Source: Candidatus Omnitrophota bacterium (GTDB taxonomy: Bacteria > Omnitrophota > Gorgyraeia > Aquiviventales > JACQRC01). Taken from it: DNA of 64,000 nt. The stretch spans positions 118-64,117 of the forward strand of contig JACQRC010000015.1 in NCBI GenBank assembly GCA_016206665.1. The letters run 5' to 3'. Of this stretch, positions 1 through 64,000 are shown piece after piece. Position numbers and translations under genes: made by a program. Position 1 is the first letter of the stretch. Each line of letters starts with the position of its first letter. The notes beneath the pieces are model-generated. The model did not search any database. It was not told the DNA's origin and worked only from the letters and a program-made list of their open reading frames with translations.

Positions 1-1104
1 TTGGGCCATAACCACCCGGCGGTCCAAGAGGCGATCGGACGGCAACTGCGCGACGGCCTGTCGTTTTCGCTGATGCATCCGCTGGAAGTGGAGGTATCGG
101 AGCGTTTGCTCTCATCGGTGCCATGGGCTGAGATGATCCGGTTTGGCAAATCGGGTTCCGATGTGACCTCCATCGCCGTGCGATTGGCCCGCGCCTCCAC
201 CGGGCGGGAGATGGTCCTGCACTGCGGCTACCACGGCTGGCATGATTGGTACGTGGCCTCGACCAGCCGGCGGCGCGGCATTCCCGAGGCTGTCGCGGCC
301 CTGCAAGCAGCGTTTTCCTACAACGATCTGGAAGCGTTACGACAGTTGTTCAGGACGTTCCGCAACCAGGTGGCGGCGGTCATCATGGAGCCGTACATTG
401 TGACCGAGCCCGCCGCGGGCTTTCTGGAGGGCGTGCGTGAGCTCACCCACGCCAACGGCGCGCTGCTCGTCTTCGATGAGGTGGTCTCCGGCTTCAGGTA
501 TCGGTGGGGCGGTGCGTACGAGTTGTTTGGCGTGACACCGGATCTGATCTGTTTCGGCAAGGCCATAGCCAACGGGTTGCCCCTGTCGGCCATCGCTGGT
601 CCCTCGACGATCATGGAGCTGCTCGAGGATGAGGTGTTTTTCTCCATGACCTTTGGCGGCGAGACGCTGTCGCTCGCCGCCTGCGCCGCGACATTGGGTG
701 AACTGCGCAAGCCCGAGGCCTTCCAGCGCATGTGGCAGGTGGGTCGCCAGCTCCAGGAGGGGCTGCAGGCCCTCGTGGCCAGCTACGGGCTGCAAGCTCA
801 CGTGCAGTGCCTGGGCCGGCCCCCGCGAACGCTGGTGGTCTTCCGCGATCGAGAGGGGAAGGAATCGCTCGCCTTGAAGAGTTTATTCCAGCAGGAAGTC
901 CTCAAACGCGGCATTCTGTTCAACGGTCTCCAGTTGCCGTCGGCGGCCCATACCGAGGCGGACATCGAGCTCACGTTAGGGGCGTTTCAGGAGGCGTTGG
1001 CGATTCTCCGTGAAGCGGTGCAGGACGACAGTGCTGACCGGCGGCTGGAGGGCACGCCCATTCAGCCGGTCTTCCGGCCCTTGCTCCCTGTGGAGCAGCG
1101 GTAG
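1..1104 (+). CDS. Class-III PLP aminotransferase (glutamate-1-semialdehyde aminomutase-like); 5' end cut by window edge
   Basis: The frame is open from nt 1 to TAG 1102-1104, and the TTG at nt 1 is not a real start. Motifs GHNHP, KSGSDV, DEVVSGFR and FGKAIANG (PLP-lysine region) are typical of class-III aminotransferases. Confidence 0.8.
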   Translation: MGHNHPAVQEAIGRQLRDGLSFSLMHPLEVEVSERLLSSVPWAEMIRFGKSGSDVTSIAVRLARASTGREMVLHCGYHGWHDWYVASTSRRRGIPEAVAALQAAFSYNDLEALRQLFRTFRNQVAAVIMEPYIVTEPAAGFLEGVRELTHANGALLVFDEVVSGFRYRWGGAYELFGVTPDLICFGKAIANGLPLSAIAGPSTIMELLEDEVFFSMTFGGETLSLAACAATLGELRKPEAFQRMWQVGRQLQEGLQALVASYGLQAHVQCLGRPPRTLVVFRDREGKESLALKSLFQQEVLKRGILFNGLQLPSAAHTEADIELTLGAFQEALAILREAVQDDSADRRLEGTPIQPVFRPLLPVEQR

Positions 1105-1108
1105 CCTC

Positions 1109-2161
1109 ATGAACCAGCAGCTGACCATTGGCAAGCGTCCGATCGGACCGGGGCAGCCGTGCTTCATCATTGCGGAGGCCGGATCCAATCACAACGGACA
1201 ACTGGACACGGCGTTGGCGCTCATCGATAGCGCGGCGGAGTGCGGCGCGGATGCCGTGAAGTTTCAAACCTTCAACGTCGACCAGCTGGTGGCGCCGACA
1301 CGGCACCCGATCGCCCGTCTCTCGGACCAATTCGGTCAGTTTGGGCAGACCGTCTACGACATGTTCCAGAAGGTGCAGATGCCGCTGGAGTGGCTGCCGC
1401 AACTGTACGAACGCGCCACATCCCGCGGCCTCATCTTTCTGTCAACGCCGTTCGACGAGGCGAGCGTTGATCATCTGGAGCAGTTGGGAGTGCCGGGCTT
1501 CAAGGTCGCCTCCTACGAGATCGTCCATCTGCCCCTGTTGCGATATATCGCCAGCAAGCAGAAGCCCATCCTGCTGTCGACCGGCATGGCGGACTTGGGT
1601 GAGATCGAGGAGGCCCTGAAGGTGATTCATGCCGAAGGGAATGACCAAGTGGCACTCCTGCATTGTGCCATCGGCTATCCTGCCGCTCCCGAGCATGTGC
1701 ATCTGGCGGCGATGGAGACGCTGCGCCAGGCCTTTGGCCTGCCGGTGGGATTTTCCGACCATACGCTGGGCATTGCCGTGCCCCTGGCCGCGGTCGCCCG
1801 CGGGGCCTCGGTGATCGAAAAGCACTTCACGTTGGATGCCCGCGCTCAGGGGCCTGACCACAGCTTCGCGGCCGAGCCAGAGATATTGGCGCAGATGATT
1901 CAAGGTATCCGCGAAGTCGAACGCGCGATCGGTTCTCCTGAGAAACGTTGCCAGCCGAGCGAGGAGCTTCACTATCATCGGGGTCGTCGTGCCATCTTTG
2001 CGGCGGTGGATATCCCTGAAGGGATGCTCATTGCTCCGGAGATGCTGGCCATCCTGCGCCCTGGCGTCGGTCTCAAACCGAAGTTTTTCGACGTGCTGGT
2101 CGGTCGACGAGCCAAGCGAGCCATCCGGGCCTTTGATCCGGTTTCGTGGGATGATGTCTGA
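1109..2161 (+). CDS. NeuB/PseI/LegI-family nonulosonic-acid synthase, copy 1
   Basis: ATG 1109 lies 4 nt after the upstream stop; the track start 1010 is an upstream extension overlapping gene 1. Motifs FIIAEAGSNHNG, AVKFQTF, GFSDHTLG and VIEKHFTLD are present, plus a C-terminal SAF-like segment (IPEGMLIAPEMLAILRPG). Confidence 0.85.
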   Translation: MNQQLTIGKRPIGPGQPCFIIAEAGSNHNGQLDTALALIDSAAECGADAVKFQTFNVDQLVAPTRHPIARLSDQFGQFGQTVYDMFQKVQMPLEWLPQLYERATSRGLIFLSTPFDEASVDHLEQLGVPGFKVASYEIVHLPLLRYIASKQKPILLSTGMADLGEIEEALKVIHAEGNDQVALLHCAIGYPAAPEHVHLAAMETLRQAFGLPVGFSDHTLGIAVPLAAVARGASVIEKHFTLDARAQGPDHSFAAEPEILAQMIQGIREVERAIGSPEKRCQPSEELHYHRGRRAIFAAVDIPEGMLIAPEMLAILRPGVGLKPKFFDVLVGRRAKRAIRAFDPVSWDDV

Positions 2162-3233
2162 GATGGTCTCAAGACGGACAACGCGCAGCGGGGCGAGGGT
2201 CCTGATGAAGGTCGAAGGCGGCGGGCGTTTCGGCTTGGGGCATGTGGTGCGCTCTCTCGAGCTGGCGGCTGTGCTCAGGCGCTCCGGTGTCAGCATCGCG
2301 GGTTTTGCCTGCAATGACGATGCGGCCAGCCGGGCGAGGATTCGCGCCGCGGGCTATCCGTGTGACGTGTTGCCGATATCTCAGCGTGGAAGCTTGGTGC
2401 AGATGGTCGATCGCACCTCGGCGAATGCCATCGTGGTTGATCAACCGACTGACGCGGTGAGGGCATTCCGGGCATTACGGCGGGTACGACCCGGGCTGTT
2501 CTTGGCGGCGCTGGATCCTCCCGTGCCAGATGTGGCGGCCTTCGATGCGGTCATCACGCTGTTCCACCATGGGACGGCGCCACGCCCGGCCCGAACCACA
2601 GGCTATCACGAGGGAGTGGAGTTCGCCGTCCTTGGCTCGCAATTCTCCATGCGCCGCGCTCCACCGAACGGCCTCATAAAGGAGGTCAAAGAGATCTTGG
2701 TGTGCTTTGGCGGCACGGACCCGCAGCGGCTCACCGTGAAGGTCTTGCGTGCGCTGCAAAGAGGATTGCCAGGTACACCAACACTGCACATCGTGTTAGG
2801 GCCGGGATTGACCTTCGGCTCCGTAGTGCGGCAAGCGGCCCGTGACGGCGCCCTGCCGTATGAACTGCACACAGACGTCCATCTGATGTCCCGATTGATG
2901 GCCGGTTGCCAACTCGCCATTTGCAGCGGGGGCGCTACGCTGATGGAGCTCTGTTGCGTGGGATGTCCGGCGCTCGTCATCGCGCAGAATGAGGCCGAAG
3001 CGCGATTCGCCACCTATGTGAGCCGTCGGGGCGCCGCCCGCTACGTGGGGCCCGCGAGACGGGTGACAGAGCGAGAGATCCGCGCCGCGGTGCTGGCGAT
3101 GTGCGCAGCACCAGCCGTCCGACGGCGGCAGGCCGCACACGGCCAGCGACTCATTGATGGGCGCGGCACTCGGCGGACGGCGTCAATCCTGCTGAAGGAG
3201 TTGGAATGGAGTTTGCAAACACACAGTACCTGA
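2151..3233 (+). CDS. PseG/SpsG-like protein (GT-B fold, GT28 C-terminal domain; UDP-sugar hydrolase or transferase), copy 1
   Basis: N-terminal loop GGGRFGLGHVVRSLELA, CFGGTDP, and C-terminal SGGATLMELCCVGCPALVIAQNEAE resemble PseG/SpsG. The start is ambiguous among in-frame ATGs at 2151, 2154 and 2163. Confidence 0.7.
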   Translation: MMSEMVSRRTTRSGARVLMKVEGGGRFGLGHVVRSLELAAVLRRSGVSIAGFACNDDAASRARIRAAGYPCDVLPISQRGSLVQMVDRTSANAIVVDQPTDAVRAFRALRRVRPGLFLAALDPPVPDVAAFDAVITLFHHGTAPRPARTTGYHEGVEFAVLGSQFSMRRAPPNGLIKEVKEILVCFGGTDPQRLTVKVLRALQRGLPGTPTLHIVLGPGLTFGSVVRQAARDGALPYELHTDVHLMSRLMAGCQLAICSGGATLMELCCVGCPALVIAQNEAEARFATYVSRRGAARYVGPARRVTEREIRAAVLAMCAAPAVRRRQAAHGQRLIDGRGTRRTASILLKELEWSLQTHST

Positions 3234-4297
3234 CGCTGAACGGAAAGCGGGCGGTGGCGGACGGCGCTCACCGTGTTCCAAGCTACCAAGAGGCAAAAGG
3301 GCTGCCACCGCTGGTCGTAGACGATCTCTTACGGGTCCACTCGTTTCCCGAGAACCTCGCGCTCCTTGAGCGCTACCGACAGGAGGGCTATCAGCTGGTG
3401 CCGATCCGGCGTCGGCCGGAGCAAGAGCGACCCACCGACTCGCGATTTCCCGGTCGCATCCTGCTCGAGATTACGAGCAAGTGCAACATGAACTGCGTCA
3501 TGTGCCCACGGACGGCCCTGCGGCGGCCTCAACTCCACATGCCGAAGGACGTGGTGCTGCGCTGCATCGATGAGATTCACGCCCACGGTGTTGACGGCCT
3601 CTGGCTGTACAACCTCGGTGAGTCGACGTTGCATCCCCACTTCAAGGAGATCGTTGACTACTGCCATCAGAAGCACCTCGGATCGCTCTGGCTCAGCACC
3701 AACGGCCAGCACATCCCTGAGGAGATCATGGACACTCTCTTCCGCTCCCCGCTGACCTTTTTGAACTACTCGCTCAACGCCATGCGCGCGGAGACGTACC
3801 GTCTCATTTGTCCCACTGGCGACTACGACCGCCTCGTGGCGAATCTCGAACGGCTGTTGGCGAAGAAACGGTCCCAGGGGCGGATGGGCACACCGCCGTG
3901 GATCCGGATCCAGATGATCGAGCAGGCGCAGGTGGCTTCGGAGATTGATTGGTTCCTGACGAACTACGCGACGAAAGGTGAGCTGTTGAGCGTTAACGTG
4001 CTGGAAGCCTTCAACGAGAGTGTCGCCCAAAATGTGGGCTACGCCCAGTGTCGCGAACGGCGGCAGCGGACCCACTGCAATCGCATCGAACGCGGTGACT
4101 GCTTCATCTTTGCGGACGGGGAGGTCTCGTTCTGCGACACGGACTTTAATCACGAGATGTCCATCGGCAACGTCCATGACGCCGCGATCGAAGAAATCTG
4201 GAACGGCGGCCGCCACCGGCACTACACGTCGCTGAACGCGGCGGGCCGGCTGGATGAGGTCCCCATGTGCCGACAGTGCCTGGACTACGACTTGTAA
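3206..4297 (+). CDS. Radical SAM enzyme with C-terminal SPASM/twitch-like Cys cluster, type-1 copy A
   Basis: CxxxCxxC cluster in ITSKCNMNCVMCPR. C-terminal Cys-rich region is CNRIERGDCFIFADGEVSFCDTD...PMCRQCLDY. AAGGAG lies about 7 nt upstream of ATG 3206. It is clearly alignable by eye to the gene at 20447. Confidence 0.8.
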   Translation: MEFANTQYLTLNGKRAVADGAHRVPSYQEAKGLPPLVVDDLLRVHSFPENLALLERYRQEGYQLVPIRRRPEQERPTDSRFPGRILLEITSKCNMNCVMCPRTALRRPQLHMPKDVVLRCIDEIHAHGVDGLWLYNLGESTLHPHFKEIVDYCHQKHLGSLWLSTNGQHIPEEIMDTLFRSPLTFLNYSLNAMRAETYRLICPTGDYDRLVANLERLLAKKRSQGRMGTPPWIRIQMIEQAQVASEIDWFLTNYATKGELLSVNVLEAFNESVAQNVGYAQCRERRQRTHCNRIERGDCFIFADGEVSFCDTDFNHEMSIGNVHDAAIEEIWNGGRHRHYTSLNAAGRLDEVPMCRQCLDYDL

Positions 4298-4311
4298 CGG
4301 GGGAGGAGAGC

Positions 4312-5169
4312 ATGCGCGCGGTTCCTGAGGCAGCTCTACAGCAACATCTCAAGGAGTTGCGCGTCTATGGCTATACCCGCATTGAGCAATTTCTTGACAC
4401 GGCAGAGGTGCAGCGGCTCAAGGCCTTGGTGACCCGGTCTTATGAGGCGACCCGCCAGCTCCAGTATGCCGGCAGGCCCAACCGGGACGCCGCGGATCAG
4501 GTGGTCTATAATTTGCAGAACAAGGACAAGTATTTCATCGACATCCTGGATGACCCATTCATCAGCCGGGTGCTCATGACCATGTTGAACGATCCCTACT
4601 ACCGATTCTTGCCGTCCGATGTCCCCAATTACATCTTGAGCTACTATAATGCGCGGTCCAGCGGCGAGCGGCTCGATCTGCATATTGATTCGGTGATTCC
4701 CGCGCCGGGCGAGCGGACCTGGGCGATGCAAATCGCTTTTGTGCTGGATGACCAGACGCCCGAAAACGGCTGTACCGTCGTGGTGCCTGGTTCCCATCTA
4801 TCGGGCGCCTACACCGACCGAAGCCTGCAGAAGCTCGAGCCCATTCGGGCCCAGGCCGGGGATCTCGTCATGTGGGACAGCCGCCTATGGCATGGGACGA
4901 CGGCCAATGCGTCGGGACGGCCCCGCTGGGCGCTGATTGCCACCTTCGTCATGTGGTGGGTCAAGCAGACCATGCAGATCACCAGATCCCTGCCGGACGC
5001 GATGTACCAAACCCTGACCGACCGCCAAAAAGCCCTGCTGGGTTTTTGCGCCATTCCGCCTGTGGATGAAACGCAGCGCATCAACACCAAGTGCGGTTAC
5101 GACGCACTGTTGCCATCCGTAGAGGATTATCATCGTTGTCAGACGGCCCCATCGGCGGTCGAGGACTGA
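4312..5169 (+). CDS. Phytanoyl-CoA dioxygenase (PhyH)-family Fe(II)/2-oxoglutarate oxygenase
   Basis: ATG 4312 is directly preceded by GGGAGGAGAG. An HxD...H pattern (LDLHIDSVIP ... RLWHGTTAN) and the overall length fit the PhyH family. The track start 4267 is a less likely upstream extension. Confidence 0.75.
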   Translation: MRAVPEAALQQHLKELRVYGYTRIEQFLDTAEVQRLKALVTRSYEATRQLQYAGRPNRDAADQVVYNLQNKDKYFIDILDDPFISRVLMTMLNDPYYRFLPSDVPNYILSYYNARSSGERLDLHIDSVIPAPGERTWAMQIAFVLDDQTPENGCTVVVPGSHLSGAYTDRSLQKLEPIRAQAGDLVMWDSRLWHGTTANASGRPRWALIATFVMWWVKQTMQITRSLPDAMYQTLTDRQKALLGFCAIPPVDETQRINTKCGYDALLPSVEDYHRCQTAPSAVED

Positions 5170-5177
5170 GCGATCTC

Positions 5178-6413
5178 ATGCCGCAAACGAAACAGCGTCT
5201 GCTCATCTTGGGAGCCGGCGTCTATCAGATGCCGGCCATCGCCACCGCGAAGGCGCTGGGACTTCAGGTGATTGCGGTAGACGCGAACCCCGTGGCGCCC
5301 GGCTTCACCTTGGCAGATGTCTCCCGCGTCGTTGATGTGCGTGACATCGCCGGATGTCTCAAGGTCGCCAGAGGATTTCAGGTGGATGGGGTCGTATCCA
5401 TTTGCACGGAATCGGCCGTGGCCACGGTGGCGGCACTGGCGGAGGAACTGGGATTGCCCGGCGTCAGCCGCGCGGCCGCGCAAGCCGCCACGGATAAATT
5501 TGTGATGCGCAGCAGATGGGCCGCCACCGGATTGCCGGGGCCGGCCTTCGCTCAGGCAAGCACCCTCGCCGAGGCCGTGCCGGCGGCGCGAGAGATCGGC
5601 TATCCCGTGGTGGTCAAACCCGTTGACAACGCGGGCAGCCGCGGCGTCTCTCGGATCGACGTGGAGAGTGCACTGCCGGCGGCGTTCGACCGGGCGCTGA
5701 GCCAGTCGCTCAGCCGACGAGTGATCCTTGAGGAGTTCATGGATGGCGTCGAGGCAACGGTAGAATCCTTTACCTGGCAGGGGAAGACGCAGGTATTGGC
5801 GATGTCGGAGAAGGTGCGCATCCCGTTTCCCGCCTGCGTCTCAATCAGTCTGAGCTATCCACCGAGCTTTGCTGCCGAAGTCCAGCAGGCCATTCAGCAG
5901 GTGGTATGCCGGGCCATCAAGGCCTTGGGGATTGACCAGGGACCCACCCACACAGAAGTTCTGGTCACGTCTCGCGGGATCAAGCTGGTCGAGCTCGCCG
6001 CGCGCGGCGGCGGATTCGGCATTGTTCATCAGATCGTGCCGATCGTCTCAGGTGTCGATCTAGTTCGGGCCACGATTCAGGTGGCACTGGGATTGCAGCC
6101 GGACATAACACCGCAGTACGCCAGGGCGGCCGTCCTGCGCTTTTTCCAGCCGCAGGCCTTCGGAACCGTGCGCAGGATCCGCGGCGTCGAGGACGCAAAG
6201 CGGATGGAGGGGATCGTCGAGGTCGTGATGGAGGTCAAGCCGGGGCAGTTGCTGGGGCCCATTACGCGCGACGGCGAACGGCCGGGCTACTTGATCGCCT
6301 CGGCGCCGACGCGCGAGCTGGCCTTGCAGTATGCGGATGCCGCGGAACGTGCGGTTCGTTTCGAGGTCGTCGCCGCCGAACAGGCGACGGCCGGCGCGGC
6401 GGGCCGGCCATGA
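5178..6413 (+). CDS. ATP-grasp family ligase
   Basis: ATG 5178 comes after an 8-nt spacer. There is an N-terminal Rossmann-like RLLILGAGVYQ, then GYPVVVKPVDNAGSRGV, LEEFMDG and VELAARGGG, which are typical ATP-grasp elements. Confidence 0.8.
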   Translation: MPQTKQRLLILGAGVYQMPAIATAKALGLQVIAVDANPVAPGFTLADVSRVVDVRDIAGCLKVARGFQVDGVVSICTESAVATVAALAEELGLPGVSRAAAQAATDKFVMRSRWAATGLPGPAFAQASTLAEAVPAAREIGYPVVVKPVDNAGSRGVSRIDVESALPAAFDRALSQSLSRRVILEEFMDGVEATVESFTWQGKTQVLAMSEKVRIPFPACVSISLSYPPSFAAEVQQAIQQVVCRAIKALGIDQGPTHTEVLVTSRGIKLVELAARGGGFGIVHQIVPIVSGVDLVRATIQVALGLQPDITPQYARAAVLRFFQPQAFGTVRRIRGVEDAKRMEGIVEVVMEVKPGQLLGPITRDGERPGYLIASAPTRELALQYADAAERAVRFEVVAAEQATAGAAGRP

Positions 6414-7195
6414 TCATTGACGGCCACACGCATATTCATCCGCACGCGGACGGCTGGGGGGGCCGGTATGACGCGTCGCTGGCGACGCTGGTCGAAGCTT
6501 TGACCCAAGGGCCTGTCCAGCGGGCGGTGGTGTTGCCGATCGCGCCGAAGGTGTCGAACGATTTCATCGCCGAAAGCTGTCGCCGTTATCCAGACCAGCT
6601 GATCGGTTTCGCGTCGGTGGATCCCATGGCAGCGACGGCGGGGATCGAGGAACTGGAGCGGGCCGTGGGCCAGCTGAAGCTGAAGGGGTTGAAGCTGCAT
6701 CCCCGTCTCCAGGGCTTCGGACGCAACGAATATACGCAGCTGGTGCCGCTGATTCAGCGGGCGGCTCGCCTCAACGTGCCGGTGCTCATTGACGCCTTTC
6801 CCTACGGCAAAGAGCTCTTCGAGACGCGGGCGGTGGAGCTCATCAATGCGCTGGCGGAGGCGGTGCCCGATGCCAACCTGATCATGGCGCACGCCGGCGG
6901 CTACCAGCTGTTTGAGGCTTTCCTGGTGGCCAAGGCGCACCGCAACGTCTTTCTGGACATCTCCTATACGCTGCCCTATTTTCGCGGCAGCTCGATCGAG
7001 ACCGATCTGGGATTCGTCATCCGGAAGATGCATGCGCAGCGCATCATCTACGGTTCAGATCATCCAGAACAGCCCTTGGCCGCGGCCTTCACGGAGACGC
7101 GGGTGGTACTTGAGCGGTACGGTCTGACACCGAAGCAGATGGATGCCGTCCTCGGAGAGAACCTCGCCCCGCTGGTGAATGGGGTCAGTCTATGA
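6410..7195 (+). CDS. Amidohydrolase_2-type metal-dependent TIM-barrel hydrolase/decarboxylase
   Basis: ATGA overlap with the upstream stop. The N-terminal metal site is MIIDGHTHIHPH, with later LKLHP, MAHAGG and YGSDHP. Confidence 0.7.
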   Translation: MIIDGHTHIHPHADGWGGRYDASLATLVEALTQGPVQRAVVLPIAPKVSNDFIAESCRRYPDQLIGFASVDPMAATAGIEELERAVGQLKLKGLKLHPRLQGFGRNEYTQLVPLIQRAARLNVPVLIDAFPYGKELFETRAVELINALAEAVPDANLIMAHAGGYQLFEAFLVAKAHRNVFLDISYTLPYFRGSSIETDLGFVIRKMHAQRIIYGSDHPEQPLAAAFTETRVVLERYGLTPKQMDAVLGENLAPLVNGVSL

Positions 7196-7815
7196 CGCCG
7201 CAAGAACGGACGGAGACGGTCAAACGCTACGCCGACCGGCAGGCCCGGTGGGGTGCGACGGCGCAGACGTTGGGGTGGCGGGATGCGGCCCAGCAGGCCT
7301 TGCGCTTTGCCGTGCTCGCGGAGGTCGGCGACCTGAGCGGTCGGTCGGTCCTCGACGTTGGCTGTGGCTTTGGCGATTTTTATGGCTACCTGCTCGCGCA
7401 AGGCAGGCGGCCGTCATTGTACGTGGGGGTGGATGTTGCGCCCAGTCTCCTGCAGGTGGCGCGCGAGCGGCACCCGGGCATCCGGTTTGAAGAGCGGGAC
7501 ATTGTGACCCAGCCGATGGCCGAGCAGTTTGACTACGTCGTCGAATCGGGCGTGCTCAACCACCGCCTGCAGGATAATGAGCAGGCCGCGCGGGCAATGT
7601 TGGAAGCCATGTACCGTCTGAGCCGGCGAGGCATGGCCGCCAACCTCATGAGCTTCCAGGTCGATTACACGGAACCGCATTTGTACTATTACGACCCGGA
7701 AGCCACGATGCGCTATTGCAGAACCTTGAGCCGGTTCGTCACGCTCCGTCATGACTATCCACTTTACGAGTTCACGATCTATCTCTATCGCCAACCGCTG
7801 GGGGGTGCGCAGTGA
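7192..7815 (+). CDS. Class-I SAM-dependent methyltransferase (1 of 7)
   Basis: ATGA overlap. Motif I is SVLDVGCGFGDF, with the acidic post-I residue in YVGVDVAP. Confidence 0.75.
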   Translation: MTPQERTETVKRYADRQARWGATAQTLGWRDAAQQALRFAVLAEVGDLSGRSVLDVGCGFGDFYGYLLAQGRRPSLYVGVDVAPSLLQVARERHPGIRFEERDIVTQPMAEQFDYVVESGVLNHRLQDNEQAARAMLEAMYRLSRRGMAANLMSFQVDYTEPHLYYYDPEATMRYCRTLSRFVTLRHDYPLYEFTIYLYRQPLGGAQ

Positions 7816-8570
7816 ACGTGGCGGGAACCATCGTCCAGTATCTGCGGCGTAACCGGGTCTCCACGACCGAGGTTGCCGACGCCTTGGGCAAAACGGGTGT
7901 GTTGCCCGGCCTATTACCCATCACCCCCCACGAGTTTAGAGTGGGGAGGGCTCGCTGCATCTTTACCGCACACGATTCCAATCATGACCTGCATGACCAG
8001 ATTCGGCAGGTGCGCGAGGGCGACGTGGTCATCGTCTTCGCCCACGCCTGCGAGGGGCGCGCCCTGTTGGGAGATCTCGTGGCCCGGTATCTGCTGCTCT
8101 ACCGAGGCGCCGAGGCCCTGGTGGTTGACGGACTGGTGCGCGATGCCGCCCGCTTGCGTCGGGAGCGCTATCCGGTGTGGGCGCGCGGGGCAACTCCGCT
8201 GGGCTGCCATAATGTACCGGCTGCGCCGTTTCCGGCGGAGCAGGCAGCCGCCCTGCGTCGGGCGATGGATGGTGGGATCGCCATCTGTGACGACGGTGGG
8301 GTCACCGTCATCGGAGCTCATCAGCTCACGACAGACATCTTGGAGCGCTTAAAACTGATCGAGCTCCAGGAAGACATCTGGTATTACTGCCTCAACACTC
8401 TCAAATGGGATACCAAGCGCATTGTCTGTGACAAGGAGTATCTCAAACAGCGCGAGCTGCTGCCGCCCGCCTACCGCGACCGCTTCGATCAAGGCGGACA
8501 GCCGCTGAAGGCGGTGCGATCGAAGGGCTCTCGAGCAGCCAAGCAGCTCGTGAAGAGCCGCTCACCATGA
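7812..8570 (+). CDS. RraA-like protein (4-hydroxy-4-methyl-2-oxoglutarate aldolase / oxaloacetate decarboxylase family) with C-terminal extension
   Basis: GTG 7812 sits in a GTGA overlap. The core GDVVIVFAHACEGRALLGDLVARYLLLYRGAEALVVDGLVRDAARL...PVWARGATP matches the RraA-fold pattern. An extra tail of about 90 aa is not typical. Confidence 0.6.
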   Translation: MNVAGTIVQYLRRNRVSTTEVADALGKTGVLPGLLPITPHEFRVGRARCIFTAHDSNHDLHDQIRQVREGDVVIVFAHACEGRALLGDLVARYLLLYRGAEALVVDGLVRDAARLRRERYPVWARGATPLGCHNVPAAPFPAEQAAALRRAMDGGIAICDDGGVTVIGAHQLTTDILERLKLIELQEDIWYYCLNTLKWDTKRIVCDKEYLKQRELLPPAYRDRFDQGGQPLKAVRSKGSRAAKQLVKSRSP

Positions 8571-10534
8571 CCGGGCGCATCATCCTATTTGAACGCCTGA
8601 CCCGCTGGCATCTGCCGGTGGTCGCATGGTACCACCTCCGCGGGGACTCCATCTACTACCGGAGCTGCGCGGCTGGCTGCGAGCCGGCGCGCTGGGGCGG
8701 AGCCATCGCCCAGTTCGAGGGCACGCCACCGCTCTACCGGGGTGTCAATGGAGCCACCGATCAGGCCTTCGATCATATTGAAGCGCTCTATGCACGGGCA
8801 TACGCACAGCAGGGGATCATCCGGTTGCTGCGCAATCTCTATGGCAGCGATGAGATCCATCTGGCGTTCAAAAAGGCGCTGCTCAAGGAGCTGTCGGAGT
8901 TTTATTATTGCCGGCTGTTAGCCGAGCGGATCCAGCGCGCCCATCCGCAGGGGCGCCACATTTTCTTGGTGCCGGCTGACCTGGGCCAACCGGAGAGGCA
9001 ACGCGCCTGGGCCGACGTCCTGCCAGCCGCGGCGATGGGCGAGACGCATCTTCCGCCTTGGTCATTTCCCTGCTGGGTCCGCCTCGCCGGCTTGATGCGG
9101 TCGCTGCAGGAGCGGTTGGTGGCAGCAGGGATTCTGGTACGCGTGCTGGCGCGTGCCATCCGGGGCCTGCTACGGCCGTCACGGCAGCCTTCGGTGCACA
9201 CGTACGACGTCGCGCTCACCATCGTGGCCTGGCGCCGGCAGCTGCACGACAATTTACGCTCGGCGGGTTTCCTCATTGATGGGCGATTGATCACCAGGGA
9301 TCGCGTCCTGTTGGTACCGCTGATCCGATTGACGCGACGCCAGATCGCGTGGCTGGCCGGCCGCGCCTTGCAGGTGAGCCCCACGCCTCTGCGGGCGTCT
9401 CGAGCCACCTGCCGCCAGGCGCTGGGAGCTGCCCTGCGGTTGATCGGCCAGCTCCCTCGGCAGGCACCGTGGCTGCTCAGGACCGCGGCGCATCTCATCG
9501 AAGCGTTCTGCATCTGGCGGGCGTTTACGGAGCGATACCGGATCGGTCGCTTCGTTACCCATGCGGATCATGGCATCGGCCATATCGCGAGAAATATCCT
9601 CTTGAAGCAGCAGGGGTCAGCGGTGTGGTCGTACGTGGATTCCGGCAATCTGACCTATCTCCATCCCCATGCCGAAGCGGCGGCTCCACGCTACGAGCTC
9701 TGGGGCTTTCTCTACTATGATGTGATGGTGTGCTGGAATGCCGCCATGGTGCGGTACTTCCAGCGGCACCATCAGCATGTCGAGCGGTACGAAATCATCG
9801 GATGTCTGTGGTCCGAGCATGTGCGGTTGCTTCGCGAGGGGACTCTTCCCATGGCGGTCCGGCAGCAGCTGCTGACGCGGGGCTGGCGTCCGGGACAGCC
9901 GGTTGTGGCCTGGTTTCCCACCTGGTATCAGGCCGACAATCTGACGGATCATCATGACGGCCTGGCGTTCGCGCAAGCCATCCAACAGCTGCTGACGGAG
10001 CTGCCCGACGTGTTTATGGTGGTGAAGGAGAAGCACCAGCGATGGCTGTTTGCCAAGCACCCGGTCTATGGCGGTCCTGAGGCCCGACGCATCTACGAGG
10101 CCTACGAGCAGCTCGAGCGCCACCCACGGTGCTGGTTGCCCGGTCCTACCGCCAACGCCTCCGAGATCGTCGCCGCCAGCGACCTCGTCATCTCCTTTCC
10201 TTTTACATCAGTGACGGTGGAGGCGATGGCTGGCCGGGTCAAGGCCATCTATTATGGCCCGCACGGCAGATACCGCGGTGCCCATTACGATCGGATCCCT
10301 GGCATGGTCGTCCACAGTGGCGATGAGCTGAAACACCGCGTCGCCCAGTTGCTGCATGAAACGTCTGCCGATGAGTATGACCGGTACTTGACGCAGTATG
10401 CGAAGGGCGAGGTCGATCCATTTCTCGACGGACAGGCGCTCACGCGGTTCCGCACGTTGTTGGCGGGCGCAGCGCGTGACGACACACCGGAGGCCCTGCC
10501 ATCGGCCCTGGCGGAAGCGAGAGGATCGTCATGA
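8567..10534 (+). CDS. Large uncharacterised protein with GT-B-like C-terminal half (candidate glycosyl/ulosonate transferase), copy A
   Basis: ATGA overlap; 655 aa. I recognise no N-terminal family. The C-terminal segment EIVAASDLVISFPFTSVTVEAMAGRVKAIYYGP has the shape of the donor-binding Rossmann half of GT-B enzymes and aligns by eye with the 23761 protein. Confidence 0.45.
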   Translation: MTGRIILFERLTRWHLPVVAWYHLRGDSIYYRSCAAGCEPARWGGAIAQFEGTPPLYRGVNGATDQAFDHIEALYARAYAQQGIIRLLRNLYGSDEIHLAFKKALLKELSEFYYCRLLAERIQRAHPQGRHIFLVPADLGQPERQRAWADVLPAAAMGETHLPPWSFPCWVRLAGLMRSLQERLVAAGILVRVLARAIRGLLRPSRQPSVHTYDVALTIVAWRRQLHDNLRSAGFLIDGRLITRDRVLLVPLIRLTRRQIAWLAGRALQVSPTPLRASRATCRQALGAALRLIGQLPRQAPWLLRTAAHLIEAFCIWRAFTERYRIGRFVTHADHGIGHIARNILLKQQGSAVWSYVDSGNLTYLHPHAEAAAPRYELWGFLYYDVMVCWNAAMVRYFQRHHQHVERYEIIGCLWSEHVRLLREGTLPMAVRQQLLTRGWRPGQPVVAWFPTWYQADNLTDHHDGLAFAQAIQQLLTELPDVFMVVKEKHQRWLFAKHPVYGGPEARRIYEAYEQLERHPRCWLPGPTANASEIVAASDLVISFPFTSVTVEAMAGRVKAIYYGPHGRYRGAHYDRIPGMVVHSGDELKHRVAQLLHETSADEYDRYLTQYAKGEVDPFLDGQALTRFRTLLAGAARDDTPEALPSALAEARGSS

Positions 10535-11628
10535 AGACTGTCACGATCACCGGCCTTTCCGTTATGCCATTGACTCCGAGCCAGCACGGCGCGTGGGATC
10601 GGTTCGCGGCCGAGTCGGATACGGCGTGGTTCTGGCATACCACCGCATGGCTGACCTATGCGCGCGCGTTCACCGCAGAGCGATTCATGGACGACCTATC
10701 TTTTATGATCTACAACGGGCCGGAGCTGTGCGCCATCTGCCCGGTGTTCCTGGAAGAGGAGTACGGCATCCGGCGCTTCGCCTGCGTGGGCGAACCGCTG
10801 CCCTTTCCCGCCTACAAGCCTGGCCTGGGCGCGGGCGCGCAATGTCGGGTGCTGGATCTGTACATCGAGACGCTGGCCCGGCTGGCCGAGGAGCACCAGG
10901 CGGCCTACGTATCGGTCCGCGTGCCGCCGGTGGCGGCCGCCTCTCGCGAGAACGCGGCCCTGCCAGTCAACCCGCTGTTGCCATACGGATTTTTTGATCT
11001 AACGGTGCTGACGCAGGTGGTCGATCTGCGGCAGCCCCGCGAGACGCTGTGGGCACAGATCCGCAAAGGCCACAAATCAGACATCAAACGCGGCGGCAAG
11101 TCGTGCGCGGTGACGGTGTGGGATCAGGCGACGATCACGCTGGAGAAATTCCGTCAGTACCAAGAGCTGCACCGGAAGGATGCGGGACGGGCCACCCGCT
11201 CGCAGCGGACCTTCGATCTCATGCTCGACTGGGTGCGAGACGGCCAGGCGATGCTGACCGAAGCGCACATCGGCGATCGTCCCATCGCCTTTGCCCTGGT
11301 GATGCGGTTCGGGGTGGGCGCGTACTACGGGTCGGGCTGCAAGGACCCGGACCATCTCTCTGTGCCGGCCTCCCATCTGATTCAGTGGGAGGCGATGCTC
11401 TGGCTCAAAGCGCACGGCACGCAGTTCTACGATCTCGGGCTGCAGCATTTGGCCCCACAATGGTTTCACGTCCCGACCGCCAAAGAGCTCGGCATCTCCA
11501 GCTTCAAGCGGGGGTTTGGCGGCATGACGGTACCGCTGGCCACCGCTGAGCGGTTCTATGCATTGGACTACCTCAAGGAAACCTTTGCCCGTCGAATGGA
11601 GGCGCATGTCAGCTCATCTCGCGTTTGA
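10531..11628 (+). CDS. FemAB-like / GNAT-fold peptidyl- or aminoacyl-transferase family protein
   Basis: ATGA overlap. The layout and motifs (WDRFAAESDTAWFWHTTAW, IRKGHKSDIKRG, GAYYGSGC, HLIQWEAMLWLKAHG, FKRGFGG) resemble FemAB-family proteins found in EPS loci. Confidence 0.6.
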   Translation: MKTVTITGLSVMPLTPSQHGAWDRFAAESDTAWFWHTTAWLTYARAFTAERFMDDLSFMIYNGPELCAICPVFLEEEYGIRRFACVGEPLPFPAYKPGLGAGAQCRVLDLYIETLARLAEEHQAAYVSVRVPPVAAASRENAALPVNPLLPYGFFDLTVLTQVVDLRQPRETLWAQIRKGHKSDIKRGGKSCAVTVWDQATITLEKFRQYQELHRKDAGRATRSQRTFDLMLDWVRDGQAMLTEAHIGDRPIAFALVMRFGVGAYYGSGCKDPDHLSVPASHLIQWEAMLWLKAHGTQFYDLGLQHLAPQWFHVPTAKELGISSFKRGFGGMTVPLATAERFYALDYLKETFARRMEAHVSSSRV

Positions 11629-12646
11629 GCCGCGCGTGCGGTGGCGCGATTGCCTGGGAGCATCCCGCGTGACGTGGGAGTTGCTCGACGCGCAGGCGAG
11701 CGCGCTCATCGGCTGTCCGGGAGTGGTGGTCCCCTCAATCAGGGTGGCACTCGCCTGGCTCCTGGAGGCGTCAGGGTTCGTGCGGTGGCGTGACCAAGTG
11801 CTGGTGCCGCGCTTCCTCGGGCGCTGCCTCTTGACGCCGATCCTGCGCCACGCACTGCCGGTGGAGTCGCTCACCTCCTCGACGCGGCTGATGCTCGTCG
11901 TGCATCAATTCGGATGTGACCAGCAGCTCGACGAGATTTGGCAGATGTGCCGGCAGCACGGCATCGCCTATGTCGAGGACAGCCCCGGCGGGTTGCGCGA
12001 AACCGAAGGTCTGGGCCCGGGTTCATGGGGCCGCTTTGTCAGTTTGTCGAAGGTGCTGCCGATTCTGCGCGGGGCCTTTTTCATCACCGAAGATGAGCGG
12101 TGGCTCGCGCTGATGCGGCAGCGCCGGCAGGCGAGCCACCCGGCGGCGTGGCTGCTTTTTGGATGGCTGATGCGCAGCCGCCACCATGTGCACGCACCGC
12201 ACGACTCGCCCTGGGGCGATACGCTGACCGAGTTGCAGCTCATGGCGGCCGGCGGTCATGCCCTGCACCGCGTCAACATCCAGCGAGGTCTGGCCCAGCT
12301 CGCGCAGTATAGCCGCTTGGCCCGCCAGCGTCTGGCACGTGCCGCCGCTGCCTTAGGTGATCACGCGGTGTTGCCGGCGACGACGCGGCTCCCATATGTG
12401 GTACCCATCATGGCCCCCGAGGACTCGGCCGCGATGGAGGCGTCTCTGCGTGCGCACGGCTTCGATGCCATGCGTTACCATTTCGATCGCCGCCACCATC
12501 TGCTGGAGCCGGATTATCAGCAGGTGTACTTGTTGCCGCTCAATCCGACGATACCGCAGACGCGGTTTGAGGCGGTGCTCGGGGATCTCGAGCGGATTGT
12601 GCGCACGCAGCCGGCAGATGCCCTGGTGGAGAGCCATGGCCGTTGA
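11606..12646 (+). CDS. Divergent DegT/DnrJ/EryC1-like putative PLP-dependent enzyme
   Basis: ATG 11606 is preceded by GGAGG. LVVHQFGCDQQLDEIWQMCRQHGIAYVEDSPGG and a candidate PLP lysine in SLSKVLPILRGAFF recall sugar aminotransferases. The protein is divergent and the call is tentative. Confidence 0.4.
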   Translation: MSAHLAFEPRVRWRDCLGASRVTWELLDAQASALIGCPGVVVPSIRVALAWLLEASGFVRWRDQVLVPRFLGRCLLTPILRHALPVESLTSSTRLMLVVHQFGCDQQLDEIWQMCRQHGIAYVEDSPGGLRETEGLGPGSWGRFVSLSKVLPILRGAFFITEDERWLALMRQRRQASHPAAWLLFGWLMRSRHHVHAPHDSPWGDTLTELQLMAAGGHALHRVNIQRGLAQLAQYSRLARQRLARAAAALGDHAVLPATTRLPYVVPIMAPEDSAAMEASLRAHGFDAMRYHFDRRHHLLEPDYQQVYLLPLNPTIPQTRFEAVLGDLERIVRTQPADALVESHGR

Positions 12647-13709
12647 GGTCCGGTCGGCACGCCATCACGGTGAGGTCACGCAAGCCTGCACGCTTGCGGC
12701 GCACATTTTTGGCACCGACGTCGAGCAGAGCCGACGACGGCAAGAGGCGTGGCTGCGCCTTGAACCGTGTGCGGATCTGCGGGATCTCGTGCTCGCCTGC
12801 GAGGGCGGCGAGGTGGTGGGTCTGATTCGCATCGTCAACCGCCAGTTCCATTGGTCCGATGGCATGGTCCCAGCCGGCGGCCTCGCGCATGTCGGCCTCC
12901 ACGAGGCGTATCGGGGGCGCGGGCTGGGTGGCCGTATGGTGGAGGCGGCCCTGGCGCGACTCACCGAGCGCCACGACACGCTCGCGGTGCTCTTTGCGCG
13001 CCGTGCCGTGGATGGGTGGTACCCAAAATTCGGGTTCGTCGGGCTCGGCTGCCATCCGGAGCTGCGCGTGGAGCCGGCGGCGCTGTCGGAGACGATGCAG
13101 CCGCGCGAGGTCCAGGTGGAGACAGGCCTGGGCTCCGTGCCTGCCGAGGCATGGCAGACGCTGTATGAGGCGTCGTATCGTGAGCTGCCGCTCAGCTTCT
13201 ACCGCGATGGCCTGTGGTGGGCAGGGTGGGAGGAGCGGCTGGCCATGACGGTGGGCTGTGAGCGGGTGACGCGTTTTTACATGGCGGACCGACTCATTGG
13301 CTATGCGGTCAGCGACGGCGAGCGCGTCGTCGAGGCAGCCGCGGATGTCAGCTGGCAGGCGTCCTGTGCTCAAGCGCTGTGCGCGCAAGCAGCCGAGCAA
13401 GATGAAGGGCTGGCGCTTCGCTTACCGACCGACCACTGGCTAATGCGATGGCTCCAACGGTTGAATCACACGCTGACCATTCGATACGCCTGGGATGGCG
13501 GCCACATGGTGCGACTGATGGGTGCCCGGGCCTTGCAGAGCGTGGAAGCCGCGGAGACAGGTTGGGATGCCAGACAGGCTGTCGGCGTGGCGCGCGCCTC
13601 GCGCTCGCGTCTCGAGGAGCAATGCAGTCGTCTGCTGGAACTGCTGACGGCAGCGCCGCCCGCAGTCGTGCCGTCGCTGCCCACGTGGTCGATTCTGGAT
13701 GAGTTTTAG
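12636..13709 (+). CDS. GNAT acetyltransferase with long C-terminal extension (Eis-like architecture)
   Basis: ATG 12636 has an 11-nt overlap; the track start 12357 is an R/C-rich extension. The GNAT core is VGLIRIVNRQF...HVGLHEAYRGRGLGGRMVEAAL (acetyl-CoA loop RGxGxG). Confidence 0.65.
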   Translation: MAVEVRSARHHGEVTQACTLAAHIFGTDVEQSRRRQEAWLRLEPCADLRDLVLACEGGEVVGLIRIVNRQFHWSDGMVPAGGLAHVGLHEAYRGRGLGGRMVEAALARLTERHDTLAVLFARRAVDGWYPKFGFVGLGCHPELRVEPAALSETMQPREVQVETGLGSVPAEAWQTLYEASYRELPLSFYRDGLWWAGWEERLAMTVGCERVTRFYMADRLIGYAVSDGERVVEAAADVSWQASCAQALCAQAAEQDEGLALRLPTDHWLMRWLQRLNHTLTIRYAWDGGHMVRLMGARALQSVEAAETGWDARQAVGVARASRSRLEEQCSRLLELLTAAPPAVVPSLPTWSILDEF

Positions 13710-14642
13710 ATGAAGCTGGCTCTGCTGAACCTGATTTCGACTCCCGCGGCGGTGCTGCCGAGTCTGGGGCTGCGGCTGCGCATGGGATTGAGTTCTGAAG
13801 ATCCGATGGTCGGCCGCCATCCGTCGGAGCCGTACGACGCGTACCTGAGTGTCTACGCGCCGGATGGGCGATTTGTGAATCGGCTGGCGTTGGGCCGGAT
13901 CCCGCCGCACTGTCGGCAGATGTTTGATATTGATGCGCTCGTCGAGCCGTTGCGTCTGGGGGGTGATCATCTTGTGATCATGCATCGCGTGCCGGCCAGC
14001 TTGGCCGACCGGTACGGCGTCATTGATCAGCCGGTCGAGTTGCCCGACGACACGGACTACATCATGTTCCGCGCCTACGTCCAGTACAGCTATCCGCACG
14101 GCGGCGGCGCGCACGGCGGGGTGATTTACGAGATCCCCCCGCGGCAGAACGAATCGATGCCGGGCAAGTCGCCATCGCAAACGCTCACCTTTACGACGAA
14201 GGCGGTCTGCTCGGACACGGTCGAAACCCACGTACTGCTGCTCAACTGTTCCACCAATCCGCGGTATGCGACGACGGCGGTGTATCGGTTCGCACTGTAC
14301 ACGTGCGGTGGCGAGCAGGTGGCTTCCGGCGCGTGCCCCATCGCGCCGTTCACGCATGGCCGGCTGGATCTGCGCAGGCACCTTCCTGCGGAGACCATCG
14401 GGCGTGAGCTGGATCCTCTCGACGGGCTGGCGCATTTTAGTTTCCACGGCTTCTGCGAGGAGGCCTCCGTGCCGGTGCTGGTCTTGAACTTGTCGCCGAC
14501 GATGGGCGGCGTGAGCGTGGAGCACACGCACCCTCCGCAGGGCTACATGATCGCCTTCACCCCGCAAGACCGGCAGCGGGTCAAGCAGGCTGCCGTGGCG
14601 TCATGGCGGTCACTGCTTGATGCCGTGCCGGCAGGACGGTAG
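13710..14642 (+). CDS. Hypothetical protein, unknown family (first of tandem pair)
   Basis: ATG follows immediately after TAG 13707-13709. Third codon positions read by eye are strongly G/C-biased in this frame. I recognise no motif. It ends with SVEHTHPPQGY... . Confidence 0.6.
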   Translation: MKLALLNLISTPAAVLPSLGLRLRMGLSSEDPMVGRHPSEPYDAYLSVYAPDGRFVNRLALGRIPPHCRQMFDIDALVEPLRLGGDHLVIMHRVPASLADRYGVIDQPVELPDDTDYIMFRAYVQYSYPHGGGAHGGVIYEIPPRQNESMPGKSPSQTLTFTTKAVCSDTVETHVLLLNCSTNPRYATTAVYRFALYTCGGEQVASGACPIAPFTHGRLDLRRHLPAETIGRELDPLDGLAHFSFHGFCEEASVPVLVLNLSPTMGGVSVEHTHPPQGYMIAFTPQDRQRVKQAAVASWRSLLDAVPAGR

Positions 14643-14644
14643 CC

Positions 14645-15520
14645 GTGCTCGCGACGATCAAACGCACTTTGGGTCCCACCGGCCGCCAAGCGGTGCGCCG
14701 GCTGATGCTGCTCACCGGCCGCCACTGGGCCAATCCCTCCCTCGTGGGGCGGGGAACCATCCAGGATTTGTACTACTGGGTCGCCGATGAGCAGTACGAT
14801 ACGGTCGTGCTGCTCAACAACTTTTTCAGTGCGCTTTTTCCCGCGATCCCGACGGCGACCACGGGGACCATGACGCTCTTCGACAGCGACGGCCGGCAGT
14901 TGGGTCGGGAAGAGGTGGCGGTGAGCCATCTGGGGTGCGCCAAGTGGTCGGTGGGACGCAGCGTGCAGACCTGGGCGCGGCAGCGAGCACCGGCACCCAC
15001 GTTTGGGACGGCACTCTTTACCCTCACAATTCCGCCGGCGGTGCTGGAGGCCGTCGCCAAGTACGAGGGGCCGTTCTATTTCTGGCACCGCTTCTACATC
15101 GAATATGTGACGCGCGCGGGGTGGCCGGCCTTCGTGCACTGCGTGGACAAGACGTGGACCTTCCGCCACGGCCGGACCAAGCCGATCCGGTGGTACCGTC
15201 AGCCGCCGCCACGGGATTGGGCGCCGGAGATCCCGCTCAACATTCAAGACTACCGGCGCGTACTAGCCATCGTGACGAACCGCACCGTGCAGCCGGCAAC
15301 GATGACGTTGACGGTGACGGATGGGCAGGACCGCGCGCGGGAATTCTCAACGACCGTCCCGCCCTTCGGTGTGCGCCGGTTTGAGCTCACCGCGGAGGCC
15401 CTGCGCGGCCTGGCGCCGCAGGGGTTGCGGCTGCGGCTGCTCGGCCTGCCCACGACCTGGGCCCGACCCGTGTTGTTCAAGGAGTTTCGCAACGGCACCA
15501 TCTCCGCGATGCACTGCTAA
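14645..15520 (+). CDS. Hypothetical protein, unknown family (second of tandem pair)
   Basis: GTG 14645 lies 2 nt after the upstream stop. The frame is co-linear and tightly packed. I recognise no family. Confidence 0.55.
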   Translation: MLATIKRTLGPTGRQAVRRLMLLTGRHWANPSLVGRGTIQDLYYWVADEQYDTVVLLNNFFSALFPAIPTATTGTMTLFDSDGRQLGREEVAVSHLGCAKWSVGRSVQTWARQRAPAPTFGTALFTLTIPPAVLEAVAKYEGPFYFWHRFYIEYVTRAGWPAFVHCVDKTWTFRHGRTKPIRWYRQPPPRDWAPEIPLNIQDYRRVLAIVTNRTVQPATMTLTVTDGQDRAREFSTTVPPFGVRRFELTAEALRGLAPQGLRLRLLGLPTTWARPVLFKEFRNGTISAMHC

Positions 15521-15524
15521 ACCG

Positions 15525-16514
15525 ATGACGACTCGTGACGTGGAGCGTTTGAACCGCGCACGGATTCCCCACGCGGACGAATACTATGACCGCCTGCAGT
15601 ACGAGCACGATCCGTATGCCGGCTACCGGCTGCGGCCGAACCAGCATCTGCCGCACATCACCATCAACGCCGACGGCTTCCGCGGACGGCCGTGGCGTGG
15701 TGACGAGACGACGCTGCTGTTCGGCGACTCCGTGACCTTCGGAGTCGGCGCGTCGGGCGACGATGCCTGTTTTGCGCGTTTCCTCGAGCGCCGACTGGGA
15801 ACACCCGTCGCCGACGCCTCGGTACGGGCCTACCGGATCGGCCAGCATTTCAGTCGGTTGCCCGCGCTCTGCGAGCGACTGCCGCATCTCCAGCGGGTGG
15901 TGCTGTGGGGTGGATATTTGGATTTGCTATTCTGGGTTATCACCGGTGGCCGCTTAGACGGGGCCTTTCAATTTGCGGAGAAGCACGGGCCGACGCAGGG
16001 GTGGGGCGCCGTCGTCGCCCGCTGGCACCATCGGCTCCGGCTGACGGCACCCTACCAAGTGCTGCGTGGCGTCGTGCGCGCGCGGCATCCGGCGGTGCGC
16101 GAACCGGCGCTGTCCATCGAGGCGCTGGCCGACCATGTCGTGGCCTACGTGCAGGCGATGCATGGCCTCTGTGTCGCTCGCAAGGTCGGGTTCAGTTTTC
16201 TGTTGCAGCCCTTCGTCCACGCAAGGCCTCAGGCGCCCGACCTGCAACGATTGACGGATGCTCACGACGCGCAGGCGCAGCGGAAATGCGGCCGCAGCTG
16301 GTACGAGAGCGCTGCTCGGTATGTCGGCGCGCTGCAGGCGCTCCTCAAGCGCGATGGGACCATCCACTGGACGGATTGTCAGGCCTGGATCGCCGAGGAG
16401 GATTTGCTCGACCAGGTGCACCTGCGGGAGCAGGCGGTGAGCCGCCTCGCCACGCAGGTGGCCCCGCGACTCGGCCCGTGGGTCAAGGCGTCAGCCATGG
16501 AGGTGTTGGCGTGA
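15525..16514 (+). CDS. SGNH/GDSL-type hydrolase or O-acyltransferase-like protein
   Basis: ATG 15525 lies 4 nt after the upstream stop; the track start 15321 is an extension. It has a block-I LLFGDSVTFGVG (GDS) and a C-terminal DQVH (DxxH) catalytic-type motif. Confidence 0.55.
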   Translation: MTTRDVERLNRARIPHADEYYDRLQYEHDPYAGYRLRPNQHLPHITINADGFRGRPWRGDETTLLFGDSVTFGVGASGDDACFARFLERRLGTPVADASVRAYRIGQHFSRLPALCERLPHLQRVVLWGGYLDLLFWVITGGRLDGAFQFAEKHGPTQGWGAVVARWHHRLRLTAPYQVLRGVVRARHPAVREPALSIEALADHVVAYVQAMHGLCVARKVGFSFLLQPFVHARPQAPDLQRLTDAHDAQAQRKCGRSWYESAARYVGALQALLKRDGTIHWTDCQAWIAEEDLLDQVHLREQAVSRLATQVAPRLGPWVKASAMEVLA

Positions 16515-16531
16515 TACTTCGCGAGGGCAGG

Positions 16532-17608
16532 ATGCATACGAATCTTGGCGCGTTCTGCGTGGGGCCCGACTGCTCATTCCGTGAGGCCGTGCGCCACATT
16601 GACGAGAATGGTCTCGGCATCGTGTTAGTGGTGGATCCCGAGCGCCGGCTGCTGGGTACCATCACGGATGGCGACGCGCGGCGGGCCATCCTCGCCAACG
16701 TTAACCTGGAGGCTCCGGTGGCGGCGCTGCTCGCGCTGAAGGCCGGTTCGCGCCATGCGCGGCCGGTCACGGCGCGCGTCGGCACGGATCGCGAGACCTG
16801 TGTGCGGCTGATGCGCAGCCACGGCATTCTCCACCTGCCCTTGCTGGATGCGCAGGAGCGCGTGGCCGGGGTCGTGCGCCTGAATGACTTCGTGCAGGAG
16901 GGTCCTCTGCCGACGCTCCAGGCGGTGGTCATGGCCGGCGGAGCGGGCCGACGGCTGAGCCCCCTCACCGATGAGACACCCAAGCCGATGCTGCCCATCG
17001 GCGACCGGCCGCTCCTGGAGATCATCATCGAGCAATTGCGTGAGGCGGGCATCACCCAGGTGAAGGTGACGACCCATCACAAGCCTGAGAAGATTGTCGA
17101 GCATTTCGGTGATGGCAAAGAGTTCGGGGTGGAGCTCTCCTATATGGAGGAGGACCGGCCGTTGGGGACGGCGGGGGCGCTGGGGTTGCTCGCGGCGCCG
17201 ACCACGACCACCCTGGTCGTCTGCGGTGACATCTTGACGCAGGTGGACTACCGGACCCTGGTCGCCTACCACCGCGGCCATCAGGCGGAGCTGACGATGG
17301 TCGTGCGGCCCCACGACCTGAAGGTGCCGTACGGCGTGGTCGAGTGCGACGGGCCGCTGGTGCGCCGGGTGCGGGAGAAACCCGTCCTCAATTTGTTTGT
17401 CAATGCGGGCATCTACCTACTCGAGCCGTCGGCCTTCACCGATATTCCAAAGGCGCAGCGGTTCGACATGACCGACCTGATCCAATCGCTGCTCGATGCC
17501 GGCCGGCGGGTGGTGAGCTTCCCGCTGTATGAATTTTGGCTCGACATCGGCCAGCATGCGGACTACCGGGAGGCCCAGGAGCAGGTGAAGACATGGAAGA
17601 GTTCATGA
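16532..17608 (+). CDS. Tandem-CBS-domain sugar-phosphate nucleotidyltransferase (PtmE-like architecture)
   Basis: CBS-like segments are GIVLVVDPERRLLGTITDGDARRAIL and ILHLPLLDAQERVAGVVRLNDF. The NTP-transferase signature AVVMAGGAGRRLSPLTDETPKPMLPIGDRPLL follows. ATG 16532 comes after GAGGG, and an alternative GTG 16511 sits in a GTGA overlap. Confidence 0.85.
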   Translation: MHTNLGAFCVGPDCSFREAVRHIDENGLGIVLVVDPERRLLGTITDGDARRAILANVNLEAPVAALLALKAGSRHARPVTARVGTDRETCVRLMRSHGILHLPLLDAQERVAGVVRLNDFVQEGPLPTLQAVVMAGGAGRRLSPLTDETPKPMLPIGDRPLLEIIIEQLREAGITQVKVTTHHKPEKIVEHFGDGKEFGVELSYMEEDRPLGTAGALGLLAAPTTTTLVVCGDILTQVDYRTLVAYHRGHQAELTMVVRPHDLKVPYGVVECDGPLVRRVREKPVLNLFVNAGIYLLEPSAFTDIPKAQRFDMTDLIQSLLDAGRRVVSFPLYEFWLDIGQHADYREAQEQVKTWKSS

Positions 17609-18591
17609 ATTCCTGGAAGGGCAAGCGGGTCGTCGTCACCGGGGCCGGTGGCTTCATCGGCAGCCACCTCACCGAGCGGCTGGTGGAGTTGGGGGCGACG
17701 ACTCGGGCGTTTGTCCACTACCATGCCAATGGGTCGTGGGGGCGGCTCGACGGCTCACCTCATCAAGACGCGATCGAGGTCATCGCCGGCGACATCTGTG
17801 ACCGGGAACGAGTAGCCCAGGCGCTGGAAGGGACCGACGTCGTCTTCCACCTGGCGGCGCTCATCACCATTCCCTACTCGTACGAGGCGCCGCAGTCGTA
17901 CGTGCGGACGATCATCCAGGGCACGCTCAACGTGCTGCAGGCCGCGCGGGACGCGGGGGTGCAGCGGGTGGTTCACACCTCCAGCAGCGAGGTATACGGG
18001 ACGGCCCGCTCCGTGCCGATCGATGAAGCGCATCCGCTCCAAGCGCAATCGCCGTACGCGGCCTGCAAGATTGGGGCCGACAAACTGGCCGAGGCCTTCC
18101 ATCGCTCGTTTGGAGTGCCTGTGGTGACGGTCCGCCCTTTCAACACCTACGGCCCACGGCAGTCGACCCGAGCGATCGTGCCGGCCATCATCACCCAATG
18201 TCTCACCAACGACCGCCTACGGTTAGGCAACCTATCACCGACCCGGGACCTCTTGTTTGTCGCGGACACGGTGGAAGGCTTTGTGCAGGCCGCCGTGGCG
18301 CCGCAGGCCGTGGGCCGGACCATCAATCTGGGGACCGGCCGCGAGATCACGATCGGCGCACTGGCCGAATTGATCGGCCAACTCTGCGGCAGCACCCTGA
18401 CGGTGGAGCGTGATGAGGAGCGCATGCGGCCCACGGGTAGTGAAGTCGGTCGGCTCGTCGCCGACATTCGACTGGCCAGGGAGCTGTTGGGCTGGCAGCC
18501 GTCTGTGTCATTGGAAGAGGGGCTGCGGCGGACGATTCAGTGGTATCGGGAGCATCTCGAGGGTTTTCGCGCCGGCGCCTACGCGCGGTAA
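17605..18591 (+). CDS. NAD-dependent sugar epimerase/4,6-dehydratase (extended SDR)
   Basis: ATG 17605 is in an ATGA overlap; an alternative ATG lies at 17593. Motifs are VVVTGAGGFIGSHL (GxxGxxG), TSSSEVYG and YAACK (YxxxK). Confidence 0.85.
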   Translation: MNSWKGKRVVVTGAGGFIGSHLTERLVELGATTRAFVHYHANGSWGRLDGSPHQDAIEVIAGDICDRERVAQALEGTDVVFHLAALITIPYSYEAPQSYVRTIIQGTLNVLQAARDAGVQRVVHTSSSEVYGTARSVPIDEAHPLQAQSPYAACKIGADKLAEAFHRSFGVPVVTVRPFNTYGPRQSTRAIVPAIITQCLTNDRLRLGNLSPTRDLLFVADTVEGFVQAAVAPQAVGRTINLGTGREITIGALAELIGQLCGSTLTVERDEERMRPTGSEVGRLVADIRLARELLGWQPSVSLEEGLRRTIQWYREHLEGFRAGAYAR

Positions 18592-18617
18592 CGCGGGGGA
18601 GCTGGAGAGCACACGCC

Positions 18618-20420
18618 ATGCAGATTGGTCAACGCCTCATCGATGAACACCGTCCCCTCGTCATCGCCGAGCTCGCCTCGGCGCACGAGGGCAGCATCGA
18701 GCAGGCCTGCACGTGGGTGCGGGCCGTGGCTGAGGCGGGCGGCGAGGCCGTCAAGTTCCAACTGGTCATCGCCAAGGAGCTCGTGACGCACCAGCACCCA
18801 CAAGCAGGCCGCTTTCGCTCACTGGAGCTTGGGCGGGAGGGCTGGGCGACGGTGCTCGCGGAGACGCGGCGGTGCGGGCTCATCCCGTTCGCCGATCTCT
18901 TTGGCGAACAGAGCTTGGCGTTGGCGCAGGAGTTGGGGTTTTCCGCGCTGAAAATTCCCTCGGCGACGTTCACGGATGCCGTCCTGGTCCCGCAGGTCGC
19001 GCGGTTGGGATTGCCGACGTTGTTATCAACGGCCGGGGCATCCCAAGAGGAAATCGGCTGGGTCGTGGAGCAATTCCGTTGCGCCAGACACGAAGCCTTC
19101 GTGCTGCTGCACGGGTTTCAGGGATTTCCGACACCGCCGGAACAAGCCCACTTGGCGCGCCTGGGCTGGCTGCGCGAGCGGTTCGGCTGTCCCGTGGGAC
19201 TCTCCGACCACGCCCCCGGTGATTCGCCGTGGGCGCAGCGGTTGCCGCTCATGGCCTCGGCACTGGGGGCCGTCATCATCGAGAAGCATGTGACGCTGGA
19301 CCGGAGCCGGCACGGCACGGACTGGGTCTCCTCGCTGGAGCCCGGCGAACTGCGCGAATTGATCGCGGCCCTGCGCGCAGCGCCCACGGCGCTGGGCCGG
19401 CCCGGCGGTGTGTGGCAGCCATCGGAGGCGGCCTACCGTCAACAGATGCGGCGACACCTCGTGGCACGGCACGCGCTCGCGGCGGGTGAGATCGTGACGT
19501 CGGAGAAGCTGATGGCGCGGCGGGTCGCGTCCTCTGACGCCATTGACCCGTGGTTTCTTCAACCCGCCGCCGGCCGGCCCGTGGTCGGTCAGAAGGCAGC
19601 GCGTGCGATCGCGGAGGGAGAGGCGCTCACGTGGAGCGATCTTGCCAACCCTGTCATCGCCGTGTGCATCGCGGTGCGTCTCAAGTCTCAACGATTACCG
19701 CGCAAGGCGCTGGCCGATCTGGCCGGCCGCACGGCGGTGGAACGGCTCATTGAGCGGCTCAAGACATCCCGGCGCGCGCAGCGGCTCGTGCTGTGCACCT
19801 CGACCTTGTCAGAAGACCAACCGCTCGTCGTACTCGCACAGCGGCTGGGCATCGCCTGGGTCTGCGGGGATGCCGATGACGTCATGGGGAGGTTTCTTCA
19901 GGCGGCGGATCAGGCGGGTGCCGACGTCATCGTGCGAGCAACGGGTGATAATCCCCTCACCGATGCCGAGACGATCGATCGGATGATCGAGGTTCATCTG
20001 GCCCATGACGCGGAGTACACCTACACGGAGGACTTGCCGGTCGGGACGTGTCCGGAGATTATCGCGGTGCCTGCCTTGCGTCGCCTCCATGGCCAGGCGG
20101 AAGATCCGACCCAGACCGAGTACATGACCTTGTATTTGCGGCAGCCGGGCGCGGTACGGGCCCACCGGTACAGCGTCGAGGATGCGCAGCTGGTGCGGCC
20201 GCAGTACCGCTTGACGTTGGATACGCCAGAAGATTTGGCGCTGCTGCGGGAGCTCTATCGGCGGCTGGGCGGCCGCTCCGACGTGGCCCTGATGGAGGTC
20301 ATCCGGTTGTTGGATGCCACCCCAGCGCTGGCCGGTCTCAACGCGCGGGTCGCGCAGCAGGACTTGTCCGGACGGATCAACACCCGGTTGCGCGCTCCGG
20401 CCGCAACCACGGCGGCCTAA
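18618..20420 (+). CDS. Fusion protein: divergent NeuB-like synthase domain (copy 2) + SpsF/NeuA-type cytidylyltransferase domain
   Basis: ATG 18618 comes after GGGGGAGCTGGAGAG. The N-terminal half has VIAELASAHEGS, AVKFQLV, GLSDHAPG, IIEKHVTLD and a SAF-like GEIVTSEKLMARR. The C-terminal half (IAVCIAVRLKSQRLPRKALADLAGRT...ATGDNPL...) is of the CTP_transf_3 type. Confidence 0.75.
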   Translation: MQIGQRLIDEHRPLVIAELASAHEGSIEQACTWVRAVAEAGGEAVKFQLVIAKELVTHQHPQAGRFRSLELGREGWATVLAETRRCGLIPFADLFGEQSLALAQELGFSALKIPSATFTDAVLVPQVARLGLPTLLSTAGASQEEIGWVVEQFRCARHEAFVLLHGFQGFPTPPEQAHLARLGWLRERFGCPVGLSDHAPGDSPWAQRLPLMASALGAVIIEKHVTLDRSRHGTDWVSSLEPGELRELIAALRAAPTALGRPGGVWQPSEAAYRQQMRRHLVARHALAAGEIVTSEKLMARRVASSDAIDPWFLQPAAGRPVVGQKAARAIAEGEALTWSDLANPVIAVCIAVRLKSQRLPRKALADLAGRTAVERLIERLKTSRRAQRLVLCTSTLSEDQPLVVLAQRLGIAWVCGDADDVMGRFLQAADQAGADVIVRATGDNPLTDAETIDRMIEVHLAHDAEYTYTEDLPVGTCPEIIAVPALRRLHGQAEDPTQTEYMTLYLRQPGAVRAHRYSVEDAQLVRPQYRLTLDTPEDLALLRELYRRLGGRSDVALMEVIRLLDATPALAGLNARVAQQDLSGRINTRLRAPAATTAA

Positions 20421-20446
20421 ACCGGACCGCCGGCCAAGGAGACATC

Positions 20447-21544
20447 ATGGGGCTGGTCAACTTCTACGTGGAACGGGGATGGCTGCGACGCAAAGCCGCC
20501 TGGGTGCGGGAGCTCTGGCAGCGCGGCTTCGACTGGCGCTTCCTCGTCTACCGCGCCAAGTTCAATTGGTCACACCGCCTCGATCGGCCGGGCCGCTTTC
20601 CAGCCCACCTCGACATCGAGACGACCGACGCCTGCAACCTGCGGTGCGTCATGTGCGTCCAGGGCATCGGCGAGGGCGTGCAGAACACCGGCATGATTGA
20701 CATGGACTTCGCGAAGCGGCTCATCGACCAGGGCGCCACGCATGGCCTCTACTCGATCAAGTTCAACTGGCGGGGTGAACCGGCGCTGCACGCGGGCCTC
20801 GTGGAGTTGGTGCGGTATGCCAAGTCACGGGGGATTCTCGAGGTGCAGTTCAACACGAACGGCATTCCCTACACCGAATCCAAGATTCGGGAGCTCGTCC
20901 TCTCCGGCCTCGACCGGATCATCTTCTCCATGGATGGGGCGACCAAGGCCACCTACGAGAAGATTCGCGTCGGCAGCGATTATGACAAGCTGGTCGAGAA
21001 TGTGAAACGCTTCCATGCCATCCGGACGGAGCTCAAGCGGGAACGCCCCTTCATCCGCATCCAGATGGTACGGATGAAGGACAACCAGCACGAGGTGGAC
21101 CAGTTCATCGCGATGTGGAAGCCGTTTGTCGATGATATCCGCGTCGATGATGTGTCGAATCGCGGGCAGGGGAACCAAATGTCGGTCGGCGACTGGGTCT
21201 CCACAGGCCGCAAACGCTGCCCGCAGCCGTGGCAGCGGATGATCGTCTCCCGCGACGGCAAGGTGCTGCCGTGCTGCGCCGACTGGAACCGGGAGTTCAT
21301 CATCGGTGACGCCACGAAGGAGCCCTTGACGCAGATTTGGCGCGGCAAGCGGATGGAGATGATGCGCCAGGTGCAGCGGGACATCCGGTTGAACGAGATC
21401 GACCCCTGCCGCTACTGTTACGTCAAGGAAAGCTACACGTGGCAGCGGATGGACCGGCAGGTTCCGCCGGCGGCGCCTCCGAACCCGCCGGGGGAGCCGA
21501 TCTTGGAACCTGCCGCGCATGCGACGCCGGTGGCGGCGTGCTAA
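20447..21544 (+). CDS. Radical SAM enzyme with SPASM/twitch-like C-terminus, type-1 copy B
   Basis: ATG 20447 is preceded by AAGGAGA. Motifs are TTDACNLRCVMC (CxxxCxxC), FIRIQMV, and the C-terminal CPQPWQRMIVSRDGKVLPCCADWN...PCRYC. It is a paralogue of the 3206 gene by eye. Confidence 0.8.
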   Translation: MGLVNFYVERGWLRRKAAWVRELWQRGFDWRFLVYRAKFNWSHRLDRPGRFPAHLDIETTDACNLRCVMCVQGIGEGVQNTGMIDMDFAKRLIDQGATHGLYSIKFNWRGEPALHAGLVELVRYAKSRGILEVQFNTNGIPYTESKIRELVLSGLDRIIFSMDGATKATYEKIRVGSDYDKLVENVKRFHAIRTELKRERPFIRIQMVRMKDNQHEVDQFIAMWKPFVDDIRVDDVSNRGQGNQMSVGDWVSTGRKRCPQPWQRMIVSRDGKVLPCCADWNREFIIGDATKEPLTQIWRGKRMEMMRQVQRDIRLNEIDPCRYCYVKESYTWQRMDRQVPPAAPPNPPGEPILEPAAHATPVAAC

Positions 21545-21558
21545 GCGGAGAGCGAGCG

Positions 21559-22653
21559 ATGGCGACGATTACAATCGGCAACAAGCGCGTCGGTCCTGGC
21601 CGGCCCACCTTCGTCATTGCCGAGGCCGGGTGTAATCACGAGTGCAACCTGACGACGGCGAAGCGGATGGTCCGCGAGGCGGCCCGGGCCGGCGCGGACG
21701 CCATCAAATTCCAAACCTACAAAGCCGAGACCTTGGCGACGCGCACGGCACCCAAATACTGGAAGCACATCCCCGGCTCTCCGAGGACGCAGTTCGAGTT
21801 CTTCAAGCAGCTGGACCATTTCGGCCGGCGGGAGTTTGCCGCGCTGGCGCAGGAGTGCCGGCGCGCGGGCATCCTGTTCTTGTCCACGCCGTGGGACCTG
21901 CGCAGCGCGGATCTGCTCGATGACCTGGGCATGCCGGCCTTCAAGATCGGCTCGGCGGATCTGACCTACCTGCCGCTCATCCGCCACTGCGCGGCGAAGG
22001 GCAAGCCGATGATCTTGTCCACCGGTGCGGCGACGCTGGCGGAGATGCGGCAGGCCGTGAACGCCGTGCTGGAGACCGGCAACCGGCAACTCATCCTGCT
22101 GCACTGCATTCTGGCGTATCACACCGAGCCGCCGGACGTCCATCTGGCCATGATCGGCGAGCTGCAACGGCGGTTTCCAGACGTGCCCATCGGCTTCTCG
22201 GACCACACCATCGCCGACGCCTGTCTGACAATCCAAACAGCGGCGGTCGCCGCGGGCGCACGCGTGGTGGAGAAGCACTTTACGTTGAACCAGCGCGCAT
22301 CAGGGAACGACCACTGGCATTCCCTAGAGCCCGGCAGCTTGGCGCAGATGGTCAAGAATTTCCGCGTAGTGGAGCAGGCCCTGGGACAGGCGGGCCCCCG
22401 CCGACCGCTCGCTTGCGAACTGCCCGCGAGGCGGCTGGCGCGTCGCAGCGTCGTCGCCATCCGCGAGATCCCGCGCGGTGCGCGGATTGAGGAAGGATGG
22501 CTGACAGGCAAACGGCCGGGCACCGGCATTTCGCCGGCGCAGTTGTCCCGCATCGTCGGGCGCCGCGCGCGGCGGACCATTCCGGAAGACACGGTGATCA
22601 CCTGGTCCATGATTGGTGGGGCGCGCAAACTCGATGAGGCGATCGCCGTCTAA
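21559..22653 (+). CDS. NeuB/PseI/LegI-family nonulosonic-acid synthase, copy 3
   Basis: ATG 21559. Motifs are VIAEAGCNHECN, AIKFQTY, GFSDHT and VVEKHFTLN, with a C-terminal SAF-like region (IPRGARIEEGWLTGKRPGTG). Confidence 0.85.
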   Translation: MATITIGNKRVGPGRPTFVIAEAGCNHECNLTTAKRMVREAARAGADAIKFQTYKAETLATRTAPKYWKHIPGSPRTQFEFFKQLDHFGRREFAALAQECRRAGILFLSTPWDLRSADLLDDLGMPAFKIGSADLTYLPLIRHCAAKGKPMILSTGAATLAEMRQAVNAVLETGNRQLILLHCILAYHTEPPDVHLAMIGELQRRFPDVPIGFSDHTIADACLTIQTAAVAAGARVVEKHFTLNQRASGNDHWHSLEPGSLAQMVKNFRVVEQALGQAGPRRPLACELPARRLARRSVVAIREIPRGARIEEGWLTGKRPGTGISPAQLSRIVGRRARRTIPEDTVITWSMIGGARKLDEAIAV

Positions 22654-22654
22654 G

Positions 22655-23764
22655 ATGCTCATGCCGAGGCCACGGGTCACGATTCATCTGCACGCCAGCG
22701 AGCAGATTGGGACGGGACATCTGTTCCGCATGCTCTGGCTGGCCCGCCGCCTGCGCCAGCAGGGTGTGACGGTGGAGATGCTGCTTCGGGGGAAGGCCGC
22801 GGTGGCGGCATCCATTCGGCGATGGGGTATTGCCGTGCAGGCCTATCCGGATGCTGTCCCCATGCGCCAGGCGGTAACACGGTATCTGCTGGGTCTGCGC
22901 CGCCGGCCGTCGGTGTGGGTGAACGATTGTTTGACCGTTCCCCGCACGGTGAACGTGGCCATCCAGCGCCACCGCATTCCGATTGTGACGCTGGATGACC
23001 TGGCGCGCGGTTTGTCGTCGGAGGATTGCGTGGTGAACGCCCAGCCGTCCTTTTGGCACACTGTCCGGCTCACCACCCCCGCCCAGGTGTGTCAGGGGCC
23101 GAGGTACAAGGTGCTGCATCCGGCGGTCCAGCAGTACCACGACCGTCCCAAACGCCTCGCGCGCCGCCGGCGGTACCACGTCGCCGTGACCTTCGGTGGC
23201 ACCGACCAGCACGGGCTGCTCTTTGAGGTCCTGCGCGCCATGCGCCGGGTCCAGCACCCGGTGCAGTGGCACCTTTTTCTCGGGCCGATGTTTGCCCATC
23301 GCCGGCGTCTGGGTGCGTGGCGGCGCCGGCTGGCGGGCGGCGCCGTGCGGGTCCGGTGGCACGACGGGAGTTGGAACGTGATTCCGCTCTTTGCCCGGAT
23401 GGACGCGGCGATCTGCTCCTGCGGGTTAACCATTTTCGAGATGATGGGCGTCGGCACGCCTGCGCTGGCGGTTGCCAACGCGCCGCACGAGGCGCACAAC
23501 GGCCGGTATTTTGCGTCGGAGGGCGGGTGTCAGTTTCTGGGCCTCCATCGCCGCGTCACGGCGCGCGCCATCGCCGACGCGCTCGACGATTTGTTGGAGG
23601 ACGGGGCGCGCCGGGCCGCCATGTCACGGCGTGGCAAGGCGCTGGTGGACGGCCGGGGTCTGGAGCGGGTGACGGAGCTCATCATGGAGCGGCTGTCGGC
23701 TCCCGCGCCCCGTTGCGCGCGGGCGCGCAACGGGGCAGCTCATCTGGTCGGAGCGTCGACGTGA
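22655..23764 (+). CDS. PseG/SpsG-like protein (GT-B fold), copy 2
   Basis: ATG 22655 lies 1 nt after the upstream stop. Motifs are ASEQIGTGHLFRMLWLARRL, VTFGGTDQ and CSCGLTIFEMMGVGTPALAVANAPHE. Confidence 0.7.
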   Translation: MLMPRPRVTIHLHASEQIGTGHLFRMLWLARRLRQQGVTVEMLLRGKAAVAASIRRWGIAVQAYPDAVPMRQAVTRYLLGLRRRPSVWVNDCLTVPRTVNVAIQRHRIPIVTLDDLARGLSSEDCVVNAQPSFWHTVRLTTPAQVCQGPRYKVLHPAVQQYHDRPKRLARRRRYHVAVTFGGTDQHGLLFEVLRAMRRVQHPVQWHLFLGPMFAHRRRLGAWRRRLAGGAVRVRWHDGSWNVIPLFARMDAAICSCGLTIFEMMGVGTPALAVANAPHEAHNGRYFASEGGCQFLGLHRRVTARAIADALDDLLEDGARRAAMSRRGKALVDGRGLERVTELIMERLSAPAPRCARARNGAAHLVGAST

Positions 23765-25578
23765 CACAGCCCATCGTGATCATCGGCAATCATCCGCAGC
23801 GTATCGTGCAGGCGGCCGGCAGGGGACGGAGCCTGCGATATCTGCTGCCGGTCGAAACACCCGAGCTGCGGCGCGTGGCGGAGCGCCTCGAGGCGGACGG
23901 CGCAGCGCAGGAGGTGCCGCGGGCGAGCTGGCATGGGCAGCGGGCGGAGTTTCGCCGTCAGTACATCGCCTGCCTCGGTGCGGTGAATCGTCGGCACCGC
24001 AGCCCCGCGTGGTGGGCAAGGACCTTTACGACCAAGCATGCGCTGTCCTCGCCGTTGTGCCGGCAGATGTTCACCTGTTGGCTGGCCGCCCAGGTGATGC
24101 GCCGCGACCCGGCGTCGTCGATGGTGGTGTTGACGGACGATGCGGTAGTGGCATCGGCGCTGGCGCGCTGGGCGCGGCCCGCCGGCTGGCGGTGCGTCAC
24201 GGCGGTGCGGCAGTCCGGGGGTGTCGGGCAGCGTCTCCGGCGCTCGCGGCTCTGCGTGTTCACGGTGGCGCTGCTGCGGTTCCTGCGCGTGTGGTGGGCG
24301 ACCCGGCACTTACGGCCCCGCGGGTCGGGGGATGAGCACGTGATCCTCCTGAGCCTCATCCACCCGCGCTATTCCTGGACCGCAGACGGCCGCTACCAGG
24401 ATGCCTATTTCGGACGCCTGGTGGACTATCTGGGGACTCGTCAGCCGCCCACGCTCATCCTCGGCGTGTTGGATGGCGCGTGGTGGGAGAATCCGCAGTG
24501 GCTCAAGCGCCTCGACGGCCCGGTTCCCGTTGTGCCGGTGCCGGCCTGCGTGACCTGGCCGGCACTGGTGCGAAGCATGGCGCGAACGCTGCGGGCCTTT
24601 GGCTATCCGGAGACGGTGCAGCGGTCGGTGAAACTGGACGACATGGATTTGACGACGCTGGTCGAGCACGCGATGCGCGATCCGAGACAGGTCGGTCAGT
24701 ATCTGCTCAATCTGACGGTGGAGGAGGCGGTGCGCTTTCTGGCCCGGCGGCTGCGGGTGAGCCGATGCATCTATCCCTACGAGAATCGGGCCTTTGAAAA
24801 ACTGGCGCTGCTGGCGTTCCGCGAGGTCTCGCCGCACACGCGGCTCATCGGCTATCAGCATGCCAGCATCTCGCACAACCATCCCAATCTCTTCTTTGCC
24901 GAGGGGGAAGCCGCCGCAACACCGCTGCCCGATGTCATCATCACGATGGGTGAGATCACCCGTCACTGGCTGGAGCAGGAAGGCCGGTACCCGCCAGGGC
25001 TGCTGCGAGCCGGTTGCGCGTTGCGGCAGCGCACGCTGGAGCGTCGGCCGGAGCCGAAATCCTGGTCACGGCCCGTGCGCCATCTGTTAGCGGCGCTGGC
25101 GACAGGCGGCTGGGAGTACGCCAGGACCTTGGAGTGGTTGCAGGAGGTGGCCGCGGAGCCATCCTATCAGGTGCGCGTGCGTCCCCATCCCGGCATTCCG
25201 CTCGACGAAGCGTTCCGCATCGCGCCCGTGTTGCGCCGGGATTTCTTTTCGGTCAGCAGCGGGTCACTCGAAGACGATCTGCGGTGGGCGGATGTCGTGC
25301 TCTACGCTTCCTCCACCGCCGGATTGGAAGCGATGGCCTGGGGGCTGCCGGTCGTCTATCTCGACCTGGGCGGGGCGATCAACTCCGATCCCATCGTGGG
25401 CGGGGCGGCATTCAAATGGTCGGCCGCCACGCCGGAGCAGTTGCGGGAAATGCTGGATGCCATCGGCGCCCTGTCCGAGGACGAGGCGGCGCGGCAGCGG
25501 GCATTGGCAGGGGAGTACGCGGCGCGGTACCTGCGGCCGGTCACGACCGACCGGCTGCAAGCCTTTGTGGAGGTCTGA
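23761..25578 (+). CDS. Large uncharacterised protein with GT-B-like C-terminal half, copy B
   Basis: GTG 23761 sits in a GTGA overlap; the track start 23266 runs through the upstream gene in another frame. The C-terminal DDLRWADVVLYASSTAGLEAMAWGLPVVYLDLGG is GT-B-like and alignable to the 8567 protein. Confidence 0.45.
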   Translation: MTQPIVIIGNHPQRIVQAAGRGRSLRYLLPVETPELRRVAERLEADGAAQEVPRASWHGQRAEFRRQYIACLGAVNRRHRSPAWWARTFTTKHALSSPLCRQMFTCWLAAQVMRRDPASSMVVLTDDAVVASALARWARPAGWRCVTAVRQSGGVGQRLRRSRLCVFTVALLRFLRVWWATRHLRPRGSGDEHVILLSLIHPRYSWTADGRYQDAYFGRLVDYLGTRQPPTLILGVLDGAWWENPQWLKRLDGPVPVVPVPACVTWPALVRSMARTLRAFGYPETVQRSVKLDDMDLTTLVEHAMRDPRQVGQYLLNLTVEEAVRFLARRLRVSRCIYPYENRAFEKLALLAFREVSPHTRLIGYQHASISHNHPNLFFAEGEAAATPLPDVIITMGEITRHWLEQEGRYPPGLLRAGCALRQRTLERRPEPKSWSRPVRHLLAALATGGWEYARTLEWLQEVAAEPSYQVRVRPHPGIPLDEAFRIAPVLRRDFFSVSSGSLEDDLRWADVVLYASSTAGLEAMAWGLPVVYLDLGGAINSDPIVGGAAFKWSAATPEQLREMLDAIGALSEDEAARQRALAGEYAARYLRPVTTDRLQAFVEV

Positions 25579-26570
25579 TGATGGCCGTGCCTGATCTGTC
25601 ACTCATCTTTCCGGTCCGCAATGAAGCCGGCAACCTCGAGGCGCTCTACACGCGGGTGCGCGACGCGCTGCGCCAGGCGCAGGTCTCCTACGAACTGCTG
25701 TTTGTCGACGACGGCAGCACGGACCGCTCGCTGGAGCTCATCAAGGAACTGCGCGCGCGAGATGGGCAGGTGCGGTACCTGTCGCTCTCCCGTTCGTTCG
25801 GCCATCAGGCGGCGCTCTTCGCGGGGCTGTGCGCGGTGCGGGGCCGGGCAGTCATCATGATGGACGCTGACTTGCAGCATCCGCCGGAGCTCATCCCCGA
25901 GATGATCCGTTTGTGGCGGGAAGGGTACGAGGTCGTCTACACGACGAAGCGCCAGCAGGCACTGCCATGGTGGTGGCGGTGGCAGATGCAGATGTTTTAC
26001 GCCGTCGTGTCGAAGCTGTGCGGGCTCAAGCTCTCGCCGGGCCAGTCCGACTACCGGCTGCTGGACTGCCGGGTGGCGGAGGTCCTGCGGTCCATGCCGG
26101 AGTACAAGAAATTCCTCCGGGGACTGGTCAGCTGGGTCGGCTTCAAGCAGTACGGAATCGAGTACACGCTGCCGGCGCGCCAGGAGGGCCGCTCCCAGTA
26201 CATCTATCGCGACCGCTTGGAGCTGGCCCTTGATGGGATCTTTGCCTTCTCGGTCGTGCCGCTGCGGTTGCTGCTCCTCTTCGGCCTCATCGTCGCCACG
26301 CTGACCTTTCCTTATATCGTGGTGATCGTCGTGCTCGGTGTCGGCCGGTGGCTGGGCAGCCCCGTCTATCTGCCGCCAGGGTGGGCGACGGTGGCCGTCT
26401 CGGTCCTGTGGCTGGGGAGCATCCAGCTGATCGCCATCGGGATCTTAGGCGAGTACATCGCCCGCATCTACGACCAGACCAAGGCCCGGCCGGCGTTCAT
26501 CATTCGCGAGGCATCCGACGCAGGCGCCTCATCCACGATGGCATCGTCCCTGCTGGTCGAGGAGGCGTAG
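25578..26570 (+). CDS. GT2 polyprenyl-phosphate sugar synthase (GtrB/ArnC/DPM1-like, two C-terminal TM helices)
   Basis: TGATG junction. Motifs are LSLIFPVRNE, FVDDGSTD and MDADLQHPP (DxD), with C-terminal hydrophobic helices (LLLLFGLIVATLTF..., VSVLWLGSIQLIAIGILGEY). Confidence 0.85.
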   Translation: MMAVPDLSLIFPVRNEAGNLEALYTRVRDALRQAQVSYELLFVDDGSTDRSLELIKELRARDGQVRYLSLSRSFGHQAALFAGLCAVRGRAVIMMDADLQHPPELIPEMIRLWREGYEVVYTTKRQQALPWWWRWQMQMFYAVVSKLCGLKLSPGQSDYRLLDCRVAEVLRSMPEYKKFLRGLVSWVGFKQYGIEYTLPARQEGRSQYIYRDRLELALDGIFAFSVVPLRLLLLFGLIVATLTFPYIVVIVVLGVGRWLGSPVYLPPGWATVAVSVLWLGSIQLIAIGILGEYIARIYDQTKARPAFIIREASDAGASSTMASSLLVEEA

Positions 26571-26572
26571 GC

Positions 26573-27451
26573 GTGCCAGACACGGCGGTGGTGACGGCCA
26601 CCAAGCGCTGCGTGGTCTGCGGTGCGAGCGCTTTCAGGACCGGTGTGCTCGGCACCCTGGCGCAGTGTGAGCTCTGCGGGCATATCTGCTATCCGGCCCA
26701 GTCGACGGTGTCAGCCGCCGAGCTGTACGGCAACGACTACTTCACCGGCGCCGAATACCTGGACTATTCCTCTCAGCAAGGGACGCTGGCGAAAAACTTT
26801 CGACGGTATCTACGGCTGATGCGGCGGTATGGGGCGGCGGGCGGTCGGCTGCTCGAGGTGGGGTGCGCCTACGGCTTCTTTCTGCAGGAGGCGCGGGAGG
26901 CCTTCCGGGTCGAGGGCATTGACGTCGCCGCCGAGGCTGTCGCCTTCGCGGCCGAGCAGCTGCAGGTGCCGGCCCGGAAGCTTGAGTTTCCCACGCTGCA
27001 GGCGGAGGAGCCCTACGATGTCGTGTGCTTGTGGGATACGCTGGAGCATCTGGCGGAGCCGGACGTCTATATCGCGAAGGCGTCGGAGGTGGTGCGGGAG
27101 GGCGGGCACCTCTTCCTGACCACCGTCGATATCGGCAGCTATCTGGCGCGCGTGCAAGGGCGGCGGTGGCGGCAGATTCATCCACCCACGCATCTGCACT
27201 ATTTTTCGCGGGCCACGATGCGCCGGCTGTTGGAGCGGTCAGGCTTCGAGGTGCTGGGCATCACGGCAGTGGGGACGCACCGCGAGATCACGAATATGCT
27301 GCGGGGGCTGAGCCTGTTCGGCAAAAGCCGGGTTGTCCGGCAGCTCGCCGAGCAGATGTTGGAGAAGACCGGCAGGATGTGGGGGCATACCAGCGTGTAT
27401 CTGAACCTGGGAGACAACATGTTTGTCGCGGCCCGGCGGCGACGGCCGTGA
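26573..27451 (+). CDS. Class-I SAM methyltransferase with N-terminal CxxC...CxxC zinc-ribbon (2 of 7)
   Basis: GTG 26573 lies 2 nt after the upstream stop. The ribbon is CVVCGAS...CELCGH and motif I is RLLEVGCAYGFF. Confidence 0.75.
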   Translation: MPDTAVVTATKRCVVCGASAFRTGVLGTLAQCELCGHICYPAQSTVSAAELYGNDYFTGAEYLDYSSQQGTLAKNFRRYLRLMRRYGAAGGRLLEVGCAYGFFLQEAREAFRVEGIDVAAEAVAFAAEQLQVPARKLEFPTLQAEEPYDVVCLWDTLEHLAEPDVYIAKASEVVREGGHLFLTTVDIGSYLARVQGRRWRQIHPPTHLHYFSRATMRRLLERSGFEVLGITAVGTHREITNMLRGLSLFGKSRVVRQLAEQMLEKTGRMWGHTSVYLNLGDNMFVAARRRRP

Positions 27452-29274
27452 GCACACTCACGGCTCCACCGCAGACGGTGACGCTACCGCGGCTCTCCAC
27501 GCACGGCTTGATGCAGACGGCGCTCCATCGCTGGCCGCTCTGGCTGGCCTGCCTCTTCAGCCTCGCGCTGGCGCTGCCGACCATTCAACCCCGCATCGCC
27601 GATCCCAATCTGATTGTCTATCAGAATGCGGACGAAGGCGGGATGATGGATTTGATGTGGTCCTATTACAGCGGTGAGCGGCGGGACAGCTTTCAGTGGG
27701 ATGTCGATTATGGGCTGGAGATGGTCTGGCTCTCCGGCCTGGCGCGTGTCGTCCTGGCGCCTGCGATGACGGTGACACCGGTGACGCTGGCGGTCCTGTT
27801 GCGGTGGTTGCATCTCGCCGCATGGCTGGCGGCGCTCGGCCTCATGTGGCGACTCGTGGGACGCCATGTCGGACGCGGCTATCCGCAGGCCGTGGCGGTC
27901 GCCCTGCTCGCCGTGCGGCCGGCCTTCGTGCATCTGACGACCTACTGGCAACCGGAGCCGGTGGTGCTGGCGTTGCTGCTGCTGGGGCTGGACGAGGCCT
28001 TGACCCACGCCGAGCGGCCCGCCTGGTGGCACATCGTGGCGGCGGTGGCCTGTGCCTCGCTGGCCTTTCTGGTGAAATACGCCGGGCTCTTTCTCCTGCC
28101 GGCGGTTGCGGCGTCCCTGGTGCTGGCAGCGCGGCGCACCCCGGGAGGTCCCGGCGCGGTGCCGCGCGTGCGCGGTGCGTGGCTGGTCTACGCTCTCGTC
28201 GGCGCGGTGATGGTGGGCTGCACCCTGACGGCCCTGGCGCACTACGTGCGGCATGCGACCGGCCGCACCTGGCTGCAGGAATACGGATGGTGGGGGAGCC
28301 TCACGGTGAATCCTGCGGCGATGGCGGTGTGCGTGGCCGGGGCGGGCTTGATGGGCCTGTCGCTGCTGTGCTGGCTGGTCAACCGCATCCGGGAACAGCA
28401 ACTCTGGAACACCATCAACAGCGCCCTGATGATGGTGGGGGGGCTCTTCGCCGCGTGGACGCTGCTGTTCGGATGCTGGTGGCTTGGGCATCCGGAGCGA
28501 TGGCTGTCCGCTTACAGCCAGATGGCGCCGGCCGCGCTGTCGACGAGGGAGGCCTTCCTCCAGCGGCTGGCGGGCCGGGTGCAGGCGTTTGATCCGTTGC
28601 TCGTGCTGTTGGCGGCCATCGTGGGTGGCGTCGCGATGACGGCCAGAGGCCGCCGCGTGATGTCTGAGACGATGGCGCACGACAAACGGAGGGTCCTCTT
28701 GTGGTTTGTCGTCCCGTTCATCGCGGTCATGGTGGCTCCGGTCCGCGTAGAGCGGCACCACATGCTGCCGTTCGTGGCGGCGGCGGTCGTGTGGATCTTG
28801 AGCAGCCTGCGGGGGCTTCGCAGCTTGCGGTTCCTGGCAGTTGCGGTGCTGGTGCTCGATCTGCTGCTCAACGCGGCGATCGTGGTGAGGGAACGGTCGT
28901 ATCAGGCCCGCCAGGGGGACGACATCGCGTTCGCGTTGGCCGGCTGGTGGGCAGGGCACATCCCACGCAGTGCCACCGTCGTGGCCGACCATTACCGGCG
29001 CGTCTACGTGCCGTCCGGCCATCCGAAGCTCAAGGTCTTCCGGGGCTCCGAGCATCTGGATAGCTGGGTCGAGCAGCTGCGCGATGCCGTGTCGCGATAC
29101 CATCCCGACTACGTGTACTACAACGCGGCTCCGGTGGCCGGCGCCATCGTGCCGCCGATTGAGGAGTTGCTGCCACGCACCAGCGTCGAGCTGGTACGGC
29201 AGTTCAGCAGCGAGGGCCGCGGCTACCGGCGCCTGGAGGGAGACCGATTTCTCATCTATCGGATCCTGCGATGA
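27448..29274 (+). CDS. Polytopic membrane protein, GT-C (ArnT/PMT_2-like) glycosyltransferase candidate, 1 of 3
   Basis: GTG 27448 sits in a GTGA overlap. It has many hydrophobic segments, an acidic first-loop motif NADEGGMMD, and a soluble C-terminal domain. The family call is tentative. Confidence 0.55.
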   Translation: MSTLTAPPQTVTLPRLSTHGLMQTALHRWPLWLACLFSLALALPTIQPRIADPNLIVYQNADEGGMMDLMWSYYSGERRDSFQWDVDYGLEMVWLSGLARVVLAPAMTVTPVTLAVLLRWLHLAAWLAALGLMWRLVGRHVGRGYPQAVAVALLAVRPAFVHLTTYWQPEPVVLALLLLGLDEALTHAERPAWWHIVAAVACASLAFLVKYAGLFLLPAVAASLVLAARRTPGGPGAVPRVRGAWLVYALVGAVMVGCTLTALAHYVRHATGRTWLQEYGWWGSLTVNPAAMAVCVAGAGLMGLSLLCWLVNRIREQQLWNTINSALMMVGGLFAAWTLLFGCWWLGHPERWLSAYSQMAPAALSTREAFLQRLAGRVQAFDPLLVLLAAIVGGVAMTARGRRVMSETMAHDKRRVLLWFVVPFIAVMVAPVRVERHHMLPFVAAAVVWILSSLRGLRSLRFLAVAVLVLDLLLNAAIVVRERSYQARQGDDIAFALAGWWAGHIPRSATVVADHYRRVYVPSGHPKLKVFRGSEHLDSWVEQLRDAVSRYHPDYVYYNAAPVAGAIVPPIEELLPRTSVELVRQFSSEGRGYRRLEGDRFLIYRILR

Positions 29275-30191
29275 GATCCATCCCACGGACGGCGAGGGAT
29301 GAGGGCGCACCCTGCCTGGCCTGCGGCCATCCCGGCTCCGCCCACAGCACCGACCAGGCGCTCGCCCTCTATCGTTGCCGCGCGTGCACGCACATGTTTA
29401 CCGGGGTGCCAGCCGGGCATCTCGATGAGCTGTACACACCAGCCTACTATCTTGAGGAGCATAAGAATTGGTTTACGCATCCCAACACGGCCCTGTTCCA
29501 GTGGCTCTACGAACAGATGGAACGCTGGGCGGCTGGTCGCTCGGCTGCGCTGCTGGACGTCGGCTGCGGCCGGGGCGATTTGTTGAAATATCTGCGGTCC
29601 CGTGACCGTCGGCTGACACTGGTGGGTATCGACGTCACGGCCAACACTGCACCAGGGATTACCTTTGTCCAGGGCGATTTCCTGGCGCAGAGGCTCGAGC
29701 AGGAGTTTGATGTCATCTGTGGCCTGGCGGTGCTCGAACATGTTGAGCAGCCGGATCGCTTCCTGGAGCATGCCGCCGCGCATCTGCGGCCGGGGGGCCT
29801 CTTATTTCTGATGACCGTGAATAACGACGGCGGGTTTTACCGGGTGGCGCGTGCGCTGCGCCGTGTGGGGTTTTCGGCCGCCTATCGCCGCCTGTACAGC
29901 CCGCACCACCTGCACCATTTCACGAACCGGTCCCTGCGGCAGCTGGTCGAGCGGTATGGGTTCCGTGTCCTGGCGCAGCGCAACCACAACACCCCGCTTT
30001 CGGCGGTGGATGTGCCGGCAGCACGACCGCTCCTCGCAGGGTGCTACCGGCTGGCGGTGGCGGCGCTGTTCACCGCGTCGGCCATGGTGCGCGATGGGAT
30101 CCTCCAGACGGTCATCTGCGAAAAGGCTGATGGACGACTCCGACCAACAATGCAGGTGGACATGGCGAGGGAGGGCAGTCATGTTGCGTAA
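29271..30191 (+). CDS. Class-I SAM methyltransferase with N-terminal zinc-ribbon (3 of 7)
   Basis: ATGA overlap. The ribbon is CLACGHP...CRACTH and motif I is ALLDVGCGRGDL. Confidence 0.75.
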   Translation: MRSIPRTARDEGAPCLACGHPGSAHSTDQALALYRCRACTHMFTGVPAGHLDELYTPAYYLEEHKNWFTHPNTALFQWLYEQMERWAAGRSAALLDVGCGRGDLLKYLRSRDRRLTLVGIDVTANTAPGITFVQGDFLAQRLEQEFDVICGLAVLEHVEQPDRFLEHAAAHLRPGGLLFLMTVNNDGGFYRVARALRRVGFSAAYRRLYSPHHLHHFTNRSLRQLVERYGFRVLAQRNHNTPLSAVDVPAARPLLAGCYRLAVAALFTASAMVRDGILQTVICEKADGRLRPTMQVDMAREGSHVA

Positions 30192-31320
30192 GTCGGGACC
30201 GCGTTGGCTCATCCGTGCGCAGACGCTGATGGGTTACCACCTGCCGAATGTGGTGCGCACGGAGCTGCTGCGGCGGCTTCCGGCGCTCTATTCGGCATGG
30301 CCGATGCGGCCCCTCTATGCCGGCCTGAACGTCACCGAGAACTGCAATATGCAGTGCATCATGTGCAACTCTTGGCGGGCGACCTCGCGCGAGGAGCTGA
30401 CCACCAAGGAGTGGCAGGATGCCATCCGACAGTTGCGGCGTGCCGGGGTGCGCTACGTCGGATTCGCCGGCGGCGAACCGTTGTTGCGCAAGGATCTGCC
30501 GGAGCTGGTGGCCCAGGCCCACCGTCTTGGGATGCATACGGAGCTGACGACCAGCGGCTATCTGCTGGACGAGGCGCGGCTCCAAGCGCTGCTGGCGGCT
30601 GGCCTGGACTCGGCGGTCATTTCCATCGATGGGGTGGGCGCCCAGTACGAGGCGATTCGCCACCGGGAGTGGCCGCGCGTCGAGCAGGCCTGCGAGCTGC
30701 TGGCGCGATCCCGCCGGGAGGGGACCCTGCAGGTGGTGATCGGATTCGTCTTGATGAAACCAACCCTCGATCATCTCGAGGGCGTACAGGCGTTGTGCGC
30801 GCGGCTCGACCTGCCGCTCGTGATCTCGTTGCTCGACGCCTCGACCTATCTCTTTGCGCTTGAGGAGAACACGAACGGGTTCTGGATCCGCGACGAGGCG
30901 GACCGGCGCAAGCTCGCCGCCGTGCAGGCGAGCTTGGTACAGGAGAAGGAGCGCGGGGGTCTGGTGCGGGATGATTTCTCGGTCATCGAGTGGTTCGGCA
31001 AATATTTTCAGGATCCGCGGCAGGCCGCGCTGCCGTGCGGCGTGTCGCAGACCCGCATCCTCATCGATGGCCACGGGATGGTCTTCGGCGGCTGCTGGGC
31101 GCTGGGCAGCTACGGCTGTCTGCGCCAGCAGTCGTTGCGGGAGATTCTGGGGTCGGCCGGCTATCGCGAGGCGCACCGGAAGATGTTTGCGAAGCAGTGC
31201 CCTGGCTGTTCCTGCGGGTACAAGGTGACACTGAAGTCCTCGCTGCCGACGCAGATGCGCGAGCTGCGGCTGCGGTGGTCAAAACGATTGCGCGACCAGG
31301 TGTTCAACCACCATGACTGA
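30181..31320 (+). CDS. Radical SAM/SPASM enzyme, type 2 (distinct from the 3206/20447 pair)
   Basis: ATG 30181 has an 11-nt overlap. Motifs are NVTENCNMQCIMCNSW (CxxxCxxC) and FAGGEPLL, with C-terminal cysteines ...LPCGVSQ...GGCWALGSYGC...KQCPGCSCG. Confidence 0.8.
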   Translation: MLRKSGPRWLIRAQTLMGYHLPNVVRTELLRRLPALYSAWPMRPLYAGLNVTENCNMQCIMCNSWRATSREELTTKEWQDAIRQLRRAGVRYVGFAGGEPLLRKDLPELVAQAHRLGMHTELTTSGYLLDEARLQALLAAGLDSAVISIDGVGAQYEAIRHREWPRVEQACELLARSRREGTLQVVIGFVLMKPTLDHLEGVQALCARLDLPLVISLLDASTYLFALEENTNGFWIRDEADRRKLAAVQASLVQEKERGGLVRDDFSVIEWFGKYFQDPRQAALPCGVSQTRILIDGHGMVFGGCWALGSYGCLRQQSLREILGSAGYREAHRKMFAKQCPGCSCGYKVTLKSSLPTQMRELRLRWSKRLRDQVFNHHD

Positions 31321-32212
31321 GCATCGGCTGGCCCTCATCATCCCGACGAAGGACCGGCCGCAGCCGTTGACGCGGTTGCTCGCGTCGGTGCGTCGGCAGA
31401 CGCGCGGCCCCGACCAGGTGATCATTGTGGACAGCAGCGCCGCGCGCACGGACGATTGGGTCCGACGGTTCGGAGCGCAGGGGCCGCTGCGCTACCTGTG
31501 GACCCAGCCGCCGTCGCTCGTGAGACAAAAGAACCTCGGCATCGCAGCGCTGGATCCCGGCATCACGCTGGTGGCGTTTCTCGACGACGACTTGGTGCTG
31601 GAAGACGACACGCTGGAGGCGATGCTCGCGTTCTGGGCCGCGGCTGGATCCGACGTGGGCGGGGCGGGGTTGGTCATCCCCGACGCGCGGCCGCATCGGG
31701 GGCTGTGGTTCAAACGGCCGTTCGGCCTCGATGGCCGGGCGAGCGGATGCGTGCTGCGCTCCGGGTATAACACGCCGCTGCGGCCGGCCGCGCAGCCGTA
31801 CCGAGTCCAGTGGTTGAGCGGGGGGGCCTCCGTCTGGCGGCGTGACGTGGTTGATGCCGAGCGGTTTGACGAATGGTTCACCGGCTACAGTTATCTGGAG
31901 GACATTGACTACAGCCTGCGCGTGGGCCGGCGCTATCAGATGGTGGCGGTCCCGTCGGCGCGCGTGCGCCATGACACCCCGATGATTGCGGCGCGCCAAC
32001 CCTTCCGGCTGGGCCGGTGGGAAGTGACGAACCGGTTCTACCTGGCAACGAAGCATCCCGAGCTGTCACGCAGTCGATGTCTCTGGGCCCTCGTGGGACA
32101 GGGAGTGCTGAACGTGGCGCGGGGCTGTGTCGCCTGGCGCTCGGGGGGATTATTGCGCGTTGCCGGGAACCTCGTGGGCTGGACACGCCTCGTGGGTGGG
32201 GTGTCTCGATGA
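31313..32212 (+). CDS. GT2 family glycosyltransferase
   Basis: Motifs are LALIIPTKDRP, VIIVDSS and FLDDDLV (DxD). Confidence 0.8.
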   Translation: MTEHRLALIIPTKDRPQPLTRLLASVRRQTRGPDQVIIVDSSAARTDDWVRRFGAQGPLRYLWTQPPSLVRQKNLGIAALDPGITLVAFLDDDLVLEDDTLEAMLAFWAAAGSDVGGAGLVIPDARPHRGLWFKRPFGLDGRASGCVLRSGYNTPLRPAAQPYRVQWLSGGASVWRRDVVDAERFDEWFTGYSYLEDIDYSLRVGRRYQMVAVPSARVRHDTPMIAARQPFRLGRWEVTNRFYLATKHPELSRSRCLWALVGQGVLNVARGCVAWRSGGLLRVAGNLVGWTRLVGGVSR

Positions 32213-32841
32213 GCAGCCGACCATCGCTGGCAGATCGGTTGTGGCACTGGTGCTATCGGTGCTTGGAGCAGCCGTACCTGTTCGAATTGTCGCGGTTGCC
32301 GCAGCGTCGGATGACGCAGCGGCTGATCGCCCAGGAGTTGCCACCCACACCCGGGCGGCGTCTACTCGACATCTGCTGCGGCATCGGTACGTACCGAGTC
32401 AGCAAGCCGGACACGTTCTACATCGGCCTGGACCGGGAACCGTCGTATGTCGCGTACGCGGCCGCCCGTCACAACGGCCATCCCGGCACGACCTTTCTGG
32501 TGGCGGACGCCACGGCGCTGCCGTTTCGGCCGCAGACCTTCACCGACGTGATGTGGCTCTACAGTCTGCACCATTTCGCCGACGATCCGGCGCGGGCGAT
32601 CTTGAGCAGCGTCGCCCGGATGCGGCCGCGCCGGCTGCTCATTTTGGATGCGGTGGGCGACCATCTGCGCGGCCACAAGCGGATGCTGGCCGCGCGCGAC
32701 CGGGGGGCCTATGTGCGGCCGATCGCAGCACAACGGGCGCTGATTGAGCGGGACTGGGTGATTGAGACCTCCGGCGTGGAAACGCATCCGGTGGTGCTGG
32801 ACACGGTCTACTACCGGTGCGTGCCGAAATTGGGAGATTAG
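32209..32841 (+). CDS. Class-I SAM methyltransferase (4 of 7)
   Basis: ATG 32209 is in an ATGA overlap. Motif I is RLLDICCGIGTY, followed by LVADATALPF. Confidence 0.7.
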   Translation: MSSRPSLADRLWHWCYRCLEQPYLFELSRLPQRRMTQRLIAQELPPTPGRRLLDICCGIGTYRVSKPDTFYIGLDREPSYVAYAAARHNGHPGTTFLVADATALPFRPQTFTDVMWLYSLHHFADDPARAILSSVARMRPRRLLILDAVGDHLRGHKRMLAARDRGAYVRPIAAQRALIERDWVIETSGVETHPVVLDTVYYRCVPKLGD

Positions 32842-32850
32842 CGAGGGGCC

Positions 32851-34827
32851 ATGTGCGGCATCTGCGGTGACATTCGGACGCCCCACGGCGGCCTGGCGGC
32901 CCCCGGGCTGTTGACCGCCATGAACGAGGCCCAACGCCACCGGGGACCGGACGATACCGGTCTCTGGTGCGAGGGCCCCGTGGGGCTGGGCCATCAGCGC
33001 CTGGCGATTCTGGATCTGGACGGCGGCCGCCAGCCGATGGCCGATTCCTCCGGGCAGGTCGTGGTGACCTACAACGGCGAAATCTACAACTTCGTCGAGC
33101 TGCGCGAGCAACTCCGGGGATTGGGCCATCAGTTTCGCAGCACGGGCGACACCGAGGTCCTGTTACACGCCTACCTCGAGTGGGGGCTCGAGATGCTCCC
33201 GCGGCTGAGCGGGATGTTCGCGTTTGGCGTGTACGATGCGCGCCGCCGCTGGCTCTTTGCGGCGCGGGATCCGATGGGGCAAAAGCCCTTCCTCTATTAT
33301 CAGGATGCCGACGGCCTGGTCTTCGCCTCAGAGCTGACGGCGCTGCTGCGCCATCCCCGCGTGCCGCGCCGGCTGGATCTGACGGCGGTGGCCGGCTATC
33401 TGGTGCGCGAATATTTCACGGCGCCGGAAACACCGCTACAGGATGTCCGCAAGCTCCAACCGGGCGAGGCGATGCTCTATGAGCCGTCCACCGGCCGACT
33501 GCGCTGCTGGCGGTACTGGGATCCGATGGACGCGGTGCGGCGGCCCTTCCTGGACCGGCCGCCGACCATCGAGGACGAGGAGACGCTGGCGCAGGAACTG
33601 CGCACCGCCGTGGAGCGCCATTTGCGCAGCGACGTGCCGGTGGGGGTCTATTTAAGCGGCGGCGTGGACTCGACGGCGCTCGCCGCCCTGGCCTGTGACG
33701 TCATCGGGGGACAAAACCTCCAGACCTTCACGATCGGCTACGCCGATCCCTCCTTTGACGAATCGGCCGCCGCGCGGCGCACCGCGCAGCAACTGGGCAC
33801 GCGGCACCACGAACTGCGCTTGAGCCCCCAGGAATGCGTGGCCGCCGTGCCGGATGCGGTCGCCCATCTGGATGAGCCGCTCGCCGATCCCGGGTACCTG
33901 TCGGTCATCCAGGCGGCGAGCCTGGCGTCGCGCCACGTGAAGGTGGTGGTGGCCGGCGACGGCGGCGATGAATTACTGTGCGGCTACGAGACCTTCAAGG
34001 TGTGGGAGGCAGCCGACTGGATGCATCGGCAGCTGCCCGCCGGCGTGCGCGGCTTGCTGCGCGCCTGCGTGGCGCTCACACCGGCGCAGTATGGCTACAT
34101 GGGGCTGGGCTACCGCGCGCGCTATTTTCTACGCGGGCTCGACGTGCCGGCGGCCTGGCGCAATACCTGTTGGATCGGGGCCTTCACGCCGGATGAGGCC
34201 CGGGCCGTGCTGCGCGGCGGCGACGACACGCAGAGCCTGCGCGGCGACCACGGCTGGCCAACACTGTTCGACCATGTCCAGGAATTGCACCGGCTCGCCG
34301 CCCGGCACGACGGCCTCACGCGGCTAGGCCTGGAATACCAGCAGACCTATCTGCCGGGTGCCATCTGCGCGCATACGGACAAGGCGAACATGCGCTTCTC
34401 ACTTGAGGCGCGCAGTCCCTTACTAGACCCTGCGGTGGTGCAGTGCCTCAACCGCTTGCCGTCGTCGTGGAAGCTGCGCGGCTGGCAGTCGAAGTGGCTG
34501 CTGCGGCGCTGGCTCACCCGGCGGCTCGGGCGCGCGCTGCCGGTCAAGAAGCACGGATTCGCAGCGCCGCTGGCGCTGTGGCTGCGCCGCGAATTGCGGA
34601 CATTTGCCGAGACGCACCTCAACCGGGACGCCATCGAAGCGGCCGGCGTGTTCCATCCCGAGAAGGTCGCGCGGCTGTGGCAGGAGCACGCCGGCGGCCG
34701 GGCCAACCATGCGAAGCCGCTGTGGACCGTGCTGGTCTTCCAGGTCTGGCACCGTCAGCACCTGCAGGCGCCGGTGGCGCGCGAGGCGGCGACCAGGTTG
34801 ACGCAGATGAAGGAGGTTGCGGCATGA
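32851..34827 (+). CDS. Asparagine synthase (glutamine-hydrolysing)-family amidotransferase, copy 1
   Basis: It has the N-terminal nucleophile MCGI, then HRGPDD, YNGEIYN and the PP-loop VYLSGGVDS. Confidence 0.9.
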   Translation: MCGICGDIRTPHGGLAAPGLLTAMNEAQRHRGPDDTGLWCEGPVGLGHQRLAILDLDGGRQPMADSSGQVVVTYNGEIYNFVELREQLRGLGHQFRSTGDTEVLLHAYLEWGLEMLPRLSGMFAFGVYDARRRWLFAARDPMGQKPFLYYQDADGLVFASELTALLRHPRVPRRLDLTAVAGYLVREYFTAPETPLQDVRKLQPGEAMLYEPSTGRLRCWRYWDPMDAVRRPFLDRPPTIEDEETLAQELRTAVERHLRSDVPVGVYLSGGVDSTALAALACDVIGGQNLQTFTIGYADPSFDESAAARRTAQQLGTRHHELRLSPQECVAAVPDAVAHLDEPLADPGYLSVIQAASLASRHVKVVVAGDGGDELLCGYETFKVWEAADWMHRQLPAGVRGLLRACVALTPAQYGYMGLGYRARYFLRGLDVPAAWRNTCWIGAFTPDEARAVLRGGDDTQSLRGDHGWPTLFDHVQELHRLAARHDGLTRLGLEYQQTYLPGAICAHTDKANMRFSLEARSPLLDPAVVQCLNRLPSSWKLRGWQSKWLLRRWLTRRLGRALPVKKHGFAAPLALWLRRELRTFAETHLNRDAIEAAGVFHPEKVARLWQEHAGGRANHAKPLWTVLVFQVWHRQHLQAPVAREAATRLTQMKEVAA

Positions 34828-35846
34828 CACCACCCACCACGCTCGGTACGGCCCCCCGCGTGAAACCGCCGCCGGATCGCGTCGGCACACCGGAGGTGTC
34901 GATCGTCGTGCCGATTCATAATGAGCAGGACAGCCTCGCTGCGCTCGTTGAGCAGATCCGTGCCGCCCTGGAGCCGACGCCGTGGCCCTGGGAGATCCTG
35001 GGCGTGGACGACGGCAGCTCGGATGGCAGCGCCGAAGCGTGGACGCGGCTGGTCATGGAGGACTCGCGCCTGCGGCAGGTACAGTTGACCCGCCGCTTCG
35101 GCCAGACCGCGGCCATCGCCGCCGGGATCGCAGCGGCGCGGGGCCAGTATGTGGTGCTGTTGGATGCCGATTTGCAGAATGACCCGGCTGATATTCCCGA
35201 GATGGTCACGCATCTTGAGTCCGGCTACGACGTGGTGAGTGGCTGGCGCCAGGACCGGCAGGATTCCTGGCTGACGCGGCGCCTGCCGTCGCAGATGGCC
35301 AATGCCCTCATCTCGCGGGTCAGCGGGGTCAGGCTCCACGATTATGGCTGCACCCTGAAGGTGTACCGGCGGGAATGCCTGGAGGGGCTGCAGCTCTTCG
35401 GGGAGATGCACCGCCTGATCCCTCTCTACCTGGCCTGGCAGGGAGCCCGCATCATGGAGATGCCCGTCCACCACCGGCCGCGGCTCGCGGGCCGCTCCAA
35501 GTACGGGTTGTCGCGCCTGCCGCGCGTCATCCTCGATGTGGGCGTGGCCATGTTTCTGATTCGGTATTCGGACCGGCCGATGCGCGTCTTCGGCGGCTTC
35601 GGCCTGGTGAGCATCGGGGCCGCGTGCGTGTGCGCCGTCTGGGCCATCTACTGGAAGTTGGTCCAGGGGGTCGCATTCATCGTCACGCCCCTGCCGCTGC
35701 TGACGGTGTTCTTCTTCCTCGTGGGGGCGCTGGCCCTGCTGATGGGCCTGTTGGCGGAGATCATGGTGCGGACCTATTACGATGCGTCGCCCCGCCCCTA
35801 TTACCGCGTCAAGGAAGTCACGGGATCTGTGGACCGTGTGACATGA
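34824..35846 (+). CDS. GT2 polyprenyl-phosphate sugar synthase (GtrB/ArnC-like, C-terminal TM helices)
   Basis: ATGA overlap. Motifs are VSIVVPIHNE, GVDDGSSDGS and LDADLQNDP, with C-terminal hydrophobic helices. Confidence 0.85.
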   Translation: MTPPTTLGTAPRVKPPPDRVGTPEVSIVVPIHNEQDSLAALVEQIRAALEPTPWPWEILGVDDGSSDGSAEAWTRLVMEDSRLRQVQLTRRFGQTAAIAAGIAAARGQYVVLLDADLQNDPADIPEMVTHLESGYDVVSGWRQDRQDSWLTRRLPSQMANALISRVSGVRLHDYGCTLKVYRRECLEGLQLFGEMHRLIPLYLAWQGARIMEMPVHHRPRLAGRSKYGLSRLPRVILDVGVAMFLIRYSDRPMRVFGGFGLVSIGAACVCAVWAIYWKLVQGVAFIVTPLPLLTVFFFLVGALALLMGLLAEIMVRTYYDASPRPYYRVKEVTGSVDRVT

Positions 35847-37135
35847 AGCGCAAGCTGATGGCGGCAGCCGGACTGGTCACGTTCCTGCTGCGGCTGGGCC
35901 TGGTACTCGCCACGCAGAGTTACCGGCATCCCACGACGTGGGAGTTCGAGCGGGTGACGCAGAATATGATGGCGGGGCGCGGTTTCATGCTGCCGCATCT
36001 GGGGATTCCGTACTATTCCCTGCATCCGCCGCTCTATGATCTGCTGTCGCTCATGGTCTACACCCTCGTCGGGCATCACCAGGCGGCCATCCTGGTCATG
36101 CAGGCGGTCTTTAGCAGTCTGCTGGCCGCCCTGACCGTGCATCTGGCCCATCGGTTCACCGGGTCGCTGGCGGCCGGCATCCTCGCGGGAGGCTTGGTGG
36201 CGACCCATCCGGGTCTGCTCTACTACGACATCCACCATCTCCATCCCCTGAGTTTTGGGGCGCTGCTCTTTGCCCTCATTCTCTGGGCCGCCATGCGCTG
36301 GTGGGTGTACCGCCGCATCCGGGATGCGGCCTGGCTGGGCGCGGCCGTGGCCCTCGCCATGCATGAGCGGGGCACCGCCGGCCTGTTCCTGCTGCCGGCC
36401 ATGGTCTGGATGGGATGGCATCTGCGCGTCCACCGGCGGCGTGTGGCCGCGTCCCTCGGCGCGCTCGTGGCCGGGTGCGTCCTCGTGCTGGCCCCCTGGA
36501 CGATCCGTAACTATCTCGTCCACGGGCGCTTCGTGCTCATGATCACGCTGAAGAACGAACATCTGTGGCTGGGGAACAATCCGCGGTTCTCCGGCTCAGC
36601 GCTGACCCAGGCCAACGAACCCATTTTCAACGCCATCCCACCTGAGCTGCTCAGCCGCTTGGAGGCTCAAACCAATGAGGTGGACCAGCAGCGAATCTTC
36701 GGGGAGGTAGCGTGGGCCTACATCCGCCAGGATCCCGGCGCCTTCGTGGTGCGCACGCTGCGCAAGCTGTACTACTTTTTCTGGTTCTCGCCCCAATCCG
36801 GGTTGTGGTACCCGCAGCGCTACCTGCACTGGTATCGTCTCTACTATGGGTCAGTGCTGGGGCTCGCGATGGTGGGCTGGGTCCGAAGCGTGCGGGCCGC
36901 CGCCCCGCGGACGCGGGCCATGGCTTGGGCGATGGTGGGACTGATCCTGAGTGTTGCGGTGGCTCAGAGTCTGTGCTATGTGGAAGGCCGGCACCGCTGG
37001 GGGATTGAACCGCTCCTGCTGATGTTTACCGCTGGCGGCGGCGCGTGGCTGGTGGAGCGACTCCGGCAATGTTGGTGGACGATGCGGGCGAACGCAGGGC
37101 CGTTCGTCATCGGGGATGCGCGACGTTGGAAATAG
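35843..37135 (+). CDS. GT-C (ArnT/PMT_2-like) membrane glycosyltransferase, 2 of 3
   Basis: ATGA overlap. The N-terminus is MKRKLMAAAGLVTFLLRLGLVLATQSYRHPTTWEFERVTQNMMAGRGF, and the protein is polytopic and hydrophobic throughout. Confidence 0.7.
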   Translation: MKRKLMAAAGLVTFLLRLGLVLATQSYRHPTTWEFERVTQNMMAGRGFMLPHLGIPYYSLHPPLYDLLSLMVYTLVGHHQAAILVMQAVFSSLLAALTVHLAHRFTGSLAAGILAGGLVATHPGLLYYDIHHLHPLSFGALLFALILWAAMRWWVYRRIRDAAWLGAAVALAMHERGTAGLFLLPAMVWMGWHLRVHRRRVAASLGALVAGCVLVLAPWTIRNYLVHGRFVLMITLKNEHLWLGNNPRFSGSALTQANEPIFNAIPPELLSRLEAQTNEVDQQRIFGEVAWAYIRQDPGAFVVRTLRKLYYFFWFSPQSGLWYPQRYLHWYRLYYGSVLGLAMVGWVRSVRAAAPRTRAMAWAMVGLILSVAVAQSLCYVEGRHRWGIEPLLLMFTAGGGAWLVERLRQCWWTMRANAGPFVIGDARRWK

Positions 37136-37866
37136 CGACGTACGAAGTTGAGGCTGCTGTCGAAGCGACGCATTGGTGGTTTGTGGCCCGGCGGCGGCTG
37201 CTCGCCAGCGTGATCCGCACGCTGGTCGTTCCCACGGAGTCGCCCGTCCTTGACATCGGGACGAGTACGGGGAGCAATCTGCGCTTGCTCCAGGACCTCG
37301 GCTACCGGAATGTGGTGGGCGTAGATACCAGCGACACCGCCATCCGTTACTGCACCGACAAGGGGTTCGGGTCGGTCCGCCACGGCGATATGCGTCAATT
37401 GCCGTTTGAGCGCGGTCGATTTCAACTCATCCTGGCGACGGATGTGCTCGAGCATATTGATGATGACCTCGGGGCATTGGCGGAATTGACGAGAGTCCTG
37501 GCTCCAGGAGGCACGGCCATCGTGACGGTGCCGGCCTTCCCCTGCCTGTGGGGTTTGCAGGATGACGTCGCGCACCACAAACGGCGATACCGGATGAAAC
37601 CCTTTGCGGCGCGTCTGCGTGCGGCCGGATTGTCTTGCCGAGAACAGTTCCATTTCAATTACCTCTTATTCGGACCGATTTGGTTGGCGCGCCGGTTGAT
37701 CCGCTTGTTCCGGATCTCAGTCATGAGTGAAAACCAGATCAATGCTCGCTGGCTCAACCGCTTCCTGACGACGATCTTTACCTTCGATGTCTGGTCGGCG
37801 CGCTGGTTGCGACCGCCGTTTGGGGTGTCCATCCTGGCCGTGGCACATAAGGAGTCGTCAACCTAA
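37126..37866 (+). CDS. Class-I SAM methyltransferase (5 of 7)
   Basis: Motif I is VLDIGTSTGSN, followed by VVGVDTS and ILATDVLEHIDDD. The start is uncertain: TTG 37126 gives a 10-nt overlap and ATG 37069 gives a 67-nt overlap. Confidence 0.65.
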   Translation: MEIATYEVEAAVEATHWWFVARRRLLASVIRTLVVPTESPVLDIGTSTGSNLRLLQDLGYRNVVGVDTSDTAIRYCTDKGFGSVRHGDMRQLPFERGRFQLILATDVLEHIDDDLGALAELTRVLAPGGTAIVTVPAFPCLWGLQDDVAHHKRRYRMKPFAARLRAAGLSCREQFHFNYLLFGPIWLARRLIRLFRISVMSENQINARWLNRFLTTIFTFDVWSARWLRPPFGVSILAVAHKESST

Positions 37867-37882
37867 GGTGGAGGCTTCGGTC

Positions 37883-39232
37883 ATGATTCCCACGCTGGAG
37901 GGGCATCGTGGATCCGGCCGGCGGACGACGTGGCTCGTCATCGGCCTCTTTGTGCTGGCCTGCCTGCTGCGTTTGGGGGCCGTGCAGGTCGCCTTGCGCG
38001 GCCAGTACAACCCCTACCATCAACTCTACGGGGACATGGCGGCCTACGTGACGTTGGCGGTGAGTCTGGCGCACGGCGAGGGATATTCCAACCATTATGA
38101 ACCGGTCCTCGCCGATGTCTTTCGCGATCCGGAACACACGCGTACACTTATGCCGCCGCGGCCGACGGCCCGCAAGGCCATCGGCTATCCGTTGTTTCTT
38201 GCGATCCTCTTCCGTCTCTTTGGCTACCATCTGGTGCCGGTGCTGGTTGTCCAGGCAATCTTGAGCGCGGTATCGGCGCTCCTCATCTACGCCATCGGGC
38301 GGCGGGCCGGCTCACCGAAGGCAGCCCTGATCGCCTATGCGATCGCCGTGTGCTACTATCCGTTTTGGTATAAGGCCATTACGCTCCTGGTGGAAACCGT
38401 GCTGGTCTTTCTGCTGTTGTGCGCCATCTACGGATTCGTGCGCTGGTTCGAGCGTCCGTCGATCTGGACGGCCTGCTGGACAGGCCTGGCGGTGGGCGCG
38501 TCGATCCTGGTGAAGCCGCTGCTCTGGCCCCTCCTGCCCGCCATTTTTCTCGCGGCATATCTCGTTCAACGGCGGCGGGGGCTGGCCCGGGCCTTCCTGA
38601 CCAGCGCCCCGGTCCTGGTCGTGACGACGGCCCTCGTGCTAGCACCCTGGGTGCTACGCAACTACCGCCACACCGGCCGGTGGGAGGTGAGCGCGTCCTT
38701 CGGCGGCAAACATCTGCGGTTCTTGTACAGCCCGCTCAACATGCACAATGAGATCTATGCCAAGCCGGGCTTCGTCAACGAGTTCTATCCGCAAGAGCCG
38801 ATCACCCTGCCCCGCACCACCCCACCGGTGCTGGCTGAATATCTGCAGGACGATGTCTATGGCCGGTCCGCCAAGCAGTTCCTCCTGAGCGATCCAGGAT
38901 TCTTTTTCCGGGCGATGCCTGGCACGCTGTGGAACACCTGGCGGCCCGATTACCCGGGTGCCAAGTGGTACCGCGTGTGGAGCAATTACATCTTGTATGT
39001 GGGCCTGATTCCCTTTTTCCTCCTCGGGGTGGCGCTGGCGGTCAAGCGCCGCCACCTGCCGGCGCTGGTGTTGCTCGGCTTCATCGTGGCCCTCGTCGGT
39101 TTCCACGCCGTCGTCGCATCGCAGATTCGGTATCGGATCACGATCATGCCGTTCTACTTTGTGCTGGCCGCATCGGGGTTGGAGGCCGCCTGGCAGCGGC
39201 TGCGCGGCCGGCCGGCCTTGGAGGGTCGGTGA
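37883..39232 (+). CDS. GT-C (ArnT/PMT_2-like) membrane glycosyltransferase, 3 of 3
   Basis: ATG 37883 comes after AAGGTGGAGG. LRLGAVQVALRGQYNPYHQLYGDMAAYVTLAVSLAHGEGYS is followed by many TM segments. Confidence 0.7.
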   Translation: MIPTLEGHRGSGRRTTWLVIGLFVLACLLRLGAVQVALRGQYNPYHQLYGDMAAYVTLAVSLAHGEGYSNHYEPVLADVFRDPEHTRTLMPPRPTARKAIGYPLFLAILFRLFGYHLVPVLVVQAILSAVSALLIYAIGRRAGSPKAALIAYAIAVCYYPFWYKAITLLVETVLVFLLLCAIYGFVRWFERPSIWTACWTGLAVGASILVKPLLWPLLPAIFLAAYLVQRRRGLARAFLTSAPVLVVTTALVLAPWVLRNYRHTGRWEVSASFGGKHLRFLYSPLNMHNEIYAKPGFVNEFYPQEPITLPRTTPPVLAEYLQDDVYGRSAKQFLLSDPGFFFRAMPGTLWNTWRPDYPGAKWYRVWSNYILYVGLIPFFLLGVALAVKRRHLPALVLLGFIVALVGFHAVVASQIRYRITIMPFYFVLAASGLEAAWQRLRGRPALEGR

Positions 39233-40014
39233 TGAGCCTGCAGGTGGAGTGGCGGCCGGAGGACGGGGTGGCAGTTGAGGGCGCGGATAACTCCCTCGAG
39301 GCCTCGGTTATCGTCCCGACTTATAATGAGCGGCAGAATATCGTGGAGCTCGTGGAGGCCGTCGCTGAGGTGCTCGAGGGATGCTCCTTCGACATGATCG
39401 TGGTGGACGATGATTCGTCGGATGGGACGGCCGACGCGGTCGCCGCTCTGGCCACGACCCGGCCGTGGCTCTCCGTGATCCGGCGCCAGGCCGAGCCATC
39501 GCTCGGTGGGTCGGTCATGGACGGGTTGCAGCGAGCCCACGGCCGCGTGCTCTGCGTGATGGATGCCGATCTGTCCCATGACCCGGCGCTCCTATCCGAG
39601 CTGGTGGCTCGAGTGCGCGGGGGTGCGGAGCTCGCCATCGGCTCGCGCCGGGTGCCTGGCGGCGGGGCGGAAGCGTGGCCCTGGCACCGCCGTTGCTTGA
39701 GCGATGCGGGCAACCGGCTGGCGCGATGGTTGCTGCAGGTGCCTCTGGCGGACACGACCAGCGGATACTTCGCCATGGACCGCCGCTTCTACGAGCGGGT
39801 GCGCGACAGCGTGCGACCGCGCGGCTACAAGATTCTGCTGGAGTTCTGTGTGCGCGGCCGGCCTCGGACCGTGGTGGAGCTGCCCTATCTTTTCCGAGAC
39901 CGCCAACACGGCGACAGCAAACTGACCCCGCGCGTGATGATGGACTACCTCTGCATGCTGGGAGAGCTGACATGGCAGACGTGGGTGGACGCCGCACGGA
40001 AGGGGCGCGGATGA
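39232..40014 (+). CDS. GT2 DPM1/Ppm1-like polyprenol-phosphate sugar synthase (soluble type)
   Basis: TGATG junction. Motifs are ASVIVPTYNE, VVDDDSSDGT, MDADLSHDP and TSGYFAM. Confidence 0.8.
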   Translation: MSLQVEWRPEDGVAVEGADNSLEASVIVPTYNERQNIVELVEAVAEVLEGCSFDMIVVDDDSSDGTADAVAALATTRPWLSVIRRQAEPSLGGSVMDGLQRAHGRVLCVMDADLSHDPALLSELVARVRGGAELAIGSRRVPGGGAEAWPWHRRCLSDAGNRLARWLLQVPLADTTSGYFAMDRRFYERVRDSVRPRGYKILLEFCVRGRPRTVVELPYLFRDRQHGDSKLTPRVMMDYLCMLGELTWQTWVDAARKGRG

Positions 40015-40862
40015 AGAGCGCAGATGCGGTGCCGTCGCACGTCTTCGTCGTCATCCCCGCCTACAACGAAGCGCTCAATCTGCCGGCCTTGCTGACAGGC
40101 GTCCACCAGGTGCTGGCGGCGCAGCAGGAGTCGATGACCCTGATCGTCGTCGATGACGGCAGCGAGGACGAGACCGCGGAGGTGGTGCGACAGCTGGCCG
40201 TGACGCGGCCCATCGAACTCCTCCGTCATGCGCAGAATCGCGGGGTCGGAGCCGTGTTCCGCACGGGATTCTCGGCCGCCTGCGCACAGGCGGCTCCTCA
40301 CGATGTCATCGTGCTCATGGAAGGGGATGGGACGAGCGATCCTGCGGTGTTGCCGGCGATGCTGGGCCGAATCCACCAAGGCGCTGATCTCGTGATCGGC
40401 TCTCGTTACCGGCCTGGCGGGGGATACGGGGGATTTTCGGTGCGCCGGATGGCGCTCAGTCTGGGGGCCAATCTCCTGTTGCGTCTGCGATTTCCCATGG
40501 CCGGCGTCCGTGACTACACGATCTTTTTCCGCGCCTATCGAGCCGGCCTCTTGCAGCGAGGCTTTCAGCGCTTCGGCGAGCGTCTCACGGAACTGCGGAC
40601 CTTTGCCTGTAACGCGGAGCTGCTCATCAAGCTGCGCGCCCTGCGGCCGAACATTGCCGAGGTGCCTCTGCGCTATTGTTATGGGGTGAAACGCGGACGC
40701 AGCAAGCTGGCGGTGCGGCGGACGATTGCCGAATATCTGGCCTTCATGGCGACCGCACGAACCCGCCCGTGGTCGCGGCTGTCTGGGGTGGCTGACGGTG
40801 ACGAGGCCCCATCCCTGGTGCCAGCCGACGCACGCGCTCCGCAGGAGGGGGTACTCCCATGA
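40011..40862 (+). CDS. GT2 DPM1-like glycosyltransferase
   Basis: ATGA overlap. Motifs are VFVVIPAYNE, VVDDGSEDET and MEGDGTSDP. Confidence 0.8.
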   Translation: MKSADAVPSHVFVVIPAYNEALNLPALLTGVHQVLAAQQESMTLIVVDDGSEDETAEVVRQLAVTRPIELLRHAQNRGVGAVFRTGFSAACAQAAPHDVIVLMEGDGTSDPAVLPAMLGRIHQGADLVIGSRYRPGGGYGGFSVRRMALSLGANLLLRLRFPMAGVRDYTIFFRAYRAGLLQRGFQRFGERLTELRTFACNAELLIKLRALRPNIAEVPLRYCYGVKRGRSKLAVRRTIAEYLAFMATARTRPWSRLSGVADGDEAPSLVPADARAPQEGVLP

Positions 40863-41848
40863 CCGCCGGCAGAACCGGAGCCACGACACTCCCGCCGAAC
40901 GCGCCGGAGCTGGAAACCGTGGCCTGCAATCTGTGCGGCGGCGATCAGGTGGCAGAGCTCTTTGCGGCGAACGCCTCCCTGGCGCAGCGACGCGAGGGCC
41001 GGCTGCGGTGCACCGATGATGGCCTCGGGCAGCATGGCCGGATCGTGCGTTGCCGGCGCTGCGGTCTCGTGTATACCAATCCCCGGTGCCGGCAAGGATT
41101 GATTCACGAGGCCTATGAGCAGGTGGAGGACCCGACCTACGTGGCAGAGACCGAGGGCCGGCTGCTCACCTTTGGACGTGCGCTCGATCTGCTGGAGCAG
41201 CACCACCCGGTCCGCGGGCGTTTGTTGGACGTGGGCTGCTATACAGGGGTGTTCTTGCAGGTGGCCCGCACGCGCGGCTGGGAGGTGGCGGGTCTCGAGC
41301 CCAGTCGCTGGGCGTGCGACGTCGCGGCCCGGCAGACGGGACTGGCGGTGCAGGCGGGCACGCTGGCCGGCGCGCCATGGCCGCCGGCCGGGTTTGACGT
41401 CATCACGCTGTGGGACGTGCTGGAGCATCTCACCGATCCGCTCGGCGATCTGCGCAGGATGGCAGCACTGCTGGTACCCGGGGGCCATCTGGCCCTGACG
41501 ACCGTGGATATCGGCAGCCAGAGCGCCCGGTGGCTCGGCACGCGGTGGTGGTGGCTGATGGAGATGCACCTGTATTACTTCACGCGTGACACCGTCACCC
41601 GGCTGCTCCGCCAGGCGGGGTTCGAGGTGGTGCTCATCGAGCCGCACGTGCGCGTGGTCAGCCTGCGCTATCTCTGGAGCCGGCTGGCACCGTATCTGGG
41701 CGGTGCGGCACGGCTGCTGGAGCGCGCCGGCCGCTGGTGGCGCTGGAACGACTGGCATGCGACCATCACGGGAGCGGGTCTCATGACCGTGATCGCCCGC
41801 AAGCCGATGGGAGAGCCGCCCGTTGTGGGCAGGACGGACCAGCCATGA
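40859..41848 (+). CDS. Class-I SAM methyltransferase with N-terminal zinc-ribbon (6 of 7)
   Basis: ATGA overlap. The ribbon is CNLCGGD...CRRCGLVYTNP and motif I is RLLDVGCYTGVF. Confidence 0.75.
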   Translation: MTAGRTGATTLPPNAPELETVACNLCGGDQVAELFAANASLAQRREGRLRCTDDGLGQHGRIVRCRRCGLVYTNPRCRQGLIHEAYEQVEDPTYVAETEGRLLTFGRALDLLEQHHPVRGRLLDVGCYTGVFLQVARTRGWEVAGLEPSRWACDVAARQTGLAVQAGTLAGAPWPPAGFDVITLWDVLEHLTDPLGDLRRMAALLVPGGHLALTTVDIGSQSARWLGTRWWWLMEMHLYYFTRDTVTRLLRQAGFEVVLIEPHVRVVSLRYLWSRLAPYLGGAARLLERAGRWWRWNDWHATITGAGLMTVIARKPMGEPPVVGRTDQP

Positions 41849-43716
41849 TTCGCGGCGAGAACATCCTGTGCATCTCCTCGATTGACTGGGACTTCATCTG
41901 GCAGGGCCACCAGGAGATCATGTCCACCCTGGCCGCCCAGGGCAACCGCGTCTTGTTTATCGAAAACACCGGCGTGCGCCGGGTGCGGCTGTCCGACTGG
42001 TCCCGCCTGCAGCGGCGCCTCCGCAATTGGCGCAAGGGCATCGGCGGCATCCGGCAGGAGCGCGAGCGGCTCTACGTCTACTCGCCGCTGGTGCTGCCCT
42101 TTCCCTATTCCCGGCTGGCGCGCCGGATCAACCGGTGGCTGCTGCTGCGGACGATCCGCCGCTGGATGAAGGCGATGGACTTTTACCATCCAATCATCTG
42201 GACTTTTTTGCCGACGGCCATCACCATCGACCTCGTCCGCCAGGTGGACTACAAGCTGCTCATCTACTACTGCATCGACAGCTTCATCGACAGCTCGGCG
42301 GCCGCGAAGCGCATCGTCGAGAGCGAACGCCGGCTGATCGCCATGGCCGACCTCGTCTTTGTCACCTCCCATCGCCTGCAGGAGCACTGCCGGCCGCACA
42401 ATGCCGCGGTGCACGTCTTTCCCTTCGGGGTCAGCAGCAAGTGGTTCGACGGGAGTCAGCCGGCCGCCGGCGAGGCCCCGCCGGACATCGCCGCCATCCC
42501 GCATCCGCGGATCGGGTATGTAGGCGGGTTGCATCAGTGGGTGGATCAACCGCTGCTCGCCCAGCTCGCGCAGCGGCAGCGCGGGTACTCCTTCGTCTTT
42601 GTGGGCCCCATCCAAACCGACGTGGCCACGCTGCAGCGACAGGCCAACGTCCATTTCCTCGGCCAGAAGCCGGCCGAGCAGCTGCCCCAGTACATTCAGG
42701 CCTTCGATGTCTGCCTGATTCCCTATCGACTGACCGACTACACGCACAGCGTCTATCCCACCAAGCTGAACGAGTACTTGGCGCTGGGCAAGCCGGTCAT
42801 CTCCACGGCGCTGCCGGAGGTGAGCCACTTCAACGAGCGCCACGGTGCCCTCGTCCTGTTGGGCAGGACACCGGAGGAATTTGCCCAGCTCGTCGACCGC
42901 GCCCTGCATGACACGGGCGACGGCGAGCTCTTGGAGCGTCGGCGCTCCGTGGCCCGCTTGAATACCTGGGATGTCAAAATGGCATCGATGAGCGCACTGA
43001 TCGCCGAGGCGATCCAGCGCCGGCAGACGGCGCGCGCCAGCGGCTGGCAGGAGGCGGTGGTGCGCTGGATCCGGCGCTCACGGCACCAGTTCCTGCGCTG
43101 GGCGGTGGGCAGCGCCCTGCTCTACGGCCTGGCGTTTCACACGCCGCTCGTCTGGTGGGCGGCCAGCCCGCTGAAGGTCGCCGATCCGCTGCGGCCGGTC
43201 GATGCGATCATCGTCCTGGGTGGCGGCGTCGGAGAATCGGGCCGGGCCGGCCAGGGGTATGAGGAGCGCATCCAGTACGCGGTGCAGCTCTACCGGGACG
43301 GGTACGCGCCGGCGCTCATCTGCTCCTCCGGCTACGTCTTCGTGATCCAGGAGGCCGAGGTCATGAAGGCACTGGCCGTGTCGCTGGGGGTGCCGGAGCA
43401 GGCGATCATCCTGGAGCAGCGCTCCGCCAACACCTATCAAAACGCCGTGTACACGGCCGAGATTTTGCGCCACCGGGGCTGGCACTCCGCGATGGTGGTG
43501 ACGAGTCCCTACCATGCGCGCCGCGTGACCCTCGTCTATCAGACGGTCGCACCCGACCTGACGGTGCTGTTGGCGCCGCTGCCCCACAGCGTCTTCTTCG
43601 GTGGCGGCGGCCCACCCGTGCAGCTGCGCCAGATGCAGGCCATCCTGCATGAATATGCGGGCATCGTGTATTACCGATTCAAGGGCTACATTCGACCACA
43701 CCGTCAGGCAGGGTGA
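41845..43716 (+). CDS. Fusion: TuaH-like GT-B glycosyltransferase + TM segment + DUF218 (YdcF/SanA/ElyC-like) domain
   Basis: ATGA overlap. The N-terminus NILCISSIDWDFIWQGHQEIMSTLAAQGNRVLFIEN is of the GT4/TuaH type. The hydrophobic segment is FLRWAVGSALLYGLAF. The C-terminus DAIIVLGGGVGE...YAPALICSSG...TSPYHARR is DUF218-like. Confidence 0.65.
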   Translation: MIRGENILCISSIDWDFIWQGHQEIMSTLAAQGNRVLFIENTGVRRVRLSDWSRLQRRLRNWRKGIGGIRQERERLYVYSPLVLPFPYSRLARRINRWLLLRTIRRWMKAMDFYHPIIWTFLPTAITIDLVRQVDYKLLIYYCIDSFIDSSAAAKRIVESERRLIAMADLVFVTSHRLQEHCRPHNAAVHVFPFGVSSKWFDGSQPAAGEAPPDIAAIPHPRIGYVGGLHQWVDQPLLAQLAQRQRGYSFVFVGPIQTDVATLQRQANVHFLGQKPAEQLPQYIQAFDVCLIPYRLTDYTHSVYPTKLNEYLALGKPVISTALPEVSHFNERHGALVLLGRTPEEFAQLVDRALHDTGDGELLERRRSVARLNTWDVKMASMSALIAEAIQRRQTARASGWQEAVVRWIRRSRHQFLRWAVGSALLYGLAFHTPLVWWAASPLKVADPLRPVDAIIVLGGGVGESGRAGQGYEERIQYAVQLYRDGYAPALICSSGYVFVIQEAEVMKALAVSLGVPEQAIILEQRSANTYQNAVYTAEILRHRGWHSAMVVTSPYHARRVTLVYQTVAPDLTVLLAPLPHSVFFGGGGPPVQLRQMQAILHEYAGIVYYRFKGYIRPHRQAG

Positions 43717-43740
43717 CGCCATCAGAGAGGGTGACGACGC

Positions 43741-44337
43741 ATGCGAGTGATTGATGCCTCAGGCCGGCTGTTCGGGAAGATCAACCTCATCGATTTCTGC
43801 TGTCTGGCTCTCGTGGCCGGCGTGGGCGCGCTGGTCGTGGCGGGCCGGATGCATCTGAAGATCGCCGCCCCCCGTGACGTCGTGTACTTTCAAATGGAGC
43901 GGCCGCTCACCATCGAGCAGTGGCACCAGTACAAAGCCGGCTTCGTCCCGCTCGTGCTGGATGTGGAGGTGATCTGTCCAGGGATGTCTGCTGAGGAAGT
44001 AGCCGTCCTGAAGCCGGGGGAGCGCCAGGTGGACGAACACGGCCGGGTGCTGCTGGAGGTGCTCAGCGTGGAGCCACCGACGGTCCACACCCGCCCGGTC
44101 GATCTGGAGGGCGGGCTCGTGCTCCAGGTTCCGGTGCAGGGGCAATGGCGCGTCAAGGCCCTGCTCCGGCTGCATGGGGGGTTGGAGGATCGGCGCTTTT
44201 ATTTCCAGTTTGTGCCGGTCCAAAAAAACTTGTCGATCCCGATCGAGATCCGGGGCCGGCGATTCTTTGGGAATGTGCAACAGGCCGCGTTTCCCCCCGG
44301 CGGGCCGACGCCGGTGCCGGCCCTGCCCTCCTCATGA
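43741..44337 (+). CDS. DUF4330-like membrane-anchored protein
   Basis: ATG 43741 follows a 24-nt spacer. The N-terminus MRVIDASGRLFGKINLIDFCCLALVAGVGALVVAG matches the characteristic DUF4330 start as I remember it. Confidence 0.5.
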   Translation: MRVIDASGRLFGKINLIDFCCLALVAGVGALVVAGRMHLKIAAPRDVVYFQMERPLTIEQWHQYKAGFVPLVLDVEVICPGMSAEEVAVLKPGERQVDEHGRVLLEVLSVEPPTVHTRPVDLEGGLVLQVPVQGQWRVKALLRLHGGLEDRRFYFQFVPVQKNLSIPIEIRGRRFFGNVQQAAFPPGGPTPVPALPSS

Positions 44338-44783
44338 GCCTCGTGTGGCAGCGCGCGTGGGCGACGAGCTGGTTGCAGCGCTGGACGCGGCCTCCGGGCG
44401 GTCTCGGCCGCCTGCCGGAGGAGAGTGTCGCGGTGAGGACCTGGCGCGCGGCCTGGCAGACGATGACGCGATGGTGGCGTGTCCAGGGCGAGCGGAGCTG
44501 GTGCGTGGCGTGGTGGCGGCGGCAACGGCTGGAGTGGTCCGCCGCGGCCACGACCGCGGCGGCCTCCTGGTCGCTCGGTATCCTGTTGGGCTACGGCGTG
44601 ACCTGCTGGATCCTGCATCGGGCCCCGACGCCGCTGGAATGGGTGGGGCTGACGGTGGTATGTAGCCTGGGCCTGGTAGGCTGGGGAATATCACTGTCGT
44701 GGCGGACGCTGGTGCAGGACAGCTGGGTGGCGCGCCATGCCTTCCAGCGCTCCGGAAACGGGTTCCCTCACGGAGAACGATGA
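44334..44783 (+). CDS. Small Trp/Arg-rich protein with two predicted TM helices (unknown family)
   Basis: ATGA overlaps occur at both ends (44334 and 44780). Third positions read by eye are far more G/C-rich in this frame than in the competing frame (44174..44665). I count 18 Trp in 149 aa. Hydrophobic stretches are SLGILLGYGVTCWIL and VGLTVVCSLGLVGWGISL. Confidence 0.5.
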   Translation: MSLVWQRAWATSWLQRWTRPPGGLGRLPEESVAVRTWRAAWQTMTRWWRVQGERSWCVAWWRRQRLEWSAAATTAAASWSLGILLGYGVTCWILHRAPTPLEWVGLTVVCSLGLVGWGISLSWRTLVQDSWVARHAFQRSGNGFPHGER

Positions 44784-45766
44784 ACGCGCACACCTTGACG
44801 AGATCGTGGCGCTGTCCCGTTTGCAGCGGAGCGCTGATCGCGGAGGCGAGCCGGCTGCGGTGCGGCTGTGGTGCCGACTATCCGATCATCGCCGGCATTC
44901 CGCGATTGCTCCCTGCCGGCGGCGCAGGGTCGGGCGCGGCGGCGCACCGCGAGATGATGGAACGGACGCGCCAAAGCTTCGGCTTCCAGTGGACCCGGTT
45001 CGGAGAAATGGTCTGCGACTTCGAGGAGAATTTCTTGAACTACGTCCAGCCGCTGCCGCCGGAGTTCTTCCTCGGTAAGCGAGGCCTCGACGCGGGCTGC
45101 GGCTTTGGGAGGCATTTGTTCAACGCCGCCAAGCTGGGGGCGGAGATGGTGGGCATCGACCTGAGCGCCGCGATCGATGTGAGCGCCCGCAACACCGCGC
45201 AGCTGCCCAACGTCACCCTGGCCCAGGCGGACATCTACCATCCGCCGCTGGCCGACGGGAGTTTCGATTTTGTCTATTCCATCGGTGTGCTGCATCACCT
45301 GCCCGATCCGGAGGCCGCGTTTCAGCGATTGGCACGCCTCGTCAAGCCAGGCGGCACGATGGCGATCTGGGTCTACAGCAAGCATCGCCGGCTGACACGG
45401 CATCTCCTCGAGGCGGTGCGGCGCGTGACCGCCCATCTGCCGCATCCGGTGGTGAAGGCGCTCTCCTGGCTGGCGGCCTCGATCGAGTGGTGGGGGTATA
45501 TCCGGCCCTATCAGCTGCTGCATCGTCTGCCGGGTCTCGGCCCTTGGGTTGAGCGGTGGACGCTGTCGCGGATCAAGGTCTATGCCGCCTATCCGTTTCA
45601 GGTCTCCTATGCCGACTGGTTTGACCGGCTGGCCGCGCCCATCCGCTTTTATTATGATCCGGAGGAGCTAGACAGCTGGTTCGCGCGCGCGGGGTTGGGC
45701 GAGCCGCAGCTCTCGCCGACAGGCAATTATGGCTGGCGGGCGGTTGGGGTCAAGCCGGCGTCATGA
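44780..45766 (+). CDS. Class-I SAM methyltransferase with Trm112-like N-terminal zinc-ribbon (7 of 7)
   Basis: ATGA overlap. The ribbon is CPVCSGAL...CGCGADYPIIAGIPRLL and motif I is GLDAGCGFGRH. Confidence 0.75.
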   Translation: MNAHTLTRSWRCPVCSGALIAEASRLRCGCGADYPIIAGIPRLLPAGGAGSGAAAHREMMERTRQSFGFQWTRFGEMVCDFEENFLNYVQPLPPEFFLGKRGLDAGCGFGRHLFNAAKLGAEMVGIDLSAAIDVSARNTAQLPNVTLAQADIYHPPLADGSFDFVYSIGVLHHLPDPEAAFQRLARLVKPGGTMAIWVYSKHRRLTRHLLEAVRRVTAHLPHPVVKALSWLAASIEWWGYIRPYQLLHRLPGLGPWVERWTLSRIKVYAAYPFQVSYADWFDRLAAPIRFYYDPEELDSWFARAGLGEPQLSPTGNYGWRAVGVKPAS

Positions 45767-46959
45767 GGATTCTCTTTGTCCGCAATCTGTTTCAACCGGA
45801 CGAGCTGGGAGGCAACCGGTATCCGGTGGAGGTCTGCGCCCGGCTGGCGGCGCGGGGTCATGCGGTCACCGTGGTCAGCAGCCGGACCACGGCCACGGTC
45901 GAGGCCGCGCTGCCTTCGGTGCGCCGCATCGGCTATCCGGTCGTTCGTTGGCATCCGGTGACGACGCACGTCAGCAACATCTGGTCGGCGAGGCGCTGTG
46001 TGGCGCGCCTGCTGCGCCAGGAATCCTTCGATGTGGTGCTGGTTAGCTCCTATGACGCTGCCGTGGGCACTCTGGCCTTGCGCGGCCTCAGGGACCTGCC
46101 GACCATCTTCATCTATCACAGCAGCCTCTATCATCCATGGCTGCACGCGACAGGCACCAACGGCCATCCCTGGTGGCTGGACCTGCCTGGCATCCGCCCC
46201 GCCGCCCAGGCGTACGTGGAGGGCGTGGAGCGGTTCGCCTTCGGCCGGGTGCGGCGCATTGTCGCGGTGAGCCGATTTTCCGAACGGGAGATTGCTGCGG
46301 TCGCACCATCGGCCCAGCCGCGGACCCTCGTGATTCCGACCGGGGTGGACACGCGCATCTTTGCGCCAGCCGCGGACCGATCCGCCGCTAAGACCGCGCT
46401 GGGGCTCGCTTCGGAGCGGCCGTTGGTCATCGGCGTCGGGCGGCTGACCGCGGTAAAGCGGTTCGACCGCTGGTTGCGGGCGATGGCGGCGGTGCACACC
46501 GCGCCATCCTGGCAGGGGGCGATCATCGGCGGCGGGCCGGCCGACACAGGCCTGCGGCAGCTGGCAGAGGAACTGGGGCTCTCCTCGCGGATCATCTTCA
46601 CGGGGTATGCACCGAGCACGACGGTGGCGGCCTGGATGCGCGCGGCCGATTTGGAGCTCTGCTCCAGCCAATTCGAAAATCAGAGTCTCGCCATCCTCGA
46701 GGCGCTCTCCTGCGGCACGCCGGTGGCCGGGCCACCGGTGGGCGGCGTGCCGGAGGCCATTACGCGGGTCGATCCCGCGCTGGTCGCCGGGCAAGACAGC
46801 GTCGAAGCCTTGACCGCGTGTGTGCGGGCATATCTGCGGCGCACACCCGAGGAGCAGCATGCCGTACGCGAGCGGTGCCGGGAACTGGCCGTTTCGACGC
46901 ATGACTGGGAACGCGTCGTGGATCAGTTAGAGCAGGTGTTGCAGGGAGTGGTGGGGTGA
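45763..46959 (+). CDS. GT4 family glycosyltransferase
   Basis: ATGA overlap. The N-terminus is MRILFVRNLFQPDELGGN, and the C-terminal SQFENQSLAILEALSCGTPV is of the E(x7)E type. Confidence 0.8.
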   Translation: MRILFVRNLFQPDELGGNRYPVEVCARLAARGHAVTVVSSRTTATVEAALPSVRRIGYPVVRWHPVTTHVSNIWSARRCVARLLRQESFDVVLVSSYDAAVGTLALRGLRDLPTIFIYHSSLYHPWLHATGTNGHPWWLDLPGIRPAAQAYVEGVERFAFGRVRRIVAVSRFSEREIAAVAPSAQPRTLVIPTGVDTRIFAPAADRSAAKTALGLASERPLVIGVGRLTAVKRFDRWLRAMAAVHTAPSWQGAIIGGGPADTGLRQLAEELGLSSRIIFTGYAPSTTVAAWMRAADLELCSSQFENQSLAILEALSCGTPVAGPPVGGVPEAITRVDPALVAGQDSVEALTACVRAYLRRTPEEQHAVRERCRELAVSTHDWERVVDQLEQVLQGVVG

Positions 46960-48107
46960 AGCCGTTGCGCCTGCTGCTGATCACCAACAGCCTCGAGGTC
47001 GGCGGCGTGGAAACGAATCTCGTCGCGCTGGCCCACGGATTTCGACGGCGTGGCCATGCCGTGACCGTCGCGGCTGCACCTGGCCCGCTGCGGGCAGCGC
47101 TGCCAAGCGAGATCCGCTACGCCGCGGTGCCCGCCGATGGCGGTCTACCGTGGATCTGGTGGCGGGCCGCGGCCGGGGTCGCGCGGGTATTGCGGGAAGC
47201 GGAGATCGGCGTCATCCACGCCTTCTCACCGCGCGCCACGTTGATCGCCGATCTGGCCCGGTGGCAACTGGGTGGTTTGAACGGGCATCGCGTGATCCGA
47301 CCGCTGCTCGTGAGCGTGCCGGGCGGGCTGCAGGAGTCGCCGGCGGAGAGCGCCGTCGTAACCTACGGCCGGCTCTGGCCGCTGTGGGGGGCGGACCGCA
47401 TTCTCGCGATCTCGCAGGAGATCCGAAAGACGGTGAACCGGCTGCCCGGCCTGGCTGCGCGCGTCACGTCGCTGTGCCACATCGGGCTGGACCTCAGCAA
47501 GTTTCAGGCGGTCGCCCCGGAGACGGCAGTGCGGCTGCGGCAGACGTGGGGATGGGATGCCGCGACCCCCATCATCGGCACCATCGGTGCCCTGGCCGAA
47601 CGCAAGAGCCATGACCTGTTTCTGCGCACCGCCAGTCTGGTGCACCGCCGGCATCCGGAGGCACGATTCGTGATCGTCGGAGAGGGGCCGCTGCGTCAGC
47701 GATTGACGGCGCTGGCCCAGGAGCTCGGGCTGGGGGAGGCGGTGCGGTTTCTCGGGTTGCGGCACGACATCCCTGAGATTCTGGCGGCGCTCGATCTGTA
47801 CATCAAGCCTGGCATCGTCGAAGGTTTTGTCGGGATCACCGTGCTGGAGGCGATGGCGATGGCCAAACCGGTCATCGCTTTTGAGACGGAGGATGTCAAA
47901 GCGGCGATTCGTGACGGCCAGACAGGGTTGCTGGTGCCGTGCGGGGATGTGGCGGCGCTGGCCGAAGCCACCATCTCGCTGGTGGAGCAACCGATGCTGC
48001 GCCAGCGATACGGGCAGGCGGGGCACCGCCTCGTCGAAGCAGAATTTGAAGTTTCGCGGGTCACGGAACGCTTGGAGCAATTTTACGCGGAGGCGCTGGG
48101 TGCTTAA
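46956..48107 (+). CDS. GT4 family glycosyltransferase
   Basis: GTG 46956 sits in a GTGA overlap. Motifs are LLLITNSLEVGGVE and GIVEGFVGITVLEAMAMAKPVI. Confidence 0.85.
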   Translation: MKPLRLLLITNSLEVGGVETNLVALAHGFRRRGHAVTVAAAPGPLRAALPSEIRYAAVPADGGLPWIWWRAAAGVARVLREAEIGVIHAFSPRATLIADLARWQLGGLNGHRVIRPLLVSVPGGLQESPAESAVVTYGRLWPLWGADRILAISQEIRKTVNRLPGLAARVTSLCHIGLDLSKFQAVAPETAVRLRQTWGWDAATPIIGTIGALAERKSHDLFLRTASLVHRRHPEARFVIVGEGPLRQRLTALAQELGLGEAVRFLGLRHDIPEILAALDLYIKPGIVEGFVGITVLEAMAMAKPVIAFETEDVKAAIRDGQTGLLVPCGDVAALAEATISLVEQPMLRQRYGQAGHRLVEAEFEVSRVTERLEQFYAEALGA

Positions 48108-49164
48108 GGTCGCCATCATCGGCTGCGGCTATTGGGGACAGAACCTGATCCGCAACTGCCAGGATACGGACGGGGTGTCGGTGGTGGCGTGCGTCGACGC
48201 TCGGCCGGACCGGCTGGCCTACATCCGTCAGCGATTTCCCCACGTCGGGCTCTACGATGACTGGTCCCGCCTCGTGCAAGCCGAGGCCTCGGGAGGGCTC
48301 CAGGTCGACGCGGTCGTCGTCGCCACCCCGCCCTCGAGCCATGCGGCGCTGGCGAAGGCGGCGCTGGAACTGGGCAAACATGTGCTCGTTGAAAAGCCCT
48401 TCACGCTCCGCTCCGAAGAGGCCGCGGCGCTGGTGGCGCTGGCGAAGGCGCGCGGGGTGCGGTTGATGGTGGATTTCACCTTTGTCTACGCGGGGGCCGT
48501 GCGGCGCATCAAGGAGCTGATCGACGACGGTGAGTTGGGGGAGCTGTACTACTTCGACTCCAGCCGGATCAACCTGGGGCTGCTCCAGCCGGACACGAAC
48601 GTCGTGTGGGACCTGGTGGCGCATGATGTCTCGATGCTGTTGTATCTGACCGGCCAACATCCCATCGCCGTCTCGGCACACGGCGGCTCCTTCATCCGCG
48701 AGGGTATCCCGGAGATCGCCTACGTCAACCTCACCTTCCCACAGGGGCTGATGGCGCACATCGCCGTGAGCTGGCTCTCGCCGGTCAAGGTGCGCCAGAC
48801 GCTCATCGGCGGCAGTAAGAAGATGGTCTTGTACGATGACATCGAAAACATCGAAAAGGTGCGCGTCTACGACAAGGGCGTCCTGCTGAATGCCTCGGAG
48901 CCGCAGGGGCTGTTAGAGCGCCAGCTCACCTATCGTACGGGCGACGTCTGGGTGCCGAAGCTCGACACGACCGAGCCGCTCAAGGCGATGTGTGCGCATT
49001 TCCGGGACAGCATCGACGATCCACGGCGGGTGCTGCTGACCGATGGGCAGTTCGGATGGGAAGTGGTGCGGATCCTGGAGCGGGTCGAGGCCTCGATGCA
49101 GCGGCGCGGCCAGGAGCTGCGCATCGAAACCCCGGCCGCTCAGCCGAAGGAGTTGACGGCGTGA
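48100..49164 (+). CDS. Gfo/Idh/MocA-family NAD-dependent sugar oxidoreductase (WbpB-like)
   Basis: GTG 48100 has an 8-nt overlap. Motifs are KVAIIGCGYWGQN and HVLVEKP. Confidence 0.85.
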   Translation: MLKVAIIGCGYWGQNLIRNCQDTDGVSVVACVDARPDRLAYIRQRFPHVGLYDDWSRLVQAEASGGLQVDAVVVATPPSSHAALAKAALELGKHVLVEKPFTLRSEEAAALVALAKARGVRLMVDFTFVYAGAVRRIKELIDDGELGELYYFDSSRINLGLLQPDTNVVWDLVAHDVSMLLYLTGQHPIAVSAHGGSFIREGIPEIAYVNLTFPQGLMAHIAVSWLSPVKVRQTLIGGSKKMVLYDDIENIEKVRVYDKGVLLNASEPQGLLERQLTYRTGDVWVPKLDTTEPLKAMCAHFRDSIDDPRRVLLTDGQFGWEVVRILERVEASMQRRGQELRIETPAAQPKELTA

Positions 49165-49255
49165 CCCCACCACCTGGCGCGCCCCGCCGTCCCTGCGGGG
49201 CGTCGGCCGTACGCCCGACAGGCCCTACGGGCCGTGCGGCAGGTGGTGGGGTGAC
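49161..49255 (+). repeat. 95-bp palindromic intergenic repeat, copy 1 (REP/MITE-like)
   Basis: GTGAC direct repeats lie at 49161-49165 and 49251-49255. A perfect 13-bp terminal inverted repeat pairs ACCCCACCACCTG (49164-49176) with CAGGTGGTGGGGT (49240-49252). An internal perfect 8-bp stem pairs CGCCCCGC (49180-49187) with GCGGGGCG (49195-49202). A second copy lies at 58007-58101. Confidence 0.85.
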
Positions 49256-49931
49256 GCGGCAGGACGCGCAGATTTTTCCGAAGGTGACGCTGGGCCGTCC
49301 GGCCGAGGTGGCCGGCCCCTGCATTCTGGGCCAGCCGCCCCGCGGCCGCCGCGCCGGCGAACTACCGTTGGTGATCGGGCCACACGCCACGATCCGCGCC
49401 TTCACCGTCATCTACGCGGGCACGACGATCGGTGCGCATCTCTCCACCGGCCACGGGGCGTTGATTCGCGAGGACAACCGCCTGGGGGACGATGTCAGCG
49501 TCGGCACGCATGCGGTGCTGGAGCATGGCAACCGGATCGGCAGCCACGTGCGCATCCACTCCGGCAGCTTCCTGGAACTGGTGATCCTCGATGACCACGT
49601 CTTCATCGGGCCGGGCGTCGTCTTCACCGATGACCCGCACCCGATGTGCCCGCGCTACGAGGAGTGCGTGCGCGGGGCGACGGTGCGCGCGTGGGCCAAG
49701 ATCGGGGGGAACGCGACGATCCTGCCCGGGGTGGTCATCGGTGCCCATGCCTTGGTGGGGGCGGGTTCGGTGGTGACGGAAGATGTGCCGGAGGCAGCGG
49801 TGGTGGCGGGTAATCCGGCCCGCATCATTAAGCGGGTGGAAGAGCTGCGCTGCATCAAAGGCTATTTTGAGCGGGTGTACGAGTGGGAAACCGCGAAAAC
49901 ACCGCGTCTGGCGCGGCCGGCGGCACGGTAA
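49251..49931 (+). CDS. Left-handed beta-helix (hexapeptide-repeat) acetyltransferase (WbpD-like)
   Basis: Hexapeptide repeats include IGPHATIRAFTVIYAGTTIGAHLSTGHGALIREDNRLGDDVSVGTHAVLEHGNRIGSHVRIHSGS. The start is probably GTG 49251 at the right end of the repeat. GTG 49161 is also in frame and would add 30 repeat-encoded codons. Confidence 0.75.
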   Translation: MTRQDAQIFPKVTLGRPAEVAGPCILGQPPRGRRAGELPLVIGPHATIRAFTVIYAGTTIGAHLSTGHGALIREDNRLGDDVSVGTHAVLEHGNRIGSHVRIHSGSFLELVILDDHVFIGPGVVFTDDPHPMCPRYEECVRGATVRAWAKIGGNATILPGVVIGAHALVGAGSVVTEDVPEAAVVAGNPARIIKRVEELRCIKGYFERVYEWETAKTPRLARPAAR

Positions 49932-49941
49932 CCAGACGACC

Positions 49942-51846
49942 ATGTGCGGCATCTGCGGGGTGTGGCATTGGACGGAGGAACCGGTGACGGAGCAGCTGCT
50001 GCAACGGATGGCGGCTCAGCTGCGCCACCGCGGCCCCGACGATGAAGGGACCGCGCGCCCCGCGCCAGGCGTGGGCCTGGGCCACACGCGGCTGAGCATC
50101 ATCGACTTGAGCGCCGCCGGCCATCAGCCGATGGCCAACGCCGCCAAGACGGCGTGGATCGTCTACAACGGCGAGATCTACAATTACCGCACGCTGCGGG
50201 ACGAACTGCAGCGAGCCGGCGCCGTCTTCGTCAGTCAATCGGATACCGAAGTGATTCTCCACGCCTACGAGCGGTGGGGACTGGACTGTCTCGAGCATCT
50301 CGACGGGATGTTCGCCTTCGGCCTGTGGGATGCCCGCCAGCAACAGCTCTTCTGCGCCCGCGACCGCACCGGCAAGAAGCCGCTCTTCTATTATGAGGGG
50401 CCGTCGGTGTGGGCCTTCGCCTCGGAGATCAAGGCGCTGCTGGTTCATCCGGGCATCCCGGACGAGATTAACCTCGAGGCCCTGCCGGCATACCTCGCCC
50501 ACGGGTATGTCCCATCGCCTGACACCTTCTATCGCGGGATCCGGCAGCTGCCGCCAGGGTGCCGCCTCGTCCTGAGCCGCCAGCGGCGGACGGCCGAGGT
50601 CACACCGTACTGGGAGGTGCACCGCCGCGTCCGACGGACGGAGCCATCCGCGGCCGAGGCCCGCACCGAAGTGCGCCGCCTCGTGACGGAGGCGGTGCGC
50701 AAACGGCTCATCGCCGACGTACCGTTAGGGGCGTTCTTGAGCGGCGGGCTCGATTCGACGATCGTCGTCGGCGTGATGAGCCAATTGATGGACCAGCCCG
50801 TGCGCACCTTCAGCATTGGCTTCTCCGGCGATGCGCGCTTTGACGAGACCCGGTACGCCCGGATCGCCGCGCGGCGGTTTGGGACCCGGCACACCGAGTT
50901 CATCGTCGAGCCGCAGGCCTTCGAGCTGCTGGATACCCTGGTCTACCATCACGACCAGCCCTTCGGCGACTCCTCGGCGATTCCCGCCTTTTTGCTGTCG
51001 CGGCTGACACGGCAGCAGGTGACGGTGGCCCTCAATGGTGACGGGGGGGATGAGCTGTTCGCCGGCTATCTGCGGTTCGCGGTCTGCGTCCGGGCCGAAC
51101 GCTGGCCGCTGTGGATGCGGCGCCGGATGCACCACCTCGCTCAGCGGCTGGCCGGCTGGTCCGGTCGTCACCACGCGCTGGCGAGCGCTGCGCGTCTGTG
51201 CGAGGCGGCCCGGCTGCCCCCGGCGGAACGGCTCTTCCGGCTGACCGCGTACTTCCCTCAGCCGGAAGAGGTGCTGCACCCCGAGTTGGCCGGCCTCGTG
51301 CGGGACGATCGGCTCATGGGAAATTTTCGCGAGATCTTTCAGGCGTCGCCCAACGGCACGCTGCTCTCCAAGCTCTTGTACGTGAATCTGCGTGAATATC
51401 TCGCCGGCGACTTGCATGTGAAGATGGACCGGTGTAGCATGGCCCATGGGCTGGAGACGCGCTCGCCCCTGCTCGACACGGCGCTCATCGAATATGCACT
51501 GGGATTGCCGGACGCCATGAAGTTGCGTGGCTGGCGGACCAAAGTGATCCTGCGGGACGCCTTCGCGGATTTGTTGCCGCCGGAGATTCAGCATCGTGGG
51601 AAATGGGGATTCGGCGTGCCGCTCGGGGCGTGGTTTCGGACTTCGCTGCGCGCGCGGCTTCAGGAACTCCTGCTCGATCCCCAGGCGCAGTGGTTGGCCT
51701 ACCTACGGCGTGAAGCCGTGCAACAGTTGGTGGACGAACATCTCCTGGGAGCGCGCGATCACAGTCAGCGGTTGTGGTCGTTGTTGACGCTGGAAACGTG
51801 GCTGCGGTTGCGCAAGGCAGGCGCCTTGCTGGTCAGCCATGCGTGA
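49942..51846 (+). CDS. Asparagine synthase (glutamine-hydrolysing)-family amidotransferase, copy 2
   Basis: ATG 49942. Motifs are MCGICG, HRGPDD, YNGEIYN and AFLSGGLDS. Confidence 0.9.
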   Translation: MCGICGVWHWTEEPVTEQLLQRMAAQLRHRGPDDEGTARPAPGVGLGHTRLSIIDLSAAGHQPMANAAKTAWIVYNGEIYNYRTLRDELQRAGAVFVSQSDTEVILHAYERWGLDCLEHLDGMFAFGLWDARQQQLFCARDRTGKKPLFYYEGPSVWAFASEIKALLVHPGIPDEINLEALPAYLAHGYVPSPDTFYRGIRQLPPGCRLVLSRQRRTAEVTPYWEVHRRVRRTEPSAAEARTEVRRLVTEAVRKRLIADVPLGAFLSGGLDSTIVVGVMSQLMDQPVRTFSIGFSGDARFDETRYARIAARRFGTRHTEFIVEPQAFELLDTLVYHHDQPFGDSSAIPAFLLSRLTRQQVTVALNGDGGDELFAGYLRFAVCVRAERWPLWMRRRMHHLAQRLAGWSGRHHALASAARLCEAARLPPAERLFRLTAYFPQPEEVLHPELAGLVRDDRLMGNFREIFQASPNGTLLSKLLYVNLREYLAGDLHVKMDRCSMAHGLETRSPLLDTALIEYALGLPDAMKLRGWRTKVILRDAFADLLPPEIQHRGKWGFGVPLGAWFRTSLRARLQELLLDPQAQWLAYLRREAVQQLVDEHLLGARDHSQRLWSLLTLETWLRLRKAGALLVSHA

Positions 51847-53041
51847 GGCGCGTCCCATCCGCATCCTGCGCATCATCGCGCGGCTCAACATCGGGGGGCC
51901 GGCCCGCCAGGCGCTGCTGTTGAGCGAGACGCTGAATGGCGGGTCATTCGCCTCGCGATTGGTCTACGGCCGACCGGCGCCGGATGAGGGGGATTGGTCG
52001 GACCGGCTCAACGCGTCGGCCTCCCGCATCCGTCTGAACCGTTTCGGGCGGGAGCTCCATCCGATCAATGACGTGGCCACCCTGTGGCAGCTCTGCCGGG
52101 TCGTGGCCGAGTTCCGGCCGGACATCATTCACACGCACACGGCGAAGGCCGGCGCGCTCGGCCGGCTGGCGGGAGGACTCATGAACGCCCGCTGGCGCTG
52201 GTCGCATGACCGGCACCGGGCAGTACTCGTCCACACCTTTCACGGTCACGTCCTCGCGGGCTATTTTCCTCAGGTGATGACCCGGCTCTTTCTCGGGATC
52301 GAGCGCGCCCTGGCCCGACGGACCGACCGCATCATCGCCGTCAGCCCCTCGGTGCGGGAAGAGTTGCTGCGTCTGGGCATCGGGGATGCCGAGCGCGTCA
52401 CCGTGGTGCGCCTGGGCCTGCCGCTGGATGATTTGCTCGCGGTAGAGCCGCCGCCCGCCCCTGCGCGGCCGTGCCGGGTGGGCATCATCGGCCGGCTCGT
52501 GCCGATCAAACGCCACGAGCTCTTCCTGCAGATGGCGCAGCGCTGCCGCATGGAGGCCCCGGGGACCGACTGGCGGTTTGCCGTCGTGGGCGATGGCGAG
52601 CGGCGGTCCGAGCTGGAGGGCCTCGCCCAACGGCTGGGCTTGCACGGTACGTTGACCTTCACCGGCTGGCAGTCCGATTTGCCGGCGGTCTACCGCGGGC
52701 TCGATGTCGTCTGTCTCACCTCAGCCAATGAGGGGACCCCGGTCTCCCTCATTGAGGCGCTCGCCGCGCACCGCGCGGTGGTGGCGACCGAGGTCGGCGG
52801 GGTGCGCGACATCGTCGGGCCGACGGTCACCAGACAGGAAGGCATCCAGATCGCCGAGCGGGGGCTGCTCATCGGTCACGGCGACAGCGCCGCGCTCTCC
52901 CGCGCCGTGCAGATGCTGGCCGCGCAGGACGAGCTACGGCTCCGGCTGGGCCGGGCCGGCCGACAATTTGTGCAGCACCACTACAGTGCGGAGCAACTCA
53001 TCCATCATCTGACACAACTCTACGAGGAACTGGTGCCATGA
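51839..53041 (+). CDS. GT4 family glycosyltransferase
   Basis: Motifs are IRILRIIARLNIGGPA and SANEGTPVSLIEALAAHRAVVATEVGG. Confidence 0.8.
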   Translation: MREARPIRILRIIARLNIGGPARQALLLSETLNGGSFASRLVYGRPAPDEGDWSDRLNASASRIRLNRFGRELHPINDVATLWQLCRVVAEFRPDIIHTHTAKAGALGRLAGGLMNARWRWSHDRHRAVLVHTFHGHVLAGYFPQVMTRLFLGIERALARRTDRIIAVSPSVREELLRLGIGDAERVTVVRLGLPLDDLLAVEPPPAPARPCRVGIIGRLVPIKRHELFLQMAQRCRMEAPGTDWRFAVVGDGERRSELEGLAQRLGLHGTLTFTGWQSDLPAVYRGLDVVCLTSANEGTPVSLIEALAAHRAVVATEVGGVRDIVGPTVTRQEGIQIAERGLLIGHGDSAALSRAVQMLAAQDELRLRLGRAGRQFVQHHYSAEQLIHHLTQLYEELVP

Positions 53042-54018
53042 AAACACTCATCACAGGCGGGGCAGGCTTCATCGGGTCGCATCTGTCGGAGCTGCTGCTC
53101 CAGCAGGGCCATGAGGTGACGGCCCTGGATAACTTGTCCACAGGCCGGTACGAAAACATCGCTCATCTGGACGGTCACGCCGGATTCCAGTTTGTCAACG
53201 GCTCCATCCTGGAGGCGTCCCTCGTCGACAAACTCGTCGAGCGCGCGCAGGTGGTCTTTCATTTGGCGGCTGCCGTGGGTGTGGAGCTGATCATCAAGCG
53301 GCCGCTGGAGTCGCTCACCACCAACATCAAGGGCAGCGAGATCGTCCTCGACATGGCGCACCGCTACCGGCGCAAGGTGCTGGTGGCGTCCACCTCGGAG
53401 ATCTACGGCAAGAACACCAACGGCCCCTTGAAGGAGGACGAAGACCGCATCCTGGGCTCGCCGCTTAAGAGCCGGTGGAGCTACTCGACCGCCAAGGCCA
53501 TTGATGAGATCCTGGCCTACATCTATTATAAGGAGAAGGGGGTGCCCACGGTCATCGTGCGGCTGTTCAACACCGTCGGCCCGCGCCAGACGGGCGCGTA
53601 TGGGATGGTCATTCCGCGGTTCGTGGGGCAGGCGATCGCGGGCAAGCCCCTGTCGGTCTACGGTGACGGCAAGCAAACGCGCTGCTTCCTGCACGTGAAG
53701 GACGTGGTGGCTGCGCTGGCGAAATTAGCGGAGCATGCCGGGGCGGTGGGGGAGGCGTTCAATCTGGGCAGTCAGGAAGAAGTGGCCATCAATGAGCTGG
53801 CCCAGCGCATCATCGAGTTGGCCGGCAGCAATTCCCAGGTCGTCCATGTGCCGTACGACGAGGCCTACGAAGAGGGGTTTGAGGACATGCAGCGCCGGGT
53901 GCCGGATACCACCAAGTTGCAGCGGCTGATCGGATTCAAGCCGACGCGGAAACTGGACGATATCATCCGGGACGTGATCGAGACCATGCGCCGCGCGCCG
54001 CAAGGAGTCCAACGGTAA
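53038..54018 (+). CDS. NAD-dependent sugar epimerase/dehydratase (UDP-glucuronate decarboxylase / 4-epimerase-like extended SDR)
   Basis: ATGA overlap. Motifs are MKTLITGGAGFIGSHL, STSEIYG and YSTAK (YxxxK). Confidence 0.85.
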   Translation: MKTLITGGAGFIGSHLSELLLQQGHEVTALDNLSTGRYENIAHLDGHAGFQFVNGSILEASLVDKLVERAQVVFHLAAAVGVELIIKRPLESLTTNIKGSEIVLDMAHRYRRKVLVASTSEIYGKNTNGPLKEDEDRILGSPLKSRWSYSTAKAIDEILAYIYYKEKGVPTVIVRLFNTVGPRQTGAYGMVIPRFVGQAIAGKPLSVYGDGKQTRCFLHVKDVVAALAKLAEHAGAVGEAFNLGSQEEVAINELAQRIIELAGSNSQVVHVPYDEAYEEGFEDMQRRVPDTTKLQRLIGFKPTRKLDDIIRDVIETMRRAPQGVQR

Positions 54019-55808
54019 TGCTCCAGCGTGCCCTGGGCGCCGCAACACTCGCCGCGCTCATCAGCACAGCGATGCTTCCTTTCATCCGGCGCGTGGCCCT
54101 GCGTTGGGGGTGGGTGGCCAAGCCCCGCCACGAACGGTGGCACCGTCGGGTGGTGACCCAGTTCGGCGGAGTGGCCATCTGGGCCGGCTTCATCGTGGCT
54201 GCGGTGGCGCTCGGGCCGCGCACGCCAAAATTCTGGGCCGTGTTGGGCGGAGGGACGGCCCTGTTTGTGTTAGGGCTGTTGGATGATTTTATCCGGATCA
54301 AGCCCTATTCCAAGGTCCTGGGCCAGGTAATCGTGGCCTGTGGATTGCTGCTCGCCGGCATCCGCGTCGAGATCATCCCGTGGGAGTGGGTCGCGGTGCT
54401 GGTCACGATCGTGTGGTTTGTGCTGTTGACCAACGCCATCAATCTGCTCGATAACATGGACGGCCTCGCGGCCGGTGTCGTGGCGATTGCCGCCTGCTTT
54501 CTGGCGATTCACGGCTGGTGGGGCGGGTCCGCCCCCGTCCTCGTGCTCTCGACGGCCCTGGCCGGCGCGTCCATCGGGTTTCTTCGTTATAACTTTCCCC
54601 CTGCGCGCAGTTTCATGGGTGATGCCGGCAGCCAGTTCCTGGGCGGGACGCTGGCAGCCGTCGCGTTGATGGGCACCTGGAAGCACACCACCCAGCTGGT
54701 GAGCGTCCTGGCGATTCCCGTGCTGATTCTCTCGGTGCCCATTTTTGACACCGTGTTTGTGACGGTCCTGCGGCTCATGAACAAGCGCCGGCCCTTTCAA
54801 GGGGGCACCGACCACATCTCGCACCGGCTGGCCATCATGGGGCTGACGGAGCGGCAGGTGGTGCTGAGCCTGTATGGCGTGAGCCTCGGCTTCGGATTGT
54901 TGAGCATCTACTGTGCAGCGTGCCGGCCGGTCACGATGTGGGTGATCCTGCCGTTGTCACTCATCGGGCTGCTCATCTGCGGCGCCTATCTGGCGAAGGT
55001 CAAGGTCTATCAATTGGAACGGCTCACGACGGACCGCCAGGCCCAAACCTCGAGGGGCCAGGTCGTCATCGAGACCACGCTGTGGTACAAGCGTCGGATC
55101 GTTGAAGTCGTGACGGACGTGGTGCTGATCGGTGTGGCCTTTGTGGGAGCGCATCTGCTGCGGTTCGAGGGGATGCTCTCCTACGACCTGCAGCGCTTGA
55201 TCGTGCAGGCGCTGCCGGTGTTGGTGGTCCTGAAGATTACCATGTTCTATCTATGCGGCCTCTATCGGGGACTATGGCGGTACGCGAGCCTCACCGATGT
55301 CATCGCCATCTTCAAGGCGGTCAGTTTGGGCTCCGTCGCATCGGCCGTGGCCCTCGTCCTGCTGTGGCGGTTCATCGGCTACTCCCGGGCCGTGCTCATC
55401 ATCGACTGGCTGCTGCTCTTCTTAGGGGTCTGCGGGACCCGTGTGGCGGAGCGGCTGCTCGACGAGCTCATTACCTCGGCCACGGTCAGCCAACGGCAGG
55501 TGGTCATCTTCGGCGCCGGCGATGCGGGGGAGCTGGCCTTGCGCAAGTTGAAGCAGCACCGCCTGCTGCGGCCGAAGGTCGTGGGTTTTGTGGATGAGGA
55601 TCTGCTCAAGGTGGGCCAGTCCATCCATGGGGTGCCGATCATGGGTACCCGCGAGCAACTGACAGAGCTGGCGCAGGTCAGCCGCATCGACGAATTGATC
55701 GTGGCCGTGCCCGGACTGTCACGCCAGGCGCTGGGCGAGATCACCGAACAGTGCCGCCTGCTCGGCATCCGGCTGCGGAGCCTCAGCGACGTGCTGGTGG
55801 ATGAGTAG
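54018..55808 (+). CDS. WecA/MraY-family polyprenyl-phosphate HexNAc-1-phosphate transferase fused to a CapD/WbpM-N-terminal-like TM + Rossmann-like module
   Basis: TAATG junction. N-terminal motifs are NAINLLDNMDGLAAG, FMGDAGSQFLG and PIFDTVFV. The C-terminal part has 4 hydrophobic helices, YRGLWRYASLTD and QVVIFGAGDAGELALRKL...VVGFVDED...IHGVPIMG...IDELIVAVP. Confidence 0.8.
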   Translation: MLQRALGAATLAALISTAMLPFIRRVALRWGWVAKPRHERWHRRVVTQFGGVAIWAGFIVAAVALGPRTPKFWAVLGGGTALFVLGLLDDFIRIKPYSKVLGQVIVACGLLLAGIRVEIIPWEWVAVLVTIVWFVLLTNAINLLDNMDGLAAGVVAIAACFLAIHGWWGGSAPVLVLSTALAGASIGFLRYNFPPARSFMGDAGSQFLGGTLAAVALMGTWKHTTQLVSVLAIPVLILSVPIFDTVFVTVLRLMNKRRPFQGGTDHISHRLAIMGLTERQVVLSLYGVSLGFGLLSIYCAACRPVTMWVILPLSLIGLLICGAYLAKVKVYQLERLTTDRQAQTSRGQVVIETTLWYKRRIVEVVTDVVLIGVAFVGAHLLRFEGMLSYDLQRLIVQALPVLVVLKITMFYLCGLYRGLWRYASLTDVIAIFKAVSLGSVASAVALVLLWRFIGYSRAVLIIDWLLLFLGVCGTRVAERLLDELITSATVSQRQVVIFGAGDAGELALRKLKQHRLLRPKVVGFVDEDLLKVGQSIHGVPIMGTREQLTELAQVSRIDELIVAVPGLSRQALGEITEQCRLLGIRLRSLSDVLVDE

Positions 55809-57006
55809 CCGCTTCCTGCGCGGCGGGCTCTACGTCCTCGCCGTCTGCCTCCCATTTTCCATTGCCCTCGTGGAGGTGAGCTTCGGCGTGATGCTCTTCG
55901 CCTGGGCGGGACGCCTGTGGGAACGCCGGCGGAGCCGGGCGGCCTGCTGGACGCTGCCGGCGCAACTCACGTGGCCGCTGGCCGCCTACGTGGTAGCGTG
56001 CCTGCTCTCAGTGGCGTGGAGCACGGATTGGCGTTTGAGCCTGACCGGGTTGATCGGCAAAACCCTCGAGTACCTGGGGTTTCTCGTGATCGTCGCCGAC
56101 GTGGCGCGTGACCGCGCCGTGGTCCGCAGGGCGGTGATGCTCTTCGGCATCTCGGCGGTCCTGGTCTGCCTGGATGGGTGGCTGCAGGAGTGGACAGGGT
56201 CGGATCTGCTCCGGCACACCATGGCCCGCACCGGCTACGGGCGCATGACCGGGCCGTACCGGAGCCCCAACGATCTGGCGACGTACTTGATGGTCACGCT
56301 CCTGCTGGCGTGGGCAGCCTGGTCGCAACCGGGGCGGGCCGGGCGGTGGTGGCGCCTCGGCGGTCTGCTCCTGCTCTTCATCACCTTTGTGCGGACCGAC
56401 TCGCAGGGGGCCTGGCTGGGCGTGGGAGCCGGCGGGCTGCTCCTCGTGCGGCGCCTCAAACGCGCGTGGCAGCCGCTCGTGGTCGGCCTGCTGCTGCTTC
56501 TGGCCGGCGCCGTGGTGGTGTGGCGGCATCATGGCCTGCCGTCGTACGCGCAGGCGATCGGTCACGGTCCCGAGGATCGGTGGTTCATGTGGCAGGCAGG
56601 GCTCGGCATGGTGCGGGACCATCCGTGGACCGGGGTGGGGCTCAACACCTTCATGGCCAACTACCTGCAGTATTGGGTGGGCGGGGAGCAGATGCCGCGT
56701 TATGCGCACAACTGTTATCTGCAGACGGCCGCGGAAGTCGGCATCCCGGGTCTGCTCGCTTTTCTGTGGCTACTGGCGGCACTCCTCGTGACGTGGTGGC
56801 GCCGTCTGGGCGATCTGGCGCCTGAGGCGGACCGTGCCCTCCTCGTCGGTCTCTCGGCAGCTGCGCTGGCTTTTCTTGTCCAGTCGGCCGTGGACACGAA
56901 TTTTTACGCCCTCCGGCAGGTTGTCCTGTTCTGGGTCGTGGCCGGACTGGCGACGGGCCTGGCCCAGTCCGCCGCCGCCCGTCCCGCCGCCATCGGTTCC
57001 TCCTGA
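55801..57006 (+). CDS. O-antigen ligase / Wzy_C-family polytopic membrane protein
   Basis: It is polytopic. The loop with RTDSQGAWLG and the later AHNCYLQTAAEVGIPGLLAF (HN..L...E.G motif) are typical of WaaL/Wzy_C proteins. Confidence 0.7.
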   Translation: MSSRFLRGGLYVLAVCLPFSIALVEVSFGVMLFAWAGRLWERRRSRAACWTLPAQLTWPLAAYVVACLLSVAWSTDWRLSLTGLIGKTLEYLGFLVIVADVARDRAVVRRAVMLFGISAVLVCLDGWLQEWTGSDLLRHTMARTGYGRMTGPYRSPNDLATYLMVTLLLAWAAWSQPGRAGRWWRLGGLLLLFITFVRTDSQGAWLGVGAGGLLLVRRLKRAWQPLVVGLLLLLAGAVVVWRHHGLPSYAQAIGHGPEDRWFMWQAGLGMVRDHPWTGVGLNTFMANYLQYWVGGEQMPRYAHNCYLQTAAEVGIPGLLAFLWLLAALLVTWWRRLGDLAPEADRALLVGLSAAALAFLVQSAVDTNFYALRQVVLFWVVAGLATGLAQSAAARPAAIGSS

Positions 57007-58010
57007 TGGATGCGCCGCCACAGGCGCTGGATCCCCGCGCCGTTGTGTGGATTCGTCTCGACCGATTCGGGGAGGTGTTGTTGAACCTGCCGGCGGTCGG
57101 GGTCCTGCGCCGCGCCTATCCCGCCGCCCGCATCACCCTGCTCGTCCAGCCGTATCTCAGCGAATTAGTGGCCGGCTCTCCGGACGTGAACGAGGTCCTC
57201 AGCTACGCGCCGTCATCCGGTGATGCCTGGTGGCGTGAAGCGTGGCGTGTCGCGCGGTTGCTGCGACCGCACCGGTTCGATGTGGCGGTCGTGGCGCATC
57301 CCAAGAAATCGCTGCACCTCGCCGCCGCGTTGGCCGGGATTCCGCGGCGGCTGGGCTATGATCGGAAGTGGGGCTGGCTCCTGACGCATCGTCTTGCGGA
57401 TGACAAGGTGGCACGGCGCCGGCATGAGGTGGATGCCAACGTCCATCTGCTGGAACGGCTGGGGATTGTCGCTGAACCGGTCCCGCTGTCGCTCCCGGTC
57501 GCTGCGAAGACGGCCATCCGCGTCGCCGCCCTGCTCAGACAGGAGGGAATCCACGATGGCGATTGCATAGTGGGCCTGCACCCGTGGACGTCCCATCCGC
57601 GCAAGCAGTGGCCGGTCGAGCGCTTCAGGCAATGTCTCGAACGGCTCGCCACGACCACGCCGGCGGTGCCGGTTATCCTCGGCGGCGTCGAGGAGGCCGA
57701 AGCCGCCCGACGGCTCTGCGCAGGGCTCGGCTCGCGGCCGGTGTCGCTGGCCGGCCGCGTGAATCTTCTGGAACTGGCGGCGCTATTGCAGCGGTGCCGG
57801 GTGTTGCTCACCAATGACAGCGGCCCCATGCATCTGGCTGCCGCGGTGGGCACACCGGTCGTCGCGCTCTTCGGCGGCAGCGACCCTGCCGCCTCGCCGG
57901 AGCGGTGGGCTCCGCGGGGTGACGGCCATACCGTGTTGCGCGCCGAGGAGCTCTCCGCGATTTCGGTGGAGCAGGTCGTGCAGGCCGTCCAGCGTTACCT
58001 GGCGTCATGA
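57006..58010 (+). CDS. GT9 family glycosyltransferase (heptosyltransferase-like), copy 1
   Basis: TGATG junction. Motifs are IRLDRFGEVLLNLPAVGVLRRAYP and the GT9 signature LLTNDSGPMHLAAAVGTPVVALFG. Confidence 0.8.
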   Translation: MDAPPQALDPRAVVWIRLDRFGEVLLNLPAVGVLRRAYPAARITLLVQPYLSELVAGSPDVNEVLSYAPSSGDAWWREAWRVARLLRPHRFDVAVVAHPKKSLHLAAALAGIPRRLGYDRKWGWLLTHRLADDKVARRRHEVDANVHLLERLGIVAEPVPLSLPVAAKTAIRVAALLRQEGIHDGDCIVGLHPWTSHPRKQWPVERFRQCLERLATTTPAVPVILGGVEEAEAARRLCAGLGSRPVSLAGRVNLLELAALLQRCRVLLTNDSGPMHLAAAVGTPVVALFGGSDPAASPERWAPRGDGHTVLRAEELSAISVEQVVQAVQRYLAS

Positions 58011-58101
58011 CCCCACCACCTGCCGCATGGCCCGTAGGGCCGGGCCCGCCGATGGCGGGCCGCCCGCCGTTCCGGCGGGGCGCGTCAGGTGGTGGGGTGA
58101 C
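58007..58101 (-). repeat. 95-bp palindromic intergenic repeat, copy 2 (inverted relative to copy 1)
   Basis: ATGAC (58007-58011) and GTGAC (58097-58101) flank the TIR ACCCCACCACCTG (58010-58022) / CAGGTGGTGGGGT (58086-58098). The reverse complement aligns by hand to copy 1 at both ends (about 27/29 and 31/35 identities). The central part is divergent but still self-complementary. Confidence 0.85.
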
Positions 58102-59176
58102 CCCCCAGCGCGTGCTGATCGTGAACCCCTTTGGCATCGGAGATGTCCTCTTCACGACACCGGTGATTCGCGCGCTGCGGCAGGCCTGGCCGCAGGCCTA
58201 TCTAGCCTTTCTCGGCAACCGCCGCACCGAACCGCTGCTACGGCACAATCCGCACGTCAACGAGGTCGTGGTGTTTGAGAAGGACGAGTTTCGCCAATGT
58301 TGGCGTCACGAGTCGCCGTGGGCGTGCCTGCGTCGGCTCTGGGCATGGGTGCGCGAGTTGCGGGCCAAGCGGTTTGAGCTGGCGCTGGATTTCTCCTTCA
58401 ACAGCCGCGTCGGCTTTCTGCTGTGGCTGATGGGCATTCCCCGGCGCGTGGGCTTCGATTACCGTCGGCGCGGGCTGTTCCTCACGGAGCGTGTCCCCTT
58501 GGCCGGTTTCGACGACAAGCCCGTGGTGGATTACTACTTTGACTTGCTCGCCGAATTGGGCATTACGGCCGCTGACCGTCACCTGGAGGTGGTCGTGCCA
58601 CCAGAACTCCAGCGGTGGGCGCAAAAGCGCCTGCGAGAGATGGGCATCCGTGCTGGGGAGGCCTTGGTCGGGCTCATCCCCGGTGGTGGGGCGAGCTGGG
58701 GTACCTCCGCTTCGCTTCGTCGTTGGCATGCGGAGGGTTTCGCGGCCGTGGCACAGCGGCTCAAGCGCCGGCCTGGCATGCAGCTCCTCCTCTTTGGCGA
58801 TCACGCGGACCGTGAGTTGTGCCCACCCATCGTGAGCCTCGTTCCCGACATCCATGATCTATGCGACCAGCTCAGTTTAATGGAGTTTGTGGCCTTGTTG
58901 GCTCAGTGCCGGGTCGTAGTGTGCAACGACGGTGGTCCCTTACACTTGGCGGTAGCGGTCGGCACCCGCACGGTGTCCGTCTTTGGACCGGTGAGCGAGC
59001 AGGTCTACGGTCCGTACGCGCCCGACGGCGCTCATCGGGTCATCAGCTACGACCCGGGCTGCCGCCCTTGCTACCAACGATTCCATCTGCCGCCGTGCCC
59101 CATCGACCGCGAGTGCCTGCGGCGGATCACGGCCGACGACGTGGCCCGGGCCGCGGAGGAGCTACTCGCGGCATGA
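58097..59176 (+). CDS. GT9 family glycosyltransferase (heptosyltransferase-like), copy 2
   Basis: Motifs are RVLIVNPFGIGDVLFTTPVIRAL and VVCNDGGPLHLAVAVGTRTVSVFGP. The start is probably GTG 58097 at the right end of the repeat. ATG 58007 is in frame and would add 30 repeat-encoded codons. Confidence 0.8.
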   Translation: MTPQRVLIVNPFGIGDVLFTTPVIRALRQAWPQAYLAFLGNRRTEPLLRHNPHVNEVVVFEKDEFRQCWRHESPWACLRRLWAWVRELRAKRFELALDFSFNSRVGFLLWLMGIPRRVGFDYRRRGLFLTERVPLAGFDDKPVVDYYFDLLAELGITAADRHLEVVVPPELQRWAQKRLREMGIRAGEALVGLIPGGGASWGTSASLRRWHAEGFAAVAQRLKRRPGMQLLLFGDHADRELCPPIVSLVPDIHDLCDQLSLMEFVALLAQCRVVVCNDGGPLHLAVAVGTRTVSVFGPVSEQVYGPYAPDGAHRVISYDPGCRPCYQRFHLPPCPIDRECLRRITADDVARAAEELLAA

Positions 59177-60066
59177 GGGTGGCGCTCATCTTCAACTGGG
59201 ACCGGGCCGACACGGTGGGGCTGTATTTCCAGCGGGCCCTCGCCGGCACCGGCCACACGGTCGATCACTACTGGACCAAGGCGGCCGCGGCGATCCCGCG
59301 GACCTACGACCTCTACCTGCGGGTCGATCACGGTGACTACACAGACGATCTGCCCGCCGATCTGCAACCTTGCGTCTTTGTGGTGGTGGACACCCATCTG
59401 CCCAAGCCCTACAAGAAGATCCGGCGGCAGGTGACGCATTATGATCTGGTCTGCTGCGCCCAGCAGGAGGGAGCGCTCCGGCTCCAGCGCGACACGGGGA
59501 CGCCCTGTTGCTGGCTGCCGCTCGGCTGCGATCCGGAGATTCATCGGAGGCTGGAGGTTCCCAAACAGTACGACATCGGCTTTGTCGGAACGGATGGCAA
59601 GAAGAGCCTGCGCAAGCAACTGCTCGCCCAGCTGACGCAGCGGTATCCCCGCAGCCGGATCGGGACCGCGCCCCACACCGAGATGGCGTCGATCTACAGC
59701 GCCGCACGAATTGCCTTTAATTATTCGCTGCGGAATGATATTAATATGCGGATGTTCGAAGTCCTCAGTTGCGGGGCCCTCCTGGTCACGAACGCCATCC
59801 ACGACAACGGCTTCGGGCAGCTGTTTCGCGACCGGGAACACCTGGTGAGCTACCAATCGCCGGACGAGTTGTGGCGGCTCATCGACTATTACCTCGCCCA
59901 TGAAGCGGAGCGTGAGGCGATCGCCGCGCGCGGGCGCCATCTGGCGACGGCTGCGCACACCTATCGCCACCGCGTGGGCGTCCTGCTCGAGCTGGTGGGT
60001 CGCCTGCTGGGCGGCCGCTATCCATCGCTCGCCATGTTGAAGGAGTCGACATGCGCATCCTCGTAA
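59173..60066 (+). CDS. CgeB-like glycosyltransferase (DUF3880 / Glyco_trans_1_2-type)
   Basis: ATGA overlap. YDIGFVGTDGKKSLRKQLL..., NMRMFEVLSCGALLVTN and ...YYLAHEAEREAIAARG resemble CgeB/YkvP-type proteins. Confidence 0.6.
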   Translation: MRVALIFNWDRADTVGLYFQRALAGTGHTVDHYWTKAAAAIPRTYDLYLRVDHGDYTDDLPADLQPCVFVVVDTHLPKPYKKIRRQVTHYDLVCCAQQEGALRLQRDTGTPCCWLPLGCDPEIHRRLEVPKQYDIGFVGTDGKKSLRKQLLAQLTQRYPRSRIGTAPHTEMASIYSAARIAFNYSLRNDINMRMFEVLSCGALLVTNAIHDNGFGQLFRDREHLVSYQSPDELWRLIDYYLAHEAEREAIAARGRHLATAAHTYRHRVGVLLELVGRLLGGRYPSLAMLKESTCASS

Positions 60067-61163
60067 CAGGCGGGGCCGGGTTCATCGCCTCGCATCTGGT
60101 CGATGGTCTGGTGGCCGCCGGTCACCGGGTGACGGTGCTGGACAATTTTGATCCGCAGGTCCATCAGCGCAGCCGTCCGGCCTACCTGAATCCCCGGGCC
60201 GAGTACGTCACGGGCGAGGTGCAGGACCGATCTGCGCTTGAGCGGTTGATCCCGCAGGCGGAGGTGCTCTATCACCAGGCGGCCGCGGTCGGCGTCGGCC
60301 AGTCGATGTACCAGATCGCTCATTACATGCAGGCCAACACCCAGGCCACCGCGGTGCTGTTGGATGTGCTGGTCAACACGAAGGCGAAACTGCGCAAACT
60401 GATCGTCGCCAGCTCCATGAGCATCTATGGGGAGGGCCTGTACCGGTGCGTATCCTGCGGGCCGGTCGCCCCGCAGCTGCGCCAGCCAGAGCAACTGGCG
60501 CGGCATGAATGGGAAGCGCGCTGTCCGCGGTGCGGCCGGCCCGCCACGCCGATCCCCACGACGGAAGACAAACCACGCCATCCCACCTCCATCTACGCGT
60601 TGTCCAAGCAGGACCAGGAAGCGATGTGCCTGCTGATCGGCACCGCCTACAAGATTCCGACGGTGGCCCTGCGGTACTTCAACGTCTACGGACCGCGGCA
60701 GTCGCTCTCCAATCCCTACACCGGGGTGTGCGCCATCTTCTCCTCGCGGATCAAGAACGGGCATGCGCCCCTCATTTATGAGGACGGGTTGCAGTCGCGC
60801 GACTTCATCCATGTCGCCGATATCGTCCAGGCGAATCTGCTGGCGCTTGAGCGTCCGGAGGCGGACGGCCAGGTCTTCAACGTCGGCACCGGAACGCCCA
60901 CCACCATTCTGGATATCGCGCGGGTCCTGGCCAAACTGTACGGCTCATCGGTCGCCCCGCAGATCGTCGGCAAGTACCGCACCGGCGATATCCGCCACTG
61001 CATCGCGGATGTCTCCCGGTTGCAGGCGCTGGGTTTCCAGCCCGCGCACACGCTGGAGACCGGTTTGCGCGATCTGGTGGCCTGGGGCAAGGCCACGGAG
61101 GCGGTCGACCGGGTCGACGAGGCCGCGCAAGAGCTGGAGGCGCGGGGGCTGTGTCAGGGGTAG
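60051..61163 (+). CDS. NAD-dependent sugar epimerase/dehydratase (extended SDR) with an internal CxxC...CxxC zinc-ribbon insertion
   Basis: Motifs are MRILVTGGAGFIASHL, SSMSIYG and YALSK. The insertion CVSCGPVAPQLRQPEQLARHEWEARCPRCG lies between the Ser and Tyr-Lys catalytic motifs. Confidence 0.85.
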   Translation: MRILVTGGAGFIASHLVDGLVAAGHRVTVLDNFDPQVHQRSRPAYLNPRAEYVTGEVQDRSALERLIPQAEVLYHQAAAVGVGQSMYQIAHYMQANTQATAVLLDVLVNTKAKLRKLIVASSMSIYGEGLYRCVSCGPVAPQLRQPEQLARHEWEARCPRCGRPATPIPTTEDKPRHPTSIYALSKQDQEAMCLLIGTAYKIPTVALRYFNVYGPRQSLSNPYTGVCAIFSSRIKNGHAPLIYEDGLQSRDFIHVADIVQANLLALERPEADGQVFNVGTGTPTTILDIARVLAKLYGSSVAPQIVGKYRTGDIRHCIADVSRLQALGFQPAHTLETGLRDLVAWGKATEAVDRVDEAAQELEARGLCQG

Positions 61164-62293
61164 ACGCAGGAGGAACCATCCGCTGCGATCTGGTCCTGCT
61201 GACGTGGGACCATCTCGAAGAAACGCGGCCATGCCTGGAGTCGCTCTTCGCGCACACGCGGGTGCGGTGCCGGCTGTTCATCGTCGATAACGGCAGCGTC
61301 TCGCCCGCGAAGGAGTATCTCGACAAGGTCCGCGGAAACGACTGGATCGAGGTCCAGCTACTGCGCAACGCGACCAACGAAGGCTTCCCGTGCGGGATGA
61401 ACCGCGGCCTGCGCGCCTCCACCGCGCCGTGCGTCTGTCTGCTCAATAACGATCTGCTGTTTACGCCAGGGTGGCTGGAGCGCTTGCTGGAAGTGGCGGA
61501 CGCCCATCCCGAGCTGGGCGTGCTCAATCCGGCCAGCAACAACTTCAGCGAACTCCCGCCGCGGGGGATGTCGTTGGCGGCCTATGCCGGCGAGCTCGAA
61601 GCGCAACGCGGGCAGTACCGCGAGATCGGGACCTGCGTCGGTTTCTGCATGCTCATCACGCGGCCGGTCATCGAGCGGATCGGCCTCTTGGATGAGACGG
61701 TGAACCAGATCTTCTTTGAGGACACCGACTATTGCCGCCGCGCCGTCGCGGCCGGCTTTCGGTGCGCTCTCGTGCCGTCGTCCTATGTCTGGCATCATGA
61801 GCATCGGACCGTCCGGAAGATGGCGCAGCGGGAGGAGATCTTTCAGGAGAACCGACGGCGGTTCGAGCAGCGCTGGGGCCGGCCGCTGCGCATCCTGTAT
61901 GCCCGGCGGCGCCCGCTGGTCCCCGGGGACCCTGCCACGCGGCAGGAGCTGGCGCGCAGCGTGGACTGGGCCCGGCGGGGGGCCTTCATCCAGCTCTACC
62001 ATCCGCAGGCTAACGGCGGCGCGGACCGGGCGAAGCTCTTCCGCGCCGCCGGGCTGGCGGAGCACGCGGACGTGACGGTCACCCCGGTGACGGTGGGCGG
62101 GTGGCGCTGGGTGGTCCTGGCGCGGCTGCTGGCGCGCCGCAAGAAGCCCTTCGATTTGTTGGTGACGGACGACGCGCAGCTGCTGCGATGGGCGAGACGG
62201 CTGCGCGCGTGCCACCACGCCCTCGCCGTCGACGCCGAGGATGAGACAGGATTCCAGCAGGCATGGCAACAACAGTCCCACTCTCCGTCGTAA
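61151..62293 (+). CDS. GT2 family glycosyltransferase with about 130-aa C-terminal extension
   Basis: GTG 61151 has a 13-nt overlap. Motifs are DLVLLTWDHLEETRPCLESL, FIVDNGS, NEGFPCGMNRG, LLNNDLLF and FFEDTDYC. Confidence 0.75.
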   Translation: MSGVDAGGTIRCDLVLLTWDHLEETRPCLESLFAHTRVRCRLFIVDNGSVSPAKEYLDKVRGNDWIEVQLLRNATNEGFPCGMNRGLRASTAPCVCLLNNDLLFTPGWLERLLEVADAHPELGVLNPASNNFSELPPRGMSLAAYAGELEAQRGQYREIGTCVGFCMLITRPVIERIGLLDETVNQIFFEDTDYCRRAVAAGFRCALVPSSYVWHHEHRTVRKMAQREEIFQENRRRFEQRWGRPLRILYARRRPLVPGDPATRQELARSVDWARRGAFIQLYHPQANGGADRAKLFRAAGLAEHADVTVTPVTVGGWRWVVLARLLARRKKPFDLLVTDDAQLLRWARRLRACHHALAVDAEDETGFQQAWQQQSHSPS

Positions 62294-63036
62294 TCATCAC
62301 GAAGAACGAAGCCGCGCGCCTGCCGGCGTGCCTGAAGAGCGCGGCTTGGGCGGCCGAGCGGCTGGTCGTCGACGATGAATCGACCGACGGCACGGTCGCC
62401 GTGGCCGAAGGTCTGGGCGCGCGGGTGCTACGCCGGAAGATGGATATCGAAGGCCGCCACCGCAACTGGGCATATGCCCAGGCGACCCAGCCCTGGATCT
62501 TTTCGCTCGATGCGGACGAGCAGTTCACCCCGGAACTGCAGCAGGAGATCACCGCGCTCCTGGCGGGAGCGCCGGCCGTCAATGTGTATGCCGTGCCCCG
62601 GCGCAACTACATCGGCTCGACGTGGATCCGCCACGGCGGCTGGTATCCCAGCGAGCAGGTGAAGCTGTTCAAGCAGGGCACCTTTCAGTGGGAGGAGGCC
62701 GAGGTCCATCCGCGGGCCCTCACCGAGGGGCCGTGGGGCACACTCAAGAGCGACCTGCTCCACTATTCGTACCGTGACTTCAATGACTTTCTCGAGAAGT
62801 TGAACGGCCAGACCCGGCGAGAGGCAGTCAAGTGGCATCGCACCGGCCGCCGGGTGAGCCTGGGCAAATGCCTGTGGCGGGCGACCGACCGGTTCTGGCG
62901 GAGCTGGCTGCTGAAGGCCGGCTACCGCGACGGCTTCGTGGGATTCATGGTGGCCTGCTTTGCCGGGTGGTATCAATTGATGAGCTACGCCCACTACTGG
63001 GAGCTGACGCACGGGACCACCTCCAATGCCGCGTGA
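62263..63036 (+). CDS. GT2 family glycosyltransferase (WaaE/KdtX-like LPS-core type), paralogue 1
   Basis: Motifs are LSVVIITKNEAARL, VVDDESTDGT and SLDADE. Confidence 0.8.
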   Translation: MATTVPLSVVIITKNEAARLPACLKSAAWAAERLVVDDESTDGTVAVAEGLGARVLRRKMDIEGRHRNWAYAQATQPWIFSLDADEQFTPELQQEITALLAGAPAVNVYAVPRRNYIGSTWIRHGGWYPSEQVKLFKQGTFQWEEAEVHPRALTEGPWGTLKSDLLHYSYRDFNDFLEKLNGQTRREAVKWHRTGRRVSLGKCLWRATDRFWRSWLLKAGYRDGFVGFMVACFAGWYQLMSYAHYWELTHGTTSNAA

Positions 63037-63829
63037 ACGTTTATCGGCCGTCATCCTGACGAAGAACGAGGAGCATCAGATCGTCCGGTGCCTCGAGAGC
63101 GTGCGCTGGGCCGATGAGATCATCGTGGTTGACGGGATGAGCACCGACCGCACCGTGGAGATCTGCCGGCGTTACGGGGCGCAGGTCATCGCGCGGCCCT
63201 TTTCAGGCAGTTTCGGCGAGGAGCGCAACGCGGGCGCCGAGGCCGCGTCGGGAGAGTGGATCATCCAGCTCGACGGCGACGACGAAGTCAGTGCGGAGCT
63301 GCGTCAGGCCATCGGCCAGGTGCTGACCGGCGGCACGACGCACGCGGCCTTTCAGATTCGGCGCAAAAATAATTTCCTGGGCCACTGGATGACGCATGGC
63401 GGCTGGTACCATTACTATCCGCACTTCTACCATCGGGCGTCGTGCCGGTACGAGGGGCGGGTGCATCATCTGCTGAAGACCAGCGGCACCATCGGCAAGC
63501 TGGAAGCGGCGGTGCTCCACTATCCATTCACCAGTCTCGAGCAGTTCGTGGTTCGCCAGAACCGCTACACCTCGCTCGAGGCGCAGGAGATGCTCGACAC
63601 GCAAGGCGTCCTGCCGCAGCGGCTGGTGCGGTACAACCTGACCTGGCGGCCGGTCAAACTGTTCTGGAAGAGCTATGTAAAAAAGCAGGGCCGCCGCGAG
63701 GGATGGCACGGCCTCGTCTTCGCCATCCTCTATGCGTGGGTCCATTTCTTGAAGTGGGCGAAATATTGGGAGCTGATCCGCGACCGCCAACGACAGGAGA
63801 TTGCATGCGCGTCCTCATCACAGGGATAA
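63026..63829 (+). CDS. GT2 family glycosyltransferase (WaaE/KdtX-like LPS-core type), paralogue 2
   Basis: Motifs are LSAVILTKNEEHQI, VVDGMSTDRT and QLDGDDE. It has the same length and layout as the preceding gene. Confidence 0.8.
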   Translation: MPRERLSAVILTKNEEHQIVRCLESVRWADEIIVVDGMSTDRTVEICRRYGAQVIARPFSGSFGEERNAGAEAASGEWIIQLDGDDEVSAELRQAIGQVLTGGTTHAAFQIRRKNNFLGHWMTHGGWYHYYPHFYHRASCRYEGRVHHLLKTSGTIGKLEAAVLHYPFTSLEQFVVRQNRYTSLEAQEMLDTQGVLPQRLVRYNLTWRPVKLFWKSYVKKQGRREGWHGLVFAILYAWVHFLKWAKYWELIRDRQRQEIACASSSQG

Positions 63830-64000
63830 CCGGGTTCGTCGGCAGTCATCTGACGGAATGGCTGCTCACCCAGCGCGGAATCGAGGTCTTCGGCATCGAG
63901 CGCTGGCGCAGCAAGACCGACAACATCGACCACTTGAAGGACCGCATCACGATGTTCAACTGCGACATGCGCGACGCCTCCTCCGTGCACCGGGCGCTGG
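63805..64000 (+). CDS. NAD-dependent epimerase/dehydratase (GDP-mannose 4,6-dehydratase/reductase-like); 3' end cut by window edge
   Basis: This ORF is not in the track because no stop falls inside the window. ATG 63805 comes after GGAGA. My translation is MRVLITGITGFVGSHLTEWLLTQRGIEVFGIERWRSKTDNIDHLKDRITMFNCDMRDASSVHRAL, which has the GxxGxxG Rossmann start. Confidence 0.75.
   Translation, partial: MRVLITGITGFVGSHLTEWLLTQRGIEVFGIERWRSKTDNIDHLKDRITMFNCDMRDASSVHRAL

Follow-up and report, generated by a model that had tools for sequence, protein, structure and literature searches.

A co-directional glycan gene array of at least 64 kb in an Omnitrophota contig, with an exporter probably encoded elsewhere

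A long run of glycan genes, all on one strand and lacking recognisable export or chain-length machinery, raises the question of what it makes and how the product would cross the inner membrane. The window, that is, the whole stretch analysed here, comprises 64,000 of the 64,137 bp of a MAG contig from an uncultured "Candidatus Omnitrophica" bacterium; 137 bases are left over, the array is truncated by the contig ends and the assembly holds no flanking sequence. We consider it about two-thirds probable (0.68) that the locus is a three-part glycan super-locus which is read in one direction and relies on an off-contig flippase.

Gene layout and junctions

Tiling of stop-to-stop open reading frames with GC3 support yields 59 genes, all on the plus strand, with a coding share of 99.77% (only 147 non-coding bases). 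GC3 exceeds GC1, and GC1 exceeds GC2, in 58 of the 59 (mean GC3, 0.82); the long minus-strand open reading frames resemble antisense shadows in composition (GC1 about 0.5, GC2 about 0.7, GC3 about 0.85). Of 20 proteins compared with NCBI's PGAP annotation of the contig, 19 have identical ends there. The PGAP accessions and locus tags (MBI4355000-5041 and HY597_00955-01135) keep strict step with gene numbers 10-51, and therefore no extra PGAP gene is present there on either strand. The structural description given in the original prediction, with all 59 genes on one strand and both window edges cutting genes, is confirmed. The chance of 59 co-directional genes is 3e-18 with equal strands and 6e-8 with a 75% strand bias, and 163 of the 164 genes called in eight related loci are likewise co-directional. 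At the edges, the Aminotran_3 match of gene 1 starts at profile position 41, and an independent Logan contig (L001) extends gene 59 by at least 229 aa. Independent Logan contigs also contain 6.4 kb of the right end and 5.9 kb from near the left end, which makes a chimeric contig unlikely.

Overlaps occur at 42 of the 58 junctions: 25 of 4 nt (18 ATGA, 7 GTGA), three of 1 nt and 14 of 8-31 nt; the remaining 16 have spacers of 0-26 nt. The earlier counts of 21 and four for the 4-nt and 1-nt overlaps differ because start-codon choices differ, and the 26-nt maximum spacer stands. The widest spacers (26 nt before 18618 and 20447, 24 nt before 43741) contain just a Shine-Dalgarno-like motif, and sigma-70-like sites are at chance level in the window (the Omnitrophota promoter motif may differ). 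Terminator-like sites exceed the chance level only at 40-60 kb (17 versus 8.6 +/- 3.0 expected); all 17 are intragenic, about half in the T-rich membrane genes 50 and 51, and none in the window lies between genes. The array would be transcribed one way into a single very long transcript or a small number of them, although internal promoters may lie inside coding sequence, and the junction geometry suggests that translation passes over the overlapping stop/start junctions.

Three blocks of glycan genes

Positions 1-25.6 kb hold genes for nonulosonic-acid synthesis and tailoring, with three NeuB paralogues:

1-1104, +: gene 1, class-III aminotransferase, 5' cut by the window/contig end (Pfam Aminotran_3, 145.6 bits, profile 41-343)
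1109-2161, +: gene 2, NeuB-family nonulosonic acid synthase with SAF domain (Pfam NeuB 306.9 bits; NCBIfam NeuB 373.7 and PseI 335.6 bits, each slightly below cut-off)
2163-3233, +: gene 3, PseG-like/GT28 C-terminal domain protein (TIGR03590, 106 bits, below cut-off)
3206-4297, +: gene 4, radical SAM/SPASM enzyme
4312-5169, +: gene 5, PhyH-type 2OG-Fe(II) oxygenase
5178-6413, +: gene 6, ATP-grasp, L-amino-acid-ligase-like (Pfam LAL_C2, ATP-grasp_4)
6410-7195, +: gene 7, Amidohydro_2 family
7192-7815, +: gene 8, SAM methyltransferase
7812-8570, +: gene 9, RraA-like aldolase
8567-10534, +: gene 10, soluble PFTS-motif polysaccharide biosynthesis protein (TIGR04417, 145 bits versus cut-off 100)
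10531-11628, +: gene 11, FemAB/GNAT-type acyltransferase
11606-12646, +: gene 12, weakly DegT/LegC aminotransferase-like (E only ~1e-3)
12636-13709, +: gene 13, GNAT N-acetyltransferase
13710-14642, +: gene 14, no family match in Pfam or NCBIfam; one N-terminal hydrophobic segment (hydrophobicity scan)
14645-15520, +: gene 15, no family match in Pfam or NCBIfam; soluble
15525-16514, +: gene 16, GDSL-like hydrolase, below threshold (49%-identical homologue in L077)
16511-17608, +: gene 17, sugar-1-phosphate nucleotidyltransferase with CBS domains
17605-18591, +: gene 18, LegB-like NAD-dependent 4,6-dehydratase (TIGR04180, 427 bits versus cut-off 475)
18618-20420, +: gene 19, NeuB-family synthase/CMP-sugar cytidylyltransferase fusion (Pfam NeuB 155, CTP_transf_3 79.6 bits)
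20447-21544, +: gene 20, radical SAM/SPASM enzyme
21559-22653, +: gene 21, NeuB-family synthase (Pfam 267.7, NCBIfam NeuB 335 bits)
22655-23764, +: gene 22, PseG-like (TIGR03590, 99 bits, below cut-off)
23761-25578, +: gene 23, soluble LIC13510/DUF6716-type surface-carbohydrate biosynthesis protein (TIGR04326, 57 bits, below cut-off; DUF6716 weak)

The three NeuB proteins (one a CMP-transferase fusion), the LegB-like dehydratase, the CBS-nucleotidyltransferase and the two PseG-like proteins, encoded together with acyltransferases, an ATP-grasp ligase and radical-SAM enzymes, would produce and modify nonulosonic acids of the legionaminic or pseudaminic type in CMP-activated form; these sugar identities are approximate because most enzyme matches fall under curated equivalog cut-offs. 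The soluble transferase-like proteins of genes 10 and 23 probably attach the nonulosonic acids. Gene 10 probably encodes a GT-B-like transferase, with a poor structure model (pLDDT 60) and weak GT-B matches; a 46%-identical homologue likewise lies downstream of a NeuB gene.

Positions 25.6-44.8 kb form a GT2, methyltransferase and GT-C block:

25578-26570, +: gene 24, GT2 of the polyprenyl-phosphate sugar synthase type, two C-terminal membrane helices by hydrophobicity scan (PgfS 265.6, ArnC 153 bits, both below equivalog cut-offs)
26573-27451, +: gene 25, SAM methyltransferase
27448-29274, +: gene 26, GT-C fold membrane glycosyltransferase, ten hydrophobic segments
29271-30191, +: gene 27, SAM methyltransferase
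30181-31320, +: gene 28, radical SAM enzyme
31313-32212, +: gene 29, GT2
32209-32841, +: gene 30, SAM methyltransferase
32851-34827, +: gene 31, AsnB-type glutamine amidotransferase
34824-35846, +: gene 32, ArnC-like GT2, two C-terminal membrane helices by hydrophobicity scan (PRK10714, 208 bits, below cut-off)
35843-37135, +: gene 33, GT-C, PMT_2/STT3-like (PMT_2 36.7 bits versus cut-off 26.1)
37126-37866, +: gene 34, SAM methyltransferase (start as in PGAP)
37868-39232, +: gene 35, GT-C, PMT_2/GT87 (PMT_2 53.6 bits; start codon uncertain, differs from PGAP)
39229-40014, +: gene 36, GT2
40011-40862, +: gene 37, GT2
40859-41848, +: gene 38, SAM methyltransferase
41845-43716, +: gene 39, GT1 (TuaH-like)/DUF218/ElyC fusion (L145 homologue 47% identical)
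43741-44337, +: gene 40, single-pass, N-terminus DUF4330-like (in L145 the next gene after the gene-39 homologue is DUF4330)
44334-44783, +: gene 41, small protein, one hydrophobic segment (positional equivalent, a 136-aa gene in L145)

Here, the GT2 enzymes that end in two membrane helices would load sugars onto polyprenyl phosphate, and the GT-C enzymes of genes 26, 33 and 35 would transfer the polyprenyl-linked sugars at the outer face of the inner membrane, with many methyltransferases encoded alongside.

Positions 44.8-64 kb encode the third set:

44780-45766, +: gene 42, SAM methyltransferase
45763-46959, +: gene 43, GT4
46956-48107, +: gene 44, GT4
48100-49164, +: gene 45, GFO/IDH/MocA oxidoreductase, UDP-GlcNAc 3-dehydrogenase-like
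49161-49931, +: gene 46, hexapeptide N-acetyltransferase
49942-51846, +: gene 47, AsnB-type amidotransferase
51839-53041, +: gene 48, GT4
53038-54018, +: gene 49, NAD-dependent sugar epimerase/dehydratase, opening the Omnitrophota-conserved block
54018-55808, +: gene 50, WecA/MraY-type initiating phosphotransferase fused to a WbaP-N-terminal/CoA_binding_3 domain (Glycos_transf_4, 110.6 bits)
55801-57006, +: gene 51, Wzy_C family protein (Wzy_C 77.9 bits; PGAP "O-antigen ligase family protein")
57006-58010, +: gene 52, GT9 (heptosyltransferase-like)
58007-59176, +: gene 53, GT9
59173-60066, +: gene 54, Glyco_trans_1_2 protein (position kept in relatives)
60051-61163, +: gene 55, NAD-dependent epimerase/dehydratase
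61151-62293, +: gene 56, GT2
62263-63036, +: gene 57, GT2
63026-63829, +: gene 58, GT2
63805-64000, +: gene 59, GDP-mannose-4,6-dehydratase-like, 3' cut

Three MAG contigs of 136-192 kb (L140-L142) preserve the order epimerase, WecA fusion, Wzy_C, GT9, GT9, Glyco_trans_1_2 and GT2 genes, and two of the three also have the second epimerase (gene 55). Gene 50 has 3,898 homologues at E <= 1e-20; among the best 120, both domains are present in all except one cut-off protein, and the named ones all come from Omnitrophica/Omnitrophota. The window is probably a fragment, at least 64 kb long, of a super-locus for cell-envelope glycans of a kind typical of Omnitrophota.

The third block would build an undecaprenyl-diphosphate-linked oligosaccharide, initiated by the WecA-like protein, extended by the GT4 and GT2 enzymes and probably ligated by the Wzy_C protein to a core that the two GT9 enzymes would assemble. 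The Wzy_C protein could instead act as a polymerase or as a protein O-oligosaccharyltransferase; its homologue adjoins two GT9 genes in L140-L142 as well, and a WaaL-type ligase is the probable assignment. The outcome would be LPS- or LOS-like, with export by the general Lpt pathway; the window holds no Kdo transferase or lipid A genes.

The exporter

No MOP flippase, ABC protein, Wzm/Wzt, Wzz or Wza was detected among the 59 proteins with Pfam and NCBIfam profiles, with the exporter search relaxed to E <= 10 for membrane and unknown proteins, and the ABC exporter of a relative, used as a tblastn query, has no match in the window in any frame. The absences stated in the original prediction thus hold, as do its initiating transferase (gene 50) and its Wzy_C/WaaL-like protein (gene 51). 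If a WaaL-type enzyme ligates the product to the lipid A core, Wzz and Wza are not expected, and therefore the flippase alone would be truly missing.

The suggestion that unknown genes of the array take part in export is not supported, these being transferase-like soluble or single-pass proteins: gene 10 matches its PFTS-motif family above cut-off and lacks a real membrane span, gene 23 is TIGR04326/DUF6716-like and soluble, genes 14 and 15 show no more than a single hydrophobic segment, at the N-terminus, and genes 40 and 41 are small single-pass proteins that in one relative, too, accompany the GT1-DUF218 gene. Gene 26 encodes the one multi-pass protein of the window that had no assignment, and this protein is predicted to adopt a GT-C fold rather than that of a flippase: the top 23 PDB fold matches of its AlphaFold model (pLDDT 84) are all GT-C (STT3, DPY19, ALG9, AglB, PglB, ArnT, Emb or Pmt; E down to 2.5e-6), and its homologues carry PMT_2 or are called GT39.

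The other possibility that had been raised, an exporter outside the window, is favoured, although not provable with a contig that ends inside the array. The exporter is probably encoded off-contig because a fused ABC_membrane/ABC_tran exporter is present in two of five relatives' arrays around the gene-26 homologue (L144 and L145), 7-10 kb upstream of it, with best family matches to HepA (466 bits), MsbA (372) and PglK (219). However, these arrays come from more distant, lower-GC relatives (~50% GC; gene-26 homologues 36-39% identical), and the three close relatives L140-L142 lack an exporter of any kind up to 10 kb from the conserved block. By analogy with L144 and L145, flipping would most probably be performed by an off-contig ABC exporter of the MsbA/HepA/PglK type.

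Palindromic elements at two junctions

The two repeat elements noticed earlier are 87-nt palindromic mobile elements of a family present at 96 metagenome loci:

49165-49251, no strand: copy 1, 87 nt, TGA direct repeats at 49162-49164 and 49252-49254 (repeat search, inverted pair)
58011-58097, no strand: copy 2, TGA at 58008-58010 and 58098-58100 (repeat search)

The interior of copy 2 is inverted relative to copy 1, which folds at -80 kcal/mol (z = -5.0). Both are inserted exactly within ATGA/GTGA stop/start overlaps, and the copy-2 junction in L140-L142 is an empty ATGA overlap. Gene 46 (256 aa by PGAP versus 226 aa by the Logan caller) has another possible start at 49251, directly after copy 1, and the conserved N-terminus of gene 53 begins at an alternative GTG at 58097, with the family profile starting at residue 35. 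The true spacers at 49161 and 58007 are probably 86 nt, consisting entirely of the palindromic element.

Co-directional architecture of the array

The gene set was built by tiling stop-to-stop open reading frames (ORFs), with start codons picked relative to the preceding stop, and this tiling places all 59 genes of the window on the plus strand. The codon-position order GC3 > GC1 > GC2 holds in 58 of the 59 genes (mean GC3 of 0.82), and the long ORFs on the minus strand have the composition of antisense shadows. An exact-sequence look-up in the NCBI record found 19 of the 20 tested proteins to be end-to-end identical to the calls of PGAP, the NCBI annotation of the source contig; gene 10 corresponds to the NCBI protein MBI4355000.1 ("MAG: Candidatus Omnitrophica bacterium"), and the proteins of the contig span MBI4354991-MBI4355049. 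The accessions and the locus tags (HY597_00955 to 01135) advance in strict parallel with the gene numbers, which implies that PGAP placed no additional gene between genes 10 and 51. Thus, the single-strand organization claimed in the original prediction is borne out for genes 10-51, and the tight packing claimed alongside it stands as well: no ordinary spacer exceeds 26 nt, and no terminator-like site was found between genes of the window. Genes overlap at 42 of the 58 junctions, namely by 4 nt in 25 cases (18 ATGA and 7 GTGA), by 1 nt in 3 cases and by longer stretches in 14; the remaining 16 junctions are spacers of 0 to 26 nt whose content is limited to a Shine-Dalgarno-like motif. The non-coding total is 147 bases, so that 99.8% of the window is coding.

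The window comprises the source contig minus 137 bases, and its flanks are absent from the assembly. Independent short assemblies (Logan contigs) from SRR12113385 confirm the sequence over 6.4 kb at the right end and over 5.9 kb close to the left end; gene 59 reaches at least 229 aa in a Logan contig. Given these matches and a GC content of 62-69% throughout, a chimeric assembly is unlikely. Recent duplication was also considered as the origin of the array and rejected, the paralogues being merely 26-42% identical.

The loci around homologues of gene 26 are dense one-strand glycan arrays, too, and across eight related loci, 163 of the 164 called genes lie on one strand; hence, one-strand coding with few gaps characterizes the lineage and is not peculiar to this contig. 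The block that runs from an epimerase gene to the GT2 genes near the right end of the window keeps its order and direction in three contigs (136-192 kb, GC 60-64%) from metagenome-assembled genomes (MAGs) of relatives that carry a homologue of gene 50; one of the three lacks the second epimerase (gene 55). Two of these MAG contigs show gaps of 163-349 nt at the start of or within the conserved block (L140, 8671-9021; L142, 8702-8961 and 11770-11934) at junctions that are 4-nt and 8-nt overlaps in the window, indicating that the array of the window is more tightly fused than those of its relatives. Packing this extreme, together with the co-directionality of the related loci, makes such arrays a natural test case for the transcription and translation of very long operons.

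Palindromic elements and transcription of the array

Only two gaps in the window exceed 26 nt, both of them 86-nt junctions filled by a palindromic element.

Palindromic elements in the window (all genes on the plus strand)
49165-49251, 87 nt: element copy 1, at the start of gene 46; fold of about -80 kcal/mol, z = -5.0
58011-58097, 87 nt: element copy 2, at the start of gene 53; fold of about -80 kcal/mol, z = -3.7; interior inverted relative to copy 1

The elements have the ends CCCCACCACCTG and CAGGTGGTGGGG, and the interior of the window copies consists of three hairpins. Each is flanked on both sides by a direct TGA repeat and is inserted precisely at a stop/start overlap: the upstream gene ends with the left TGA, and the last G of the element together with the right TGA yields GTGA, which offers the downstream gene a start codon. 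The element shifts the start by exactly 90 nt and introduces no in-frame stop, so PGAP starts genes 46 and 53 on the left and adds 30 element-encoded residues to each; the gene caller applied to the Logan contigs starts gene 46 on the right. In the three relatives, the GT9/GT9 junction is a plain ATGA overlap, that is, the empty counterpart of the filled site in the window, and the conserved N-terminus of the second GT9 protein begins directly after the right-hand GTG.

A metagenome scan for both ends identified an element family represented at 96 loci (89 distinct instances; host GC of 47-71%). Among the 89 instances, the left junction is ATGA in 46, GTGA in 26, TTGA in 7 and CTGA in 5, and the right junction is GTGA in 76. 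In 56% of the cases, the left TGA closes an ORF 80 or more codons long, compared to 11% for all TGA triplets of the same loci (p = 4e-23). Three of the 96 loci are homologous glycan loci of Omnitrophota in which the element occupies different junctions. The family thus has terminal inverted repeats, a target-site duplication, an empty site in relatives and many dispersed copies, as is the case for miniature inverted-repeat transposable elements (MITEs); the window contains no transposase gene. The elements share their small size, terminal inverted repeats, 3-bp direct repeat and high copy number with MITE and REP-type elements and with mycobacterial MIRUs. The latter reportedly sit between operon genes, with overlapping stop and start codons kept, and the same position and overlap are seen in the window. 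In contrast to these known elements, those described here are strongly palindromic, with a 13-bp closing stem, usually two or three internal hairpins and either orientation of the interior, and the flanking TGA and the terminal G of the element jointly recreate a GTGA stop/start overlap. No Rfam family matches the element, and a literature search found nothing relevant on its end sequence or on junction-overlapping palindromic elements. These insertions are a neat example of mobile-element ends that restore both the stop and the start codon they interrupt. They are not classical intrinsic terminators because they lack a T-tract; they may stabilise or segment a long transcript.

Apart from the two element-filled junctions, the window has the layout expected of a single operon, with co-directional genes and neither promoter-sized gaps nor intergenic terminators. 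Sigma-70-like sites occur at chance level in the window, and so do terminator-like sites, except at 40-60 kb, where 17 were found compared to the expected 8.6 +/- 3.0. All sites in this excess (locally 54254-57072) are intragenic, and about half of them fall within the membrane-protein genes 50 (54018) and 51 (55801); the excess probably reflects nothing more than T-rich hydrophobic codons. The RfaH ops/JUMPStart motif is not enriched over chance in the window, and no tRNA genes or Rfam families were detected in it. From this layout, we infer that the genes could share a single transcript and that the junctions could be translationally coupled, in which case the array would be among the largest operons by gene count. 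Two non-exclusive readings together have a probability of roughly 0.12: the array, with its 59 or more genes over at least 64 kb, would be one transcription unit with junctions translationally coupled throughout and the elements as its sole punctuation, and/or the organism would lack a conventional oligosaccharide flippase for this pathway, the glycan being assembled largely outside the membrane by GT-C enzymes.

A competing account, for which we see a substantial chance, albeit clearly short of even, is that the window holds several adjacent, tightly packed operons, with promoters inside the 3' ends of upstream genes and with the palindromic elements as partial terminators or processing sites. 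Such an account would fit the separate histories of the blocks (genes 49-58 are kept among relatives and the genes upstream of them vary), the promoter-sized gap before the block-opening epimerase in two of the three relatives (349 nt in L140 and 258 nt in L142), the very stable folding of both elements and the GC content of 62-64% in the first 12 kb as against 65-68% in most of the rest. It has to contend, however, with the prevalence of overlapping junctions, the lack of any larger gap outside the elements, promoter-like sites that do not exceed chance, the lack of terminator-like sites between genes and the missing T-tract after the element stems.

Three blocks of glycan genes

By gene content, the array falls into three blocks.

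Blocks of the array
1-25.6 kb, plus strand: block 1, candidate nonulosonic-acid genes
25.6-44.8 kb, plus strand: block 2, GT2 enzymes, methyltransferases and three GT-C enzymes, alternating
44.8-64 kb, plus strand: block 3, initiating transferase, Wzy_C and GT9 genes

Block 1 encodes three NeuB-family synthases (genes 2, 19 and 21, pairwise 31-42% identical), with Pfam NeuB scores of 306.9, 155 and 267.7 bits, respectively (cut-off 22.1), all below the NCBIfam equivalog cut-offs. One of these, gene 19, is fused to a CMP-transferase: its C-terminal half is a CMP-sugar synthetase (CTP_transf_3, 79.6 bits). Gene 18 encodes a LegB-like 4,6-dehydratase (427 bits versus a cut-off of 475), and the aminotransferase match of gene 12 is weak (E of about 1e-3). 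The block further includes a CBS-domain nucleotidyltransferase, two PseG-like proteins, GNAT acetyltransferases and FemAB acyltransferases, an ATP-grasp ligase, a PhyH oxygenase, an amidohydrolase and two radical SAM/SPASM enzymes. Judged by this repertoire, block 1 is a predicted factory for the synthesis and tailoring of nonulosonic acids. Like the legionaminic and pseudaminic acid clusters of the Campylobacter type, it combines a NeuB synthase, CMP-transferase, LegB-like 4,6-dehydratase, CBS-domain nucleotidyltransferase, PseG-like proteins and acyltransferases; it differs from them in the three synthase paralogues, the synthase/CMP-transferase fusion, the additional radical SAM/SPASM, ATP-grasp, PhyH and amidohydrolase genes, the weakly recognisable aminotransferase and scores that mostly fall under the equivalog cut-offs. 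The shift in GC content between positions 1-12000 and 12000-64000 hints at a separate origin of the leftmost nonulosonic-acid module.

Two soluble proteins of this block, those of genes 10 (8567) and 23 (23761), are best read as putative transferases for nonulosonic acids. Gene 10 exceeds the family cut-off of TIGR04417 ("PFTS motif" protein), and a homologue with 46% identity from another metagenome is likewise encoded downstream of NeuB; the structure model is poor (pLDDT of 60), with weak GT-B-like matches (TM-scores of 0.2-0.37). Gene 23 has weak matches to TIGR04326 and DUF6716. Searching the PDB by sequence with genes 10, 23 and 26 yielded no meaningful match.

In block 2, genes 24 and 32 encode GT2 enzymes with two C-terminal membrane helices and best matches to PgfS and ArnC, which assigns them to the enzymes that charge polyprenyl phosphate with sugars; the best match of gene 24 is PgfS, a Streptococcus protein-glycosylation enzyme (265.6 bits). 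Genes 33 and 35 exceed the PMT_2 cut-off, and gene 26, the sole multi-pass protein without a firm family, was assigned to GT-C by its fold. Twenty-two homologues of gene 26 carry PMT_2 or are named GT39, and an AlphaFold model built from homologues (pLDDT of 84, pTM of 0.84) retrieved from the PDB top matches that are all GT-C, namely STT3, DPY19, ALG9, AglB, PglB, ArnT, Emb and Pmt (E down to 2.5e-6), with transporters at negligible probability only. Because the top matches of the model are confined to GT-C, gene 26 is a transferase, and its candidacy as a flippase was ruled out. Genes 24 and 26, as well as genes 32 and 33 (with 35 nearby), recall the ArnC/ArnT, GtrB/GtrII and PgfS/PgfM pairs, which likewise consist of a two-helix GT2 gene and, one or two genes further downstream, a GT-C gene; unlike those systems, the window lacks a small flippase partner (ArnE/F, GtrA) and has three GT-C paralogues in one array. 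At the end of the block, a fusion of a TuaH-like GT1 with DUF218/ElyC, a DUF4330-like single-pass protein and a small membrane protein (genes 39-41, 41845-44783) recur in the same order at 13954-16740 of L145, one of five loci around gene-26 homologues; the two small partners are too divergent for tblastn.

Block 3 contains GT4 enzymes, an oxidoreductase/acetyltransferase pair and AsnB-type amidotransferases, followed by an epimerase, gene 50, the Wzy_C gene 51, two GT9 genes, Glyco_trans_1_2, another epimerase and three GT2 genes. The initiating transferase and the Wzy_C protein that had been recognized from the sequence at 54018 and 55801 were both confirmed by family searches, the latter as the one member of its family in the window. 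Gene 50 (54018-55808) combines a WecA/MraY-type catalytic domain (Glycos_transf_4, 110.6 bits; WecA model, 97.9 bits, below cut-off) with a WbaP/WcaJ-type N-terminal membrane/CoA_binding_3 region, without the WbaP/WcaJ catalytic domain. Its homologues number 3,898 at E <= 1e-20; among the best 120 of these, the two-domain architecture is shared by all except one protein that is cut off, and those that carry an organism name all come from Omnitrophica/Omnitrophota. The closest relative in GTDB representative genomes is 29% identical. Genes 52 and 53 score 111.6 and 108.3 bits, respectively, with Glyco_transf_9 (cut-off 22), both under the equivalog cut-offs. Gene 51 scores 23 bits with the RfaL model, and its position beside the GT9 genes suggests a candidate ligase instead of a polymerase. 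The two GT9 heptosyltransferase-family genes beside Wzy_C and the additional glycosyltransferases are common to this block and the lipopolysaccharide (LPS) core (waa) regions with WaaL; in contrast to the latter, the scores in the window are all below equivalog cut-offs, neither the Kdo transferase WaaA nor the ADP-heptose pathway was found in the window, and a WecA-type initiator with a fused WbaP-N-terminal-like domain heads the block. The conserved initiator/ligase/GT9 block could be a phylum-wide marker for the envelope glycan. In the three MAG contigs, a small ORF (115-147 aa) with the motif SLVERGW lies between the second GT9 gene and Glyco_trans_1_2 (L140, 15397-15840; L141, 15141-15488; L142, 15408-15836); tblastn found no counterpart in the window.

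Product and export of the glycan

The nearest described analogue of the array is the LPS O-antigen (rfb) locus of Leptospira, which it resembles in size, variability, enzyme content and the conserved assembly end. The Leptospira locus is nearly all co-directional and includes NeuB-type genes, and TIGR04326 ("O_ant_LIC13510"), weakly matched in the window, is named after a Leptospira gene. Leptospira rfb is large and variable, with sugar-modifying enzymes, methyltransferases, glycosyltransferases and a conserved 3' assembly part (PMC10958091). The two loci come from different phyla, and the window lacks the wzx and wzy orthologues, the ABC-transporter membrane region and the MarR regulator at the start that are present in Leptospira (PMC9736851, PMC10958091). 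The array is a surface-glycan biosynthetic super-locus of a known type in a poorly known phylum, one lineage of which devotes more than 64 kb to surface sugars, many of them methylated, and encodes three nonulosonic-acid synthases. The Omnitrophota are ultra-small bacteria that have not been cultured and that may live as predators or depend on a host.

An LPS-type product is compatible with a different emphasis, in which the array would serve mainly general protein glycosylation (of S-layers, pili, flagella or giant surface proteins). In this view, the Wzy_C protein would be an O-oligosaccharyltransferase of the PglL type, and PgfS-like synthases of polyprenyl-phosphate sugars would supply the GT-C enzymes, acting as protein O-glycosyltransferases. 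The PgfS match of gene 24, the GT39 names among gene-26 homologues and the similarity of the gene-26 fold to STT3, PglB and Pmt are in line with this possibility. Furthermore, flagellins, pilins and S-layers are the usual carriers of nonulosonic acids. Also in its favor is the large number of very long secreted proteins encoded by Omnitrophota (preprint 10.64898/2026.06.07.730766). Conversely, the two GT9 genes beside Wzy_C, in a position kept across the phylum, point to an LPS core, and the window contains no target protein, flagellin or pilin gene; on balance, we consider a primary role in protein glycosylation unlikely. The LPS-type and protein-glycosylation readings are not mutually exclusive.

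The original prediction that the window lacks export and chain-length machinery withstood family-profile searches of all 59 proteins, in which MOP flippases, ABC transporters, Wzz, Wza, GtrA and ArnE/F had no match, with unknown and membrane proteins searched for exporter families even at E <= 10. Specifically, there is no Polysacc_synt or MurJ-type match in the window (Wzx), no ABC_tran, ABC2_membrane or ABC_membrane match (Wzm/Wzt or a fused ABC exporter) and no Wzz, GNVR or Poly_export match (Wzz/PCP and Wza/OPX). In a hydrophobicity scan, the only multi-pass proteins are the GT-C enzymes, the initiator and Wzy_C, all otherwise assigned, which leaves no unassigned small multi-pass protein in the window as a lipid-sugar flippase. 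The suggestion that proteins encoded at 8567, 13710, 14645, 23761, 43741 and 44334 take part in export fell away: these are soluble or single-pass and implausible as transporters. Wzz and Wza are not expected when a WaaL-type enzyme ligates the product to the core and Lpt exports it, as in LPS assembly.

Two of the five arrays linked to gene 26 encode a fused ABC_membrane+ABC_tran protein of about 600 aa (L144, 2967-4772; L145, 1-1616), 7-10 kb upstream of the gene-26 homologue, with best family matches to HepA (466 bits), MsbA (372 bits) and PglK (219 bits); a tblastn search of the window with the exporter of a relative found nothing. The most economical reading is that the lineage uses an MsbA/PglK-type exporter, whose gene in this organism would lie past the end of the contig or in another part of the genome. 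Its absence from the window carries no biological weight and is not in itself a discovery, given that the contig breaks off within the array and that a plausible exporter is seen in relatives.

Were the lack of an exporter genome-wide, GT-C enzymes could assemble the glycan largely on the outer side of the membrane from single sugars attached to polyprenyl phosphate, so that an oligosaccharide flippase would be dispensable and a small or unconventional lipid-sugar flippase would suffice. The three GT-C enzymes and at least two GT2 enzymes of the polyprenyl-phosphate sugar synthase type would suit such a pathway, as would the lack of MOP and ABC genes in the window and a SemiSWEET/PQ-loop gene in one relative. 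We consider this highly improbable, since the window is equally devoid of GtrA, ArnE/F or SemiSWEET-type small membrane proteins, the WecA-like initiator and the numerous GT4 and GT2 enzymes of the cytoplasm imply that a lipid-linked oligosaccharide is built there and has to be flipped, and relatives do have an ABC exporter.

The SemiSWEET/PQ-loop membrane protein (101 aa; L147, 12544-12849) is encoded within a glycan array, two genes after the closest substantial homologue of gene 26 (47% identity), and is possibly a small sugar or lipid-sugar transporter. In L144 and L145, the ABC exporter gene is followed by a radical SAM/SPASM gene and a gene for a soluble protein of 496-539 aa, the trio lying inside glycan arrays; in the window, the counterpart of the radical SAM/SPASM gene is gene 20, and the position directly upstream is taken by the NeuB/CMP-transferase fusion gene 19 instead of an exporter gene.

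Follow-up and report, generated by a model that had tools for sequence, protein, structure and literature searches.

The window analysed here, a 64,000-nucleotide stretch of contig JACQRC010000015.1 from a Candidatus Omnitrophota bacterium, carries five consecutive genes encoding a PhyH-type dioxygenase, an ATP-grasp ligase, an amidohydrolase, a methyltransferase and an RraA-like protein, downstream of a nonulosonic acid (NulO) synthase gene. The ATP-grasp, amidohydrolase, methyltransferase and RraA-like genes form a conserved module found in at least 80 bacterial and archaeal genomes, which most likely makes an unusual organic acid and attaches it, through an amide bond, to an amine of a surface sugar resembling sialic acid.

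Organization of the locus

The genes of the region, all on the forward (+) strand, are as follows.

1..1104, +, class-III aminotransferase, GSA-aminomutase-like (Pfam Aminotran_3 2e-42; 5′ end cut by the contig end)
1109..2161, +, NeuB/PseI-type nonulosonic acid synthase (Pfam NeuB 1.6e-91, and SAF)
2163..3233, +, PseG-like nucleotide-sugar hydrolase (NCBIfam PseG 105 bits, cutoff 153.6; weak Glyco_tran_28_C match)
3206..4297, +, radical SAM/SPASM enzyme, an accessory gene (Pfam Radical_SAM and SPASM)
4312..5169, +, PhyH-family Fe(II)/2-oxoglutarate dioxygenase (Pfam PhyH 1.6e-22, 81.3 bits, cutoff 22)
5178..6413, +, L-amino-acid-ligase (LAL)-type ATP-grasp carboxylate-amine ligase (Pfam ATP-grasp_4 64.1 bits, cutoff 27; LAL_C2 74.5, cutoff 29.4)
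6410..7195, +, PF04909 TIM-barrel amidohydrolase-superfamily enzyme (Pfam Amidohydro_2 2.3e-28, 100.2 bits, cutoff 26.4)
7192..7815, +, small class-I SAM-dependent methyltransferase (Pfam Methyltransf_25/12/31/11; Methyltransf_25 50.5 bits, cutoff 27)
7812..8570, +, long-form RraA-fold protein, HMG/CHA-aldolase type (Pfam RraA-like 4.7e-20, 72.8 bits, cutoff 24.5)
8567..10534, +, PFTS-motif polysaccharide biosynthesis protein (NCBIfam TIGR04417 PFTS_polysacc 145 bits, cutoff 100)
10531..11628, +, FemAB-like (Acetyltransf_6) protein (Pfam Acetyltransf_6 1.4e-10; weak FemAB match)
11558..12646, +, putative PLP-dependent enzyme (weak DegT match, 0.0023; start uncertain)
12357..13709, +, GNAT acetyltransferase, Acetyltransf_9 type (Pfam Acetyltransf_9 2.6e-14; start uncertain)

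All five cassette genes are real and intact, with family assignments above the Pfam gathering thresholds in five cases out of five, catalytic residues that are kept, and GC3 values of 0.73–0.79 that support coding. The PhyH gene starts with the ATG at 4312, preceded by GGGGGAGGAG, and the ATP-grasp gene with the ATG at 5178. Stop–start overlaps of the ATGA/GTGA type are present at 6410, 7192, 7812 and 8567, and a further, fifth overlap lies at 10531. The five families, both starts and the four ATGA/GTGA overlaps had been given in an earlier note on this DNA and are borne out by Pfam and by a check of the start codons; its gene list holds for the five genes and omitted the radical SAM/SPASM gene (3206–4297) between the NeuB/PseG-like pair and PhyH. 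The recurrence of the ATP-grasp/amidohydrolase/methyltransferase/RraA set in different phyla puts the arrangement far beyond chance. Within this window the cassette is a mosaic of two lineages, and its parts therefore need not share one substrate. The cassette and its neighbours are embedded in an LPS/EPS-type locus that exceeds 60 kb.

Upstream, the truncated aminotransferase scores 352 bits against NCBIfam PRK06209, under the cutoff for this truncated copy. Such genes accompany the module in 28% of loci, and the order AKR-AT3-NeuB is found again in six loci (L013, L016, L022, L036, L089, L090). The likely start of the NeuB/PseI-type synthase is the ATG at 1109, just 3′ of the aminotransferase stop; its NCBIfam scores (NeuB_NnaB 373 bits, PseI 335 bits) are each slightly below cutoff, and it is 58–64% identical to the NeuB proteins adjoining ATP-grasp in L003–L005, L089 and L090. 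The PseG-like gene, the start of which is uncertain (ATG 2151, 2154 or 2163), has counterparts placed between NeuB and ATP-grasp in 48% of module loci. For the radical SAM/SPASM enzyme an NCBIfam equivalog was not found; homologues with 43–48% identity occur in L010, L013 and L019.

Downstream, the start of the PFTS gene overlaps the RraA stop (ATGA). Its product, which also gives a weak BFO_1060 glycosyltransferase match, is a candidate transferase for the modified sugar. PFTS genes are present in L006 and L008 too, and L004 and L089 carry at this position a protein of about 650 residues without a Pfam match. The FemAB-like protein (NCBIfam FemAB_IMCC1989 57.8 bits, under cutoff) is 45–51% identical to genes of L004 and L089 and is possibly an aminoacyl-transferase that extends the substituent. 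The putative PLP enzyme is 37% identical to an L004 gene annotated PLP_IMCC1989 (Pfam), and the L004 counterpart of the GNAT acetyltransferase is 35% identical.

The RraA-like protein

The RraA-like protein is the signature gene of the module and falls into a long-form subfamily that is small and sharply bounded (only 41 representative clusters at E ≤ 1e-30). The best Foldseek match of its model is the HMG/CHA aldolase 3NOJ (2.5e-14 over 232 columns, along the full length), with only 23% identity. In the alignment, residues G87-D88 and R110-D111 correspond to G101-D102 and R123-D124 of 3NOJ, and both motifs are invariant in the subfamily alignment. In the 3NOJ aldolase Arg-123 is essential and stabilizes the pyruvate enolate, and Asp-124 and Glu-199 are metal ligands (PMC5065237). 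The protein is a putative class II pyruvate aldolase or β-decarboxylase. Its best NCBIfam name is LigK (56 against a cutoff of 304.5), and the model of the RraA regulator gives 26 against 136. What had been taken for an extra C-terminal tail is for the most part not one: residues 174–228 form ordered helices with the subfamily-invariant motif IELQEDxWYYCLxTLKWDTKxIVCDKxYL, and only the last 20 or so residues (233–252) are window-specific and predicted to be disordered.

The other enzymes of the cassette

The best solved relative of the ATP-grasp protein is the L-amino-acid ligase BL00235 (3vot, 7e-32); BacD and DdaF are both among its matches, and an NCBIfam equivalog was not found. It is proposed to form an amide bond. 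The amidohydrolase has an AF2 model with pLDDT 95.6, and its residues K95, H97, H161 and D217 are shared by all of 35 homologues, H6 and H8 by nearly all. The nearest folds are the uncharacterized 3cjp and 3irs, the LigI-like 4i6k and LigW-type decarboxylases, the last showing that PF04909 includes decarboxylases; with 14–19% identity to any characterized fold, there is no informative relative, and the enzyme may be a hydrolase, lactonase, decarboxylase or hydratase. The methyltransferase carries motif I (VLDVGCGFG). Its top NCBIfam matches are the carboxyl O-methyltransferases Mtf2, BchM, Tam and BioC, all far below cutoff.

Eight orthologues of the PhyH protein all keep the facial triad H124-x-D126…H193 and an RW arginine. 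The nearest relatives of PhyH with a solved structure include kanamycin B dioxygenase and PDB 4xaa, which we take to be AviO1, an orthosomycin sugar oxygenase; the label ‘non-carbohydrate-type’ formerly given to the cassette is therefore inaccurate for PhyH. Nor is PhyH a full member: it is present in six of 50 well-flanked loci (12%), and also in L004, L007 and L089, and is an optional accessory rather than part of the core. The metal and catalytic residues of the PhyH and RraA-like proteins, whose loss had been named as evidence against a role in tailoring, are intact on alignment.

Recurrence across genomes

The RraA subfamily is carried by at least 80 species-level genomes, spread over Elusimicrobia, several proteobacterial classes, Verrucomicrobia, Planctomycetes, Leptospira, Nostoc, Bacteroidales, Clostridia and archaea. 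Carriers that can be cultivated include Colwellia asteriadis JCM 15608, Rubritalea marina DSM 17716, Leptospira adleri and Prevotella sp. P6B1. Locus statistics were drawn from 50 loci flanked on either side by 6 kb or more, from more than 12 phyla; because RraA motifs served as the seed of the genome scan, all co-occurrence figures presuppose that RraA is present. An ATP-grasp gene lies within 8 kb of RraA on the same strand in 48 of the 50 (96%), a PF04909 amidohydrolase in 78% and a small SAM methyltransferase in 64%. DegT is found in 64%, NeuB in 52% and Aminotran_1_2 in 30%. The module is described neither in the publications searched nor among the NCBIfam models.

Roughly one locus in two is an operon of the pseudaminic type (PseB-PseC-…-NeuB-PseG-module-CMP-transferase). 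Conserved synteny beside NeuB homologues, which the earlier note had proposed as a check, is thus found in other genomes. In nearly all other loci NeuB is missing and the module is paired with DegT, in some together with an ArnC-like GT2 (ArnC-like GT2-ATP-grasp-amidohydrolase-methyltransferase-RraA-[Aminotran_1_2]-DegT). A NeuB, PseG or CMP-transferase marker is missing from 24 of the 50 loci, while an amino-sugar or NulO marker (DegT, PseB, NeuB, PseG or CMP-transferase) is present on the same strand in 44; glycan contexts thus recur, rather than the exclusively non-glycan ones that would have spoken against a role in tailoring. The common element is therefore the sugar amine and not the keto-acid end.

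In locus L091 the RraA and ATP-grasp proteins are naturally fused (P0366) inside a Maf/flagellin pseudaminic-acid island, in the order Maf-PseB-PseC-PseF-amidohydrolase-fusion-methyltransferase-NeuB-…-flagellin. The Pse pathway is present there, and a PseH-like GNAT was not detected in the 15.7 kb contig. ATP-grasp lineages 54–63% identical to that of the window also occur without RraA, which is therefore not obligatory for the ligase. Among the 26 NeuB-type loci, a PseH-like GNAT and a PIG-L deacetylase are both missing nearby in 14, this window included; a PseH-like GNAT is kept in 11, and PIG-L is accompanied by one in five of six cases. These patterns fit a free or freed amine that is re-acylated, and the 11 loci that keep the GNAT imply that the acylated nitrogen may in places differ from the PseH position.

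Proposed function

The reading we prefer, at a probability of roughly 55%, is that a conserved and horizontally mobile module builds a tailored acid with which the ATP-grasp enzyme amidates a sugar amine, PhyH being an optional hydroxylase. In the scheme that we infer, substrates and order of steps included, the RraA-like enzyme would use HMG/CHA-aldolase chemistry, with a Mg2+-bound pyruvate enolate stabilized by R110, and make or shorten a 2-oxo acid, either through aldol addition or through β-decarboxylation/dehydration. This acid would be tailored by the amidohydrolase, working as a hydratase, a decarboxylase or a lactonase/esterase, and by the methyltransferase, which may be a carboxyl O-methyltransferase; class III or class I/II aminotransferases, present in many loci, may turn its 2-oxo group into an amine, and PhyH may hydroxylate the product. 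The LAL-type ATP-grasp enzyme would then activate the carboxylate as an acyl phosphate and couple it to the amine installed by PseC/DegT on a nucleotide-linked 4-amino-6-deoxyhexose. In NeuB-containing operons the acylated nitrogen would become N7 of a pseudaminic-type NulO. In this window the modified sugar would next pass to the PFTS protein, whose gene is translationally coupled to the cassette, and the FemAB-like, PLP and GNAT genes might extend or cap the substituent. The earlier note had suggested that an unusual acyl or amino-acid substituent is made and attached by the cassette, which agrees with the NeuB synteny, the intact residues, the fusion and these downstream genes.

The polarity of the ligase could also be reversed, although we consider this unlikely. 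The ATP-grasp enzyme would then activate a carboxylate of the sugar (C1 of a NulO or C6 of a uronic acid) and amidate it with a small amine made by RraA, the aminotransferase and the amidohydrolase acting as a decarboxylase. Such a route would suit the decarboxylases within PF04909 and the aminotransferases common in module loci (Aminotran_1_2 30%, Aminotran_3 28%). CMP activation and transfer, however, normally require a free C1 carboxylate, and the NeuB-less loci keep DegT, uronic or ulosonic acid genes not being identified there. The model for this chemistry is the C-terminal amidoligase of Cj1438, an ATP-grasp enzyme that makes amides on the C6 carboxylate of GlcA (PMC11800379), but Cj1438C is described as TupA-like whereas the window protein is LAL-type (LAL_C2, best PDB match 3vot).

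Less probable still is a remodelling of the keto-acid end, offered earlier as the other option and now disfavoured. Here the RraA-like aldolase would act on the 3-deoxy-2-ulosonic acid itself, by C3–C4 cleavage and re-formation that epimerizes C4, by NulO synthesis from pyruvate or by dehydration and decarboxylation, with the other genes acting later. As 4-hydroxy-2-oxo acids, NulOs fall within the substrate class of HMG/CHA aldolases; RraA adjoins NeuB in about half of the loci; and FlDet, a member of the RraA family, catalyses the dehydration and decarboxylation of a 2-keto-3-deoxy-hexarate derived from a sugar (PMC8563752). Against this stand the 24 loci without NeuB, PseG or CMP-transferase, the amino-sugar or NulO marker in 44 and DegT in 64%; the tightest partner of RraA is ATP-grasp (96%, and the fusion protein) and not NeuB. 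An unrelated small-molecule operon lying in a glycan locus by chance, whether a remnant of LigI/LigJ/LigK-type aromatic or keto-acid catabolism, a dipeptide-antibiotic pathway or a set in which the RraA-like protein is a non-enzymatic RNase E-type regulator, is very improbable and already largely refuted by synteny, with same-strand amino-sugar or NulO genes in 44 of 50 loci and a stop–start overlap that ties the cassette to the PFTS polysaccharide gene. A PF04909 enzyme with an RraA-like aldolase is the LigI/LigJ–LigK pairing of protocatechuate 4,5-cleavage, and LAL-type ATP-grasp enzymes such as the matched BacD and DdaF make dipeptide antibiotics. However, the LigK score, though the best NCBIfam name, and the regulator score are far below cutoff, there is no variation in the catalytic R-D and G-D motifs, and in the Pfam annotation of the window no ring-cleavage or transporter genes adjoin the cassette.

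Comparison with known systems

The RraA-like protein resembles the HMG/CHA aldolase LigK/ProA (3NOJ) in fold, length and G-D and R-D motifs, and LigK shares with the module the pairing of an RraA fold with PF04909 (LigI/LigJ). It differs in its low identity (23%) and in a subfamily-specific cysteine-rich C-terminal motif; the amidohydrolase is only 14–19% identical to LigI-/LigW-type structures, and the module context is glycan biosynthesis rather than aromatic catabolism. In nikkomycin and polyoxin biosynthesis a pyruvate aldolase and an aminotransferase yield a 4-hydroxy amino acid, which the ATP-grasp ligases NikS/PolG join through an amide bond to the amine of an amino-sugar acid. The aldolases of these pathways belong to the DmpG/HpaI type rather than to the RraA fold, and the product is a secreted antibiotic instead of a surface glycan; the resemblance is one of logic only, not of membership.

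Cj1438 of Campylobacter jejuni likewise forms an ATP-grasp amide on a surface-polysaccharide sugar, but its TupA-like domain is fused to a GT2 glycosyltransferase, an architecture unlike that of the window ligase, and it amidates capsular glucuronate by activating the sugar's own carboxylate and adding ethanolamine or serinol (PMC11800379), a polarity probably opposite to that of the module ligase. PtmG/PtmH (acetimidoyl and N-methyl groups) are similarly tailoring genes among NulO pathway genes that alter the N-substituent, although PtmG is described as an amidotransferase, a different enzyme family from ATP-grasp. The glycan Leg5GluMe7Ac occurs in Clostridium botulinum, a species with no record among the 80 RraA-subfamily matches listed; its N-methyl-glutamyl group is the kind of product that an ATP-grasp enzyme and a methyltransferase could make.

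In Shewanella oneidensis the NeuB/PseI-like SfmA is clustered (sfmABCDE) with the SAM methyltransferase SfmD and the ATP-grasp_4 ligase SfmE, and deletion of sfmE lowers the flagellin glycan mass (PMC3765264). The earlier claim that the families lie outside known NulO pathways is thus overstated for ATP-grasp and methyltransferase, which are genetically tied to this NulO flagellin glycan; RraA-like, PF04909 and PhyH genes are not reported there, and SfmD has 395 residues (PMC3765264), unlike the small module methyltransferase. In Clostridium difficile the type-B flagellin genes CDR20291_0244-0247 specify a ‘sulfonated peptidylamido-glycan’; the ATP-grasp protein CDR20291_0245, adjoined by a FemAB-like gene, is needed for the peptidylamido-sugar, and in ATP-grasp mutants the terminal amino sugar, Fuc3N, is left without its peptide-like cap (PMC5207246, PMC5207245). 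The combination of ATP-grasp (PF13535), FemAB-like protein and sugar aminotransferase parallels the ATP-grasp, FemAB-like and PLP genes of the window, whereas the sugar is a 3-amino-6-deoxyhexose and not a NulO, and an ornithine-cyclodeaminase-like gene replaces the RraA, PF04909 and methyltransferase genes. SfmE/SfmD, CDR20291_0245 and Leg5GluMe7Ac are thus precedents for the substituent chemistry proposed here.

Organization of the gene cassette and its surroundings

The window is a one-strand glycan supercluster with a GC content of approximately 65%. Its cassette comprises five genes, all of which exceed the Pfam gathering thresholds for the families, and lie at the coordinates, that the earlier note had given them.

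Genes of the cassette, with their Pfam assignments
4312–5169, + strand, PhyH
5178–6413, + strand, ATP-grasp_4 and LAL_C2
6410–7195, + strand, Amidohydro_2
7192–7815, + strand, class-I SAM methyltransferase
7812–8570, + strand, RraA-like (domain at residues 18–165 of 252)

A GGAGG ribosome-binding site precedes the PhyH start at 4312, and the ATP-grasp gene starts at the ATG at 5178, 8 nt past the PhyH stop. The ATGA/GTGA overlaps claimed previously at 6410, 7192, 7812 and 8567 are all seen, with a further one at 10531. Upstream lie a 5'-truncated class-III aminotransferase gene and a pair encoding a NeuB/PseI-type synthase and a PseG-like protein, together with a radical-SAM/SPASM gene (3206–4297) missing from the earlier note. 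Downstream are genes for a PFTS-motif polysaccharide protein (TIGR04417 at 145 bits, cutoff 100), a FemAB-like protein, a weak PLP/DegT-like protein and a GNAT. Beyond the GNAT come a PtmE-like CBS-nucleotidyltransferase, a dehydratase, two more NeuB homologues and a second radical-SAM/SPASM gene. The rest of the window encodes glycosyltransferases, three PMT_2 GT-C enzymes, a Wzy_C protein, a GT9 heptosyltransferase, an initiating Glycos_transf_4 enzyme and two asparagine-synthase-type glutamine amidotransferases (32851–34827 and 49783–51846), which might form uronamides elsewhere in the polymer, on its other sugars. The locus is a surface-polysaccharide locus of the LPS/EPS type.

Three NeuB paralogues are found inside 22 kb of the window (1010–2161, 18540–20420 and 21337–22653), the middle one fused to a CTP_transf_3 cytidylyltransferase. 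The PtmE-like protein (15905–17608) suggests a GDP-linked legionaminic-type route as well, and the locus probably makes more than one nonulosonic acid. Radical-SAM/SPASM genes adjoin NeuB homologues twice (3206–4297 and 20048–21544; another is at 29851–31320), similar genes recur in four other loci (L010, L013, L019 and L087), and in two more (L006 and L008) the module has B12-binding radical SAM genes beside it. A 2026 preprint (10.64898/2026.04.20.719630) reports that Magnetospirillum gryphiswaldense contains C10 'higher-carbon' ulosonic acids, activated with CMP, whose genetic origin is unknown; the radical-SAM genes might act in C-methylation or chain extension of the nonulosonic acid. A second recurrent cassette, encoding the PFTS-motif (TIGR04417), FemAB_IMCC1989-like and PLP_IMCC1989-like proteins, lies directly 3' of the module in the window (8567–12646), in L004 (17080–21185) and in L089 (13760–16816). 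The PFTS protein weakly matches the BFO_1060 glycosyltransferase family.

The cassette proteins

None of the five proteins reaches a curated NCBIfam cutoff, and no equivalog was found among these models. The RraA-like protein (Pfam, 72.8 bits against 24.5) gives an AF2 model with a pLDDT of 88.8, in which order extends to approximately residue 228. Foldseek matches this model best to the HMG/CHA aldolase structure 3NOJ (E 2.5e-14, 232 aligned columns), in agreement with an RraA-like alpha-beta-beta-alpha fold of some 230 aa that takes in the C-terminal helices. In the HMMER alignment to 3NOJ, G87-D88 falls on G101-D102 and R110-D111 on R123-D124, and both pairs are invariant in 19 subfamily sequences. 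In HMG/CHA aldolase Arg-123 is essential and stabilizes the pyruvate enolate, and Asp-124 and Glu-199 are metal ligands (PMC5065237). Three further invariant residues, E184, E187 and D188, lie at approximately the offset of Glu-199, a residue of the C-terminal helix, the HMMER alignment ending at residue 178/191. The 'extra C-terminal tail' described in the earlier note is not an additional domain; it is mainly the conserved C-terminal helical region of long-form, aldolase-type RraA proteins. This region carries the subfamily-invariant motif IELQEDxWYYCLxTLKWDTKxIVCDKxYL, and only about 20 residues (233–252) are window-specific and disordered. Cysteines C80, C132, C159 and C193 are invariant in the subfamily and C206 nearly so (alignment A1); C80 aligns with a cysteine of 3NOJ, and two of the other four fall in the C-terminal motif. 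A structural or redox metal site is possible. Neither equivalog for LigK/PcmE is reached (TIGR02798, 56 against 304.5; NF006731, 65.8 against 179), and the neighbours are all glycan genes, with no protocatechuate or gallate catabolic context. The RNase E regulator RraA (approximately 160 aa) is rejected as an identity for this 252-aa protein (NF006875, 26 against 136; TIGR01935, 26.7 against 123.8).

The ATP-grasp protein (ATP-grasp_4, 64.1 bits against 27; LAL_C2, 74.5 against 29.4) combines an ATP-grasp core with the C-terminal domain 2 of the L-amino-acid ligases (LALs), which by sequence places it in the LAL clade. Its closest solved relative is the LAL BL00235 (7e-32). It is not equivalent to characterized LALs, scoring 57.5 bits against 850 for the NCBIfam model of BacD and 51.1 against 840 for that of DdaF.

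The PhyH protein (PF05721, 81.3 bits, cutoff 22) is best matched among solved structures by 4xaa, and kanamycin B dioxygenase was also matched. The facial triad, H124-I-D126 and H193, aligns with those of 4xaa and SptF, and the motifs LH(I/L)DS, WH and RW are invariant across eight orthologues; the RW arginine is assigned as the 2OG C5-carboxylate residue by position only. Metal-binding residues, on which the earlier note had made its reading of the PhyH and RraA-like proteins depend, are retained and invariant in both, as the facial triad of PhyH and as D111 of the RraA-like protein.

Among 35 homologues of the amidohydrolase (PF04909, 100.2 bits against 26.4), K95, H97, H161 and D217 do not vary and H6 and H8 hardly do, which preserves the ligand set of the family (HxH on strand 1, His, and Asp on strand 8). 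The model (pLDDT 95.6) has the topology of a TIM barrel, (beta/alpha)8. The top Foldseek folds are the uncharacterized 3cjp and 3irs, and LigI-like 4i6k and the LigW/gamma-RSD/IDCase decarboxylases all show 14–19% identity; neither Foldseek on this high-confidence model nor NCBIfam, with zero matches, gave a reaction type or placed the protein in a characterized subgroup (LigI lactonase, LigJ hydratase or LigW/ACMSD/IDCase decarboxylases). Motif I of the methyltransferase is intact, and its best NCBIfam names are carboxyl O-methyltransferases, all below cutoff.

Distribution and synteny of the module

The module, in which PhyH is an optional accessory, was defined by the RraA motif QED[IVL]W[YF][YF]C with a LAL-type ATP-grasp gene on the same strand no more than 8 kb away. 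In the window the motif reads ELQEDIWYYC, and the ATP-grasp gene lies 1.4 kb upstream of RraA on the same strand. Two RraA-subfamily motifs, scanned against 185,579 species genomes, gave 81 matches, of which 80 were kept. All locus ORFs were clustered and neighbours counted in the 50 loci with at least 6 kb either side of RraA; as the scan was seeded on RraA motifs, these frequencies are conditional on its presence.

Neighbours of the RraA-like gene (percentage of 50 loci)
ATP-grasp, 96
PF04909 amidohydrolase, 78
Methyltransferase, 64
DegT/PseC aminotransferase, 64
NeuB, 52
PseG-like, 48
CMP-transferase, 42
PseB, 32
Aminotran_1_2, 30
Aminotran_3, 28
Aldo-keto reductase, 24
PIG-L deacetylase, 14
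PhyH, 12

Synteny is the decisive evidence for the module. The ATP-grasp gene lies within 8 kb of RraA in 48 of the 50 loci, and the ATP-grasp, amidohydrolase and methyltransferase genes always share its strand. Conservation beside NeuB in other genomes, a check proposed in the earlier note, is observed in about half of the loci. Two NeuB operon types recur: type A, PseB-PseC-AKR-AT3-NeuB-PseG-ATP-grasp-amidohydrolase-methyltransferase-RraA-(PhyH)-(AT1/2)-CMP-transferase, and type B, NeuB-(AT1/2)-ATP-grasp-RraA-methyltransferase-amidohydrolase-PseG-PIG-L. An Elusimicrobiota locus reads rSAM-NeuB-PseG-like-ATP-grasp-amidohydrolase-methyltransferase-RraA-CMP-transferase, and one from Rhodospirillales has the same core with PhyH. 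Companion aminotransferases draw the names GntC/GntE (guanitoxin) only at scores far short of the cutoff, and these names carry no weight here.

The RraA homologues are all approximately 236 aa long and 55–70% identical. They form a small subfamily with a sharp boundary: an exhaustive search of 1.84 billion representative proteins gave 41 clusters at E≤1e-30. Carriers span Elusimicrobia, Alpha-, Beta- and Gammaproteobacteria, Campylobacterota, Myxococcota, Bdellovibrionota, Verrucomicrobia, Planctomycetes, Acidobacteria, Gemmatimonadales, Leptospira, Nostoc, Bacteroidota (including rumen/gut Bacteroidales and Prevotella), Clostridia and two archaeal lineages.

Any NeuB, PseG or CMP-transferase marker is absent from 24 of the 50 loci, nearly all of which keep DegT. 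An example order is GT2-ATP-grasp-amidohydrolase-methyltransferase-RraA-(AT1/2)-DegT, where the GT2 resembles the polyprenyl-phosphate glycosyltransferases PgfS and ArnC; such loci suggest an N-acylated amino sugar on a lipid carrier. Coupling of a NeuB-less module to DegT is seen in L015, L025, L030, L035, L039, L064, L068 and L072 (positions approximately 6000–13000 in each), several of which also contain an ArnC/PgfS-like GT2; the hosts are Betaproteobacteria, Azospirillum and Bacteroidota.

In one locus the two signature proteins are joined. P0366 (L091, 6052–7884, on a 15.8 kb Logan contig from SRR32206252) is a 610-aa single-ORF fusion of an N-terminal RraA-like protein to a LAL-type ATP-grasp. 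The order Maf-PseB-PseC-CMP-transferase-amidohydrolase-fusion-methyltransferase-NeuB-SDR-AKR-PseG-like-flagellin-flagellin places it in a Maf-type flagellin glycosylation island with two flagellin genes nearby; a PseH-like GNAT was not detected on this contig.

Mosaic origin of the cassette

ATP-grasp homologues (approximately 51–68% identical) also directly follow NeuB and a PseG-like gene in L003–L005, L089 and L090, loci on metagenomic contigs that lack RraA and have a class I/II aminotransferase at its position, alongside a PF04909 gene and a methyltransferase. Several of these loci also contain an Aminotran_3 gene, and L004 and L089 a FemAB-like gene and PhyH. The window ATP-grasp, amidohydrolase and methyltransferase are 54–68% identical to their counterparts in L003–L005. 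Its RraA and PhyH instead resemble those of L010 and L013 (61–67% identity), two loci where the ATP-grasp and amidohydrolase share only about 30–42% identity with the window proteins. By these sequence comparisons the cassette is a mosaic of two lineages, and inheritance of the five genes as one unit is rejected. Two NeuB paralogues are present per operon in L089 (4722–9049) and L090 (4733–9019), separated by a 250–272-aa protein without a Pfam match and an Aminotran_3 gene.

Relation to the pseudaminic acid pathway

In the canonical pathway PseH acetylates the PseC amine ahead of PseG, PseI and PseF (SugarBase preprint). The Pse enzymes flanking the window cassette are a PseI-like NeuB (335 against 340.25) and a PseG-like protein (105 against 153.55), and the contig ends upstream. 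Related loci show PseB-PseC-…-NeuB-PseG-module-CMP-transferase, and from synteny PseB, PseC and an aldo-keto reductase are expected beyond the contig end. No PseH-like GNAT was found across the 64 kb window by tblastn with a limited query set, the method used for small GNATs throughout. Among 26 NeuB-type module loci, 14, including the window, have neither a PseH-like GNAT nor PIG-L in reach, five have both, six the GNAT only and one PIG-L alone. This pattern is compatible with, and no proof of, acylation by the ATP-grasp enzyme of a nitrogen left free or freed by deacetylation. A universal replacement of PseH by the ATP-grasp enzyme is rejected, as 11 of the 26 loci keep a PseH-like GNAT.

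Proposed function

We suggest that the module makes a small acid, which the LAL-type ATP-grasp enzyme would link as an amide to a sugar nitrogen. This general role is given a probability of about 0.55 and any single step of the mechanism a much lower one, all functional statements being drawn from families, residues and context. The association is one-sided: RraA is nearly always near the ATP-grasp gene and sometimes fused to it, but close relatives of the window ATP-grasp are also encoded where RraA is absent, as would fit a role for RraA in providing or preparing a substrate of the ligase. Through chemistry of the class-II pyruvate-aldolase or decarboxylase kind, the RraA-like enzyme would form the acid, a small 2-oxo or hydroxy compound. 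This might then be tailored by the methyltransferase and the PF04909 enzyme, with transamination, or hydroxylation by PhyH, possibly added in some loci, before the ATP-grasp enzyme couples it to the sugar. In the window, the FemAB-like, PLP and GNAT proteins and the PFTS protein could extend, cap and transfer the product. A more specific version, of low probability, is that the ATP-grasp enzyme installs an undescribed branched or hydroxylated (amino-)dicarboxylic acyl group where PseH would place an acetyl, for instance a pyruvate-aldol-derived 4-hydroxy-4-methyl-glutamate- or glutarate-type acid, possibly methyl-esterified.

The earlier note had offered two options, a cassette that builds and attaches an acyl or amino-acid substituent or one that remodels the keto-acid end of the sugar. 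The former is favoured by the DegT/PseC amine common to the loci and by the ATP-grasp fusion. Remodelling of the keto-acid has a precedent in FlDet, an RraA-family enzyme that acts on a sugar keto-acid; however, the element common to the contexts is a sugar aminotransferase of the DegT/PseC type and not an ulosonic acid, and the NeuB-less loci together with the fusion make direct action there doubtful. The ligase might also work with reverse polarity, activating a sugar carboxylate as in Cj1438C, which we consider unlikely, if slightly less so than keto-acid remodelling. That the cassette is an operon of catabolism or antibiotic synthesis with no tie to the glycan locus, or that its RraA is regulatory, is contradicted by both context and motifs and is very improbable indeed.

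Significance and comparison with known systems

Nonulosonic acids cap flagella, S-layers, capsules and LPS, where their N-substituents influence charge and both phage and immune recognition. To our knowledge, genes have yet to be assigned for most of the unusual N-acyl groups that structural chemistry has revealed. The long-form RraA motif and a LAL-type ATP-grasp gene, with or without PF04909 and methyltransferase genes, define a genetic signature. It is carried by at least 80 species-level genomes, which probably produce an N-substituent other than acetyl. Cultivable carriers include Colwellia asteriadis JCM 15608 (L034), Pseudoalteromonas sp. HM-SA03 (L036), Rubritalea marina DSM 17716 (L045), Leptospira adleri (L053), L. 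ainazelensis (L044), Nostoc sp. C117 (L049) and Prevotella sp. P6B1 (L086). If confirmed, the proposed role would take the aldolase chemistry of the RraA fold beyond catabolism into glycan biosynthesis, and the ligase could be used to make modified bacterial sialic-acid analogues chemo-enzymatically. Were the dicarboxylic-acyl reading true, it would mean a new, widespread class of pseudaminic-type nonulosonic acids and N-acyl amino sugars, carried by Leptospira, rumen/gut Bacteroidales/Prevotella, cyanobacteria and archaea among others, and the first biosynthetic glycan-assembly role for RraA-fold and PF04909 enzymes.

A literature search combining ATP-grasp, RraA or amidohydrolase with nonulosonic, pseudaminic or legionaminic acid returned only the Shewanella and C. 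difficile cases described below, and no report or curated model was found of an RraA-fold or PF04909 enzyme in nonulosonic acid or amino-sugar biosynthesis, or of the four-gene module. A V. tapetis match concerned achromobactin, a Leptospira 'amidohydrolase' is CbiZ, and a paper on the Vibrionaceae nab cluster mentions none of the module families.

ATP-grasp genes have been tied genetically to the decoration of nonulosonic acids or amino sugars twice, as SfmE in Shewanella (PMC3765264) and CDR20291_0245 in C. difficile (PMC5207246; PMC5207245), and amino-acyl nonulosonic acids such as Leg5GluMe7Ac are known structurally. The type-B 'peptidylamido-glycan' locus of C. difficile, in which a FemAB-like gene lies beside an ATP-grasp gene that mutants show to be required, parallels the FemAB/PLP/GNAT/PFTS set of the window. 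We rate the module as a variant of known N-substituent tailoring of nonulosonic acids and amino sugars, and not as a categorically new system.

Follow-up and report, generated by a model that had tools for sequence, protein, structure and literature searches.

The fused gene and its neighbours

The window, by which we mean the whole stretch of 64,000 nucleotides that was analysed, carries a gene whose 600-residue product unites a NeuB-type TIM barrel, a SAF domain and an SpsF-type cytidylyltransferase (CT). Its domains, motifs and neighbouring genes are as follows, with residues of Neisseria meningitidis NeuB (NmeNeuB) in brackets where they are equivalent.

18618..20420, + strand: complete fusion gene, 600 aa (NeuB TIM barrel, SAF and SpsF-type CT)
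18618..19403, + strand: NeuB-type TIM-barrel domain, about aa 1-262 (PF03102; PDB sequence matches 6ncs, 3g8r, 8h2c, 1vli, 2wqp)
18666..18695, + strand: first active-site motif AELASAHEGS, residues 17-26
19209..19289, + strand: segment with metal ligands H198 and H224 (H215, H236) and E222 (E234)
19458..19643, + strand: SAF (antifreeze-like) domain, which holds R302 (PF08666)
19656..20342, + strand: CTP_transf_3 CT domain of the SpsF/6oew type, about aa 347-575 (PF02348, 6oew, Foldseek)
19677..19706, + strand: nucleotide-binding motif RLKSQRLPRK (R354, S357, R359, K363)
1010..2161 (outer limits), + strand: canonical NeuB+SAF paralogue 1 (Pfam 306 bits; PseI model 335 bits against a cut-off of 340)
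1989..3233, + strand: second PseG-like gene, directly after paralogue 1 (TIGR03590, 105 bits)
15905..17608 (outer limits), + strand: upstream ORF with a CBS pair and an NTP_transferase domain, a sugar-1-phosphate nucleotidyltransferase
17536..18591 (outer limits), + strand: LegB-like NAD-dependent 4,6-dehydratase (TIGR04180, 427 bits against a cut-off of 475)
20048..21544 (outer limits; real start near 20450), + strand: downstream radical SAM/SPASM enzyme
21337..22653 (outer limits; likely start 21559), + strand: canonical NeuB+SAF paralogue 2 (Pfam 267 bits; TIGR03569 334 bits)
22613..23764, + strand: PseG-like NDP-sugar hydrolase (TIGR03590, 99 bits against a cut-off of 153)

The reading frame of the fusion is open from 18540; a GGAG stands before its ATG at 18618, and its stop codon ends at 20420. 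The gene upstream stops at 18591. Pfam places NeuB (PF03102) at residues 34-261 (155 bits, cut-off 22.1), SAF (PF08666) at 281-342 (30.8 bits, cut-off 21) and CTP_transf_3 (PF02348) at 349-547 (79.6 bits, cut-off 22.6), and the AlphaFold2 model (mean pLDDT 92) is matched by Foldseek to PseI/NeuB and to 6oew. An NCBI protein from a Candidatus Omnitrophica MAG matches the product with 100% identity from end to end. The single ORF of the original prediction, with all three domains, is borne out. An assembly or sequencing artefact joining two separate genes would be in keeping with the adjacent split versions found in some genomes, such as Omnitrophota locus L044, but the frame has no frameshift or internal stop, its product recurs unchanged in NCBI, and over 170 homologues, independent of one another and drawn from isolates as well as MAGs, have the same single-ORF form, 173 of them collinear through the linker at the domain junction; this explanation is effectively refuted.

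The original prediction had also counted three synthase paralogues and one CMP-activating domain, and these numbers hold within the window. Pfam searches of the 57 large forward-strand ORFs, together with HMM and phmmer scans of every six-frame ORF of 50 aa or more, give a count of exactly three NeuB domains and place the only CTP_transf_3-type domain in the fusion ORF. The possibility that another CT lies hidden upstream of the PseG-like genes was rejected, as those ORFs overlap the ends of NeuB genes and match no CT model. The three synthase domains beside one CMP-activating domain are the sole local oddity of the cluster. With no other domain of its type in the window, the fused CT plausibly activates what the canonical paralogues make as well; the NeuA/PseF-type CT that partners the canonical NeuB in syntenic loci is absent from the 64 kb and may be encoded on a different contig of the MAG.

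Among the neighbours, the CBS/NTP_transferase ORF belongs to a nucleotidyltransferase family other than that of the fused CT and has a homologue in the syntenic locus L003, with which the LegB-like dehydratase also shares 55% identity. The PseG-like protein at 22613-23764 lacks the CT that is fused to its Elusimicrobiota homologue, and its tblastn match to L003 (14248-15990) covers residues 217-565 only. Pfam searches of the same 57 ORFs recognised neither a LegC/PseC-type aminotransferase nor a NeuC/LegG-type epimerase, and a ManNAc-producing NeuC, for comparison with N. meningitidis, is likewise missing from the window.

A widespread fused family with an active-site signature

A database search for the same domain fusion returned no fewer than 130 clusters (50% identity), and some 50 GTDB species representatives carry it; these come from many phyla and include cultured Bacillus, Flavobacterium and Dyadobacter. 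The gene context of the family was read from such homologues and GTDB loci. The present protein shares 28-69% identity with other members over 93-99% of its length, each a single ORF, and fused relatives already carry the database (IMG) name 'SpsF/sialic acid synthase'. Judged by sequence, the gene is thus one member of a widespread and already annotated family; the implied peculiarity of the fusion to this window was not upheld, and the idea that only this window has one is rejected by the spread across phyla. Nor are two synthase domains for each CT an oddity, this being the usual state of the family: a separate canonical stand-alone NeuB is present in about 42 of 51 fused loci, although in B. 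stercoris (L020) the fusion has no adjacent NeuB. In Bacillus spizizenii (L021) it lies beside a complete Pse cassette. Loci L013, L044 and L074 carry a split form with adjacent NeuB and CT genes, in that order, and the same active-site signature. Many of the fused loci with a canonical NeuB have the fusion in the place of pseF and no other CT. In the arrangement here called Type II, a dehydratase, an aminotransferase, the fusion, PseG and NeuB follow one another, the fused CT is the only CT, and the fusion holds the pseF position of a pseB-C-(F)-G-H-I-like operon, which makes C. jejuni PseI with PseF one of the closest known systems. At L001 and L003 a separate NeuA/PseF-type CT accompanies the canonical NeuB, which implies two pathways in parallel and a self-contained fusion; syntenic loci of this composition occur in Elusimicrobiota and Alphaproteobacteria. 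Literature searches yielded no characterised or assayed NeuB-CT fusion and no bifunctional PseF/PseI.

The divergence of the first active-site motif from those of the two paralogues (AEAGSNHNG in ORF 1010-2161 and AEAGCNHECN in ORF 21337-22653) was confirmed for all three sequences. Set against NmeNeuB, E18 corresponds to E25, A20 to G27, A22 to N29 and H23 to H30; the family consensus reads AExA[NS]AH[EQ]G, and HEGS is also the motif of the N. meningitidis enzyme. The fusion retains the equivalents of NmeNeuB E25, H30, K53, Q55, K129, H215, E234, H236, D247 and R314, every one of which is conserved in 160 or more of the 173 fused proteins; the segment with both metal ligands and E222 is invariant in 172 of these, and the SAF residue R302, equivalent to R314, is arginine in 160. 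An exception is E134, one of the three glutamates, with E25 and E234, proposed as catalytic (PMC8208679). Its position is T117 here, with E18 and E222 present, and across the 173 proteins it is most often Asp (89), Val (39) or Ile (13); the equivalent is lost in about 45% of the family, with Val or Ile in about 30%. The check for a pseudo-enzyme is mostly negative: the fusion has the metal ligands and the equivalents of E25, E234, K53, Q55, K129, D247 and R314, but Thr in the place of E134.

The altered substrate suggested by the original prediction gains support from the observation that the divergent motif is part of a signature of four positions at or beside the active site. In N. meningitidis numbering these are G27A, N29 to a residue other than Asn, T110D and N184Q, and the present fusion has A20, A22, D93 and Q168 at the respective sites. 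About 90% of the 173 fused proteins have the signature, whereas 41 stand-alone NeuBs from these loci lack it and have G/S27, N29, S/T110 and S/T184; paralogue 2 is likewise canonical with G27, N29, T110 and D134. T110 and N184 line the ligand in NmeNeuB (PMC6795526). Because the pocket carries these family-specific substitutions, the fused synthase probably uses a different aldose, or makes a different product, than the canonical NeuB 1 kb downstream.

With N. meningitidis NeuB/SiaC (PDB 1xuu, 2wqp) the fusion shares the TIM barrel and SAF fold; it differs from this enzyme, at 28% identity, by G27A, N29A, T110D, E134T, N184Q and Y186F. C. jejuni PseI (PDB 8h2c), which Foldseek ranks first for the N-terminal half (TMt 0.79), has S27, N29, S110, E134 and S184, unlike the fusion, and B. 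subtilis SpsE (PDB 1vli), which matches this half with 96 bits, has the canonical G27, N29, T110 and E134 together with A184. The solved structures closest in sequence to each half, at 110 and 70 bits, are Leptospira borgpetersenii 6ncs ('sialic acid synthetase') and 6oew ('cytidylyltransferase'), with Foldseek TMt values of 0.89 and 0.91; these are separate structural-genomics proteins of no reported function, and 6ncs is without a SAF domain and canonical at G27, N29 and T110.

In the CT half the N-terminal R..S.R.P.K and C-terminal (L/V)DT.ED motifs are both intact. RLKSQRLPRK lines up with 6oew and with the KdsB motif R..S.RLPGK and is nearly invariant in the family; R354, S357, R359, K363, T442, D444, D535 and D539 all align with 6oew and KdsB and are each found in at least 156 of the 173 fused proteins. 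Sequence searches with this half return 6oew first (E 1.4e-18) and CMP-Kdo synthetases next. The barrel diverges only slightly faster than the CT, pairs with 53% identity in the CT having 43% in the barrel for example, which points to purifying selection on both halves of the fused protein.

Proposed function and alternative readings

From the domain folds, the conservation of catalytic motifs, the family size and the synteny we infer the activity of both halves and the kind of substrate they use. We propose, and hold to be somewhat better than an even prospect, that the fusion is a bifunctional nonulosonic-acid synthase and CMP-synthetase of a widespread fused family related to SpsE/SpsF, probably acting on a non-canonical substrate. 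The metal-dependent TIM barrel, capped by the SAF domain, would condense phosphoenolpyruvate with an aldose of the 6-deoxy-amino-hexose type to give a nine-carbon 2-ulosonic (nonulosonic) acid, which the C-terminal SpsF/FlmC-type domain would couple to CTP, yielding the CMP-sugar, the form used by glycosyltransferases. In B. subtilis the same two families occur in the same order in adjacent genes, spsE being needed to make legionaminic acid and spsF for transfer to the spore surface (PMC7439481); unlike the fusion, SpsE and SpsF are two separate proteins, and SpsF is a putative CMP-Leg synthetase inferred genetically. Caulobacter crescentus FlmC, which is cytidylyltransferase-like and has no homology to PseF, was part of a six-gene operon with which E. 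coli glycosylated flagellin in a manner dependent on pseudaminic acid (PMC7591256). A CT need not, then, be of the PseF type to carry out the CMP-Pse step; FlmC differs from the fused CT in standing alone, and is compared with it here by description.

Several observations count against the bifunctional assignment. Both halves fall far under the NCBIfam equivalog cut-offs: the fusion scores 188.5 bits with N-acetylneuraminate synthase TIGR03569 (cut-off 399.65) and 172 bits with the PseI model TIGR03586 (cut-off 340.25), while its CT half reaches 27-55 bits with KdsB equivalogs (TIGR00466, NF003948 and others; cut-offs 155-281) and has no PseF-family model among its NCBIfam matches. A canonical NeuB almost always lies beside the fusion, and the fused barrel may be redundant or do otherwise. 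The Thr in place of E134 speaks against it as well, as does the aldose donor pathway, which the genes of the window leave undefined because they include neither a LegC/PseC-type aminotransferase nor a NeuC/LegG-type epimerase.

An alternative is that the fusion is only a CMP-nonulosonate synthetase in the PseF/LegF role, whose barrel is a non-catalytic module for substrate binding, scaffolding or channelling, supplied with product by the canonical NeuB beside it. The pseF slot of Type II loci, in an operon otherwise complete and with its own NeuB, the frequent companion NeuB elsewhere, the loss of the E134 equivalent here and in much of the family, and the replacement of T110 and N184 would all suit this role. 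We nevertheless consider it unlikely: both metal ligands, E25, E234, K53, K129, D247 and the trans-acting R314 persist across many phyla, the conservation of the barrel comes close to that of the CT, a metal and PEP site kept in full is not expected of a mere scaffold, and the B. stercoris fusion adjoins no NeuB. Similarly improbable, in our estimation, is that the barrel makes a different PEP-derived ulosonic acid, or uses a differently substituted or free-amine hexose, in a branch tailored by the adjacent radical SAM/SPASM enzyme whose product is not Neu, Leg or Pse. The signature, with its new carboxylate at T110D and with N184Q, is consistent with such chemistry but could merely tune specificity among known nonulosonic acids. 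The radical SAM/SPASM gene directly and tightly adjoins the fusion in about 17 of 50 loci but is missing from Type II loci, and no chemistry is known for these enzymes. A Rosetta-stone link is provided by the NCBIfam spiro-SPASM model (TIGR04321), which joins a CT-like N-terminus of the same type to a radical SAM/SPASM C-terminus like that of the neighbouring gene; the fusion matches the former with 43 bits and ORF 20048-21544 the latter with 90 bits, all scores lying under the cut-off of 250, and a literature search for 'spiro-SPASM' found nothing relevant. T. forsythia PseF (Tanf_01200), a candidate family member, was inactive on plain Pse5,7Ac2 (PMC5378307), in line with this reading.

We suggest as a speculative possibility that the fused barrel, rather than being a redundant NeuB, is the founding enzyme of an unrecognised nonulosonic acid branch, its pocket accepting a hexose that canonical synthases refuse and the CT activating the product at once for tailoring by the radical SAM/SPASM enzyme. 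Such a hexose might, for example, bear a free or unusually acylated 4-amino group, and the pocket changes invoked are the Asp at T110, the Gln at N184 and the Ala at G27 and N29. If true, this would explain why fused and canonical synthases stand side by side in hundreds of genomes.

Meaning for nonulosonic acid biology

Nonulosonic acids adorn flagella, capsules, S-layers and spores, and influence immune recognition and phage attachment. The present gene on its own adds nothing beyond its membership of the fused family, which is very common in environmental bacteria and archaea and carries a consistent active-site change. For glycoengineering, the fused enzyme could bring the path from hexose to CMP-sugar into a single protein and, once its substrate is known, surface sugars would be better predicted from genomes.

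The fused gene and the synthases of the window

The fusion gene lies in a reading frame open from 18540, starts at an ATG (18618) preceded by GGAG and ends at 20420, the stop of the upstream gene being at 18591. An NCBI entry from a Candidatus Omnitrophica MAG, named 'N-acetylneuraminate synthase family protein', has the same sequence as its 600-aa product, and nearly all of that entry's contig (64,137 bp) falls inside the window.

Pfam domains of the fusion (window 18618-20420, + strand), by residue
34-261: NeuB domain, 155 bits
281-342: SAF domain
349-547: CTP_transf_3 domain, 79.6 bits

An AlphaFold2 model built from 21 homologues is confident (mean pLDDT 92). In Foldseek its N-terminal part resembles PseI, NeuB and 6ncs (TM 0.75-0.89 on target), and its C-terminal part resembles first the Leptospira cytidylyltransferase 6oew (TM 0.91) and then CMP-Kdo synthetases. 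The scores of both halves stay far short of the NCBIfam cut-offs for the NeuB, PseI and KdsB equivalogs. An assembly artefact was excluded as the origin of the fusion.

The original prediction of a NeuB-cytidylyltransferase (CT) fusion, with three synthase domains to one CMP-activating domain, is confirmed by ORF, Pfam and six-frame scans, since Pfam on the 57 large ORFs (57/57 on the + strand) and HMM and phmmer searches of all six-frame ORFs of at least 50 aa gave exactly three NeuB domains (980-2158, the fusion and 21310-22650) and no second CTP_transf_3-type CT in the window. The sole other nucleotidyltransferase, a CBS + NTP_transferase protein (15905-17608), is of the sugar-1-phosphate class. 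Within the window, the three synthase domains have no candidate activator besides the fused CT, which may act promiscuously on the products of several synthases; otherwise another contig may encode a CT of the NeuA/PseF type.

As a whole, the contig has the look of a single island for glycan biosynthesis. All ORFs of at least 200 aa with a protein-family match (window 1-64000) are on the + strand, and they include three NeuB, four radical SAM, two AsnB-like amidotransferase, at least nine methyltransferase, four PMT_2/ArnT-like membrane transferase and many GT2, GT4 and GT9 genes, a Wzy_C protein and a Glycos_transf_4 initiating transferase. The CBS-pair + NTP_transferase protein and the LegB-like 4,6-dehydratase that follows it (15905-18591) form a pair reminiscent of the way in which Campylobacter makes legionaminic acid through GDP-sugars (PtmE/LegB); neither a LegC/PseC (DegT) aminotransferase nor a NeuC/LegG epimerase was found within the window. 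A block at 8567-13709, common to the window and a syntenic Elusimicrobiota locus (L003 3426-8664), encodes a PFTS-motif protein (TIGR04417, 145 bits), a GNAT/FemAB-like protein, a PLP_IMCC1989 protein homologue and a second GNAT, and might provide for non-canonical amination and acylation.

An abundant family and its synthase signature

Database searches for the same domain fusion found it in abundance. A profile of 21 full-length homologues was run on 1.84 billion representative proteins; of the 150 top-scoring clusters (50% identity), at least 130 gave a single full-length match of 570-620 aa, scores exceeding 370 bits even at the bottom of those 150. Among GTDB species representatives, about 50 of the best 80 loci carry both halves in a single ORF, in taxa that include Desulfomonile, Thermodesulfovibrionales, Acidobacteriota, Planctomycetia, Pelagibacteraceae, Woesearchaeota, Nitrososphaera and many Bacteroidota. 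Cultured carriers include Bacillus stercoris, B. spizizenii, Cytobacillus firmus, Anaerobacillus, Dyadobacter tibetensis and Arenibacter, and a Dyadobacter-seeded search returned 778 relatives, the best 120 all fused. Fused relatives already bear names such as 'cytidylyltransferase domain-containing protein' (in the Dyadobacter search) and 'spore coat polysaccharide biosynthesis protein SpsF (cytidylyltransferase family)/sialic acid synthase', and the architecture is therefore already annotated; the fusion is a new member of an abundant family. A literature search found no paper reporting an assay of any member. Longer members of 800-1045 aa with extra domains include P0044, P0059, P0076, P0109, P0126, P0160 and P0297; one example, from Schinkia azotoformans (880 aa), has NeuB, Aldo_ket_red (aldo/keto reductase) and CT domains in Pfam.

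Active-site residues of N. meningitidis NeuB (NmeNeuB), their aligned equivalents in the fusion, and outcome
E25, E18, kept
G27, A20, changed
N29, A22, changed
H30, H23, kept
K53, K46, kept
Q55, Q48, kept
T110, D93, changed
K129, K112, kept
S132, S115, kept
E134, T117, changed
N184, Q168, changed
Y186, F170, changed
H215, H198, kept
E234, E222, kept
H236, H224, kept
D247, D235, kept
R314, R302, kept

In the alignment to this characterised synthase, E25, H30, K53, Q55, K129, H215, E234, H236, D247 and R314 have equivalents that are each present in at least 160 of 173 fused proteins. R314 is essential in NmeNeuB, and E25, E134 and E234 are its proposed catalytic glutamates (PMC8208679). The variable position 134 (D in 89 of the 173, V in 39, I in 13, T in the window protein) is the only genuine weak point in reading the fused barrel as catalytic. 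Fused and stand-alone synthases from the same loci differ systematically at four positions (27, 29, 110 and 184), and T110 and N184 are among the ligand-contacting residues of NmeNeuB (PMC6795526).

Residues at NmeNeuB positions in 173 fused proteins and 41 stand-alone NeuBs
27: A in 161/173 fused; G or S in the 41 stand-alone
29: Asn in just 9/173 fused; N in 37/41 stand-alone
110: D in 155/173 fused; S or T in 38/41 stand-alone
184: Q in 163/173 fused; S or T in stand-alone
134: variable in fused; E or D in stand-alone

The AELASAHEGS motif, at first flagged as divergent, is thus not private to this protein but the visible part of a signature of the fused family, and 'HEGS' occurs in NmeNeuB too. 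In the CT half, R354, S357, R359, K363, T442, D444, D535 and D539 are nearly invariant in the family and align with the R..S.RLPGK, TGD.PL and (L/V)DT.ED motifs of 6oew and KdsB.

Gene neighbourhoods

Clustering the neighbours of 50 fused loci gave two arrangements. Type I, to which the nearest relatives of the window protein belong, runs radical SAM/SPASM, fusion, GT2 + CT-like protein, canonical (stand-alone) NeuB and often a separate NeuA/PseF-type CT. Type II runs dehydratase, DegT aminotransferase, fusion, PseG, (GNAT) and NeuB, with the fusion in the usual pseF place as sole CT. A second, canonical NeuB lies within 10 kb in about 42 of 51 fused loci.

The window order is CBS-NTP_transferase, LegB-like dehydratase (TIGR04180, 427 bits against a cut-off of 475), fusion, radical SAM/SPASM, canonical NeuB, PseG-like and LIC13510-family protein. 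It is syntenic with the Elusimicrobiota locus, where the gene after NeuB (L003 14248-15990) joins an N-terminal NeuA/PseF-type CT to a PseG-like domain, whereas the window keeps the PseG-like part alone, its N-terminal CT missing. Each canonical NeuB paralogue of the window is followed by a PseG-like gene (1989-3233 and 22613-23764; TIGR03590, 105 and 99 bits, cut-off 153).

Adjacent split NeuB-then-CT genes with the family signature occur in a few genomes, another Omnitrophota included. At L044 9884-11726, the nearest Omnitrophota representative, signature NeuB and CT are two overlapping ORFs in different frames, an arrangement that reflects either a frameshift or a split or joining of the genes inside the phylum; three further NeuB genes lie within 22 kb.

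Bacillus loci with the fused gene upstream of a cardiolipin-synthase-like (PLD) gene
L021 9959-19343: B. spizizenii; fused gene upstream of a complete Pse-type cassette with its own CT and NeuB
L020 9959-11755: B. stercoris; fused gene alone, at the same chromosomal site

The inserted B. spizizenii cassette (about 8 kb, seven genes) holds Pen/Pal-like dehydratases, DegT, CT, PseG, GNAT and NeuB.

A model for the fused enzyme

We propose, as the reading best supported by the sequences and somewhat favoured over doubt, that the fusion is a bifunctional enzyme for two consecutive steps, in which the barrel would form a nonulosonic acid in a PEP-dependent reaction and the CT would then activate it with CMP, because conservation extends to both active sites, the fused form exists alongside split ones, and Type I relatives pair each synthase type with its own CT type. 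The same two steps are assigned to the adjacent B. subtilis genes spsE and spsF (PMC7439481). The pocket signature, together with the persistent co-occurrence of a canonical NeuB, suggests that a different aldose may be the substrate of the fused barrel.

That the fusion is instead a PseF-like enzyme with a non-catalytic barrel, as the loss of E134 might allow, seems improbable; the barrel evolves just slightly faster than the CT domain, which argues against a decaying pseudo-domain. The T. forsythia protein Tanf_01200, annotated PseF, shows only a weak match to C. jejuni PseF (37 bits) and had no activity towards Pse5,7Ac2 in vitro (PMC5378307); should it belong to the fused or SpsF type, it would provide the family's sole biochemical datum. 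We consider it equally unlikely that the fusion belongs to a new ulosonic-acid branch linked with the neighbouring radical SAM/SPASM enzyme; the spiro-SPASM model TIGR04321 hints at such a link, its N-terminus matching the fusion CT and its C-terminus the neighbouring gene. Residues 362-496 match its N-terminal half with 43 bits, and the radical SAM/SPASM genes at 20048-21544 and 3206-4297 its C-terminal half with 90 and 75 bits, all below the cut-off of 250. By Rosetta-stone logic these matches hint that the fused CT type and radical SAM enzymes might work together.

B. spizizenii and B. stercoris are carriers of the family that lend themselves to experiments. The product of the altered barrel is a family-level question worth an experiment, the single locus being of lesser interest.
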